A DNA stretch of 64,000 bases from Azolla caroliniana (lineage: Eukaryota > Plantae > Polypodiophyta): contig JBHGNT010000007.1 in the NCBI GenBank assembly GCA_043228905.1, positions 186,001 through 250,000 of the forward strand, read 5' to 3'. Made by a program: the position numbers and the translations under genes. Every line of letters begins with the position of its first letter. Position 1 is the first letter of the stretch. Under the pieces are notes generated by a model. It saw nothing but the letters and a program-made list of their open reading frames with translations, had not been told where the DNA came from and did no database searches. This document shows positions 1 through 64,000 of this stretch, piece after piece.

Positions 1-342
1 GTCAATCAGTAAGCCGAGAAATTTTCTAGTATTGACTAGATGATCAAGGTATACTCTTGGATATCAATGACATGAGGATTATTGTATAGTCATGCTATGC
101 GTGAAACAATTATTAATAATTTATGCAACTTGATAATTGCATGTCTTGAATAATATATTGTTTTTGAATTGTCCTTCAGTTGTCTGCAAATAGAATAACC
201 AGTGTTATAGTTCGGATGTCAATCCCATTCTGGAGTCTGTATGTTCATAATTCTCAAGGAACATGTTTTATAGATAATAATATATGGTTGGAGAGTTTTT
301 CTTTTCCAGTGTCATGATGTTTGGGGTATGTTAAAACTACAG

Positions 343-627
343 GAAGTATTTGACAAGGACATGATTTCAGCTGACGATTCGATGGGGGATGCTGAGGTAG
401 ATTTTGGGCCTCTAATTGCAGCTGCACATAAACATGAACGGAGAAGAAATCGAGGAGGTTTACAGATGGGAAAAGTGATTGCAAAAGATGATAATGCCCT
501 TGTAGAAGACAGCATTATTTCACTTACAGAAGACGGGAAAGCTATACAAGAGCTTTTATTAAAACTCCAAAATGTGGAAAGCGGCATCTTGAAGCTACAG
601 CTTGAATGGATTCCTCTAAATCAGTGA
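343..627 (+). CDS. Terminal exon of a C2-domain protein (ARF-GAP AGD11/12/13 (ZAC)-like or CAR-like); 5' part lies outside the window
   Basis: Acceptor ctacAG at 341-342, then EVFDKDMISADDSMGDAEVDF...LKLQNVESGILKLQLEWIPLNQ*. This matches the C-terminal C2 domain of plant ZAC/AGD and CAR proteins (VYDxDxFSADDxMGxAEID...LQNVESGELELELEW). Confidence 0.85.
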   Translation, partial: EVFDKDMISADDSMGDAEVDFGPLIAAAHKHERRRNRGGLQMGKVIAKDDNALVEDSIISLTEDGKAIQELLLKLQNVESGILKLQLEWIPLNQ

Positions 628-803
628 CGTGTTAAATAGTATGTAGCTTGGATGTACAAGAGATTCATGCTTTTGTTTTTTGTATGATTGATTGTTTTCA
701 TTTATATATCAGTTTTTTTTTGTCAATGCTAATGCTTTCCAATAAGACTCTAGTCATAATTATTATATACGTCCAACAAATGGGCTGATCTACTCCCTAA
801 AGA

Positions 804-834
<31 letters not shown>

Positions 835-1033
835 CCTCGGAACCATCTCAAGTTTGTTGGATTCTTTTCTTTTCTTTTGATATTTGTAATAGTATAGAGA
901 CATGGTGGAGAGGACAAAACGTCAAGATTATGTATACAATGAACCAATTTGTTCAACATTAAACCATAAACTATGTAATATTTGGAATAATTTCTGTGCT
1001 CTCTAGGACCAAGTTGCGATATGACAACACTTA

Positions 1034-1913
1034 ATATTGAGGCATATGTCAATGACATCCTTACTAGTTGGAATTTACATGTGGTGACTACCCAGCCACC
1101 TAAGTGGCTTCATTTGCATCACTGTCTTGTAACAATGTGGTTGCCTAGTTCCAAAAAATGGGTGCCCTCTAGCATGCCATGTATCATTGATATTTGCCTC
1201 CATGTGCTTGATATTGAGGCACATGTCGATGACATCCTTACTAGTTGGAATTTACATGTGGTGACTGCCCAGCCACCTAAGTGGCGTCATTTGCGTCACT
1301 ATCTTGTAACAATGTGGTTGTCTAGTTCCAATAAATGGTGCCCTCTAGCATGCTATATATGATTGATATTCACCTCCATGTGCTTGATATTGAGGCACAT
1401 GTCGATGAAATCCTTACTAGTTGGAATTTACATGTGGTGACTACCCAGCCACCTAAGTGGATTCATTTGCATCACTATCTTGTAACAATGTGGTTGCCTA
1501 GTTCCAATACATGGGTGCCTTCTAGCATGCTATGTATGATTGATATTCACCTCCATGTGCTTGATATTGAGGCACATGTCGATGACATCCTTACTAGTTG
1601 GAATTTACATGTGGTGACTACCCAACCACCTAAGTGGCTTTATTTGCATCGCTATCTTGTAACAATGTGGTTGCTTAGTTCCAATAAATGGGTGCCCTCT
1701 AGCATGCTATATATGATTGATATTCACCTCCATGTGCTTGATATTGAGGCACGTGTCGATGACATCCTTACTAGTTGGAATTGACATGTGGTGACTACCC
1801 ATCCACCAAAGTGGCTTCATTTGCTTCGTTGTCTTGTAACAATGTGGTTGCCAAGTTCCAAAAAATGGGTGCCCTCTAGCATGCTATGTATGATTGATAT
1901 TCACCTCCATGTG
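1034..1913. repeat. Tandem repeat, ~177-bp unit, ~5 copies
   Basis: The motif atattgaggca recurs at 1034, 1211, 1387, 1564 and 1741 (spacing 177/176/177/177), with high identity between units. Confidence 0.95.
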
Positions 1914-2016
1914 TTTGGTCTTTGTGTAAAAGATGGGGCATGTGAGAGATGTAGGAGACATCCCATCATTGTGTATGACCTCAACAAAGTGAGCAAACCA
2001 CATGAGGTGCTTGCAT

Positions 2017-2264
2017 TAGAGAATAGGCAATGTTTTGGTTTTCGCTTAACCAGTTTGGCCTCGTCTAAACCAAATCAGTTAAGCCTTACCCGGTTTAGGA
2101 ATTGATTTGGTCCTAAATTGCGCGTTTTGGCTTGAACCTTGCCAAACCAAGCTCAAACTAGTTAAGGAAGCTGAAGCTTGACCAAATTGAACCGAATTGA
2201 CAAATCATTTATAAATGGTTTAGCAACTCGGTTTAGGCTTGAATCGGGTTGTTGTCAACTCCTA
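2017..2264. mobile_element. Degenerate hAT-type MITE
   Basis: Imperfect TIRs (tagagaataggcaa ... ttgtcaactccta), interior rich in AACC/GGTT motifs, flanked by the direct repeat CTTGCAT (2010-2016 and 2265-2271), consistent with a 7-8-bp TSD. Confidence 0.55.
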
Positions 2265-2830
2265 CTTGCATGAATTCATTGCCTTTGTGGATAAGACTCC
2301 AGACTTTTTTAGCATGAGAGTGAACTACGACATCCATTGAAATGTTAATAGTGCCTTTTCCTTTTTGCCATCTAGCATCGGGCAAACATACGACTCTTTA
2401 TGTTGTGTTAGCATTTAGTAATGGAGACCATGAGGTCATGGGTTCAACCCCTACATTCCACGGTGGCATCTAAGAAATTAAGAGGATATCAAAGAGTAGT
2501 AATAAATAAGTGAGAAAATTGGATCGGGAACCAGGCCTAACTAGGGTAAAGTAATCCACAACCTAAGGTAAGCTAATTACAAAAGATTAAGCGAGGTGCG
2601 TTTTATAACGTCCACAACAAAAAGGATGTGTTTCCGAACATGGCCGCTTTCCCCCCTCCCAACTCATACAAACGGGATGGGCGCACGTGTGAAATCAAAA
2701 TTTTGTGCGCGATGGCTGCGCTTTAGGGTTATGCACATTGAGTTAGGGCTTGTCAGGAGTAACGCAGAGTTAGGGCAATTTCCTGTTTTGATCGCCATCT
2801 CTTCGTTACGTCTGGAGGATCTCCTAAAGA

Positions 2831-5800
2831 ATGGAGGAGAAACAGACTAAGAAGATCGGGAAGAGGAGAACAAATGCACAGAGGCTAGTGCGGGACACAA
2901 CTACCAGAGTATGCTTTCTGATCATGCCTCTTTTTCCTTGAACGTGTCTTTGCTTGATTAAACGGAATTTCGTGTCTTTGAACAAATTTACGATCAAGTA
3001 CTAATACCCCTGAGGTGAATTTTTATGGAGTTGTTAAGCTTTCTGCAATATACTTAATGTCTTTTACTAGCTGAAACGTTTTGGTATCTTAAAGATTTTG
3101 GATTGTGTAGTAAATATTTAGCTTTCTTTCAATGTTGATTCTCATAACGTGATTTTATGACACTATTAGATTTTCTTGGTATTTCTTGCTTTGTGAATTG
3201 ACTAAGCAAAAAGTGCTTTGATTGTCTATCCTAGCCATTTTTATGCTTCTGCAGCCACTATTTCATTTCTTTGCCCTCTTTAGGGAGTGAAACTAGCCGA
3301 AAGAACTTCTGATTGAGTTTTCTGGCCAATCTTAAGCTGTTGCAACTACTACTTTTTCCCTTGTATGATGATCAAGATGAGAAATTTGGCATATCTTTCT
3401 TTGTTGAGATGAATAATGTGAATGACATTATCAGTATTTTGTACCCTAGAATGTTTCTTAGGAAAAGTTATAGTACCCCTGATAGAATTTTTGACATGTA
3501 TTGCTTTGTCTTTGTTTAGCTGAAATTATCCTACGAGATTATTACACTCTCGATTGAGTTTTCTAGGTAACTTAAAATATTACATTAGCTATGTTTCACG
3601 AAAACTGGATATGATACCCGTGATTGAGAATGTTGTCTTTTTATTGACGTTGATCATTTTACTCATGATTCATGAAAATTTATTCCAATTCTGCTTCTGG
3701 GGTTTTCCAAGCAACATGAACCTTATGTATATTGTTTTTATAATTCTACCGTTGGGTTGTTCAGGACTCCCAGTGGAGGTTGACCATTATGATCCTCGAA
3801 AAGTTTTTTGGGTCAGTGTTTACCAATTTGGAAACACTGTTTTTTTCATAAACTTCAATATTTTGATAATGCATACTGGAACTTGTTAATGAAGTCTGAG
3901 CATAAACTTGTAAATGTAAGCTGAGAATATGTAATTACTGGAATTGAATGATCACCAATGCCTCTAATTATGACCAAGGAAATTATTTGTAGCGATCCAG
4001 GACATGTCACAGTAGGACTTTAAGAAATGAAAAACCACACTCTGTATAGTACACCATTGCTATATAGGATTTATAATCTAGTATAGATTATCCAAAACAA
4101 TCAGTGAGAATTTGTAGTTCAGATTGACTAAGGAGAATAGGCTCATAGAAAAGCTGCAATGCACAGAAAAAGACGTTCATTGATGCCATATCATCTAAAT
4201 TGGCTCTGCGATCCTATTGATTAAGGAAAAATACCTTGATAATAAGGAGATCAGACCAAAAACATGCCATTTGTTGAAGCATTATTCCAATCTGAAGAAT
4301 AATAACCCCAAAACTTTAATAGATATTAGACGCATACAGTGAATGAAATCCTATAATATTGATTAGTCTGACCTATCTGCATTTCTTGTTTTGTACTGAG
4401 AACGTTGGCATTACTGTACATGCTCATTGGCATAATGAAATGAGCTGACTTATGAGTTGAAACTAAAGCTTTTGTTTCACATCGGTATATGTTAGAATTT
4501 TCTCAATGAAGCTGGAAGACATAATTTAGATTCATGATTGTGGCGTATTGTTTGTTGACGTTGCACAAACTTGCTTATGGATTAACTGATTTAACCATTT
4601 CTTATTTTATATTTATATTCCAACCTGCAGCATTTTGAACAGCTAACAAGGAAAGCACGAGCATTGGCTGGTGAAGCTGTATATTCCATACCTGTGAGCT
4701 TCAATATGTTAAGATGTGCACTGACTTGAACTATCTAATTCTTGAAAAAATGTTGCACACAGGAACCTTTAGATGTGTCTTTGCGGGCAATTTCAGAGAA
4801 ATGTAATATTTGTCTATACTTTTTTATGTGTTCCATTGCATTATTTGTTAGTCTATAACAACTGACCTATTGAGTGACAACAGTGACTAACCTTCAACAA
4901 CTGCATTCGAAACTTCAAGAAAGCCTTACCAGGTATTTCTGTTTATTTGGTTTCAATTTAGACATTAGTCTCTCTGTCATCTAACTAAGATGGTTAGAAT
5001 GCTGGCTATATTTGATCTATGTGTATCTTAGTGGTTCAGAACAACTTATTGCTGCTCGATTACGACAGGAATTTGAGGATTCACAGGCAGAGTGTGCTTC
5101 TGGTCTGTTGCTTTTCAACATGTGTTTTGAATATGAGTTTACCATACATAATTACTTGTAGAAAATATTGGATCGAGCATTCCTAGAATTCTTGAAAATC
5201 AGGGAAAGACATTCTCTCATTGGTTTATAGTTAAGGAGGCAAAAGACTGGGTCAAACCCTCTTAAACAAAAAATTTCAAGGCATTCCAATTGGATACTAA
5301 CAGATTTCCTAGACTGTAAAATATGAATCTATGACAACGTCCCTTCCATTTAGTAGCTTTCAGTTTGCTGATTGAATAATTATCTTGCAGACATTTTATT
5401 GAAATCTTTTGAATATAATTAGGGCAAAACCTGCAGGCATCAAATTCATTCTATGCAGATGTTGAAATTTTCCTTACTATATTGCAGTAGAGGAGCGGGA
5501 AGAAGAGGATTGCAGTGATGAGGTCATTTCTTATATACGTAGAGAAGTGAGTCACTTTCTTAACATTACTTTTTTCGGTTATTGATGAGCATCTACTAAT
5601 ATTCTACAATCTTTTAAGTTTCAGTTCCTGTTGCATAGAGAGGGTGAAATGAATGTTCTGGAGGACTCGACACGTAAACTGTTTTGCCTTGAAGGCAAGG
5701 TAGTCAAATCATTGCCACTTTGTTTTGAAGTTAATATTCAGTTTAATTGGCCTTGTGAATACGAAGTTCATTGACAGATTATCAGTGGTTTGAAAGAGGG

Positions 5801-8800
5801 CCGTATCGGTGTCCAGTATGACACATTTTATACAGGTGAAAATATGTTTTCTCATTGAATTGCCAACTAACATTCAAGCTATGTTCACAAACTGAGATTT
5901 ATTAACATTAATATTTTAAATATGTTAGAATCTAGATGATACCTTATCTCATCATTTATAAATGATAATTGCATTTCTTTCATGCCTGATTCTGATCATG
6001 AGTGAAATATCTTTGTCCCTAAACAGAACGTGTTTTGTGTAGGAGAGCTGATTGAAAGCTACTATTTAGTTCTGGCTGCACGATCTTATGCAGAGACATT
6101 GTCTGTATCAGAACATACAATTCCATTTTTTTTGCCTCTACGGGAAGCTGAAAACCGATATCTATCGTCAAGCCCAGCAGTGAGTTGGTGACCTCTAGCA
6201 TTCCAGAACCCTTTTTAATTGTGTGACTATTCAATAAATGTGTCTGCTGTTACACATGTGATGCAGATGTTTATTAATGTGATTGGTGACTTGCTTCAAG
6301 CATATGTATCACGAAGAGAACAGGTAATTCCAGTTTCAGTGTAAACTAAGTAACATAATAATAATTTGATACTGCATCGATGAAGTTCAGTTGGAACAAA
6401 TGTTTTCCATTGTACAGATAAAAGCATTCAAATTATCAAGAACAGAGAATATCAAGCACATGGCGCATACAGTGCGCTGTGATGTTGTCGATTTTATGGT
6501 CGAAGAATTTGCATGGTATGATGATAAGTTTTCTCCCTCCTATTAACAGCCTAGTACCAGTATTAATCATGTAACTACATACAGCAAGGTGACAGTAAGC
6601 CTGAGTTATGAGGACTTGCGTTCTGAGCTGCCTACTCAAACAAAGGTGATTATCTGGCCTCTTGCTTCATCTGAGGAAAAGCACCAGTCTGCCTGTTTGG
6701 ATGGAAACAAGCCCAAAGTTACCCCAATCAGTTTGTTATATGCAGAGAGAATTTTGAAAGAAGAACATTTGCCTAGAGGTAATAAAATGCATTTCATAAA
6801 AAGGTTATTGCATCATGCTATTTGGTAATGGTCTATGAATTGATATAATTATATTACCTACAATTAAGTATCTACTTTAGGAATGTCTGAGCTATCTCCT
6901 ATGCTGTAGTATGTGACCTGGCATTAATCTCAAAATTTTAAAGCATATTGTGGAATCAGTGGAGGGTTTACGTATCTAGTACCTTGCCAATCTCCAACAA
7001 TGTCATAGGGAAGGGGATCAATGCCCTACAATGTTTTTGAGCAAGATAATGATAACGATTTATTATTGTTACAAGAGTGAAAGGGTGCCAAAATTGCCTT
7101 CACTTAAACAACCAAACTTATGTGCCTAGAGGGTGGGGTTGTTTTAGGATTTAGGGTTTCACGTAGAAAATGTGCAAGTGAATAGCGACTCTTGATGTTC
7201 AGGAACTTTATTAGTGAATGTTGTAATCAAAAGTGCACATCGTGGTTGTAAGAGAACTTCATGTAAGGATTAGGTTGGGTCAAAAGTTGGATGTCAGCAA
7301 TGGGAAATCGTTGTATCAAACTGTGATATTCATATCCATGAACTCGTTTAGGGAAAAATGTGCATAGTCAATTACTCTCATCACTAGTGCCCCAACATCT
7401 TGTCTCACATTGTAGTGAGTGTGAGCTAAGTCGCACAGAAGCAATGGTTCAGATGGCAGACAACGAGATGGGCTTTAACAGCTAAGGATGTGCAACATGG
7501 TTTTATAGTTAGGTTCAACATTTATAATGTGTGAAGCATGAGCCTCCACATCCTTCCAATTTCATTATACATTGGTGTTGCAAAAACGCTTCATTCACAA
7601 AGGAATCTATTTATGTATCATGAAGCAAATGTGGTGCATCCTATCTTATAAACAATATTTTCATATCTTGCAGCCAACCAGAATACAAAATTTTGCTTTA
7701 TGTGTCTTTCTCATCTTGTTGCTTGCTTCCCATGCAATTCTAGGAAGTCTCTACAAGGTACTTTTTTATTCTTAAGAGTGTATTCTGCATTCTTTTCCAT
7801 GGCCATGATCTCAATGGAAGTGATCTTGTCTCAAGAAGTAGGAGTGTATGGCGTTTGTTTCTTGACTTGGAGAAACTTTGTAAGAAAATGCTTTTGGACA
7901 TTTTCAAACTAGAAGGATAACAAAGTGATCGATGGTGCTATGATGTTTCCAAATAGCCAACTTGTCCATAAACGCTCTTACCATTATTTCAGCCCATGCA
8001 CTTACCTTTGATTCCATTATACATCCAAATAATTTTACCATTATTGAGCTGACCATGACTGTTCCATAATATTTTACATTTTTTACATATCCACCTTCAT
8101 GTAAAGGTTTAATCTAATTCGTAGTCCAATCGAAAGGCATGCAATGCATGATTAAATATCACTTATCGATGCATGTGCTTCCTTTCTTGTTGAGTTGAAC
8201 ATTACAGCCTTTATGCATAAGAGAAGAAGGGATTAGTTACCCTTCCTTAGTAGTGATTTTTATTAAATGGCTAATTTAAATCTCATCATGGTTCAAGCCC
8301 TCCTTTTCAACACATGTTGTACCTTTGTCAACCATTTTAATGTGCCCCTCGAAGTACATGTTCATTTCTGGAAGATGTGTAGGATACAAGTTGTAAATCC
8401 TCAACCTCCACTATTTGGCTGTGCTGAACGATAGTAGACTGATTAATCTCAAAGTATTAATCTCAAAAAGAGCCGTGTGTGAAAAGTTCAAAAAGTTGTC
8501 AACAGAATGGAGACATGGATATTAGAGATTTGGTGTTCTCATTTAAAGTCAAAATCTTTATGTGAAGGGTCATAGTTTCAAGGCTGCCATTTGCTGCTTC
8601 ATTCTTCTTGGCATGGTATGTCATGACATTCATCTCCCTCTTGTGGACCTCAAGGATGGAGCCATCTAGTTCTTCCACGAGAGTGTTAACCACTACTTTC
8701 TGAGCCCAAAACCCAACACTCTTGTTAAGAGTCAAATATTCGCATACAGCATTCTCCTGTTTTGAATGGATTACAGCATTCTCCTGTTTCTGCCCCATTA

Positions 8801-9023
8801 CTTTGCCACAAATATACTTTAATTTCTATGGTTTATAGCATAAATTTCTTCTCGATGAGATTTTATGCCAGCCAGATTACTTTGTACTATCCTTATAATT
8901 GAAAGATTTTCTGTTAATTCAGCATACCAAGGACTTGTGGAGGGTATAACCACCATATTCTCAGGGCAAATGACCTCCACAGTTGATTCGGTGACACTCT
9001 CTGCTGCTCCTGAAGAACAGTAA
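2831..9023 (+). CDS. CENP-O: Centromere protein O (CENP-O/Mcm21 family, COMA complex), multi-exon gene
   Basis: Hand-spliced GT-AG exons: MEEKQ...DTTTR (2831-2908), HFEQLTRKARALA (4631), RLRQEFEDSQ (~5060), KLFCLEGK/IISGLKEGRIGVQYDTFYT (5624-5836), YYLVLAARSYAETLSVSEHTIPFFLPLREAENRYL (6043-6179), FINVIGDLLQAYVSRREQ (~6268-6324), VSLSYEDLRSELPTQTKVIIWP...LLYAERIL (6586-6778), and last exon 8923-9023 ending in TAA. HTIPFFLPL and GDLLQAYV are hallmark plant CENP-O motifs. Boundaries of the small N-terminal exons are less certain. Confidence 0.9.
7500..8500 (+). pseudogene. Possible highly decayed hAT-like transposase remnant in the last CENP-O intron
   Basis: Faint, frameshifted echoes of hAT motifs (HAL-x-P-x-Y-like near 7995-8020; CAER followed by a basic stretch near 8420-8500) in an unusually long 2.1-kb intron. 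No ORF. Confidence 0.25.
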
Positions 9024-10414
9024 ACCTGTTTGTAGTAATATATATATATATAAGGCTAAAGCCACATTCAGTTTTCTGTTAATTCTGAAAGGCTACTTTC
9101 CAGGTGCTATTTCCAAGGTAATCCTTTGCTGTGATAGTCTTCTAAATTCATTTAAAAGCCTACTTCAAGAATATTTCGGTGCAACTTGAAAGAATTCTTG
9201 ACTGATCTTAAACAAAGCTCATATTTGTTTTTATGCTTGAATCAAAGCACCTGGAACAAGTTTTCTTCTTGAACATCATGACTCTTCCCAGTGGTATAAA
9301 TAGTGATCTCGTTTATGAACAAAATGATAAGGTTATCAAGCAAGATAACGAGGAGTATCAATCATACAGTGTATTGTCACCATTGAAAGATCTGATAAAC
9401 TTTATTCACCAGAAGGCAAGGTGAAAGAACATTTATGAAACATGTATCCAATATTTAAGGGATCTATTTATATTTTAAATCACAAAGATTTGTTTTGAGC
9501 CTTTGTTTTAATTATGTTTTAAATTTGATTTCTCAACTGACAACTTGTTACCCTGCCTTTTGAGCTGTTTGTGCAAGTTGAAAGCAGCTCTACAACTTCA
9601 AATGTGTGACTCTCTGAATTCATATCTCATTTCTGTTATTCTGCCCATGTAGGGGGTAAATAGACACATTTTCTCTTCTTCTCATGGTCACATTGTCAAT
9701 ATTGCATTATCCATTTGTTTTGCTGTAATTGCATACTAGTGTATGGCTAATCAAAGTTTTGTTTTAACTTACACATGGATGGGCACCAGTTGAGAGGAAA
9801 TTTAGTGTAGGTCTACCAAGTCTTTAATATTGTATATAAATTTGTCTAGTATACATTGTTGTGCTTGGTCTTATTCTCTGTGCCACATCCTTGTATGAAC
9901 GTTTTCATAATATCACCACCTTTTTATAAAGACTGCACATGTTGACAAGTGTTACAAATAATGTAGCTGTTTATTCATAAGGTGATGTAGCCTCATTTTC
10001 ACAATCTCACTGGTTTTTAACAAAGAATTGTGCACCTTTAGAGCTATTCATGAACTATAAAATGCTTATTTATTCTGTATTGGAAATAAATCAAGGGAAA
10101 CAACCTGTTGGTCTCAAAGAAGACAATGAATGCAAGCTTATATTCATAAACCAACTATAGCTTGTCCTATGGCAGAAGGGAATTTTTTGCTACTTGTAGA
10201 AGACATTAGATGCAAATTAAAACTGCAACAGTTATGAATTTAAGTCATTTCCATGAAATGAGCAAGGAAACCACTCAAATCAGTCAATACAATGTCATCC
10301 TTTGAAGTATGCCACTATTGATGCAGCTTATAACGTGAAGTCTTTAAACCTTATTAGGGATAGTGTGCTTGTGAAATACATATATTTTATTGGCAAAGTT
10401 CACACAACTTACAA

Positions 10415-10779
10415 CTCTAAAAGTGAACTTTCTGACTCTTTATTGTCAAATAGATGTTCCAGAAGTTCGTGTGTACTTTGAACTACATTGTCTGAATGTA
10501 ATAGGCTTCATCAGTGTGTTTTTGAACACTGCACGAATATAATAGCCTCACATTCGTGATAAAGATTAGCTAGGAGTTTTACACACCAATTGTACTCACA
10601 GCTCTAAATGTAAACTTTCTGACTCTTTATTGTCAAATAGATGTTCCAGAAGTTTGTGTACTTTGAACTACATTGTATGAATGTAATAGGCCTCATCAAT
10701 GTGATTTTGAACACTGCACGAATATAATAGCCTCACATATGTGATCAATATTAGCTAGGAGTTTTACACGCCAATTGTA
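10415..10779. repeat. Tandem duplication, ~187-bp unit, 2 copies
   Basis: ctctaa...aactttctgactctttattgtcaaatagatgttccagaag...ccaattgta starts at 10415 and again at 10602. Confidence 0.9.
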
Positions 10780-13436
10780 AATTGTGAGCTGTACATATTG
10801 GTACTAGTTCACAAATACAACACATATACCGTAGATGTGAATGACATTATATATGCATGGCAATCATGCATTTGAAAATAAATTTATGATAAATTAATCA
10901 ATGTAAGGCAACTTAGATTAACTGAAGTTCTGAATGCTAGTTATGAAAGCTATGAGAAAGTTATGACATCCTACTTGTGAAGGAGGAGGTTTAGGTGGTC
11001 GGAGAATGACCACCTTAATAATGATTTACTAGTATGCAACCTATCCCATTTGCACAATGGAATCCAAAACAAAACATTGATAGGATTCAAGTCATCAAGC
11101 CACAGAACAGAAAGCTAAAAAGATCTAAAAACTCTTTCAAATGTGACACATGGAAAATGACATGTACAGCATTTAGAACAGGAAATAACTTCACTCATAG
11201 CATTGTACACACATTAATCCTACAGCACCAATGTGTGCTTCGATACTAGGCAGTACATGTACTTTTCAGCATACTACTTCACAACCTAGACCTGTATTGA
11301 TGAACCAGTTGCTGATAGCTTCTCCAGAAGTGCACTTTTTTTAAAATATTGCTGCTCTCCTCCAGCTTTTATCCCTAAACCTAGATCCATATTCGTTTGT
11401 TCTCTATTTTCTATGGAGGGTTTCGAAAGTGGCCAAGTAAATTAGGCCCAAGTTTCTTCTGTTGTATCTTCCTGTACCCTTTAAAAGCTTCGCAGGATAA
11501 TTATAAGCCAAATTCAACAAACTAACGATGTCAGTCAAACACAATCATACTAGTAGTTTAAGCAGTCTACAAAGAAGTAATTAGCAATAAATTTGATGTA
11601 AAACCAGAAGGGTGTTTTGGGAAACAAATCAAAACAAACAATTTTATTAGTTAGGGATATAGTTCCAGCATATCAAAAGTGCTGCCCTCAGTTCTCTATA
11701 ACAAAAACCTAATTTTCCTTGCTAGATTTCTCCTGCATAACCAAGATGCTGAGTTCTCAAGCTGCCATTAATTGGTGACGACCAAAACATTCATTCATTA
11801 TGGGATGGATGGGATCCCTGCAGAATTTGAGAAACAGCAGTAATGATTACAAAGATTTACGTTAAAACATTTTAAAGGCATCCATTGATCTTTGGCCTGT
11901 CACATCATATTCACCCGTTGTTTTGGTTAAGACAGGTAGCGATACAGATCACAGCAATGATAATATTAGAAAGTCAAATTACAACAAATTCAGGCGATTG
12001 AGGAAAAAGAAAAACTCAGGGATCCCGTTTAAGAGAAAAAAAAACTAGTTTCTCCATTGGGATCCCAACTTTGCATATCATGAAAGAGCCATGTCAAGAA
12101 TTTGTGACTCAAGAATAGAAAGACAGATTTTAAATCTTTCACGACAGAAGTATAATTGGATGAAGAGGTTCGTTTATGGGATCCCAACTTTACTGCACCC
12201 ATCATAGGAAGATTCCTCCTTTGCATTTGTCTTCCAAAGATTCTCATGCTGATGATGATCTTATAGTAACAAACAGAGGGGATAAAATGTATCGTGGGTA
12301 TATGCTCCACCTTAAAAGAAACTTTAGAAAGACACTATCATGTTCAATCTAGGGTTTCTTTTTCTCAGACTAGAACTTAAATGCAAGGTGTACTAAACTA
12401 TGCCATGACACAAAACCCATGAAGACAAAAGAAGAAGCGTTTGGAGGATAGAGGATAGGTGTTTCCACCAATATTTGGCATGATGGGTTCTCACATACTG
12501 GGTGGTCAGGCTTCACTCAACCAAAATTTTCACACATGTGGCCATTAAGGGCTTCATTCGAAATTTTCATGTCCCTAACTATAGAGTTATATCCCTCGCA
12601 TCATAGGTTGCATTATAAACAAGGTATACAAAACCATGAAATAACAAGGTGGAAAAACAATATTATCATAAAGAGCTTAAACATATAAAAGATACTCGAT
12701 GTTTATTTAGCAATAGAAAAGTTATACATATAAAAGAAACTTTAAATATGTATTCCTTCAGTTGCTTCCACTAACCTTGGGTAAAGTTGGTTCTTATCTT
12801 AAATACCCAAAGCATCATTATTAATGTCAAACCCTATGGTATTCTACTCCTCATATGTATTCTACACCTAGTTCTATGGCCAGGTCAAAGATTAACCACG
12901 TGATTACACGAAAATAAACACAACAAAAGACAACGAGAAGAATCAAGACAGGAGGAGAGGGAGGATCTTTACACTAATCTTAGCATTGTTGGGTAGCCTC
13001 CGACAATGAGTCTAAAAGTCATAATATCATGTCCATCCATCCTAATGCAGTTTTGCATCAGTACTTGCAACATAAACAATAAATAAAAAACCAAAACATT
13101 ACACAGGACAAAAACAACGGAAAAAAACTCAAGAAAAAGGAAAAAAATCTTTTTGATCTGGGAAACTTGCAAAAATCTTTTTTTTAGAACAATTACAAAG
13201 AAAGCAAGCAGCAAGAAAAAACAAGAAGGGCGTTTTTTTTATTTTACTTTCAATTATATGGGAACCACCACCATAAGGCCTCCATTTTTTGATATTTCCT
13301 TAGGTACCCTAAGTTCCTAATATTTCTCCAAGCCCTCCTGCTCGGTCCCCTGTCCCTCTACTTCTCTAAATGTTTTCTGGGGTTCCTTTTTGACCGACTT
13401 ACCTTGGTAGCAAGCAAGCGAGTGAGCGTTTGTTTT

Positions 13437-13778
13437 TCAGACGATGGGTCGATAGTCTTCTACAGATAGGCCAGGAACAGGCCACGGCGTACCCGGAGGT
13501 TGCTCCCAGCGCTCTCTGATGCGTCGTATGCGATGCTCCCTGTTTGGCCTTGAATTTCCAAACTTCCCTCTGAACCTCTTCCCTTTCTTTGTCTTTTTGT
13601 CACCACGTCCGCACAGAGTTGAGGTAGCAACAGAGCTGGCTGGAGGCAGAGGTGAGGGATGAGAAGAATAGGAACAGGGAGAAGAGAAAAATGGGCGGAG
13701 AAAGGTGCAGGCAGTAGGGGCAGAAGAAGGCCAGAAGGGTCGTAACAAAGCGAGACTACAGAGACGAGAAGAAGCCAT
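13437..13778 (-). CDS. bTHXm: Organellar small-subunit ribosomal protein bTHX (S31/PSRP4 family), mitochondrial-type, with N-terminal transit peptide
   Basis: 113 aa. Ser/Pro/Arg-rich presequence, then CGRGDKKTKKGKRFRGKFGNSRP and a C-terminal PPGTPWPVP, as in the mitochondrial paralogue (..PRxTPWPxP). Confidence 0.88.
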   Translation of the reverse strand: MASSRLCSLALLRPFWPSSAPTACTFLRPFFSSPCSYSSHPSPLPPASSVATSTLCGRGDKKTKKGKRFRGKFGNSRPNREHRIRRIRERWEQPPGTPWPVPGLSVEDYRPIV

Positions 13779-16700
13779 CGCTCGGTCGGTCGACAGGAAA
13801 CCTTTCCTGCTGCTGCTAACACCACGCAGGCCCTCTCTGTTCTGATCTCTGCTCTCTGCTCTCTGCTCTACTCTTTTTACGTTTACAACGTAAGAGTGAA
13901 TATCTCGTCTTGTCTGTCGTCTGCTTCAGAGAGATGGAGAGAGAAAGAAAGAAAGAAGAGAGAATAATTAAGAAGAAATAATAACACACAACACCATGCC
14001 TTCTTCTTCTTCTTCTTCCTTCTTCCTTCTTATATCTGTATAGCAAACAAATTCTGGGAATGCCCCCCCCCCTGTTTTTTTAATTCCCCAATTTACCCCC
14101 CTAAATAAACCCTTTCTCTTCTCCTCTCTACATATTTCGAAAACAAGCAATTTTGCCAATAATTTGTTTTTGGCCCCTTACCACACACTCCATCAATAAC
14201 ACTTAAACCATGCATCCTCCTCTCCTCTATTGGTGGTGGTGGTCGGGGGGAGGTGATTGTGTTACATTTCATGCACATCTTGGATATAGGATCACATCAC
14301 CCCTCCAAGGTATAATCACAAATCAATGTGACAACATGGAATGACCGGGGGATATGTTCCCTAATTCTAAATTGCATGACATGTTTTATTAGGGTAGAGC
14401 CTAAGGATCAAAAAAATATTGAGTCTACTTTTCCTACGAAGGGTTATCACATATGTATATTATGTATATATGGATAAGTCCTTGTGCTTATTTAGCCATT
14501 TCGTTGGATTTTCGCAATCTTTGTCAACCACCCGTTATGGTAAGAGATAATTGTGGTTGGGATACTCTATTAACAATAACTAGTGTGTGTGTAGTCTTGG
14601 GATGGAATACCGGTCGGGGCCATCCATTATTCGGCATCAGCCGGTATTCGGGTCGGAAGCGACAACGGTGTCGTGATGAAAACCGGCCATGGGAGGAATC
14701 GGGAGGCCAAGCACGTGAACCGGTGCCACACGGATCGACATTTAAATTGATTAACTTTATGCCTTATTTAAGAATAGGTCACGTGATAGGGGTTAGCAAA
14801 TCTAGGTTTATCTCTGCCCGAATGGACAAAGAATAAAGGTGATGTAACTAGGATGTAATGGCCCACACCCAACGGCCTATAAAAGGGGGGGGAAGAGAGA
14901 CTGAGAGGGTATCGCGTTTTGGGAGAAAGGGGAAAGTGTTGTCAGACTGGGGACCGAGCACTGTTTCTGTGTGATCTCTGCAGGTTTTTGGTCGGTTGCC
15001 TCTGCTCACGAGGAAAGCCCGGGTGCTTCCAATAGAGGCTCCACTGAGTAACTCGGTTGTGTGTGTGTGTGCGCGCGTGTGTTTGGTTGGTCACCGGCGT
15101 GCCGGTTGTAATATCAGAAAGATTGTAATCACTTGTTAGTCGTAATCGATTCCTCTTGGGAAGTGGTCTCCTTGTTTTATTGTGACATTCTCTGATCTGT
15201 TGTTGTCTCCGTAACCGAACGGGCGCGCTCCTCTGTCTAACTCGTGCGTAGTTGTGTTCTCGTTTGACCCAGTCAACACGGTGCTTGCCGGCAACCAGTA
15301 CTTGTCGATCCCTCGCTTCCGTTCTCTTCCTTCTCTACTTTCACGCACTCCCCGGTTCAGGGCCCCCGTGGTTCCGCCTTAGTTTCCTATGCACACGCGT
15401 AACAACACGACATCTTTGGTGAACCCAACGTGAAACAAGGCGGCAGAGGAGTTGAAGATGAGGGGATTTGAACTCACCGAAGCCATGGCGGTAGCTGTCG
15501 ACCGGTTGGTGAACGCTCGAGAAGGCACAAGCGCCCTCGATAGGGCCATCGAATCGATTGTCGGCACAATAGGCTAGTTCGAAGGAAAGAACGCTACGAG
15601 CTATTTGGAGGCCTACCGGGCCGAGATGATGATGAGGGATATCCCAGACCACAGACAACTGGTCAGATTCCCTCGGCAGGTGACACCGAGCATCCATGCA
15701 GAGGTGCTCGAAGCGCAGGCAGGCTGCCAGACCTAGGAGGAGTTCGAAGGGCGACTCCTCGAGAAGTACGGGTTCGATGACTCGCTTCGGCTGTCGAAGC
15801 GGGACTTCATGGAATGGGTTCAAACCCCCAGGAAAGGGAGGAACGCGTCGGCGCTCCTCCAGGAGTTCGAGATTTGACGGTTTTCCCGTCTCTAGGCGTT
15901 AGATAGGACTATGCTTCACATGAGCCGGGTCCTGTTATTCGTCAAGTCTGTCGATGTGCAGGATCGAGAGCAAGTGGGTCTCCTGCTGGAGACGGATGAC
16001 GGGCTGACGGCCGACTGGGTTGTGGTAAAGAGAGTATGCAGCGCGAGTGGAGCGACGAGGGTTCGTCGACAACGAGACCAATCGCGGCAATGAAGTTTGA
16101 GGAGTCGTTGCTCCCGCGAAAGGAGGAGACCCGAAGTTGGCTTGATACGGGCTCGGCCCCAACCAACGTGGTCAAGGGCCCATCCGGAAGAGCGGCTCTC
16201 GAAGAGCTGACACAGATGGTGCGTGATCTTCAGATCGCACAAGCCCGGAGAGATAGCGGAGGACAATGGCGTGACCGGAGGCCTCCGACCGGACAACGGT
16301 GCATGTGGTGCGACGCGGTCGACCATAGCAAAAGAGACTGCGCAAAATTTACGGAAGTGCTCAGAAGTAATGTGGTTTACCTATGGAATAGGCGAGTACA
16401 AGCTAATGACACCCAGAGAGCCCTGGAGATGAATATCAGACATGGCGAAATGAAGTGGTTGATGGAGGAAGCTGCAGCGCGCCACATGGAGGCTGTCCAC
16501 TATTCCACGTCGGCTCGGATCCGGGTCAGAGGCAACGGAGGCCAAAGGACGAAGGATTCTGGATTTTGGTCGTCGGTACTAGAAGGCCTCCCCAGAGTAC
16601 GATTAAAGAGGGAGGAAGTGGACCGCACGGAGCAGCGGGTCCGGGAAGTCACAGGGTGGTCCGATCCGGTTGAGGAGAAGACCGGGTTTGTTGAAGTGGC

Positions 16701-17261
16701 ATGCCAGAACTACTAAATTCTAGTAGAGGACAAGTGTGCGGGAAAGGCCGGAGGGACCGGACCCCCGAATCGGTATGAGACTCGGTTTGGACTGAGGAAG
16801 AACGATGTTGATAATGAAGCAGGCCGGGCTACCGGCTGAGCACGGAGATTGAGAGATCGAATGACTTGCAGAAGGTCCTCGAAAAGTGGATCCTCGACAA
16901 CAAGGTGGAGTTGTCGTTGAGAGAAGTGCTCAGAATTGCGAAGAGGGAATTCCACGATTCCATCGTGGATTTGGTAAAGCATAAACGGCTCTCGACGGAA
17001 CCGGAGAATCCCGTGGAAGTGCGGACAACGCACCTGGAGGAGGAAGCCTTGGAGGATGAGTTGGCAGAGAGCCACTACTCAAAGATACACTGGGCAAGAG
17101 CTACTACGGAGACCACGGTCCAGATCAGGAATGTCCAGGAGCCGGTGGTAGCATTGATAGACCATGATCCGAAATCAACCTAATGTCCATGGACTTCTAC
17201 AGGAAGGGGAAATGGCCAATCAACACCAAGCACGGGTGGAAAATACGCGCGGCTACACACG

Positions 17262-19578
17262 TGTTGAGAATCAAGCTCAACATAGAGCAACGTGTGAATA
17301 CACCTTTCAAGAATCTATGATTACTCAAAGGTCAAGAGTCACACCACCACTCTCTACACATTAAACTATGTGTCATAGATTCATATTCTATGACACATAA
17401 CTAATGGTTCCACATTCTCCATGACCGTAAGACTTCACATTCCTCAAGGCTCTAGTGAGAGAGTGAACGTTGTAGTGAGTAAATGAAGAGAGAGGGTGAC
17501 TCTATATAAAGCACCCTCCTCCTACTCCATATTAAGTCGGTTGTGACTCCTTGTAACGCTATTTTGTATCTCATATTCTACTTGTTAATATACATCTCCT
17601 TCTTCTTCTTGAGTACTTCATATTGTCTCTTATCTATCTTGTGTTCCTCTCCTCTCCTCTCTTCTCTCACACATACACACATAACTCACATCTTTTCCGC
17701 TTCACCAGAATCACCATTGATTCTTTACGTGGTATCAGAGCGATTTGGTAGCTCGATCTAGCCCACTCGCCTCATCGTGATCATGTGTTGTGCTCTACGC
17801 CGACGTTCAAGAAGAACCGGTTCATCGCTATCGTAGTGCGACTACATAGCTCGTGTTCGAGAGAGAAGAAAAAGGGAAGAAGGAATACGACGAGAGTTTT
17901 CGTGTCGACATACGCCACAACAAAACGGAGTGGCCGAACGCAAGAATCGTCACATCCTCGAAGTGGCACGGGCTATGCTTAATGAAAAGCACATGCCGAA
18001 ATCGTATTGGGCGGAAGCAGCTAACACGGTTGTCTATCTCATGAATCGGTGTACGACATCGGGTGTGCACGAACTTACTCCGCACGAGAAGTTCTTCAGA
18101 AAGAAGCCGGCCCTATCTCATGTTCGGATATTCGGCTCCATTGCGTACGTGCACATCCCCGACGAGAAGCGTCAAAAGCTTGACCCGAAGTCGGAGAAAT
18201 GTATCCTCGTAGGATACTCACTGGAGCAAAAGGGGTACAAGTGCTACAACCCCTCAACTCGAAAATCTCGAGTAAGTCAAGATGTCGTTTTTGATGATTC
18301 CGCATCTTGGTACGCACTAGAGACAACTTCGACTCCGATTCCGCTCGACCCGGAATCCATGGAACAAGAGATAGAGGATGAAGATCACCTTACGCGCATG
18401 TTCGAAAAAAGTCCGATCACGACCCAACTGAGCAGACCACAAGAGCCTTTGAGTGATCAAAGCACATCTTGACCAAGTCCGAAGTTGGACAAAGGGAAGG
18501 CCAAAATGCCGGAGTATGAAGACGCTCATTTCGATGGCAACGAATCGACTCACTCCCTCGATAGTGAGTTCGAAGGCCTTGACATCCGAACAAATGGAGT
18601 GAAGAAAGCCTTAGAATCCGCAAACGAGAAGCTACGTTGATCCACCCGTGAAAAGAACCCCGCAAGCCGCTTCGGCTACGATGAGTATATGGCATACCAT
18701 TACACCTTTATGATGAAGGTCGCAACAGTATGGGAGCCAGAAACCTTTTCCGAAGCCGCGAAGGACCCACGATGGATCGAAGCAATGAATGAGGAGATGC
18801 GTGCACTACACAAGAACGACACATGGGATATCGTTCCCCACTCATCGCACAAGAAGGCGATAGGCTACAAATGGATCTACAAAGTGAAGTATAATGCCGA
18901 TGGCTCCGTCAATCGCTACAAAGCTCAACTCGTAGCAAAAGGATACGTGCAAACACAAGGAGTCGACTACGAAGAGACCTTTGCCCCGGTGGCAAAGATG
19001 ACGACTGTGCGGACCGTGATCGCACTTGCAGCGGCGAAAGGGTGGCACCTCCACCAAATGGACGTAAAGAATGCCTTTCTTCAAGGTGAATTGGAGGAGG
19101 AGGTGTACATGGTTCAACCACCCGACTTCGAATCCAACATCCATTTGAAAGTTGTATGTCAACTTAAGAAGCCTCTCTATGGCCTGAAACAAGCACCACG
19201 TGCTTGGCATTCGAAGATTATGCAATATCTTCATCAAATCGGCTTTCGAATGTCGAAATCTGACAACTCCCTCTATGTATGAAATGAGTCTAAAAGCCCA
19301 ATTGCCATCATTCTATACGTGGATGATCTCGTTATTGGAGGTGAGCATTTAGTCAACATCAACAAGGTGAAGTCCCTCCTCTCCAACAAATTCGAGATGA
19401 CGGACATGAAGGAGCTACACTACTTCCTAGGCATCGAGGTGATTCGGAATTCGGCCAGCATTATGATCTCTCAATGGCACTACATTCTCAACTTGTTATA
19501 CAAGTTCGGGATGAAGGAGTGCAAATCGATCGCTACGCCTCTCAATAGAAACCTCAAACTAGATGCCAACTCCGGCAC
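17262..19578 (+). mobile_element. Partial Ty1/Copia (LTR, PBS, INT C-terminus, RT N-terminus), internally deleted
   Basis: LTR 17262-~17729, tRNA-iMet PBS tggtatcagagc 17730-17741, AERKNRHILEVARAML, QMDVKNAFLQG, YVDD at ~19316. Gag and PR are missing. Confidence 0.85.
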
Positions 19579-22129
19579 AAATCGCACTACTGCATTATTT
19601 GCCATATTCATGTTATATGCATGTTTTCTATTAATCTTTAATCGTAATCTGCTTGCCATATCCTCCGTTATGACACATGCTTGTGCACCACCATCTACAT
19701 ATGTTGGGGCCATCACTTGCCCTTGACACCAAACTTCTAGTACTGGCAACAAATCTTTTTCATGACTGTAACATATTCGAGGAATATCTTGAGTATCTAC
19801 TCTACCTATAGTATTAGTTTCCCTTCTACCCTTCTTAGAAATACTCACCATTTTCCTCCACTCTCTACGTAGCTTAGGAACTAATTCTAAAGCTTGGGCA
19901 AAGGTCATATCCACTTTTCTTTCTTTCAAGTCATTTAACAAGGAATATGATTCTTGATTTAAACCTAGTGGATAATCCTTGATAGCTATCCTCCTCTTTG
20001 ATTTTAGAGATTTCATTCCTTGCTTATCCCTATGCTTACTAGGTTCTCCCTCTTGTGATATTGGTCCATCTTTCACCTTATTATGCAACCTACTTCGCAT
20101 TCTTGGTTCTCCCTCATGCTCTTCTACACGAGCTCTCTTTCCTACTAAAACATCATATGAATCCCCATCTAACATGACCTTCCCACATGTTGTATTTAAT
20201 GCATCCTTTACATTATCATTCTTCTTAAACTCAATCAAATTAACACCATGAGAATTTACTTGATTTTGTGACCTTTGCTCTTCTACTCGTCTTGGAATCG
20301 GGGCAATACCTCCTCCTTCGCGCTTAGGATGTGGGCAATTTGGTGAAATATGTCCTCGTTCAAAACAATTATAACACTGCATATTGGGATTCGGCCTCCC
20401 AATATCTTTCTTTTGTTGAGAAACTTGCATAGACCTTGTAAGTTCAGCTTGGTTGATACAAAGCTTACTTACTTCATTAGCCATCTTTGCCACTTGTTGT
20501 GCAAGATCCATGGCCCCACTTGTAGAAGACTATCGCCATGAAGACACATCAAGACTTTTCTCATGTACCCTGTGAATGTATGATGTCGCACCTTCAATAG
20601 CTTCATCATCTTCTTTCATGTCCCTCCCAAGCTTTCTCATCCTCTTTCTCCATTTACTTATTGCCACTTCTTTTGCCCTTTCAAAGATTCAGGTTCCTTA
20701 TCATCTACCTTCTCTTTAATATCCTCATACAAGGCCACGATAAATTGGTCACGCTTCATAAAATCGGGTGGAACTTGATCATTTCCTAATCTCTCCAATC
20801 TCCTATACAAATCTTCAAACCTCCTAATAAAATCCCTAATATCCTCCTCATACCCTTGCCTTACCCGTCTAATATCCTTCCAAATAGCTTCTAGAGTCTC
20901 AGTTTTTTGAAACTGGGTTAACAATGCTTGTTGCAAACGTGCCCAATCATTCTTTACCTCTATAGGCACTAACCTTACATACCAATCTAAAGCCAGACCA
21001 TCCAACAAAAGGCTTACCATTATCGCTACATCAGCATCACTCTTCCCGACTTGTAGAGCCCAAATCTTCAACTGACGCACGAATTGCACGACATCACTAT
21101 TCGTCCCGGTGAAAGGCTCACTAAAGAGATACGCCATTATTTTGAAACACCCAAGTGCCAAAATATGCAAAAAAAGCAATAATACCACCAATTCCAATAT
21201 TAAAATACTTGGCCTTGATTATGACAGAACCGAAAGTCCTCGATAGTTGTCAAGATTGTTCCTCAATGGGGGCACCAAAACGTGTTGCGCACGAATTTGC
21301 CTCTCAAAACTCTAGCACAATACATCTAGAAACACACAAGGCACATCATCATAGGGCATCATAACAACATCTTTGAGTTTAAGAAAGACCACAAACACAA
21401 AAGGAGATGAATGGGTATGACAAAGACAATCAATGAAGAAATATGAAAGAGGAGGATCTATATCAAGAGTTGATAATATATATATATATATATATATAAT
21501 TCTCACTACACCAAAGAGGGTGTACAATATTTTATGATAATCATTCATGTAAAACAAATAGGAGATTGGAATTGACAAAGATATGTATCATAATCTATGA
21601 AAGGAGGAAAGGATAATGAAAATAGAGTATTTATTAAGAAGACATATATAAAAACACACACTACATCAAGAGAGATATTCTATGGTTGTCGTATTCTCAA
21701 GGCTTTCACACTCATACTTATATACAATAGGGGCTTAATTGTTAGTTCTTGCATGTATCTTGCCATGTGTCGCACATGTAACACTTCAACCACTTTCCTT
21801 TGCATGTAACCGATAGATCTTCTATTTTGGGTATGAAGACGCTTGATTCTATCCACGACCCCTTCTAGACATTTGTAGCACATCGAGCAAGCTTTCCAAA
21901 GAATGTTTATTTATTAAAATCCAATATTCCCTTGACATATTACGACCAAAACATTGACTGCCTATTATAAAGGCACTCTTTGATTATGTCACATCAATTC
22001 ATCTTGATTCTTCACATCTACCTTCGACTAAAGCATCCGCCATCATGCCTAAAGTGTCATAACTAGCTTGTGTCCATATTTTACTATCTTTAAACCACTT
22101 TGTTGAGCACAAGTATTTACACCACAACA
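19579..22129 (-). mobile_element. Element F: 5' half of an AT-rich Ty3/Gypsy from a different family (LTR-PBS-gag-PR)
   Basis: LTR 22129-21283 (TGTTG...CAACA), PBS tggtgcccccattgagg (possibly tRNA-Thr), gag ORFs 21197-20658 and 20511-~19580 with CYNCFERGHISPNC and protease YVDGGAQ. Truncated at ~19579. Confidence 0.8.
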
Positions 22130-22637
22130 ACGTGCAACACGTTCATAAGTTTCCCTTTTTGCCCAACATGGCTAAGAGGAACTTCTCCGACATGTTCGAT
22201 GGTATGCGAAGTGTTGTCTCCCATTTCGACCACTCTTGATTTTTCTGGTTTCTCCAAGTACGAGAAGCATTCCTCATGACTTGTCATATGATTTGACACT
22301 CCTGAATCAATAGACTACACCTCACTTGATTTCGAGGTATTCACGGCCATCGAATTGGCCTTGTGCTTCATTACGAAGGTTGGGCCTGATCCATTTACGG
22401 CTCGTTCAGAGCCTTCGGTGTAGTGCGATTTCTAACGCCTTCCTACGTCTCTTCCGCTCGATTCGGCTTTGTCCGAATTGGCTCTCTTCTTCCAGCACTC
22501 GCTCTCCCTGTGGCCTTTCTTACCACCGTACCAGCATTCCGTTACGGCCTTCTCTTGCCGGCTTCCGGCGCCACTATGACTCCCCCTACTTCCGGCGAGT
22601 TCGGAATTGCTTCCGGTATTTCGATTATGCCGCACGT

Positions 22638-22953
22638 TGTCGCATTGTTACGCGCGTGCATGGAGAACGAGGCGGGACCACCGTGACGGGAACTAAACGC
22701 TCCTTATGCGCAACGCTCGGCCACAACCGAGCTTAGAATCATACACAAAAAAACAGGAATGAATGCACGACACAGTGAAGAGAAGAGTACACAAGATGTT
22801 TACGTGGAAAACCCAAACTAGAGTAAAACCACGGCAGCCCACAGGCTGCAAACTATCACTATGTTACAGTGTACAACAGTAAAGCACCGAGGTAACAACC
22901 TCAAGCTTTCTATCTTCGCCATAGGCGGCGGTTGCAACAGAGGCAACAACCTC

Positions 22954-22991
<38 letters not shown>

Positions 22992-24036
22992 CATAGTTAC
23001 GCGCTCTGATCTTGCACAAACAAGAATAACAACAACACTCTACATCACAGCCAATAAGTTTGCCCTAAGTCATATTTATACTAATATGACTTTTCGGCTA
23101 TTTACAAATATAGCCTCGATGGACTCTCAGAAACATATTTACGAATATGTCTCTTCATCTGGTGAGCACTCCTCACTGGGCCTGCATCATCTGGCACTTG
23201 CTGGGTACTAGCCATCCGGTTCTCACCGGGTCTTCTGTTTCCGGGTACTCCTCATCCGGTTCTCACCGGGTCTGCACCATCCGGCTCTCCGTAGTCGGGT
23301 TCTCCTCATCGGGTTCTCACCGGGTCTACACCATCCGGCTCTCCATAGCTAGGTACTCGTCATCTGGTTTCTCTCTTCCCATCCGGAGGGACCTGTCTCC
23401 CAACACACCGGGGCCTCGGACCGAGAAATAACCGAATGAAGGGAGGGGAAGGACTCTAACGATGTAATTCACACGCGCACAGACCCACAGAATCACAGGA
23501 ATTGCAACTAGCTACAGAACGCGAGATGGAGACAAAACGAATGTTTATGTATATGTATATAAATCAAGGTGTTACAACCGGCAAGCCGGCGAGTGATGGG
23601 CTCCGACGCCTACGCACACACACACATAGACAGAACGCGAGATGGAGGCTCTGCCGGGAGCACTCGGGCGTCCCGCGGAACAAAGTCAGCCTCCCGAAAC
23701 CTGCACAGAACAATTATGGAGACGACAGAGGAGAGGAGAAGCACTCAGTTCTAGTCTGGCAACACTTTGTCCTCCACAAAAACGTGATCCCTTTTTCAAT
23801 ACCTCCCCCTCTCTTTTATAGCCCAAGGAGAGAGGTCGTTACCACCCGTTACATCATGTTGAAAGGACTGGGATACGCCTCGATTCTCTCCCTACTGAAT
23901 GCGTGCTACCTAGGATTTCACCTCAGCCGACTTGTACCTATCTACGTACTATACAACAAAACTTGTGCCCATATGTAAGGGCCGGTTTACACACGTTATA
24001 CGCGGTTTCCGCCTAGGGACGGTTTTCTCCACAATA
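22638..24036 (-). mobile_element. Solo LTR of the Trp-primed Gypsy family (element J), interrupted by a Copia solo LTR
   Basis: Ends match the family LTR termini (tgtcgcattgttacgcgcgtg ... ggacggttttctccacaata). Flanks ACGT/ACAT give a 4-bp TSD with CpG decay. Confidence 0.75.
22684..23405 (-). mobile_element. Copia solo LTR related to the intact Copia at 32429
   Basis: TG...CA ends, perfect 5-bp TSD CACCG (22679-22683 and 23406-23410). Shares tgttggga..ggtccctccggatgg, the CCGG repeats, (GA)n and gggttttccacgt with the element H LTR. Confidence 0.85.
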
Positions 24037-24933
24037 ACATTTTGCTCTTTTTGGCCGTCTCCATTGCGCGCCGATCCGCCTTGTCCACCACGACCACAGG
24101 GCCTATCTTCCTCTGTGTACAACATCTTGTTGTCGGTGTGCGTACTTGTCGACACAGCCACATGATTTTCCTCTACGAGCAAATCGACTGAAACTATAAG
24201 AACAAAGGCGTAATCTCCCTTGTGCAGACCGTCGTCTGGAACGCTCCGAACTTTGACGCTAACCCACCAAGACACACCTGCACCATTTTGTCCTCCTCAA
24301 CATTAACGTTGACGGAGGCAAGAGAGTCACAAATCTCCTTGATTCGGGTTGTGTAATCGGCACCAGATAGATCTTTTTATCATACATGGTTGAGCTGCTG
24401 CCTAAGCTACATCTTCCTAGCCGTTGTGCTAGCGGCGAAAATCCTCTTGAGATTCGCCCATGCGTCCTTTGACGTCTTAGCATCCCGAATATAGCTCAAG
24501 AGTTGGTTGCTCACACAGGACGCGAAGTAGTAAAGAACTATGCTTGTCGCTTGTTCCCAAGCCGAAAAGTCTCTGTGTGTCGATTCGGGTGTTGTATGAT
24601 TAGCTCCTTCGACATAACTCCAATAGCCATGACCAAGAAAGTACTAGTGCATCTTGTACGACCAAGATGCGTAGTTGCTCCTGTCGAGCTTCTCAGCCGG
24701 TAGCGAGCTTCCCATTCTTTTGTCCATATTGTTGTCTTATCCATTCCGAAGAAATAACTTAACTCTGTCTTTATCGCAAGCTTTAATGTTGGTTGCAGAG
24801 GAGTCTCAACCCTCGCGCTCTGATACAATGTAAAAGAATATGTGTGCGGAAGCGTAAGCGTAAGAACACAGAGGACACGGTTCGGAAGTACGACAATTCG
24901 GTAAGTACAGAAATCACATAGAAGGAGAGGGAG

Positions 24934-24971
<38 letters not shown>

Positions 24972-26563
24972 CAGAAAATACAAAACTATATTCAAAATCA
25001 TTCTTTGTATGTTTTCTCTACATGTTTCGGGCTCAGTGAGCACCTTTTTATACAAGCCCCGACTATTGGGCTGACACAAGTACTGCCAGTACTTGACCAC
25101 TCATAAATGAGCCTCCTACACTAACTCCCAAAACTATTCCTTACGAGGAATAACGTTCTAACGGCCTCTCGGTTTAAACACTGCCACGGCCATATTTTGC
25201 GTATGGTTTTACGCACCCAGTCTACGTACTGGGTTACGTACCCGTTTACGCACCCTATGTTGAGCTTGTCTTCAGCGAAGGTGGAAGCCATCTCCACAAT
25301 AAGAGAAGAATGCAAGTCAGTTACGGAGGTCCGAAGATTCCTAGGCGCATGCGCGTTTTATCATATTTGGATTCCCCATTACACACACGTCGCAGAGCTG
25401 CTCTACGGGCTGTTGAAGAAGGGTCATAAGTTGCATGGAACGAGGAGCACGCAGAATCGGTTTGGATGCTAAACGATGCGTTGGCCATGACATTGGCTCT
25501 CTGAAAGGCGGTTTACGGAAAGGGTACCCCGATCAATGTGATGGTGGATATGAGTCCGACCGGAATTGGGTGGGTGGTCAATCAGGAAGACGAAGACGGC
25601 ATAAGGTTCCCTATCCGATTCGGAGCAAAGATATTAAGTGAGCGGCATCGAGGATACGCCTAGGTTAAACGTGAGCTTTGGGGTATTGTTTTGGCAGTCA
25701 AGGCCGATAAGGATTATTTGATCGGGGTAGAACTGGTAATCAAGACGGATTGCCTACCGATTCTCGGGATGGTTTCTAGATGCACGACTCCGGATCTAGC
25801 TATGCTCAGGTGGATCGCGTATATTAAGTCCCTAAATCCAGAGATACGGCACATCTCCGGGAAAGATAACGTCATGGCCGATATGCTTTCAAGAGCGTGG
25901 TTTGACGACGAAGACGGCATGGTTTCAAAGAACAAAGAAGTCGCCTTGGACCTCTTCGAGTCGGCTCAAGTGGCGGCAAGAGAAGGGAGCACTCCAACAC
26001 TTAATGAGTTCAACGAGAACGAGTACGACGGGGATTGGATCCGGATTGTAGGTTCTTGAGGATGTTGATGTCAGACGTGGCATGGACAAAGGACGAAGCG
26101 GTCAGGATCCGGAAGAAGGCCGGACACAACGGAACGTGGGGCACGTTTGAAAAGCTGAAGGAGAAATATTGGTGGCCAGGGATGTACCAGGACATGCATC
26201 GGTTCGTGACGACCTATGAGAGCTGCCAGATGCATTCCGTGATACAGCACAGAGACGGGTTGCACCCGACCTACCCGCCGACCGTCCATTTCAAATAGGT
26301 GGTGGATTTATTGACCATGTCGATGGGAGTGGGACAAATGCGGTACCTGGTGCTTGCGTGGGAGGACCTAATAAAGCGGGTGGAGGGTCGTGCACTGCAT
26401 AACGAAACAACCGCAGTCATATGTTGGTCCCTAATCAAAGAGGTGGTTTGCCAATACAGATGTGTGGGGAAGATCGTGGTCGACCGGGGAGAACTGGATG
26501 CGCAGAAAGCCGAAGAGTTGTTCGGCCGGTTGGGGGTAAAACTCTCTCTCACTACGGCGTACA

Positions 26564-26920
26564 AGAAACCCATCCTCCCTTGACTACCACAACTTTCGTC
26601 TCTAGTAAGATCGGCACCATGCGTTCCGGCTCGAACTCCACTTGATAATAATTCCGACCAAGCATCTATACATCTGTGATATTATCAACATCTTGTTTCA
26701 ATGCGGCTTGCAATAGTAAACGGAGATCAACATGTCGAGGACCAATGCCCAAAACATGTGCAATGACAATCCTCTTCTCTAGACATTGTATCTCTTGTAC
26801 GATTTGTGTTCGATCATGTTTTGACAATAGGAGCTTTACTACATAGTTCGAAATAGGGGAGATGTTCGGGTTAGTTCCCTGAGAGCCCCGATTAGACAGA
26901 TCGCAACGGCGCAACTACTG
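26564..26920 (-). mobile_element. LINE ORF1-like remnant
   Basis: ...IVIAHVLGIGPRHVDLRLLLQAAL...MLGRNYYQVEFE..ILLETKVVVVKGGWV resembles the RRM/DUF4283-type N-terminus of plant L1 ORF1. Confidence 0.5.
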
Positions 26921-27089
26921 CTCCTTATTCACAGTTGTATCAAGGAAGATTCTTATGTTTAGGTGCTAGACAACCATAGATTACAACCTTATACCTTTGA
27001 TTGCAGTTATCTATAGCACTTGTGAAGTGCACTAGTCAGAGTGGTTGCTAAAATTGGAAAGAAATGGATGCTTGATCCTTATCCTTCAT

Positions 27090-28085
27090 TATTCATATGT
27101 GTGATATGTTGTGGTTGTATGCAAAAGACCCTGTTGCAAGATTAACATGGGATCGGGGGTTGGGTTCCATTCTTTCAATACTCGGTAAAACTTGGAAGAT
27201 CATTACTACTCTCTCGGAATACAACGATACTAGCAACTCAGAAACATTGGACCACATGGGAGCTCTCAATTTTGCATTTGAAAACCTATTGGAGATGGAT
27301 TTGGTCATTTAAGGGGCCAACTAAATTTATTCACTTCATATGGTTATTAGTGCATATGACATTACCAGTTGGTCATTCATTAAAAGGGAATGTAATACCC
27401 AATCTTCGGCAATGTGGCTTTTGCCATGAGGTTCACGAGACTGCCAAGCATGTCCTCTAGTCATGTCCCTTGGCTCAACAAGTATGGAATAAAGTCCTTT
27501 CATTATTCTTAACAATCAATGTTGGTTGCCTATTTTCACGGGGATCGGCGATGTGGGGAGTGTTACATTCCAGCTTGATGTTGTATGAGGCAGACGATGT
27601 TCAAGAGGCAATGATGGTACATAATAGAAGATTGATATTAGTTAGCCCCTTTCAACAACCTCGAAAGCATGTGTGATTTGTCCAGGTTTGGAAAATGGTG
27701 ACTACAATAACGTTATGCGCATTATGGAAATGTTGATGCAACCAACTTTATGATGTGGCATATCAGTCTCTCAGATGTCTTGCTTGAGATATGGGAGAAC
27801 GTGTTGGCAATAGTCCGTGGCCAGTATGACAATATACATGGATCCCTAGAGACTGTGAATAATAGAAGGAAGAAGCTTCTTCACTTATGGAAAAAGTTTC
27901 CCTTATTTACATAATCAACTCAAGGGCCTCAATGGCACTATCGACTTCCATGGACCTTTTCTTGAATATCAGTAAATCATGGCAGTGGTGCAGCAAATTC
28001 TAACACCTTCTACAAAGTCCTATCTTTGGTCTTAGGATTATTGTAAATCATTGTACAAACAAAATTGTAAGCTAATCGAAAAAGA
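27090..28085 (+). mobile_element. LINE (L1) ORF2 3' remnant with zf-RVT
   Basis: WRWIWSFKGPTKFIHFIWLLVH..LP...CGFCHEVHETAKHVL*SCPLAQQVW, with stops and frameshifts. Confidence 0.75.
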
Positions 28086-28189
28086 AGGAGAATTCAATGA
28101 GTCTTGTCATCTATTACTATCATGTTGGATGCAAGCATTGATGTTAAGTGGACGTAGCTAAGAACATGAATTAAGATGGAGAAGGTGGT

Positions 28190-29273
28190 TGTGGCATATA
28201 GGAATGGAGACGATTTTGGCGGTAATCTCTAACATGGTTTATGCGAACAATGAAGCATATTTTTTAGTTTAGATAAGGATTAGTGATGATGTTGGCGGGG
28301 GTTGAAGCAAATTTTCATGAGGAGAGATAGACAGTACAGTCATGTTATTTTTCTAGGTACAAGATTTTGGTGATAATCGACGACAACGAAATGGTTGATG
28401 TGGACTTGAGGAAGTTTATTTTCTATTGTTTGATCAGGATGAGTAATGATGGTGTGGAGGTTGAAGCATATTATCATGAGGGGAGGGAAAGATTTTCTGG
28501 ACTCATTTATTGTTGTCAGTACAGGATTTTAGTGGTATTCATCGAGATGGCGAAACTATTGATGTAAGACGATTTTCGCAGTAATCTTTGAGGTGGTTCG
28601 GTGGTTGATGCGAACAATGAAGCGTATTTTTTAGTTTAGATAAGGATGAGTGATGATGTTGGTGAGGGTTCAAGAAAATTTTCATGAGGAGAGGTAGAGA
28701 GTACACTCGTGTTGTTTTTGTAGGTACAAGATTTTGGTGATAATCGACGACGGCGAGATGGTTGATGTGGACTTGAGGAAGCTGATTTTCTGTTTTTTTA
28801 TCAGGATGCGTAATGATGGTGTGGGGGTTGAAGCATATTATCATGAGGTGAGGGAAAAAAAAATTAGACTCATTTATTGTTGTCAGTACAGAATTTTGGT
28901 GGTAATCGGCGAATTGGCGAGACTATTGATGTAAGACGATTTTCACAGTAATCTCCGAGATGGTTGATGCGGACAATGAAGCATATTTTCTAATTTAGAT
29001 AAGGATGAGTGATGTTTTTGGCGAGGGTTGAAGAAATTTTTCATGAGAAGAGGTAGAGAGTACACTCGTGTTGTTTTTGTAGGTACAAGATTTTGGTGAT
29101 AATCGACGACGGCGAGATGATTGATGTGAACTTTAGGAAATTGATTTTCTGTTTTTTTATCAAGATGAGTAATGATGGTGTGGGGGTTGAAGCATATTAT
29201 CATAAGGAGGTGAGGAAAAGTTTTTTTTACACTCATTTGTTGTTGTCAGTACAGGATTTTAGTGGTAATTCGT
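28190..29273. repeat. ~360-bp tandem repeat array, left part (3 units)
   Basis: gacgatttt..gtaatct recurs at 28209, 28568 and 28935. Confidence 0.9.
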
Positions 29274-30440
29274 TGTCGTGAAGATCCGTCACTACGCGCG
29301 GATCGTGAGGCGGAACCACCAGAAGGACTCAAAGTTTGCACTAACTTTAGCGAGAAAGGAATTAAGATAGATTGAAAGAGAGAGAGATTGAGATAAGATA
29401 AAACACTTGACTTTAGATTGAGAGAGATTAAGATTGAACTCTTGACTTTAGATTTGAAGAACAAGATGGATACATCAATTGGATAACGAATTTCTTACTT
29501 TTAATTTCTTGATTAATACATCGCTCCCCTTGCTTGATTCCTCCACTCTTTTATAGATGCCCCCATGCATATGGTGCATGTGAGGGTGCAAGACATGCAC
29601 GGAATGCATGAAATGCATGCAATGCATGCTTGCCATGTCATCATCTAAGCTCTCATGTATGAGAATTAGATGTAAAAGTATAAGAAAAAATGTATCCCTA
29701 AAGAAATGATTTGGCTTAATGGTAAGCCTATAGACTCTCAATTGGGAGGTGCAATGTTCAAGTCTTGCATAGATCCCTTTTTAAACCACAACATACTATT
29801 AGACTTTTGGTCTTGTAATTACACCAAATATTTTTAAGACACCATGCACCGCGATCAACCGATCCGTCCGATTTGCACCCGTTGTCGCGAAGAAAACCGG
29901 CCATAGGTGGAATCGGACAAAAAGGCGCATGAACCGGCTCTTACATGGATGGATGCATGAATTGATATTTTGATATTGATTCATAAATGGAACGGCTGAT
30001 CTAAATGCTAGGTAGTACACATTCATTAGGGGATTGTGCGTATCTCTGTCAAAAGGGACAGGGAATAAAGCGATTTCATTAGGGGAAAAGGGCACCCCCT
30101 TTTGGGGAACTATTAAAGGAGAGGAGAGAAGGAGGAGAGAGATCGCGCGTTGGCGAGGACGAAGTGTTGCTGCAGAACCGAGCGTCGAGCTCTCTCTCCT
30201 CGAATCGTCGTTCTCTGCGGGTGTCGGGAGTTCGCGGCCTCTGCTTCGTGGACAGCCCGTGTGCTTCCAGCAAAGTCTCTCCCCTTCCCCTTTCCCCTTT
30301 TGTTTTCTTCGAGTCGTGTGGTTGTCGTCGGTGTGCGTGAGTAGGACCCCGTGTCGAGTCCGTTACCGAGTTGCCGGTTGTAAGCTATTGACTATAGTAA
30401 TCAGATTCCTATTTTCCTTGCTCTTAATCTCTCTGTGTAC

Positions 30441-30525
<85 letters not shown>

Positions 30526-32428
30526 TGGTCCGAGACCCCCGTGGTCCCGCCTCTTTCTACACGCACGCGCGTAACAACGCGACACATTTGGTGAACCCGA
30601 CGTGAAACGGGCGGCAAAGGAGTCAAAAGTTGAGGGGATCGGAGCTAGCAGAGGCAATGGCGGTAGCCGTCGACCTGCTGGTAAGCGCTCATGAGGGGAC
30701 GGGTACCCTCGACAGAGCCATCGAATCGATCGTCGGCACTATAGGCCGATTCGGAGGGAAAGACGCCACAAGTTATTTGGAGGCTTACCAGGCTGAAATG
30801 ATCATGAGGGATATCCCGGTGGACAGGCGGTTGTCCGGATTCCTTCAAGTGGTGACGTCGAGCATCCACGCGGAGGTGCTCAAGGTGTTGGCCGAATGCC
30901 AGACTTGGGAGGAGTTCGAGCTGCGGCTCCTCGAGAAGTACGGGTTTGACGACTCGCTTCGGCTGTCGAGGCGGGACTTCATGGCATGGGTGGAAAGCCC
31001 CGGAAAAGGGAGGAACATGTCGGTGCTCCTCCAGGAGTTCGAAAAACGGTTCGCGCGGCTGTCGACGCTGGACCAGACAGTGCTCGAAACGAGTCGAGTA
31101 CTACTGTTTGTCAAGTCGGTGGACACGCTCGACAGGGAAAAGGTGGGTCCCCTATTGGAAACGGACGAAGGGCTCACGGCAGACTGGGCTGTGGTAAAAC
31201 GGGTCTGCAGCCATTTCGACAAATGGCACGATTGGAGAGACGAAAGCTCGTCGGGGTAAGGACCGGTCCCGGGGAGGAGGCTCGCGGAGCCGGTATCGGT
31301 GCCAGCCGGTAGGAAGGAAGAGACCCAAATCTAGCCAGAGTCGGGGCGTCATCGAAGGACGTAGTCAGAGGCCCATCCGGAGAAGCAGCTCTAGAGGAGC
31401 TGACACAGATGGTGTGCGACCTGCAGATCGCACATGCTCGGAGAGATAGCGACGAACAACCTCGCGACCAGAGGCCGCCGGTTGGGCAGCGGTGCATGTG
31501 GTGTGACGCGATCCATCACATTTGAAAGGATTGTGCGGATTTCGCCGACGCGCTCAGGACCAACGTGGTGTACCTCAAGAACGGGCGGGTGCACGCGAGC
31601 GAGACCCGGAGAGCCCTAGAACTAAATACGGGGTGCGGCGGAATGAAGAGGTTGATGGAAGAGGTCGTGACACGACACGTTGAAGCCGTTAACTACTCAG
31701 TGTCGGCGGGAATTCGGGTCGGGGGTGATGAGACCCAGAAGGCGAAGGACTCCGGATTCTGGCCGCTAGTGCTAGAAGGCCTCTCCAGAGTTCGGCTGAA
31801 GAAGTAAGAGGCGGACCGCACAGTGTCGTGTTATTACGCAAGTGCGTGTGGAAACGAGGCGGGACCGCGGGGGTCTCGAACCAAAGAGCAAGCGAGGGAG
31901 GAGAAAGAGAGAGAACCGGCTACGCAGGACCGGGGATACACAGGGACACGGCCCTTCAGCACGGAGAACGCGAACGAACACCGACACAGACAGATGCGAA
32001 TGACTAAATATATATATCAAGAATGGCTAACACGACTACAACCCTCGATGGGGCACAGGTTGGTTACAACCGAACAGGCCGGCGAACAGATGCCGATGCC
32101 TGTTCGCTTCAACGCACAAAGGGGTTGCCGGTCGGAGGTGCTGCCGGAAGCACTCGGGCGTTCCTCGAAACAGCGCAAGCCTCCTCGGAACCCTGCACAG
32201 AAAAGCTATGGAGCTCAAGAAGGAAGGAAACAGAGGGCGAAGCGTCCAGAAACGGTCCGACAGCACTTCGTCCTCTCCACGCCAGATCCCCTTGCAATAG
32301 CTCTTTCCTGCTCCTTATATAGGCCGACGAGCAGGCCGTCACGTCAGCTTTATTCCCTGTCCCTTTTGGACAGGGATTCGCTTCGTCCTTCACGCATCCG
32401 CGTAGTTACGCCGCCGACTCGTACAGTT

Positions 32429-32802
32429 TGTTGGGATTTCGGTCCCTCCGGATGGGATGTCCGGAGATGAATGACGGCAAGCCCGGAGGCTGTTACCGAA
32501 CCGTATGATGAAGAGTACCCGGCATGAAGCCGGATGAAGAGTACCCGGCTACGGATCCGGATGATGAAGACTCCGGTTACGGAGCCGGATGCTGAAGACC
32601 CCGGTTACGGAGCCGGATGACGTATGTACCCGGAGAGAGATCCGGATGCGGGGACATATCTGTGAATATGTTTGCCAAGGGCCCTTGAGGCTATATTTGT
32701 AAATAGCCCGAAAGTCATATGTGTATAAATATGACTTAGGGCAAACAGTTTTAGGTTGTTGCTCATTTTATGTTTTCAGCCGAGAGAGCGAAGTGTGAGC
32801 AG

Positions 32803-32836
<34 letters not shown>

Positions 32837-35800
32837 GAGGTCGACGTCTCTGTGTATTACCGCCGCCTGTGGCGAAGACAGTGAGCTCAGGGTCGTTGCC
32901 TTGAAGCTTCACCATTGTACATCCCTGTTCATAGTGATAGTTGGAGTTGTGCACTCCCGTGGTTTTTCCCGTTTAGGGTTTTCCACGTTATACCCTGTGT
33001 ATTCGTCTCTCGTGTCTTTCTCTGTATTTCCTATTTTCTGCTGCATTGATCCGTGTTGGCTCGGTTGTGGCCGGGAGGCGAAAGATTTGATAGCGTCAAA
33101 TCCCAACAATCTGGTATCAGAGCGACGGTAACACAGAAAATGGAAGGCGGCGGTAGTGGGCCTCCGGGCATGATGGTGCTGAACGCGCAGAACTACGCCG
33201 ACTGGAAGATAAAGATGGAGGATCTGCTCATTGTTCGGGACCTGTATGAACCGATCGACAGGTCGGAAATACCCAAGGGGGTACTTGAGACGGAGTGGAG
33301 GCTTCTGAACCGGAAAGCCGTTGCAACCATTCGGCAATACGTCGACGTGAGCGTTCTACAACACGTGGCGAACGACACCAACGCATATGAGATGTGGAGG
33401 AAGCTGTCGGGCCTCTACGAGAGGAAGAATGCGTTGAACCGGACCTCCCTGATGAGAAAGATAGTGAACCTCAAGTACCGGGACGGCGAGAGTATGGTGG
33501 AACACGTAAGCACGTTCATGGGATTCGTGAACCAGCTTGCGGCGATCAAGTTCCCGTTGGAGGATGCAATGCAAGCCATCATCCTGATGTGTACTTTGCC
33601 GGACAGCTGGGAGAACTTGGTGGTGACTCTCAGCACCTCCTGCACGGAAGATAACTTGTCCCTACAAACGGTAAAGACAAGTATTCTGAACGAAGAAGCG
33701 CGTCGGAGAGATAAAGAACCGGGCTCCGACTCGAAGGCGCTGCTTACCGAATCGGAACGGGGAAGACATTGGAACCGGAGTCCGCAAAGACGGGAGAAGT
33801 CGGGGACCCGGTCGCAGTCAAGAGGAAGGCCCACATGCTTCCACTGTGGGAAGCCGGGGCACTTCCGAAAGAATTGCCGGCATTACCGAAAAGACAACGG
33901 AGCCGACGACACCGATTCGAAGATGTCACCGGAGAGAAACGGTGCATACCGGGGAGCCACGGACCGGAGAGGTCCGGATCGGCGAGGGCAGGACCGGAAA
34001 GGAACGACGGCACTCGCGGCAAGTGAAGAAGAGATAATGCTCATTACCGAAGAGAGGGAGCTGAACCTTGCCGGTGTAGAGATGACCTGGGTGGTCGATT
34101 CCGGAGCGTCGTTCCACCTGACCCCGGAGAAGAAATACTTCTCATCCTACACAGCCGGTGAGCATGGCTGTGTCCGGATGGGAAATGAAGGCACATGCCG
34201 GATTGCCGGCATAGGAGACGTGTGGCTGATGACATCAACCGGATGCAAGATGCTGCTGAAGGATGTGCGACACGTTCCGGAGGTCCGATTGAACCTGATC
34301 TCGGCCGGAAGGCTAGATGATGAAGGCTACACGGGTAGCATCCGGAACGGCGTAATGAAGTTCAGCAAGGGGAGCCTGATAGTGGCTCGGGCCCGGAAAG
34401 TCAACACACTGTACCTGATGAATGCCCGGTTATGTCCGGAAGAGCTGAATGTGGCAGCCGACACTGCCGGTGAGCTGTGGCACAAAAGACTGTGCCACAT
34501 GAGTGAGAAGGGGATGAAGAGGCTTGCAGAAGACAACCTCATTCCAGTGAAGCATGTGCACCTGGAGAAGTGCACCGACTGCCTGGCCGGTAAGCAAAAC
34601 CGGACCTCCTTCCACTCAAGGCCACCGACGAGACGTAGTGCACCATTGGAGCTGGTGCACACTGACGTGTGTCAGGTAGAAACGAAGTCACATGGCGGAG
34701 CCCAGTACTTCGTAACATTCATTGATGATCACAGCCGGAAGCTGTGGACGGCACCGTTGAAGACAAAGGACCAAGTGTTGTCCGTCTTCAAAGATCTCCA
34801 CGCGAGAGTGGAAAGGGAATCCGGCAAGAAGCTGAAAGCGATACGAGCAGATAACGGAGGGGAATACCGGGGGCAGTTCCAGGAGTACTGTCGCTCGAAG
34901 GGAATCCGGCTCGAGTTTACAGTGCCGAAGACGCCGGAACTGAACGGGCTGGCCGAGAGGATGAACCGGACCATAATGGAGAGGGTCCGGAGTATGCTGG
35001 CGCATGCGAAATTATCCAAGGGATTTTGGGCTGAGGCAATGTCGACGGCGACGTATGTGATAAATAGATCACCCTCAGTACCTTTGGACGGAGACACGCC
35101 GCAGAAAGTGTGGACCGGTAAGGAAGTGTCCTACCGGCATCTGAAGGTGTTCGGGTGTCTCGCATACGTGCATGTGGCAAAGGACCGGAGAGGAAAGTTA
35201 GATCCAAAGACCCGGCCATGCATATTCCTCGGTTACGGCAACGACGAGTTCGGCTACCGAGTATGGGACCCGGTCGACAAGAAGATATTCAGGAGTCGAG
35301 ATATCATCTTCATGGAGGACAAGACACTAGCCGACTGGGAGTCGGAGAAGAAGATGAAGAGCTCCAAGTCGACCGGTGAGGATAAACTCTACGAGGAGCA
35401 GTCCCGACCGGCAAGGGACCGGTTAGCACTCGAGGATCCGGCCGAAGACGGTGAAGAAACAGAACCGGCCGAGGAAGATGAAACTGATACCGGAACCGGC
35501 CCCGATCCCGAAATGGATTCGGATGAAGAGGAAACGGAGGAGCCGGTTACCGAAGCTCCGGAACGGAGATACCCTCTAAGAGAGAGAAGGGCCCCCCGGA
35601 GATTTCCGGAACCAGAGCACGTGCTGCTAACCGACGAAGGGGAGCCGGAGAGCTTTGAAGAAGCAAAGTATGACACCCAGAGCCGCAGGTGGTTGAGTGC
35701 CATGCAGGACGAGATGGATTCCCTGCATGAGAACCACACATATGAACTTGTGGAGTTGCCGAAAGGAAAGCGGGCACTTCGAAACAAGTGGGTGTTCAAG

Positions 35801-37597
35801 CTGAAACCGGGAGATGCCGGAAACCCCCCGAGATACAAAGCCAGGATCGTGGTGAAGGGGTTTCAGCAGAAGAAGGGCGTCGACTTCGACGAGATATTTG
35901 CCCCGGTAGTGAAGATGACCTCCATCCGGACGGTGCTGAGCATAGCGGCAAGCATGGACCTCGAGGTAGAACAGATGGACGTGAAGACGGCATTCCTTCA
36001 CGGTGACCTCGAAGAAGAGATCTACATGCAGCAACCGGAAGGATTCGAGAAGAAAGGGAAGGAGCACCTGGTATGCCGGTTGAAGAAGAGCCTTTACGGA
36101 CTGAAGCAGGCTCCCCGGCAATGGTACCGGAAGTTCGACTCCTTCATGACCGACGAAGGGTACCTCAAAACGCAGTCTGACCACTGCGTGTTTGTGAAGA
36201 AATTCGAAGGAGGAGACTTTCTAATACTCCTCCTCTACGTGGACGACATGTTGATCGTCGGACGGGACCATGTCAAGATACGGATGCTGAAGAAGGCTCT
36301 TCATCGAACCTTCTCAATGAAGGACTTGGGTCCGGCGAGACAAATACTAGGGATGCACATCATCCGGGACCGGAGCAAGAAGCAGTTGTGGCTGTCACAG
36401 GAGAAGTACGTGACAAAGGTGCTTAAACGGTTCAACATGTCGGAAGCAAGACCGGTCGGATCGACCCTCCCGGCAAACTGCAAGTTGTCCAACAAGCAAA
36501 GTCCCAAGACAAAGGCTGAAAAGGAGGATATGATGAAAGTGCCGTATGCCTCAGCCGTCGGGAGCTTGATGTATGCCATGGTGTGTACGAGACCGGACAT
36601 AGGATATGCAGTCGGAGTGGTGAGCCGGTACATGAGCAATCCCGGCAAAGAGCATTGGAACGCGGTCAAGTGGATACTACGATACCTGAAGGGCACGGCA
36701 AACGTGTGCCTCCGATTCGGCTCCGGTAAGCCCGAACTCGACGGCTTTACCGATTCGGATATGTCGGCTGATGCAGATACCAGCCGGTCCACATCAGGGT
36801 ATGTGATGACCTATGCAGGGGGAGCCATTTCGTGGCAGTCGAGGCTGCAGAAGACGGTTGCGTTGTCAACCACGGAGGCGGAGTACATGGCAGCTGTTGA
36901 AGCCGGCAAGGAAATAATATGGATGAAGGACTTCATTAGAGAGCTCGGTATCCGACAAGAGGAGTACCGACTCTACTGCGACAGTCAGAGTGCCATCCAC
37001 CTTGCGAAGAACGCGGCCTATCACTCCCGGACGAAGCACATCCAGCGAAGATATCACTGGATCCGGGAAAGGATAGAAGACCAGGAGTTCGTGCTGACGA
37101 AGATCCACACGGACGAGAACGGCTCAGATATGCTGACCAAAGTGCTCACACCCGACAAGTTGGAGGCATGCCGAAAGAGGATTGGATTGGAGAGACATCC
37201 CATGCCGAAGTGAAGGGGGAGTTTGTTGGGATTTCGGTCCCTCCGGATGGGATGTCCGGAGATGAATGACGGCAAGCCCGGAGGCTGTTACCGAACCGTA
37301 TGATGAAGAGTACCCGGCATGAAGCCGGATGAAGAGTACCCGGCTACGGATCCGGATGATGAAGACTCCGGTTACGGAGCCGGATGCTGAAGACCCCGGT
37401 TACGGAGCCGGATGACGTATGTACCCGGAGAGAGATCCGGATGCGGGGACATATCTGTGAATATGTTTGCCAAGGGCCCTTGAGGCTATATTTGTAAATA
37501 GCCCGAAAGTCATATGTGTATAAATATGACTTAGGGCAAACAGTTTTAGGTTGTTGCTCATTTTATGTTTTCAGCCGAGAGAGCGAAGTGTGAGCAG

Positions 37598-37631
<34 letters not shown>

Positions 37632-37903
37632 GAGGTCGACGCCTCTGTGTATTACCGCCGCCTGTGGCGAAGACAGTGAGCTCAGGGTCGTTGCCTTGAA
37701 GCTTCACCATTGTACATCCCTGTTCATAGTGATAGTTGGAGTTGTGCACTCCCGTGGTTTTTCCCGTTTAGGGTTTTCCACGTTATACCCTGTGTATTCG
37801 TCTCTCGTGTCTTTCTCTGTATTTCCTATTTTCTGCTGCATTGATCCGTGTTGGCTCGGTTGTGGCCGGGAGGCGAAAGATTTGATAGCGTCAAATCCCA
37901 ACA
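32429..37903 (+). mobile_element. Element H: intact, very young Ty1/Copia (Tnt1/Tto1-like)
   Basis: 680-bp LTRs 32429-33108 and 37224-37903 (one substitution seen), iMet PBS 33112-33123, PPT gaagggggag, perfect TSD CAGTT. Confidence 0.97.
33140..37213 (+). CDS. Copia Gag-Pol polyprotein (1357 aa)
   Basis: Single ORF: CFHCGKPGHFRKNC, WVVDSGASFH, LWHKRLCH, INT D-D-E, QMDVKTAFLHG, LYVDD, RTKHI. Confidence 0.95.
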   Translation: MEGGGSGPPGMMVLNAQNYADWKIKMEDLLIVRDLYEPIDRSEIPKGVLETEWRLLNRKAVATIRQYVDVSVLQHVANDTNAYEMWRKLSGLYERKNALNRTSLMRKIVNLKYRDGESMVEHVSTFMGFVNQLAAIKFPLEDAMQAIILMCTLPDSWENLVVTLSTSCTEDNLSLQTVKTSILNEEARRRDKEPGSDSKALLTESERGRHWNRSPQRREKSGTRSQSRGRPTCFHCGKPGHFRKNCRHYRKDNGADDTDSKMSPERNGAYRGATDRRGPDRRGQDRKGTTALAASEEEIMLITEERELNLAGVEMTWVVDSGASFHLTPEKKYFSSYTAGEHGCVRMGNEGTCRIAGIGDVWLMTSTGCKMLLKDVRHVPEVRLNLISAGRLDDEGYTGSIRNGVMKFSKGSLIVARARKVNTLYLMNARLCPEELNVAADTAGELWHKRLCHMSEKGMKRLAEDNLIPVKHVHLEKCTDCLAGKQNRTSFHSRPPTRRSAPLELVHTDVCQVETKSHGGAQYFVTFIDDHSRKLWTAPLKTKDQVLSVFKDLHARVERESGKKLKAIRADNGGEYRGQFQEYCRSKGIRLEFTVPKTPELNGLAERMNRTIMERVRSMLAHAKLSKGFWAEAMSTATYVINRSPSVPLDGDTPQKVWTGKEVSYRHLKVFGCLAYVHVAKDRRGKLDPKTRPCIFLGYGNDEFGYRVWDPVDKKIFRSRDIIFMEDKTLADWESEKKMKSSKSTGEDKLYEEQSRPARDRLALEDPAEDGEETEPAEEDETDTGTGPDPEMDSDEEETEEPVTEAPERRYPLRERRAPRRFPEPEHVLLTDEGEPESFEEAKYDTQSRRWLSAMQDEMDSLHENHTYELVELPKGKRALRNKWVFKLKPGDAGNPPRYKARIVVKGFQQKKGVDFDEIFAPVVKMTSIRTVLSIAASMDLEVEQMDVKTAFLHGDLEEEIYMQQPEGFEKKGKEHLVCRLKKSLYGLKQAPRQWYRKFDSFMTDEGYLKTQSDHCVFVKKFEGGDFLILLLYVDDMLIVGRDHVKIRMLKKALHRTFSMKDLGPARQILGMHIIRDRSKKQLWLSQEKYVTKVLKRFNMSEARPVGSTLPANCKLSNKQSPKTKAEKEDMMKVPYASAVGSLMYAMVCTRPDIGYAVGVVSRYMSNPGKEHWNAVKWILRYLKGTANVCLRFGSGKPELDGFTDSDMSADADTSRSTSGYVMTYAGGAISWQSRLQKTVALSTTEAEYMAAVEAGKEIIWMKDFIRELGIRQEEYRLYCDSQSAIHLAKNAAYHSRTKHIQRRYHWIRERIEDQEFVLTKIHTDENGSDMLTKVLTPDKLEACRKRIGLERHPMPK

Positions 37904-38166
37904 CAGTTCCTTCGCTCGCGCGCGCGACCGAAAAGACTGTTCGCGCGGTCTTTGTCTCCACTCGTGTTAGGGCCCGTTCCCGCCGATTATCCTCCTAATT
38001 CGCTTCTATGTACAACTCGGAGCGTGCGCGCGTGAAGAACCGGTTCCCACGCCTTGGTGCGCCGATTCCGCCTATGGACGGTTTTCTTCACGACATCCGC
38101 CCCCACCTAACCGTGCATCCCCCGGTATGCACCAAGAGAGTTGGGACGGAGAAAACCGGCCCGTCT

Positions 38167-41100
38167 TCATTTCTCGCCCTTCGGTTCTTCCTCGTTTTCG
38201 GATCTTTCGTCAATGCTGACTAGGAGAGCTGGGTCGGGCTCGTCGTCGTGTCGCTTCTTGAACGCTTTGATCCGCTTCCCTGCAACCGGTATCGCCATTC
38301 TCGTGCCGTCTAGTTCCGCCAAGTGATATGTCCTGTTGTCATTGGCGCTCCGCACCACGTAAGGCCCGAACCACCTTCGCGCGAACTTCCGTGTAGCTCG
38401 GTGCTGGTTGTCGAGGCTGCTGTCGTAGACGAGCACCCAGTCACCTTCGTCGATTTTCTTCGGTCGGAGCCGGTGCGTTCGGTCGAACCGGGCTTTGTTC
38501 TTTGTCCTCGCCACCCGGAGCTTCTCCGCAGCCAGTGCCACGTCCTCCGGTCTCCGCTCGAGCTGTCGTATACGTGCGGCCAACAACTCCTCCCGGCTCA
38601 TCTCGTCCCTCCAGTCGACCGTTGCCCACGAGGAGATCGTCCGTTCTATCGGCATGATCGGCTTCTGGCCGAACATGAGCTCCGTCGGCATGTACCCGGT
38701 TACCGAACTGTGCGTGGTCCGGTCTGCCCACAAAGCATAAGGTAGCAGCCGCGGCCAGTTTCCGACTTGGCCTCCGCATGCTCGAACCAGCGCCTTGACG
38801 ATCGGTCCGTGTCCGCGCTCCACCTTTCCATTCGCCTCCGGATTGTACGCAGTGGTGAGCGAGAGCTTGACCCCCAGCCGGTCGAACAGCTCCGCGGCTT
38901 CTTCGGCGTCCAACTCCCCTCGGTCAGCCACGATCTTCCCGACGCACCCGTACCGGCATATCACGTCCTCGATTAGGAACCGACATACGGCCGCGGTCGT
39001 TTTGTTCGGAAGGGCCCGGCCTTCCACCTGGTTCGTCAGATCCTCCCGCGCTAGGACCAGGTACCGCATCTGTCCTACCCCCATTGGCATCGTCACCAGA
39101 TCTACCATCCATTTGAAGTGGATGGTCGGAGGGTACGTGGGGTGAAGCTCGTCCCGATGTCGGACTATGGAGTGCATCTGACAGCTCTCGCAAGTTGTCA
39201 CGAACCGATGCACGTCCTGGTACTGCCCCGGCCACCAATACTTCCCCTTCAGTTTCTCAAACGTAGCCCAAGTCCCACGGTGTCCAGCCCAAGGGCTGTC
39301 GTGGTAGGCCGTCAGCAGCTCCTCCTGTTCTTCCTTCGTCGCCACCACCCGGAGCGGAGCGCCGTCCCTCTTCTTCGGGTGCTTCCATAGATAGCCATCC
39401 CGGAGAAAGAACCGGTACGCTTTCTTCCGGATCCGGTTGGCCTCGTCCTTCGTCCATGACGCATCGGGCGTCATTGTCTTCAAAAACCCACCGATCTGCA
39501 GCCACTCCCCGTCGTACTTGCTCGCGTCGAAGTCGTTAAGCGCCGGAGTGCTTGTTCCGTCGGTTGTTACATACGCAGCCTCGAAGAAGTCCACGCCGAC
39601 CTCTTCGTCCTCCGAAACCATGCCGCCCTCGTCATCGAATCTCGCCCTTGAAAGCATGTCGGCCATGGCGTTGTCTTTACCAGAAATGTGTCGTATTTCC
39701 GGGTCCAGGGACTTGATGTACGCTATCCACCTGAGCATTGCCAGGTCCGGCGTCGCGCATCCGGAAACCATGCCGAGAATCGGCATGCAATCCGTCTCTA
39801 TGATTACCTCTGTCCCGATCAGATAGTCCTTGTCGGCCTTCACCGCCGAAACGATACCCCAGAGTTCGCGTTTAACCTGGGCGTATCCTCGCTGCCGTTC
39901 GCTGAGGACCTTCGCGCCGAATCGGATCGGAAACCGATTGCCGTCCTCGTCTTCTTGGTTGACGACCCACCCGATTCCGGTCGGACTCGTGTCAACCGTT
40001 ATGTACACTGGGGTGCCCTTCCTATAGACGGCCTTTCGGAGCGCCGGTGCTGCCGAAAGAGCCTCCTTTAGCTTCCGGACCGACTCCGTGTGCTTGTCTA
40101 GCCATTCGAATCTTCGCCCTTTCTTCAATAATCCGTACAGCGGCTCCGCGACGTGCGCGTAATGCGGGATCCATATGTGGTAGAAGGCGCATGCTCCCAA
40201 GAATCTTCGTACTTCCGTGACCGAGCTGCAATCAGGCTTCATCGCGGAGATGGCTTCTATCTTTGCCGGAGACGGTTTCCGGCCATACGGTCCACATAAA
40301 TGTCTGACCACCATGATTTCCGACTGCCCGAAGGCTGACTTCTCCCCCGAGAAAGTGAGCCTCGCATCCTCTAGCCTTTGCAGCACCTTCTCGCAGTCGT
40401 CGATGTGCGTTACCACGAATCGCCGGCATCCGTCCGGCCCGATCGTCTCGTCCTTCTCTTCTACCGGGCATCCCTTGATCGGGATGTCGTCTAGAAACGG
40501 CATGGTGATGTCTGGGATGCAGTCCCTCAGCACCTTGTTCATTGCATTCACCATGTGGGCCACCGAGTTGGTCCCTCCTTGCGGCAGCGTACACATCCGC
40601 ACTAGGCCGAGGGGAGTTCGCATCGTCGTAATGTCTCTGCTCTCCACGGCTAGCTGGAACTGGTCGTACCCTGAGTATAGATCACCGACCGAGTAAATCG
40701 ACCTTCCGGCGAAGGCCTCCGCGAACTCGTCTATGGTCGGTCCGATCCCTGCGTTCCGAATGGTCACCCTATTGACCGGTTGCAAGTCCTGAATGAAGCG
40801 CAGTGATCCGTTTTTCTTTGGTACGGTAAACCATCGGTTTGAATACGGGGCGCTCGATGGCTCGAGAATGCCCATATCAACTTTCTGCTTCAACAGCTCC
40901 ATCAACTTCGGGATGTGAGCTCTCGGAACCGGAATTGGCTTGAGATTCCACGGTACATGCGGTACCGTGAATATCACCATCGGCTCTACGGTCGTTGGGT
41001 CTACGCACCCGATTTCCTCCGGTGAGAATGCGAAGGCTTTCCCGTGCCTTCCGAGCATCCTCCGAAATCGGTCTTCCTCCGCCGGTAGTAGGAACCCGCC

Positions 41101-41655
41101 CCCACCGATCTTCAGCTCGCGGAGCGTCTCGTTGGTGAAGGTGTGTCCTATGCAGGCCGGATCTCGTAAGCTGGGGTCCGATGCAACCCCTTTGATTCGG
41201 GATTCGCTGCCCTCCGGTAAGGGCGCCGCAACTGGCCTCACCTTCCGGTCCACAGTCTTGTACTTGGTGCTAACTCGGGCCGTCCGTTCCGACTCGAGCT
41301 CTCGACCGAAGTCCGCGATGACTTCGTACATTTCTTCGGAACATACCGGTATCGTCCGGTCTTCGTTAAGGTCTTCTTCGACTACCTTCCCCAGCATTCC
41401 CAAGGTGTCGTCGAAGGAGACTGCCTCCACGGCTCCGTTGATTTCTTCGTCAGGGCCGAGAACTCCGCACGCTCGAAGTCTCCCCTCCGTCTTTGTTTTC
41501 TCTCGGCCGGCGATGCCGACCCTCGTACATGCTCCGCTGTCGGAGAAGCAAAATTTCCTACCTATTGTACACGGTTTTCTCGTACAGATGTGGGGTTTTC
41601 CCGGAGCATCCGGACTGTCGCGGCCCCACGCCTTGGCAGTCCTCTCTAAAAATCC
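38167..41655 (-). CDS. pol: Element E ORF2: RT-RNaseH-integrase, entered by -1 frameshift
   Basis: The -1 frame is open from the GGATTTT heptamer to 38167. RT LPQG/FLDD, RNaseH TVDTS...ADMLSR, INT HHCC and D-D-E, GPY motif. No chromodomain. Confidence 0.9.
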   Translation of the reverse strand, partial: GFLERTAKAWGRDSPDAPGKPHICTRKPCTIGRKFCFSDSGACTRVGIAGREKTKTEGRLRACGVLGPDEEINGAVEAVSFDDTLGMLGKVVEEDLNEDRTIPVCSEEMYEVIADFGRELESERTARVSTKYKTVDRKVRPVAAPLPEGSESRIKGVASDPSLRDPACIGHTFTNETLRELKIGGGGFLLPAEEDRFRRMLGRHGKAFAFSPEEIGCVDPTTVEPMVIFTVPHVPWNLKPIPVPRAHIPKLMELLKQKVDMGILEPSSAPYSNRWFTVPKKNGSLRFIQDLQPVNRVTIRNAGIGPTIDEFAEAFAGRSIYSVGDLYSGYDQFQLAVESRDITTMRTPLGLVRMCTLPQGGTNSVAHMVNAMNKVLRDCIPDITMPFLDDIPIKGCPVEEKDETIGPDGCRRFVVTHIDDCEKVLQRLEDARLTFSGEKSAFGQSEIMVVRHLCGPYGRKPSPAKIEAISAMKPDCSSVTEVRRFLGACAFYHIWIPHYAHVAEPLYGLLKKGRRFEWLDKHTESVRKLKEALSAAPALRKAVYRKGTPVYITVDTSPTGIGWVVNQEDEDGNRFPIRFGAKVLSERQRGYAQVKRELWGIVSAVKADKDYLIGTEVIIETDCMPILGMVSGCATPDLAMLRWIAYIKSLDPEIRHISGKDNAMADMLSRARFDDEGGMVSEDEEVGVDFFEAAYVTTDGTSTPALNDFDASKYDGEWLQIGGFLKTMTPDASWTKDEANRIRKKAYRFFLRDGYLWKHPKKRDGAPLRVVATKEEQEELLTAYHDSPWAGHRGTWATFEKLKGKYWWPGQYQDVHRFVTTCESCQMHSIVRHRDELHPTYPPTIHFKWMVDLVTMPMGVGQMRYLVLAREDLTNQVEGRALPNKTTAAVCRFLIEDVICRYGCVGKIVADRGELDAEEAAELFDRLGVKLSLTTAYNPEANGKVERGHGPIVKALVRACGGQVGNWPRLLPYALWADRTTHSSVTGYMPTELMFGQKPIMPIERTISSWATVDWRDEMSREELLAARIRQLERRPEDVALAAEKLRVARTKNKARFDRTHRLRPKKIDEGDWVLVYDSSLDNQHRATRKFARRWFGPYVVRSANDNRTYHLAELDGTRMAIPVAGKRIKAFKKRHDDEPDPALLVSIDERSENEEEPKGEK

Positions 41656-43772
41656 TCTCGGTTTTCGGAACCGAGGGAGTCGCGGTTACGTTCGTGGTTC
41701 GGCCGTACCGTCAGAAACTGGACCGAATGGCGCCCGTCTTGGCTTTTGACCCTCGCGTAGGCCGAACCATTGTCCAACACCTTGGTCTCCATCCGCGCCG
41801 CCGTGATGTACGGCTCTCCCAGTATGACCGGATGCGAAGACGTCTCCTGCACGAAGAAGTGCTGGTCAATCTCGACGTCGCCGATCTTGACTCGCACATT
41901 CGGACAGGCCCCGTGCAGCTCCTCGGTGGCGCGCGTTGCCGCCCTTATTTTCCACCCGTGCTTGGTGTTGATCGGCCATTTGCCCTTCTTATAGAAATCC
42001 ATGGACATCAAGTTGATCTCCGATCCGTGGTCCACCAAAGCTATCACCGGTTCCTGGACACCGCCGATCTTCACCGGGGTTTCCGTGGTCGCTCGGGCCC
42101 AGTGTGGTCTCGAATAGTGGCTTTCCGCCCACTCGTCTCCCAACGCCATGTCGTCTAGGTGCGTCGTCCGCACTTCCACTGGTCTTTCCGGTTCTGTCTC
42201 CGTTGACAGCCTCTTCCGTTTCACCAAGTCCACGATGGAGTCGTGGAACTCCTTCTTGGCGATTCCCAGCACCTCTCGTAACGACAGCTCCACCTTGCTG
42301 TCAAGGATCCGTTCCTCCAGGACCTTTCGTAAGTCCGTGGTTCTTTCTATCTCCGTCCCCAGACGGTACCCACCCTTCTGGGGTTTATCTTGCGTACCGG
42401 CCCCGCCGGCTTCGTCCCGTCGTGGCCCGGACCGGGTCTCGTATCGTTGTGAGGGCCCGGTCGTCCCGGGTTTCCCCACCCGCTTCTCTTCTACCAGAGC
42501 CTCGTAGTTCCGGCAAGCGGCTTCCACGAAGCCCGTCTTTTCCTCGACCGGGTCGCTCCACCCGGTCATCTCCCGTACCCGTTTCTCCGCACGGTCCGAT
42601 TCCTCCCCTTTTAGCCCTGCACCGGCAAGGCCTTCTAGCATCGTCGGCCAGAATCCGGCTTTGCTTTCCTTTCGGTCCTCGCCGCCCCCGACTCGAATGC
42701 CGGCCGACGCCGAGTAGTGGACGGTTTCCGCGTGTCGGGCCGCCGCCTCTTCCATCAACCTTTTCATACCACCTCGCCCGTCGTTTCGGCTCAGGGCCCT
42801 TCGGGTGTCGCTGGCATGCACCCGTCCTTCCCACAGGTACACCACCCTGTTCCTCAGCGCCTCCGCGAAGTCGCCGCAGTCCTTCCGAATGTGGCCGACT
42901 TCATCGCACCACATGCACCTGTTTCCTGCCGCCGGCCGTCGGTCACGAGCCGGTTCGCCTCCTTCCCTTCGGGCCTGCGCGATTTGGAGGTCCTTTATCG
43001 CCTTCGTCAATTCCTCCAACGCCGCTCCTCCGGTTGAGCCTCTGACTACGCCGGTCGAAGCCGAACTCGTTTCCAACCACTCTCGGGTCTCTTCTTTTCG
43101 CACCTGTGGCGCTGGTTCGAGCTTCCTTGCTGCGACCGAGCCCGACCCGGTTGCCCCGTTATCCGCCCATTCTCGCCGTTTGTCGAAACGGCCACAGACC
43201 TTCCTGACAGCCGCCCAGTCGGTAGTGAGCCCGTCTTCGGTTTCCAGCAAGAGGCCCACTTGCTCCCGATCCCGCTCGTCGACCGACTTGACAAACAGTA
43301 AGACCCGGCTCGTGTCCAGGATGGTTCGGTCGAGCGCCGAAAGGCGCGCAAAGTTTTCCTCGAACTCCCGGAGGAGTGCCGACGCGTTTCTTCCCTTCCC
43401 CGGGGATTCGACCCATTCCATGAACCTTCGCTTCGAAAGCCGGAGCGCGTCGTCCAGCCCGTATTTCTCTAGGAGCCGACCTTCGAACTCTTCCCAGGTA
43501 CGGCTCTCCGCCCGCACCTCGAGCACCTCCGCATGGATGCTCGGCATTGCCACTCGGGGAAATCCGGCAAGACGCCTTTCTTCCGGAATGTCCCGCATCA
43601 GCATTTCTGCACCGTAGGACGCCAGATACTTCGTGGCATCCCTCCCACCGAACCGGCCGATCGTGCCGACGACCGCCTCAATAGCTCTGTCGAGGGCACC
43701 GGTGCCCTCGCGCGCGTTTACAATCCGATCCACGGCCGAAGCCATGGCCTCTGCAAGATCCGACCCCCTCAT
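41646..43772 (-). CDS. gag: Element E ORF1: Gag-protease (708 aa)
   Basis: ATG ~23 nt after the PBS, CMWCDEVGHIRKDC zinc knuckle, protease ALVDHGSEIN...VILGEPY, ends REDF-UAG at the slippery site. Confidence 0.9.
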   Translation of the reverse strand: MRGSDLAEAMASAVDRIVNAREGTGALDRAIEAVVGTIGRFGGRDATKYLASYGAEMLMRDIPEERRLAGFPRVAMPSIHAEVLEVRAESRTWEEFEGRLLEKYGLDDALRLSKRRFMEWVESPGKGRNASALLREFEENFARLSALDRTILDTSRVLLFVKSVDERDREQVGLLLETEDGLTTDWAAVRKVCGRFDKRREWADNGATGSGSVAARKLEPAPQVRKEETREWLETSSASTGVVRGSTGGAALEELTKAIKDLQIAQARREGGEPARDRRPAAGNRCMWCDEVGHIRKDCGDFAEALRNRVVYLWEGRVHASDTRRALSRNDGRGGMKRLMEEAAARHAETVHYSASAGIRVGGGEDRKESKAGFWPTMLEGLAGAGLKGEESDRAEKRVREMTGWSDPVEEKTGFVEAACRNYEALVEEKRVGKPGTTGPSQRYETRSGPRRDEAGGAGTQDKPQKGGYRLGTEIERTTDLRKVLEERILDSKVELSLREVLGIAKKEFHDSIVDLVKRKRLSTETEPERPVEVRTTHLDDMALGDEWAESHYSRPHWARATTETPVKIGGVQEPVIALVDHGSEINLMSMDFYKKGKWPINTKHGWKIRAATRATEELHGACPNVRVKIGDVEIDQHFFVQETSSHPVILGEPYITAARMETKVLDNGSAYARVKSQDGRHSVQFLTVRPNHERNRDSLGSENREDF

Positions 43773-46700
43773 CTTCTGCTCTTCTGCCGCCTCCTTCACG
43801 TCGGGTTCACCAAGATGTCGTGTTATTACGCAAGTGCGTGTGGAAACGAGGCGGGACCGCGGGGGTCTCGAACCAAAGAGCAAGCGAGGGAGGAGAAAGA
43901 GAGAGAACCGGCTACGCAGGACCGGGGATACACAGGGACACGGCCCTTCAGCACGGAGAACGCGAACGAACACCGACACAGACAGATGCGAATGACTAAA
44001 TATATATATCAAGAATGGCTAACACGACTACAACCCTCGATGGGGCACAGGTTGGTTACAACCGAACAGGCCGGCGAACAGATGCCGATGCCTGTTCGCT
44101 TCAACGCACAAAGGGGTTGCCGGTCGGAGGTGCTGCCGGAAGCACTCGGGCGTTCCTCGAAACAGCGCAAGCCTCCTCGGAACCCTGCACAGAAAAGCTA
44201 TGGAGCTCAAGAAGGAAGGAAACAGAGGGCGAAGCGTCCAGAAACGGTCCGACAGCACTTCGTCCTCTCCACGCCAGATCCCCTTGCAATAGCTCTTTCC
44301 TGCTCCTTATATAGGCCGACGAGCAGGCCGTCACGTCAGCTTTATTCCCTGTCCCTTTTGGACAGGGATTCGCTTCGTCCTTCACGCATCCGCGTAGTTA
44401 CGCCGCCGACTCGTACAGTTCCTTCGCTCGCGCGCGCGACCGAAAAGACTGTTCGCGCGGTCTTTGTCTCCACTCGTGTTAGGGCCCGTTCCCGCCGATT
44501 ATCCTCCTAATTCGCTTCTATGTACAACTCGGAGCGTGCGCGCGTGAAGAACCGGTTCCCACGCCTTGGTGCGCCGATTCCGCCTATGGACGGTTTTCTT
44601 CACGACAACGGAACAACGGGTCCAGGAGGTCACCGGTTGGGACGATCCGGTCGAAGAGAAAACGGGCTTCGTAGAAGCCGCTTGCCAGAACTACAAGGGG
44701 GTTTCGGTTGAGCACTGAAATCGAAAGGACCACAGACTTGTGAAAGGTCCTAGAGGAACGTATCCTCGACAGCAAAGTGGAGCTATCACTGAGGGAAGTG
44801 CTCGGGATCGCCAAGAAGGAGTTCCACGACTCCATCGTAGACTTGGTGAAGAGGAAAAGGTTGTCGACGGAGCCGGAACCGGAGAAGCCGATGGAGGTGC
44901 GGACCACGCACTTGGAAGATGCAGCCCTAGAAGACGAGTCGGCGGAAAGCCTTTGCACGAAGCCGCATTGGGCCAGGGCAACTACGGAAACCCTTGTACG
45001 GATCGGCAACGTTCCCGAACCGGTGGTGGCCTTGGTAGACCATGGATCCGAAATCAACCTAATGTCCATGGATTTCTACAAGAGGGGTCAATGGCCGATC
45101 AACACCAAGCATGGCTGGAAAATACAGGCAGCGACGCGCGCCACGGAAGAACTACATGGAGCCTGTCCGAACGTACAGGTGAAAATCGGCGATGTCGAGA
45201 TCGACCAGCACTTCTTCGTGCAAGAGACATCCTCGCATCCGGTTATACTAGGAGAGCCATACATCACGGCGGCACGGATGGAGACCAAGGTGTTGGACAA
45301 CGGTTCCGCCTATGCAAGAGTCAAGAGCCAGGACGGGCGTCACTCGGTCCAGTTCCTGACGGTGCGACCAAACCACGAGCGTAACCGCGAGGCCCTCAGC
45401 GGCGAAACCCGAGGGGATTTTTCGAGAGGGCTATCAAGGTGTGGGGCTGCGATAGTCCGGACACCCGGAAAAACCCCACAAATGTACAGTACGAAAGAAG
45501 ACTTGTACCATAGGTAGGAAATTCTGGTTCTCCAACAACGGAGGTTGTGCTATGGCCGGCGTCAATGGCCGGGAAAGGAAGCGAGCGGAGGAGCAGCTCA
45601 GAGGATGCGGGGTCCTCTTCCTCGACGAAGACATCAGCGGCGTCGTGGAGGCGATCTCTTTTGACGACACCTTGGGCGAGTTGCGAAAGGTGATCGGTGA
45701 AGACCTTAGAGAAGACCGGACCGTTCCGGTAGGTTCGATGGGAATGTACGAAGTCATCGCGGTGTCGTGAAGAATTTTGGCCAGAGGCGGAAACCGAGAA
45801 ACATTGGCTACATCAGCGGGGTGCAGCATGTGTACGCACTCATGTACATTTAGTGTGAATATCGAGGGCGCCTTTATGGCGCCGAAGAGTAGTTAAGTCG
45901 GGACAGACAATCCCATGTAAGTCGGGATTGTCCCACATTGTAACGCATCCCTTTCCTTGTTCTATAAAAGGAAGGGAACGCCCTTTGTGAAAGGGTTGCC
46001 TATTTTGTGGGAGTAAGGTATACCACTTAGTCCAGGGTTCTCCTTCTTCCCATTTTGTTTTAGGGTTAAGGTTTCGGTTAGGGTTTTCTTCTTGGGTTTT
46101 CCTTTAGGGTTTTCATATAGTCGTTTGGTGCGGCCATGGCAGCCACCATTGTTGTAATCATTCATTTCATAATAGAACTTCTTGTTGAGTATCTTGATTG
46201 CATCTTCTTCTTCTTCTATCATAATGTCATATTCGTTCTCTTCTCCTCTTGAGCTAATCTTTCTCCTCCACTCCCTAGTCCAAGACCCCCGTGGTCCCGC
46301 CCTTCTACACGCACGCGCGTAACAACGCGACATCTTTGGTGAACCCGACGTAAAAGGCGGCAAGGGAGGATGGAGTTGGAAGACGATGACCTTGCGGAGA
46401 TGGTGGCCGAAGTGGTGTTGGAGTCGGCACGAGTGGTGATGAGGCGAGAAGCAGCGCAACAAGCGGTTGAGTGAGTGGTCAAAAGAGTCGGCCGTTTCAA
46501 CGGGGACAAAGTCCCATCTTACTTGGAAGCCTTCAACGTGGAAATGGAGGGGCATGGCGTAGACGAGGCGTTGAGGCTGGAATTCTTCTGTCGGGTCGTA
46601 GCGGTCCAGATGCATGCGGAAGTAAAGGAGCTCCGTGAGGCTCATGGTTCGTGGGAGGCCTTCGAAGAGGCGCTCATGAAGGCATACGGAGGAAGGCGGA

Positions 46701-48119
46701 AGAGCCGGGGATGACACGACTTCGACCAATGGGTAGCATCGGCAAAGACCCACCGGGGCGCGACGAAAGCGTTCCGAGAGTTCGAGCGACGGCTTGCTCG
46801 GCTCCCGGAGCGGGAACAAGGTTTGGTGGGGGCGGACAAAGTCCTTTTGTTCGTCAGGTCGATCGACCGAGCGGAACGGGAAGCCATCGGAATTGAGCTC
46901 GAAGACGATGATGGAGCAAATGGGCTTACGGAGGACTGGTCGAAGGTCAGAAGGGTGTGCCAACGGCTAGATGATGAGCGAGCCGAGAGGGGTAAGAGGA
47001 AGGGACGCGACGGCGTGCCATCACAGCGGGAAGAGGCCGAACGGCAAAGAGATCCGGCAAGGGTCGGCGTTGGGGCCAGGATTGCGGAGGCGTACGAAGC
47101 TCTCAAAGCGATGCTCGAGGAAGAAGGAAGATCGAGGCCGGAAGCCGAGACCGAGGAGACGGACTTGCCCCACGCGACGGCGGAAGATCGGTACCACAAT
47201 ACCACGGGAGAGGGTGCGGAACGAAACGCCCTCTCGACTTGCGGAGAGAGAACAGCCAAGGACGAGGCCGAGATACAGATCGCGGAACCGGAACATTGGG
47301 ACCAGCGGTTTCGGGCGTGTCAGCCCGAGATCCTGGTCATTGAAGAAGCAAGCCCAGACGAGGCTTGCGCGATCGGTAAGAAAATGACCGCCGACCACGA
47401 AGAGTCGGTGGCTACGGACAAGGGCGTAAAACGGACGGGCGATTCTTTGTGTCTTCCCACACTTGCTCCCGAGACGATGGCAGTCGGGCCCGAGTGCCCA
47501 CGTGAGTCCCAAGCGGAGGAAGGTTGCGGCGAAAGGCCAAGAATCACCGGCGAGACGATACGGGGAAGGAGCGGACGAAAGCCCACGGACCCAATTCCAG
47601 AGAACTCGGCATTCGGGCCCGTATGCCCATGTAAGACCGAGGAGATGGATGGCAGTACCGAGGAGTCCTGTCACGATGCCAATGAAGACGGATGGTAAAC
47701 GGCCTGCGAGATGGCTAGGGATGGACACGGCACGATGAGATCGGCATTCCGATACGGAAGGAGCGTAATCCAATCGTGGATTGTTCAATCGGGGCCGGAC
47801 TCGACATAAAGGGGCCAGTACGGAAGGGGGTGCGGGACGAGGCGCCCTCTTTTACATGGGGAGAAAGATCGACCGGCCGAAGGTCGAGATTTGGAAAGAG
47901 AATGAAAGCCGGTCCTATGGGATTCCTTACACCGATCCGGCTGCAGGCCCGAGTGCCGGCGTAAGTCCTATAAGAGAAGACGGTGGCGACAAGAGAACGG
48001 GACTCGGCAATCCGGAGAAGGACGAACGGACCCGGACGAGAACCGGGCGGAGCGGAACCCCGGATGACCATTCCGGGAGGGAGGAAGAGAGCAGGCCTAC
48101 GAAGAGACCGAGGACACGG

Positions 48120-51100
48120 TGTCGTGAAGAAAACCGTCCACAAGCGGAATCGGTGCGTCGGAGTGTAGGAACCGGCTCTTCATGCACGTACGCCTTGTGT
48201 TGTACATAGGAGAGAATTAGGGACATGGGAGATCCTAGGTAGGTAGATTCGGTAGGTAGGAAGTTAATAGGAAACGGCTCCCTTCTTGCCTATAAAAGGA
48301 GGGAGACGAGGAGGAGGAAGGTATCGCGGAATCAGAGAGGACGAAGTGTTGTCGGGCTGTCGGTCGAAGGCTTCTCTCTCTTCCATACTCCATAGCTCCT
48401 TTCTGTGCAGGTTTCGGGAGGCTCGCGCTGCTCTGAGGAATGCCCGAGTGCTTCCGGCAGCACCTCCAACCTACACCTTTCTTTCTGTGCGTTTACGAAC
48501 AGGCATCGGCATCTATTCGCCGGCCTGTTCAGTTGTAACCGACTTCGTGTTTTTGTTGTTTTGTCTTTGTTAATACATACATACATTCGTGTCTTCTGTG
48601 TCGTTGTCCCACTCGCGTCTTTGTGTCGAAGGGCCGTGTCCCTGTGGATCTACGCTCGAACGTAGTGGGTCTCTTCTCTTTTCTCTCTTGCTCTTCGGTA
48701 CAGGACCCCCGAGGTCCCGCCTCATTCCACGCATCCGCGAGGGATACCTCGACATCTTGGTGAACCCGACGTGAAGGAGGCGGCAGAAGAGCAGAAGATG
48801 AAAGGGTCGGATCTGGCGGAGGCCATGGCTTCGGCCGTAGATCGGATATTGAGTGCACGCGAGGGCTCTAGCGCCCTCGACAGAGCCATTGAGGCGATCG
48901 TCGGTACGATCGGCCGGTTTAGCGGAAAGGATGCCACGAAGTATTTGGCGTCCTACGGGGCAGAAATGCTGATGCGGGACATTCCGGAAGAGAGGCGTCT
49001 TGCCGGGTTCCCTCGAGTGGCGATGCCGAGCATCCATGCGGAGGTGCTCGAGCTGCGGGCGGAGAGCCGTACCTGGGAGGAGTTCGAAGGTCGACTCCTG
49101 GAAAGATACGGGCTGGACGACGCGCTCCGGCTTTCGAAACGGGACTTCATGGAGTGGGTGGAGTCCCCCGGCAAGGGAAGAAACGCGTCGGCACTTCTTC
49201 GGGAGTTCGAAGAACGCTTTGCGCGCCTTTCGGCGCTTGACCGAACCGTTCTGGATACGAGCCGGGTCCTACTGTTCGTCAAGTCGGTGGACGAGCGGGA
49301 CCGGGATCAAGTCGGCTCCCTGCTAGAAACCGAAGACGGGCTGACGACCGACTGGACGGCGGTTAAGAGAGTACGTGGCCGTTTCGACAAACGGCGAGAA
49401 TGGGCTGACAACGGAGCGACCGGAGCGGGCTCTGTCACAACAAGGAGGATTGAACCGGCACCACAAGGGCGAAGGGAAGAAACCCGGGAATGGCTCGAAA
49501 CCGGTCCGGCTTCGACCGGCATGGTCAGTGGCTCGTCCGGAGGAGCAGCGCTGGAGGAGTTGACGCGGGCGATAAAGGATCTCCAGATCGCCCAGACCCG
49601 AAGGGAAGGCAGCGAACCGGCTCATGACCGACGGCCAGTTGCAAGGAACAGGTGCATGTGGTGCGACGAGGTCGGCCACATCCGGAAGGACTGCGACGAT
49701 TTCGCAGAAGCATTGAGGAACCGGGTGGTGTACCTGTGGGAAGGCCGGGTGCATGCCGACGACACCAGAAGGGCCCTAAACCGAAACGATGGGCGAGGAG
49801 GAACGAAGAGACTGATGGAAGAGGCAGCGGCCCGACACATGGAGGCCATCCACTACTCGGCGTCGACCGGCATTCGGGTGGGGGGCAGCGAGGCCCAAAA
49901 GGAGGGCAAAGACGGATTCTGGTCGGCAATGCTGGAAGGTCTTGCCGGCGCACGGCTAAGGAAAGATGAAACGGACCGCGCTGAGAGACGGATCCGGGAA
50001 ATAACCGGGTGGAGCGATCCGGTCGAGGAGAAGACGGGCTTCGTAGAAGCCGCCTGCCGGAACTACGAGGCTCTGGTAGAAGACAAACGAGTGGGGAAAG
50101 CTGGAGCGGCCGGGCCCTCACAACGGTACGAGACCCGATTCGGGCAACGACGGAACGATGCCGGTGGGTCCAGCTCGCAAGATAACCCCAGGAAGGGCGG
50201 TTACCGATTGGGGACGGAAATAGAAAGGACTACGGACCTACGAAAGGTCCTAGAAGAACGGATCCTCAACAGCAAAGTGGAGTTGTCATTGCGAGAGGTG
50301 CTAGGGATCGCCAAGAAGGAGTTCCACGACTCCATTGTGGACCTGGTGAAACGGAAGAGGTTGTCGACGGAGACGGAACCAGAGAGACCGATGGAGGTGC
50401 GGAAGACGCACATCGACAACATGGCGCTGGAAGATGAGTGGGCGGAGAGCCACTATTCAAGGCCGCACTGGGCCCGAGCGACCATGGAGACCCCAGTAAA
50501 GATCGGAGATGTTCAGGAACCGGTGGTGGCATTGGTGGACCACGGTTCGAAAATAAACCTGATGTCCATGGACTTCTATAAGAAGGGGAAGTGGCCGATC
50601 AACACCAAGCACGGGTGGAAGATACGGGCGGCGATGCACGCCACCGAGGAACTGCACGGGGCCTGCCCGAACGTGCGCGTCAAGATCGGCGACGTCGAGA
50701 TTGACCAGCACTTCTTCGTACAGGAGACGTCCTCGCACCCGGTCATATTAGGGGAACCATACATCACAGCGGCGCGAATGGAGACCAAGGTGCTGGACAA
50801 CGGTTCGGCCTACGCGAGGGTCAAAAGCCAGGACGGGCGCCATTCGGTGCAATTTCTGACGGTGTGGCCGAACCACGAGCGAAACCGCGAATCCCTCGGT
50901 GGCGAGAACCGGGAGGATTTTCAGAGGGGGCTGCCAAGGCGTGGGGCCGAGACAGCCCGGACACTCGGGAAAGACCCCACGACTGTACGATAGAACCGAA
51001 ACCGAAGAAACCCTGTACGATAGGCAGGAAATTTTGCTTCTCCGACGACGGAGGATGTATGATAGTCGGCATCGTTGGCCAAGAAAGGGCAAGGGCGGAG

Positions 51101-54100
51101 GAGCGACTTCGAGCGTGCGGAGTTCTCGACCCGGACGAGGAAATCACCGGAGCCGTGGAGGCGGTCTCCTTCGACGACACCTTGGGGATGCTGAGGAAGG
51201 TAGCCGGAGAAGACCTTAATGAAGACCGGACGATACCGGTATGTTCCGAAGAAATGTACGAAGTCATCGCGAACTTCAGCCAGGGGCTCCGGTCGGATCG
51301 GACGGCCCGAGTTAGCACAAAGTACAAGACTGTGGACCGGAAGGTAAGGCCAGTCGCGGCACCCTTACCGGAGGGCAGCGAGTCCCGAATCAGAGGGGTT
51401 GCGTCGGACCCCAGTTTACGAGATCCGGCCTGCATAGGACACACCTTCACCGACGGGATGCTCCGGGAGCTCAAGATCGGTGGGGGCGGGTTCCTACTGC
51501 CAGCGGAGGAAGACCGGTTTCGGAGAATGCTCAGAAGGCACGGGAAAGCCTTCGCATTCTCGCCGGAGGAGATCGGGTGCGTAGACCCGACAATCGTGGA
51601 GCCGATGGTGATATTCACGGTACCGCATGTGCCGTGGAATCTCAAGCCAATTCCGGTACCAAGAGCTCACATCCCGGAGTTGATGGAGCTACTGAGGCAG
51701 AAAGTCGATATGGGTATTCTCGAACCGTCGAGCGCGCCATACTCGAACCGATGGTTTACCGTACCAAAGAAAAACGGAACATTGCGCTTCATTCAGGACC
51801 TGCAGCCGGTCAACAGAGTGACCATTTGGACCGACCATAGACGAGTTTGCGGAGGCCTTCGCCGGAAGGTCGATTTACTCGGTCGGTGATCTGTACTCGG
51901 GGTACGACCAGTTCCAGCTAGCCGTGGAGAGCAGAGACATTACGACGATGTGAACTCCCCTCGGCCTAGTGCGAATGTGTACCCTGCCACAAGGAGGGAC
52001 CAACTCGGTGGCCCACATGGTGAATGCAATGAACAAGGTACTGAGGGATTGCATCCCGGACATCACCATGCCATTTCTGGACGACATCCCGATAAAGGGG
52101 TGCCCGGTGGAAGAGAAGGACGAGACAGTCGGGCCGGACGGATGCCGGCGATTCGTGGCAGCACACATCGACGACTGCGAGAAGGTGCTACAAAGGCTAG
52201 AGGATGCGAGGCTCACCTTCTTCGGGGAGAAATCGGCCTTCAGGCAATCAGAAATCCTGGTGGTCGGACACCTGTGTGGACCGTATGGCCAGAAGCCGTC
52301 TCCGGCAAAAGTAGAAGCCATCTCCGCGATGAAGACCGACTATAGCTCGGTTACGGAAGTTCGGAGGTTCCTGGGGGCATGCGCGTTCTACCACATATGG
52401 ATCCCGCATTACGCCCACGTTGCGGAGCCGCTATACGGGTTGCTGAAGAAAGGGCGAAAATTCGAGTGGCGAGACGAGCACACGGAGTCGGTCCGAAAGC
52501 TGAAGGAAGCTCTTGCGGCAGCACCGGCGCTCCGGAAGGCTGTCTACGGGAAGGGTACCCCGGTATACATAACGGTGGATACGAGCCCGACCGGGATCGG
52601 ATGGGTCATCAACCAAGAAGACGAGGAAGGCACCCGATTCCCGATCCGATTCGGCGCAAAGGTCCTCAGTGAGCGACAGCGAGGGTACGCCCAGGTTAAA
52701 CGCGAACACTGGGGTATCGTTTCGGCAGTAAAGGCCGACAAAGACTACCTGATCGGGACAGAAGTGATTATCGAGACGGATTGCCTGCCAATTCTCGGCA
52801 TGGTTTCTAGATGCGCGACACCGGACCTGGCGATGCTCAAGTGGATAGCGTACATCAAGTCCCTGGATCCGGAAATACGGCACATTTCCGGAAAGGACAA
52901 CGCCATGGCTGACATGCTTTCGAGGGCGAGGTTTGATGACGAGGGCGGCATGGTTTCGGAGGACGAAGAAGTCGGCGTGGACTTCTTCGAGGCGGCGTAC
53001 GTGACGACCGATGGGACGAGCACTCCGGCACTTAACGACTTCGACAAGAGCAAGTACGACGGCGAGTGGCTCCAGATCGGTGAATTTTTTAGGACAATGA
53101 CGTCGGATGCGTCATGGACGAAGGACGAGGCCAACCAGATCCGGAAGAAAGCTTACCGATTCTTTCTCCGGGACGGATACTTATGGAAGCACCCGAAGAA
53201 GAGGAACGGCGTCCCGCTCTAGGTGGTGGCGATGAAGGAAGAACAGGAGGAGCTGCTGACGGCCTACCACGACAGCCCTTGGGCTGGACACCGTGGAACG
53301 TGGGCCACGTTCGAGAAGATAAAGGGGAAGTACTGGTGGCCGGGACTGTACCGGGATGTGCATCGGTTCGTGACAACTTGCGAGAGCTTTCAGATGCACT
53401 CCATAGTCCGACATCGGGACGACCTTCACCCTACGTACCCTCCGACCATCCACTTCAAATGGATGGTAGACCTGGTGACGATGCCGATGGGAGTAGGACA
53501 GATGCGGTATTTGGTCCTGGCTCGGGAAGATCTGACGAACCAGGTGGAAGGCCGGGCCCTTCAGAACAAAACGACTGCAGCCGTATGTCGGTTCCTGATC
53601 GAGGACGTGATATGCCGGTACGGGTGCGTCGGGAAGATTGTGGCTGATCGCGGGGAGTTGGACGCCGAAGAGGCCGAGGAGCTGTTCGACCGGCTAGGAG
53701 TCAAGCTCTCACTCACCACTGCATACAATCCGGAGGCGAATGGGAAGGTGGAGCGCGGACACGGACCGATCGTCAAGGCGTTAGTTCGGGCATGCGGAGG
53801 TCAAGTCGGGAACTGGCCGCGGTTGTTGCCTTACGCATTGTGGGCGGACCGAACTACGCACAGTTCGGTAACCGGATTCATGCCGGCAGAGCTCATGTTC
53901 GGGCAGAAGCCGATCATGCCGATGGAACGTACAATCTCCTCATGGGCAACCGTGGACTGGAGAGACGAGATGAGCCGGGAGGAACTGTTGGCGGCGCGCA
54001 TACGACAGCTCGAGCGAAGACCGGAGGACGTGGAGCAGGCTGCGGGAAAGCTTCGGGAAGCAAGGATGAGGAACAAAGCCCGGTTCGACCGAACGCACCG

Positions 54101-55112
54101 GCTCCGACCGAAGAAGATCGAGGAAGGCGACTGGGTGCTAGTCTACGACAGCAGCCTCGACAACCAGCACCGCGCGACACGGAAGTTCGCAAGAAGGTTG
54201 TTCGGGCCTTACGTGGTACAAAGCGCCAACGACAACGGGACGTACCATCTGGCGGAACTCGACGGCACGAGAATGGCGATACCGGTAGCTGGGAAGCGGA
54301 TCAAAGCGTTCAAGAAGCGTCACGACGATGAGCCGGATCCGGTTAACCTGGACCGGAACGATGAACGATCCGAAACCGAGGAAGAACCGACGGGCGGGGA
54401 ATGAAGGCTGGACCGGTTTTCTCCGTCCCAACTCAATTTGGCGCATGCCAGTGGATGCGCGGTTAGGTGGGGGCAGATGTCGTGAAGAAAACCGTCCACA
54501 AGCGGAATCGGTGCGCCGGAGCGTAGGAACCGGCTCTTCATGCACGTACGCCTTGTGTTGTACATAGGAGAGAATTAGGGACATGGGAGATCCTAGTTAG
54601 GTAGATTCGGTAGGTAGGAAGTTAATAGGAAACGGCTCCCTTCTTGCCTATAAAAGGAGGGAGACGAGGAGGAGGAAGGTATCGCGGAATCAGAGAGGAC
54701 GAAGTGATGTCGGGCTATCGGTCGAAGGCTTCTCTCTCTTCCATACTCCATAGCTCCTTTCTGTGCAGGTTTCGGGAGGCTCGCGCTGCTCTGAGGAATG
54801 CCCGAGTGCTTCCGACAGCACCTCCAACCTACACCTTTCTTTCTGTGCGTTTACGAACAGGCATCGGCATCTATTCGCCGGCCTGTTTGGTTGTAACCGA
54901 CTTCGTGTTTTTGTTGTTTTGTCTTTGTTAATACATACATACATTCGTGTCTTCTGTGTCGCTGTCCCACTCGCGTCTTTGTGTCGAAGGGCCGTGTCCC
55001 TGTGGATCTACGCTCGAACGTAGTGGGTCTCTTCTCTTTTCTCTCTTGCTCTTCGGTACAGGACCCCCGAGGTCCCGCCTCATTCCACGCATCCGCAAGG
55101 AATACCTCGACA
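48120..55112 (+). mobile_element. Element D: full-length, lightly decayed Trp-primed Gypsy
   Basis: 635-bp LTRs 48120-48754 and 54478-55112, perfect TSD ACGG, open gag-PR 48798-~50921. Pol is broken by a small deletion near 51826 and by stops near 51951 and 53220. Confidence 0.95.
50915..50980 (+). promoter_or_regulatory. -1 programmed ribosomal frameshift signal (G GAU UUU, 6-nt spacer, H-type pseudoknot); homologues at 41655-41590 (-) and 45415-45479 (+)
   Basis: The heptamer is in the correct phase and pol is in the -1 frame. Stem 1 shows compensatory changes and stem 2 GUGGGG/CCCCAC is invariant in all three copies. Confidence 0.85.
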
Positions 55113-55204
55113 ACGGTACGTCGGTACCACGGGAGAGGGTGCGGAGTAAACCGCCCTCTCGGCATGCGGAAAAGGACGACCCGGGACAGGGTCGGGAATA
55201 CAAA

Positions 55205-55440
55205 CGGGTCGGCGGCCTACGGAGGATCCTTCACACCGGTTCTAGAGACTTCGGCAGTCGGCAACGCGGTCGACATAAGACCAAGATACTGATGGTGGCG
55301 GCGAGGTGACGAAGGCAAGGGCTACGGGTCGGCGGCCTACGAAGGATCCTTCACACCAGTTCTAGAGACTTCGGCAGTCGGCAACGCGGTCGACATAAGA
55401 CCAAGATACTGACGGTGGCGGCGAGGTGACGAAGGCTATG
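55205..55440 (+). repeat. ~121-bp tandem duplication within the element C interior
   Basis: cgggtcggcggcctacg..gatccttcacacc...ggcggcgaggtgacgaaggc occurs twice, and further diverged repeats follow to ~56300. Confidence 0.8.
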
Positions 55441-58400
55441 GGCGTAAGGAAGTCCGGTCCTATGGGATCCCCACACTTAACCGGAGACCGGTTGTTCGGC
55501 CAACGGGGCAACGTAAGACCGAGGGAGAAGGAAGGTGGCGGCGGGAAACGGGACCCGACTACGCGGAAGACACGAGGAGAGTCCGGGAGGGACTCAAACA
55601 AAAGACACCCGAGTTTCGGCAAGCAAAGAAACGAAGTCCGGTCCTATGGGACCCTCACACCGATCCGGAGACTCCGGCTGTTCGGCCAACGTGGCAACGT
55701 AAGACCGAGGGAGAAAGACGGTGGCGGCAGGGAACAGGACCCGACGACACAAGGGAGGTGCCGGGAACGAGGTGACCAAGTGCCTAGTGGACTGCACAAG
55801 GTCGGAGTCAAGGAATGGCAAGAGAGGCCGGAGGAGGATCCTCCACACTCGCTTCGTAGATCTCGGTGGCTCCGTTGAAGTAGCGAAGACTGACACGGCA
55901 AGCCCGGGGTGACAAGCTGGTGGGGGCGAGGGGACGACGGCAAGCGGAAGACTCAGGACTTATCGTGGCAGCACGAAGACGGGAAGGGCCAAGCGGGCTA
56001 CTACGGGGTGTTCCTCGGATACAAAGGACACCGGTATGAGGGTAAACGACGATGCACGATCTGGCCAAAAAGGGGGCCGACGAGGCGTGCAATAAACGGA
56101 GTGCGACATGAGCGGTGCCAAACAACGGGCGAGGGAACATGGCACACGGAGGTGCCGAAGCGGAAAGGCGAGCGCGGAGATAGGTTGCGCGGTTCAGAGG
56201 TAGCGCGGGAAAGGACCCTCCACACCATTCCGGAGACCATGGCGGTTCGAGCCGACGTGGCGACGTAAGACCATGGAGAAGGAAGGTGGCGGCGAGAGGA
56301 CGAGGGCAACACGAAACGACATGGGACGGCAATCAGGACGACGCGAATGATCAACGGAGGCCAAGCGGGCCACTACAGGCATGCCTCGAGCGGAGGACAT
56401 CACGCCTACGGCGGGAAGCGGGGCATTCATACGGCCAAACGAGGGCCAACGGAAGTACGAGTACTACGAAGATCGCGGCAGAGGAACCATCAGCGGGTCA
56501 AACGAGCCTACGGGGAGGCGTGCGCGAAGGAAGACTCGGAGCCAACGGATCAAACCGGCAGCGAGCCGAGATGCGGATCACGGGAGACCGGTTTCTCGCC
56601 GGCCGAAATCTCTCACCCTTCAACCAGATTTGGCACGTACCGGTGGACGTGCAGTTAGGTGGGGGCGGATGTCGTGAAGAATTTCGGCAAGAGGCGGAAA
56701 CCGAGAAACATTGGCTACATCAGCGGGGTGCAGCGTGTGTACACACCCATGTACATTTTGTGTGAATATCGAGGGCGCCTTTATGGCGCCGAAGAGTAGT
56801 TAAGTCGGGACAGACAATCCCATGTAAGTCGGGATTGTCCCACATTGTAACGCATCCCTTTCCTTGTTCTATAAAAGGAAGGGAACGCCCTTTGTGAAAG
56901 GGTTGCCTATTTTGTGTGAGTAAGGTATACCACTTAGTCGAGGGTTCTCCTTCTTCCCATTTCGTTTTAGGGTTAGGGTTTCGGTTAGGGTTTTCTTCTT
57001 GGGTTTTCCTTTAGGGTTTTCATATAGTCGTTTGGTGCGGCCATGGCGGCCACCATTGTTGTAATCATTCATTTCTTAATAGAACTTCTTGTTGAGTATC
57101 TTGATTGCATCTTCTTCTTCTTCTATCATAATGTCATATTCGTTCTTTTCTCCTCTTGAGCTAATCTTTCTCCTCCACTCCCTAGTCCAAGACCCTCGTG
57201 GTCCCGCCCTTCTACACGCACGCGCGTAACAACGCGATAGCGGACTTCGGAGAAAGGATCGGGTCGGATCAGAAGGCCCGCATGGATACAAAGTACAAGA
57301 CTGTGGACCGGAAGGTGAGGCCAGTTGCGGCACCCTTGCCAAAGGGCAACGAGGAGCGGATAAAAGGGGTCGTGTCGGACCCAAGTTTACGGAATCCGGC
57401 TGGCATAGGGCACCGGTTCACCGGCATAACGCTACGGGAGCTCAAGGTCGGTGGGGGTGGCTTTCTACTGCCGGTGGAGGAGAACAGGTTTCGGAGAATG
57501 CTCAGAAGGCATGGGAAAGCCTTCGCGTTCTCGCCGGAGGAGATCGGGTGCGTGGACCCGACGATCGTCGAACCGATGGTGATCTTCACGGTACCGCATG
57601 TACCGTGGAATCTCAAACCGATTCTGGTGCCGAGAGCTCACATCCCGAAGTTGATGGAGCTTCTGAAGTAAAAGGTGGAGATGGGCATCCTCGAACCGTC
57701 GAGTGCCCCGTATTCGAATCGGTGGTTTACGGTGTCGAAGAAGAATGGCACGCTGCGCTTCATTCAGGACCTGCAATCGGTTAACAGGGTGACCATCCGT
57801 AATGCAGGAATCGGACCGACCATAGACGAGTTCGCGGAGGCCTTCGCTGGGAGGTCGATCTATTCGGTCGGTAACTTATACTCGGGGTACGACCAGTTCC
57901 AGCTAGCCGTGGAGAGCAGGGATATCACGACGATGCGAACCCCTCTCGGCCTAGTATGGATGTGTACCCTACCACAAGGAGGGACGAATTCGGTGGCACA
58001 TATGGTGAACGCAATGAACAAGGTGTTGAGGGACTGCATCCCGAACATCACCATGCCATTCTTGGAGGACATCCCGATAAAGGGGTGTCCGGTGGAAGAT
58101 GCGGACGAGGCTATCGGGCCGGACGGATGCCGAAGGTTCGTCGTGAACCACATCAACGACTGCGAGAAGGTGCTGCAGAGGCTCGAAAACGCACGACTCA
58201 CCTTCTCCGGAGAAAAATCGACGTTCGGACAGTCGGAGATCTTGGTGGTCGAACACCTGTGCGGGCCCTACGGTAGGAAACCGTCTCCGGCAAAGGTAGA
58301 GGCCATCTCCGCGATGAGGGACGATTGCGGGTCGGTCACGGAGGTCCGCAGATTCTTGGGAGCATGCGTGTTCTACCACATCTGGATTCCGCACTACGCG

Positions 58401-61016
58401 CATGTTGCGGAGCCTCTCTACGGGCTATTGAAGAAAGGGTGTGAGTTCGAGTGGAGGACGGAGCACACGGAATCGGTCCGGAGACTAAAGGAGGCGCTTA
58501 CGGTAACGTCGGCCCTCCGTAAAGCGCTTTACGGCAAGGGTGTCCCCATTTGCGTGATGGTGGACACGAACCCGACCGAGATCGGGTGGGTAATCAGTCA
58601 GGGGGACAAGGACGGCGTGCGATTCCCGATCCGGTTCGGGGCGAAGGTATTGAGCGAGCGGCAGCGAGGAAACGCCCAAGTTAAGCGCGAGCTTTGGGGT
58701 ATCGTCTCGGCAGTCAAGGCCGACAAGGACTATCTGATCAGGACGGAGGTGATCATCGAGACGGACTTCCTGCCGATACTCGGCATGGTTTCCGGATGCG
58801 CGACGCCGGACCTAGCAATGCTCCGGTGGATAGCATACGTTAAGTCCCTGAACCCAGAGATACGGCACATCTCCGGAAACGATAACGTCATGGCCGACAT
58901 GCTTTTGAGAGCGAGGTTCAACGACGAAGGCGGCATGGTTTCAGATGACAAAGAGGTCGGCGAGGACTTCTTTGGGTCGGCTAACATGACGACAAGGAAA
59001 GGGGACACTCCGGCGCTCAACGAATTTGACGAAAGCAGGTACGACAGGGAGCGGCTCCAAATCGGGAGGTTCCTACGGACGATGACGCCGAACACAGCAT
59101 GGACGAGAGAAGAGGTGAGCCGGGTACGGAAGAAGGTGTACCGATTCTTCCTGCGGGACGAGTGCATATGGAGGCACCCAAAGAAGAGAAACGGCATCCC
59201 GCTCCGAGTGGTGGCAAAGAAAGAAGAACAGGAGGAACTATTGGCAGCATTTCACGAGAGTCCCTAGGCTGGACACCGCGGAACGTGGGCCACGTTCGAG
59301 AAGCTGAAGGAGAAGTACTGGTGGTCGGGGTTGTACCAGGACGTGCATCGGTTCGTAACGACTTGTGAAAGCTGTCAGATGCACTTCGTAGTCCGACATC
59401 AAGACGAGCTACACCCGACTTACCCGCCTGAGGTCCATTTCAAGTGGATGGTGGACTTGGTGATGATGCCGATGGGAGTAGGACAGATGCGATACCTGGT
59501 GCTTGCGCGGGAAGACTTAACGAACCAGGTGGAAGGTCGTGCACTGCAGAACAAGACAACCGCGGCGGTATGCCGGTTCCTGATCAAAGAGGTAGTGTGT
59601 TGGTACGGGTGCGTCGGGAGGATCGTGGCGGACCGGGGAAAACTAGATGCGCGAGAAGCTGAGGAGTTGTTCGACCGGCTAGGCGTCAAACTCTCCCTCA
59701 CTACGGCGTACAATCTGGAGGCGAACGGGAAGGTAGAACGTGGGCACGGGCTAATCGTAAAGGCGTTGGTGCGTGCATGCGGAGGGCAGGTCGGGAATTG
59801 GTTGCGGCTCCTTCCTTACGCACTATCGGCAAACCGAACTACGCACAGTTCGGTGACAGGGTTTATGCCGGCAGAGTTGATGTACGGACAGAAGCCGATC
59901 ATGCCGGTGGAACGGACAGTTTCTTCATGGGCGGCGGTAGATTGGAAGGATGACATGAGCCGGGAGGAGTTGCTGGTGGTGCGGATTCGGCAACTCGAGC
60001 GGAGGCCGAAGGACATAAAAAGGGCGAAGGAAAAGCTGCGGGCGGCAAGGGAGCGGAACAAGACCCGGTTCAACCGGACACACCAGTTGCGACCGAAGAA
60101 GATCGAGGAAGGTGACTGGGTCTTGGTGTACGACAGCAGCCTTGATAATCAGCACAAGGCGGTGCGAAAGTTTGCTAGGAGGTGGTTCGGGCCCTACACG
60201 GTGACGAGCGCAAACGACAACGGCACGTACCACCTCGCAAAACTCGACGAAACACGGCTAGCAGTGCCGGTTGCCGGGAAGCAGGTCAAAGCGTTCAAGA
60301 AGCGGTTCGAAGACGAGTCGGAGCCTGCGAGCGGGAGCGACAACGACAATCGGTTCGGGCCCAGCGGGGAATCGGAGAGCGACGAGTGAAGCCGGTTTTC
60401 TTCGGTATCTACCCGTCTCTAGCGCATGCCGGAGGATGCACGGTTTGGTGGGGGTGGATGTCGCGAAGAAAACCAGCCATAGGCGGAATCGGACAAAAAG
60501 GCGCATGAACCGGCTCTTACACGGATGGACGCATGAATTGATATTTTGATATTGATTCATAAATGGATCGGCTGATCTAAATGCTAAGTAGTACACATTC
60601 ATTAGGGGATTGTGCGTATCTCTGTCAAAAGGGATAGGGAATAAAGTGATTTCACTAGGGGAAAAGGGCACCCCCTTTTGGGGAACTATTAAAGGAGAGG
60701 AGAGAAGGAGGAGAGAGATCGCGCGTTGGCGAGGACGAAGTGTTGCTGCAGAACCGAGCGCCGAGCTCTCTCTCCTCGAATCGTCGTTCTCTATGAGTGT
60801 CGGGAGTTCACGGCCTCTGCTTCGTGGATAGCTCGTGTGCTTCCAGCAGAGTCTCTCCCCTTCCCCTTTCCCCTTTTGTTTTCTTCGAGTCGTGTGGATG
60901 TCGTCGGTGTGCGTGAGTAGGACCCCGTGTCGGGTCCGTTACTGGGCTGTCGATTGTAAGCTATTGACTATAGTAATCGGATTCCTATTTTCCTTGCTCT
61001 TAATCTCTCTGTGTAC

Positions 61017-61069
<53 letters not shown>

Positions 61070-61642
61070 TTGTCTCTCCTTTGTCTGAGACCCCCGTGGT
61101 CCCGCCTCTTTCTACACGCACGCGCGTAACAACACAACACCCTTCGGTCCGCATCCCGAGCCAGTTTCGTCACCGACCGGCCGCCACCTCGCCAGTTGCC
61201 GTCGGTCCGGTTTTGGTTGGCCAAAACCTTTGCAAGTAACTAGGCCACACCCATTCATTTGATTAAGTTAGTTCAAGTCACCTTGAACTCTCTATGCTCT
61301 ACATATAGACACAAAATAATAGCTTTTGGCTTTGCTTTATATATTGTAGGATCCTTGTTTGTCCTATCTATGCGGGACATCTCACAGGTTTGTTTTTCTT
61401 TTCTTTTCTTTTCTTTTTTCTCGCAACTTCATCCCCACATAACTTCACACTTAGTTGACCATTTGTTATGTAGCAAAGTGCATTCAAAAGCTCTTCAAGA
61501 CCTCCATCTTTTTGTACCAAGATATTAAACTTATTTAAAATAGTATCTTCACTATTATTGTTTTATATTTCGTGAGAAGAACCACACTCGATTTCGTATG
61601 TTCCTCACCATTTTCACACCGTTGCCGAAAATCTTCACGACA

Positions 61643-62130
61643 CTACGAGATGGTGAGACTATTGATGTAAGACGATTTTCATGGTAATCTCCGAGATGGT
61701 TGATGCAGACAATGAATCATATTTTTAGTTTACATAGGGATGAGTGATGATGTTGGCAGGTGTTGAAGCATCTTTTCATGAGGAGAGGTAGAGAGTACAC
61801 TCATGTTGTTTTTGTAGGTACAAGATTTTGGTGATAATCGACGACAATGAGATGGTTGATGTGGACTTGAGGAAGCTAATTTCTTGTTTTTTTATCAGGA
61901 TGAGTGATGATGGTGTGGGGTTTGAAGCATATTATCATGAGGGTGAGGAAAAGGTTTTTTAGACTCATTCGTTGTTGTCAATACAGGATTTTGGTCGTAA
62001 TTGGTGAGTTGGCGAGACTATTGATGTACAAGATTTTGGTAATAATCGGCGACATCGAGATGGCTGATGTGGACTTGAGGAAGCTGATTTCCTGTTTTTT
62101 TTATCAGGATGAGTGATGATGGTGTGGGAG
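61643..62130. repeat. ~360-bp tandem repeat array, right part (continuation after the 32-kb nest)
   Basis: Resumes in register at cgagatggtgagactattgatgtaagacgatttt, with a unit start at 61671. Confidence 0.88.
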
Positions 62131-62149
62131 TTGGTTATCTAAACCATAT

Positions 62150-62610
62150 TTTTGCGGAATGAGAGTGATTGCATTTCATTCATTGGGACTTCCAAATGTT
62201 TGCAAAAAGATAGAAAAAACGGTATTGACAGCTTCAATTGGAAAAATGTTGCACAATATGCATATGGCTTGGCTGCCTTAGGTCATCAGTTATTCTCCTT
62301 GGGCCTGTCAGATATTCCCAAGGATTGATTAACACAACAATATAACAAATGCTCTTATGGATATGTATCAAGATATGGGAGATGCATTAGCATCACAATA
62401 TGGTGGATCTACTGCTCATAATGTTGTTTTTCTTGAGAGATATGGAAGGGAAACTCTCACTTTGGGAGCTAGAATTTAATTATTCCTTACATGTTGGGAG
62501 TAATGGTGATGATTCACATGCATATGGTGCTTGGTATAAGAAGTATATTTTGTTTTTGGAAAAATAAATAAATAAAATTGTAAGCTTATGGGCAGACAAG
62601 CTCAGGTTGT
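62150..62610 (+). pseudogene. Possible decayed PPR-gene fragment
   Basis: acaaatgctcttatggatatgtat (~62345) encodes TNALMDMY, typical of PLS-class PPR motifs. The surrounding sequence is frameshifted. Confidence 0.3.
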
Positions 62611-64000
62611 AGCCTTCGGGTGTTTTTCGTTAATACTACTAAAAAAATCTTTGAAGGAAAAAAAAAGGGAACCTTGAGTTTGTAGGATTTCTTCTAAGGA
62701 AGCCACATTAAGTTTCAGGGTTCTATCGGTTTGTTCTTGATAAGGTGGGTTGTCTATTTCGACCTCCTTTTTACTTATGTATACTAATGGAGCGAGGGGT
62801 AAGATAAGAGTAAATCTTTCTCTTGTTTCAATGAAACTCGCAAGAGTTGGGTTTTCCTTATCTTGGTTTTTTGCATGTCAGTCATCATGAATGACATGTG
62901 CATAATTTTGAATTTCTCACATTCCAACGTGAGGATTTGAATAAACCCCTGAGTGAGATGGTAAGATTGTGTATGGCAGGTAGTGTTTCATTTTATTTTG
63001 GTATGAACATACTATGCGTACTAGATTTGTTTTCTTTTTTGGGGCTTTTTCTTCATCTTTCTATTAATTATTGTTTGAGTGTTGAATTTGTGTTGCTCCA
63101 TGCTTTGAGCAATGCATTGGGCACTCATGCCTAAACATACTCCTACTTCTAATGACACAACAACCAACAACGCCAATCTTCTCTTTCATTCCTTTTACTA
63201 GAAATCATGTACTAAGTGGTCATGTTGTCCTAGCATGGCGGGGTCTAATGGTAGAAAATGGCGAAATAGGAACAACCATTGAAACAATGTAAATATGTAT
63301 CTATATGAAAAGAAAAATAAAATAACAAAAGGTAAATATTCAAATAGTTAATGTTGTTGGTTAGTGGGAAAAGGTGAAGGTTTTCAATCATAGTGTTTGT
63401 GTGCGGCATGGGAGTATTTTGACGGTTTTCTTCTTGAGTTTTTTCTCTCGGTATTAGGATTAGGAGTTGCACAGGAGACTGCCCTTAAGACACTCATCCA
63501 TTATTTTCTTCTGAGGTTTTCTTTTCCGTCACCTATTTTAGGGTTTCTCAGTGTTATCTGAGTTGAGTAAAACATGGATATTGGGCCATTTCTTCTCGAT
63601 TTTCATATTTCTATAGGGTTGGATCAAGGATAACTTGGTTCAACCAAAGCAACGTAAGAGGATATTATCAAAAAGTTGAAAGAGTTAAAAGGGGGTGTGT
63701 GGATTGTACATCAACAAAAGGCAGTGTAGTTGTAGGTCGTAGCCACCCCTCACCAAAACTAAAGAAATGTTCTTTTCCTACTATTAACCCATATTTTCTC
63801 CTAATCTAATTTCTTCACACCCTACGTTAAAAGGGTTTTCTCATCGTAATTGAATATTCATTGTAATAGATACATCTTAGTCTTAATCTTAAAATATCGT
63901 CTTCTGGCTATGTTGTGCAAAAGAGGGAGAGGGTGATTTGCAACATCGTCAACAAAGAGCGATCAAAAGGGGGTTGAATCCACAAGCACCCAGTGATTCC

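What the first reader, a model, noticed from the sequence alone, without database searches (positions are those of the whole stretch)
14665..61143. Trp-primed Gypsy family makes 4-bp TSDs centred on CpG (sequence-specific integration)
Seen: D ACGG/ACGG, C GCGG/GCGG, E ACAG/ACGG, B CCGT/CCCT, solo LTR J ACGT/ACAT, plus single readable flanks A ACGG (14665-14668) and G TCGT (29270-29273). All seven are NCGN on at least one flank, and two of the three mismatched pairs differ by a CpG-type transition. The two Copia insertions have ordinary 5-bp TSDs (CAGTT, CACCG). Known: plant LTR elements mostly give 5-bp TSDs with weak preference, while 4-bp sequence-specific TSDs are typical of insect errantiviruses (ZAM and tirant prefer CG-rich sites). 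Inference: a CpG- or mCpG-reading integrase without a chromodomain would steer insertions away from AT-rich genes into young CpG-rich TEs, explaining the self-nesting.
Basis: partly seen in the sequence, partly recalled or inferred. Interest (0 to 1): 0.8.

Follow-up and report, generated by a model that had tools for sequence, protein, structure and literature searches.

The report
Phygy retrotransposons insert at CpG
A nest of plant jumping genes here inserts at four-base sites with CG in the middle, a real pattern but one already published for the Phygy lineage to which these elements most likely belong, so it is ordinary; whether the enzyme also reads methylation is untested.

Summary
All 7 family insertions have NCGN on at least one flank; C and D have perfect 4-bp duplications, E, J and B one mismatch. 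Two corrections: G has a readable right end and its flanks do not match (TCGT/CTAC), and B fits 5 bp as well as 4. Outside the window, 39 of 45 distinct LTR 3' junctions from metagenome contigs begin NCGN against 3.6% CpG background, mostly [A/C]CG[G/T]. But this is published: Neumann et al. 2019 list Phygy as 4-bp TSD (100%), NCGN, tRNA-Trp, no extra domain. The elements fit: no chromodomain or extra RNase H, named relatives in Physcomitrium and Riccia. A tree against reference Phygy sequences could not be made. Small additions: the refined motif, and an acidic residue at the integrase position matching PFV Ala188.

The parts
14665..14668 (+). Left flank ACGG of element A
14669..15412 (+). 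Element A 5' LTR, followed by the family PBS at 15417 and a decayed gag-protease (15458-17263) cut off by a Copia-type LTR; no 3' LTR found
22638..24036 (-). Solo LTR J, flanks ACGT (22634-22637) / ACAT (24037-24040); holds a Copia-type solo LTR 22684-23405 with TSD CACCG
25268..26565 (+). Decayed family pol remnant (RT-RH-INT, 59-75% to E pol), no LTR attached
29274..61642 (-). Solo LTR G (about 1.1 kb net), split by B; flanks TCGT (29270-29273) / CTAC (61643-61646), no matching TSD; sits in a tandem repeat
29883..61139 (+). Element B (6,988 bp net; LTRs 29883-30584 and 60459-61139, 31 mismatches); flanks CCGT/CCCT
31824..44607 (-). Element E (7,304 bp net; LTRs identical over 792 bp), inserted in B gag; flanks ACAG (31820-31823) / ACGG (44608-44611)
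32429..37903 (+). Copia-type element F in E's LTR, 5-bp TSD CAGTT, Met-type PBS motif at 33112 (internal control)
38167..41685 (-). E pol frame: RT, RNase H, integrase (38236-39378) ending in a GPY motif; no chromodomain, no second RNase H
41646..43772 (-). E gag-protease frame with DUF4100, overlapping the pol frame
43798..43813 (-). E primer-binding site (same motif in A, B, C, D); read as tRNA-Trp from recall
   Evidence: identity of the tRNA not confirmed by a tool (one search found nothing)
45763..57239 (+). Element C (4,480 bp net, partial gag, no pol), inserted in B pol; perfect TSD GCGG
48120..55112 (+). Element D (6,993 bp), inserted in C; perfect TSD ACGG

Best explanation
These are nested Ty3/gypsy retrotransposons, most likely of the Phygy lineage, that insert at four-base sites with a central CG, likely because the integrase itself selects that sequence. 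Shown: 4-bp duplication, central CG, a palindromic [A/C]CG[G/T] preference, and an integrase with no chromodomain. Inferred: the two active sites sit 4 bp apart as in the foamy-virus intasome, which needs a sharply bent pyrimidine-purine step in the middle; direct base contacts narrow that step to CG, since CA, TG and TA are each about twice as common in the flanks yet almost unused. Candidate contacts (untested) are the acidic residue after the second catalytic Asp (D-R-G-E/D) and the conserved loop before the GPY motif. Methylation is probably not required. Mismatched TSDs are likely later CpG decay. The nest is likely an ordinary tolerated pile-up, helped somewhat by the family's own CpG-rich DNA.
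For: Window TSDs and empty-site paralogues. 39 of 45 distinct outside junctions NCGN, 4 TG/CA, 1 TA, 1 GG; background 3.6%, binomial p about 4e-50, 2e-31 against the richest flank; CG at no other of 12 offsets more than 4 times. 32 of 39 are [A/C]CG[G/T] against 20.8% of background NCGN; 18 are ACGT against 6.1%. Flank background CA 6.7%, TG 7.2%, TA 6.6%, CG 3.6%. Phygy row in Neumann 2019 Additional file 5: 186 elements, 4 bp (100%) NCGN, tRNA-Trp 81%, no extra domain or ORF. Pfam finds only RT, RNase H and integrase in pol and DUF4100 in gag. Named hits: Riccia pol up to 65%, Physcomitrium patens gag-protease 43%, 69-70% over the protease stretch. Closest solved integrase is PFV by sequence and fold (Z 16.6). 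Serrao 2015: 4-bp-TSD retroviruses favour a central YR step and avoid T at the first base; here T at the first base is 0 of 45.
Against: G's flanks do not match; B is ambiguous between 4 and 5 bp. The three outside loci with both ends of a solo-like LTR have unequal flanks (CCTT/CCGT, ACAT/CCGT, CCGG/CCAT), so the outside set supports the motif but not the 4-bp length; these may be assembly chimeras or recombinants, not tested. Net lengths 7.0-7.3 kb lie just under the published Phygy range of 7,656-9,968 bp. No tree against reference Phygy sequences. The candidate residues rest on alignment only; PFV Ala188 contacts bases outside the TSD, not the central pair, and the model could not place the C-terminal loop (pTM 0.52). 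E's mismatch beside identical LTRs is not well explained by ordinary decay.
Confidence: 0.8

Rival explanations
1. The integrase prefers methylated CpG, so methylation stands in for a chromodomain and sends new copies to silenced DNA.
For: Outside flanks are richer in CpG than the window's gene-bearing DNA (median 3.0% against 1.0%). E has LTRs identical over 792 bp (81 CpG each) but a G-to-A change in its left TSD copy; that is the direction expected if a methyl-C deaminated in the single-stranded gap left by integration (my inference; about 2 in 164 by hand if one CpG change fell at random). 5 of the 6 non-NCGN outside flanks are TG, CA or TA.
Against: No methylation data. E is a single case; LTR gene conversion or assembly could also give it. 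Decayed outside flanks show no strand bias (2 TG, 2 CA) and J changed in the other direction. CpG decay shows methylation after insertion, not before. ZAM-group elements target CGCG in Drosophila (PMC5408687), which lacks CpG methylation (recalled), so CG reading needs no methyl group.
Confidence: 0.15
2. CpG targeting drives family self-nesting: young CpG-rich copies are the main landing pads.
For: 4 of 7 window insertions are inside family DNA (B in G, E and C in B, D in C). Family internal DNA has 9-10% CpG against 1.35% in the gene-bearing part.
Against: 5 of 44 outside flanks are family DNA; 3 of 44 reach 7% CpG and 21 of 44 are under 3%. Three Copia-type elements also sit inside family DNA in this nest. 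In P. patens the Phygy nests named by Jedlicka et al. were into Tcn1 (PMC6911290). Caveat: short-read assemblies under-represent insertions into repeats.
Confidence: 0.2
3. The CG centre only reflects generic bendability (any pyrimidine-purine step) or the CpG-rich host elements.
For: Central YR preference is general for 4-bp-TSD retroviral integrases; 44 of 45 outside junctions have a central YR step.
Against: CG is the rarest YR step in the flanks yet takes 39 of 45 sites; the retroviral YR enrichment was only about 63% over random.
Confidence: 0.03
4. The elements belong to another 4-bp lineage (TatI or Selgy) or an unnamed sister clade.
For: TatI is also 4 bp with tRNA-Trp; Selgy is 4 bp. 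Lengths fall between Selgy and Phygy. DUF4100 gag look-alikes also occur in Basidiomycota.
Against: TatI has an archaeal-type RNase H in 100% of copies; none is found here and only about 70 bp separate the pol stop from the LTR. Selgy uses tRNA-Ala and is 4.4-6.7 kb. NCGN is reported only for Phygy.
Confidence: 0.08

Closest known systems
Phygy clade, non-chromovirus Ty3/gypsy (Neumann et al. 2019, PMC6317226; passages, section 8 and Additional file 5 read)
   Same: 4-bp TSD with NCGN motif, Trp-type PBS, no chromodomain, no extra RNase H, no extra ORF, coding region fills the interior; gag-protease has named P. patens relatives.
   Different: Described from P. patens; these copies are only about 43% identical in gag to P. 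patens proteins, so the host is probably another plant. Slightly shorter (7.0-7.3 kb against 7.7-10.0 kb). The paper gives NCGN; here it resolves to [A/C]CG[G/T], ACGT commonest. No mechanism is given in the passages I read.
ZAM/Tirant subgroup of Drosophila errantiviruses (PMC5408687; passages read)
   Same: Sequence-specific Ty3/gypsy integration at a CG-containing palindrome (CGCG).
   Different: Errantiviruses have three ORFs and AGT...AnT ends; these have TG...CA ends and two frames. An analogue, not a family match.
Prototype foamy virus intasome and other 4-bp-TSD retroviral integrases (Serrao et al. 2015, PMC4422553; passages and section 14 read)
   Same: Closest solved integrase; 4-bp stagger, central YR step, T avoided at the first base.
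   Different: Retroviral preference is weak; here one dinucleotide takes 39 of 45 sites. The Ala188-equivalent position is neutral and compact in retroviruses but Glu or Asp here.
TatI and Selgy (Neumann et al. 2019)
   Same: 4-bp TSD; TatI also tRNA-Trp.
   Different: TatI carries an archaeal-type RNase H; Selgy uses tRNA-Ala; neither is reported to prefer NCGN.

Membership tests
Phygy | Clusters with P. patens Phygy in an RT-RH-INT tree (the primary definition) | not testable with these tools
   REXdb sequences (Additional files 1 and 3) are too large to read. Indirect only: named P. patens hits to gag-protease and the RT-leading stretch, which carry no lineage label.
Phygy | 4-bp TSD | tested here: met
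   C, D perfect; E, J one mismatch; paralogue overlap 4 bp for E and C; B ambiguous, G unmatched
Phygy | NCGN target motif | tested here: met
   7 of 7 window sites on at least one flank; 39 of 45 outside junctions
Phygy | PBS for tRNA-Trp | tested here: inconclusive
   One PBS motif in all 5 elements with a 5' LTR and in 11 of 58 outside loci; its match to plant tRNA-Trp is recalled; a search for a matching tRNA in viral contigs gave 0
Phygy | No extra domain (chromodomain, aRH) and no extra ORF | tested here: met
   Pfam at E 0.01 on E pol and gag; gag and pol fill E and D from PBS to PPT. Tested on E; C has unexplained internal DNA
Phygy | Length 7,656-9,968 bp | tested here: inconclusive
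   E 7,304, D 6,993, B 6,988: 5-9% under the range, which comes from one species and which the authors call weak for classification
TatI | Archaeal-type RNase H (aRH) domain | tested here: not met
   No second RNase H in E pol
Selgy | tRNA-Ala PBS, 4.4-6.7 kb | tested here: not met
   Lengths 7.0-7.3 kb; PBS read as Trp from recall
Chromovirus (Tcn1, Galadriel and others) | Chromodomain at the integrase C-terminus | tested here: not met
   No Pfam chromodomain; 63 residues follow the GPY motif
Errantivirus (ZAM/Tirant) | env ORF and AGT...AnT ends | tested here: not met
   TG...CA ends and no room for a third ORF

The most novel reading that the evidence does not exclude
Phygy integrase reads 5-methyl-CpG directly, using a lineage-specific acidic residue and C-terminal loop in place of a chromodomain, so DNA methylation itself routes new copies into silenced DNA; E's TSD mismatch beside identical LTRs records a methyl-C deaminated in the integration gap.
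Probability: 0.15. Interest if true: 0.65.

Novelty: already known. Interest (0 to 1): 0.2.

Why it matters
As a discovery it matters little: 4-bp NCGN sites and tRNA-Trp priming were tabulated for 186 Phygy elements in 2019. What this adds is modest: the trait holds in divergent relatives outside P. patens, the motif sharpens to a palindrome, and two integrase sites are named for testing. I found no paper that explains the preference. If methyl-CpG reading were shown, it would be a chromodomain-free way to aim an LTR element at heterochromatin, and P. patens makes that testable.

Tried and rejected
No genome is held for this window, so the genome-wide TSD test was replaced by a metagenome scan. 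Laying four public runs on E's LTR showed the family is abundant there but gave no countable junctions; not used as evidence. A search for a tRNA matching the PBS in viral contigs gave 0. G's flanks were tested against three repeat-unit paralogues: 3-4 extra bases, and all four TCGT/CTAC differences are transitions, but the alignment is ambiguous, so G is left unresolved. A strand-bias test for gap deamination was flat (2 TG, 2 CA). Six non-PPT left junctions in the outside loci (4 NCGN, 1 ACAT, 1 CCTT) agree but were not added to the count; a seventh with a decayed PPT (L026) was left out. The integrase model confirmed the fold only; domain positions are unreliable. The host could not be named: an exon gave no Atlas hit. 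Papers read without bearing: PMC12810828, PMC11899658, PMC7466625 (passages); PMC12885004 (passages) only shows Phygy annotated in a liverwort. Look-ups of earlier findings by words and near place gave nothing.

Full report
Verdict. The 4-bp, CpG-centred target site is real and is the published signature of the Phygy lineage.

Anatomy. Self-comparison and terminus searches give one nest: solo LTR G (29274-61642, minus) holds B (29883-61139); B holds E (31824-44607, minus) in its gag and C (45763-57239) in its pol; C holds D (48120-55112); Copia-type F (32429-37903) sits in E's LTR. Further left are A (5' LTR 14669-15412, cut off at 17263) and solo LTR J (22638-24036, minus), which holds a Copia-type solo LTR. 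LTR pair mismatches are E 0 of 792, D 11 of 635, C 15 of 570, B 31 of about 681. All five elements with a 5' LTR share one PBS motif; I read it as tRNA-Trp from recall.

Observation. C and D are perfect at 4 bp and poor at 3, 5, 6 and 7; E and J have one mismatch at 4 only; B has one at both 4 and 5. Uninterrupted paralogues carry a single ACGG at E's site and a single GCGG/GCGA at C's site. G's right end is readable and followed by CTAC, so G is an unmatched pair, not a single flank. The chance of seven NCGN sites from local CpG content is 1.6e-9, or 2e-7 with two tries each.

Outside test. No genome is held. A scan of metagenome contigs for the family's LTR 3' end, which does not constrain the bases that follow, gave 58 loci: 11 were followed by the PBS and were dropped as 5' LTRs, and 2 of the other 47 were duplicates. 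Of 45 distinct junctions 39 begin NCGN, 4 have TG or CA, 1 TA, 1 GG; CpG background is 3.6%. First base A 27, C 14, G 4, T 0; fourth base T 28, G 10, C 5, A 2. 32 of 39 fit [A/C]CG[G/T] against 20.8% expected. Limits: the contigs come from a small group of assemblies of an unnamed organism, the exact pattern favours young copies, and single flanks cannot give TSD length. Three loci with both LTR ends have unequal flanks, which counts against a clean paired test.

Identity. E pol has RT, RNase H and integrase only; gag has DUF4100. Named relatives are Riccia pol (up to 65%) and P. patens gag-protease proteins (43%; 69-70% over the protease stretch). Neumann et al. 2019 (PMC6317226) write that Phygy elements have an insertion preference for NCGN, and Additional file 5 gives 186 elements, 4 bp (100%) NCGN, tRNA-Trp 81%, no extra domain. 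TatI shares 4 bp and Trp but has aRH; Selgy uses tRNA-Ala. Additional files 1 and 3, which hold per-element TSDs and the reference domains, could not be read, so the defining tree was not made. Jedlicka et al. 2019 (PMC6911290, passages) also report 4-bp TSDs as commonest in Phygy and GC-rich centres in 4-bp TSDs.

Mechanism. Shown: stagger and motif. From established work: 4-bp-TSD retroviral integrases bend the target at a central YR step and avoid T at the first base (PMC4422553), and PFV is the closest solved integrase. Inferred: bending alone is not enough, because CA, TG and TA are each about twice as common as CG in the flanks. Direct base reading is therefore likely. The position aligned to PFV Ala188 is Glu in 89 and Asp in 19 of the 108 sequences, out of 121 examined, where my motif search matched; retroviruses have a neutral compact residue there. 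A loop before the GPY motif is also conserved. Both are leads: Ala188 contacts bases outside the TSD, I did not survey other plant Gypsy lineages at this position, and the model is too uncertain to place the loop.

Self-nesting and methylation. 4 of 7 window insertions are in family DNA, which has 9-10% CpG against 1.35% in the gene-bearing part. But 5 of 44 outside flanks are family DNA, 21 of 44 have under 3% CpG, and three Copia-type elements also lie in family DNA here. Short-read assembly bias could hide nested sites. Nothing here measures methylation at the target. The one hint is E: identical LTRs, yet a G-to-A change in the left TSD copy, the direction expected from methyl-C loss in the integration gap. 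It is a single case, and the four singly decayed outside flanks split 2 and 2. CG-specific integration also occurs in Drosophila ZAM-group elements (PMC5408687).

Literature search. Searches for Phygy with NCGN, moss or Marchantia and for CpG or methyl-CpG targeting by retrotransposon integrases found the description but no mechanism; most subscription journals are outside this library.

Scores. Novelty: already known. Interest 0.2. Most novel open reading: a methyl-CpG-reading integrase, probability 0.15, interest 0.65 if true.

Noticed in passing
window 31820-31823 and 44608-44611: E's LTRs are identical over 792 bp but its TSD copies differ by a CpG transition (ACAG/ACGG); the change may date from integration itself, or the LTRs were homogenised.
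   Followed up: partly
L016, around 247-275: One family LTR 3' end is followed by ACGT and then directly by another family LTR 5' end: possibly a second insertion into the TSD regenerated by the first.
   Followed up: no
window 38236-39378 (-), integrase residue 155: Glu or Asp at the PFV Ala188 / HIV-1 Ser119 position in 108 of 108 motif-matched pol sequences, and a conserved loop before the GPY motif.
   Followed up: partly
window 41646-41685 (-): gag-protease and RT-RH-INT lie in overlapping frames, with a run of T just before the gag-protease stop: the frame change would fall after the protease, not before it.
   Followed up: no
window 45763-57239: C is a young (LTRs 97% alike) 4.5-kb element with a partial, divergent gag, no pol and internal repeats (55204-55748): likely a non-autonomous derivative that keeps the same target choice.
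   Followed up: no
window 29270-29273 and 61643-61646: G's two flanks differ at all four bases, each by a transition (TCGT/CTAC); could be a heavily decayed CCGC duplication or a recombinant solo LTR.
   Followed up: partly
window 28208-29273 and 61646-62133: A tandem repeat of about 360-bp units interrupted by G; another array of about 177-bp units at 1030-1917 and a 188-bp duplication at 10407-10779.
   Followed up: no
P0002: The DUF4100 gag has close look-alike clusters in Basidiomycota as well as land plants; the lineage may be shared with fungi.
   Followed up: no
window 2800-9400: An intron-rich host gene, not identified (one exon gave no Atlas hit).
   Followed up: partly
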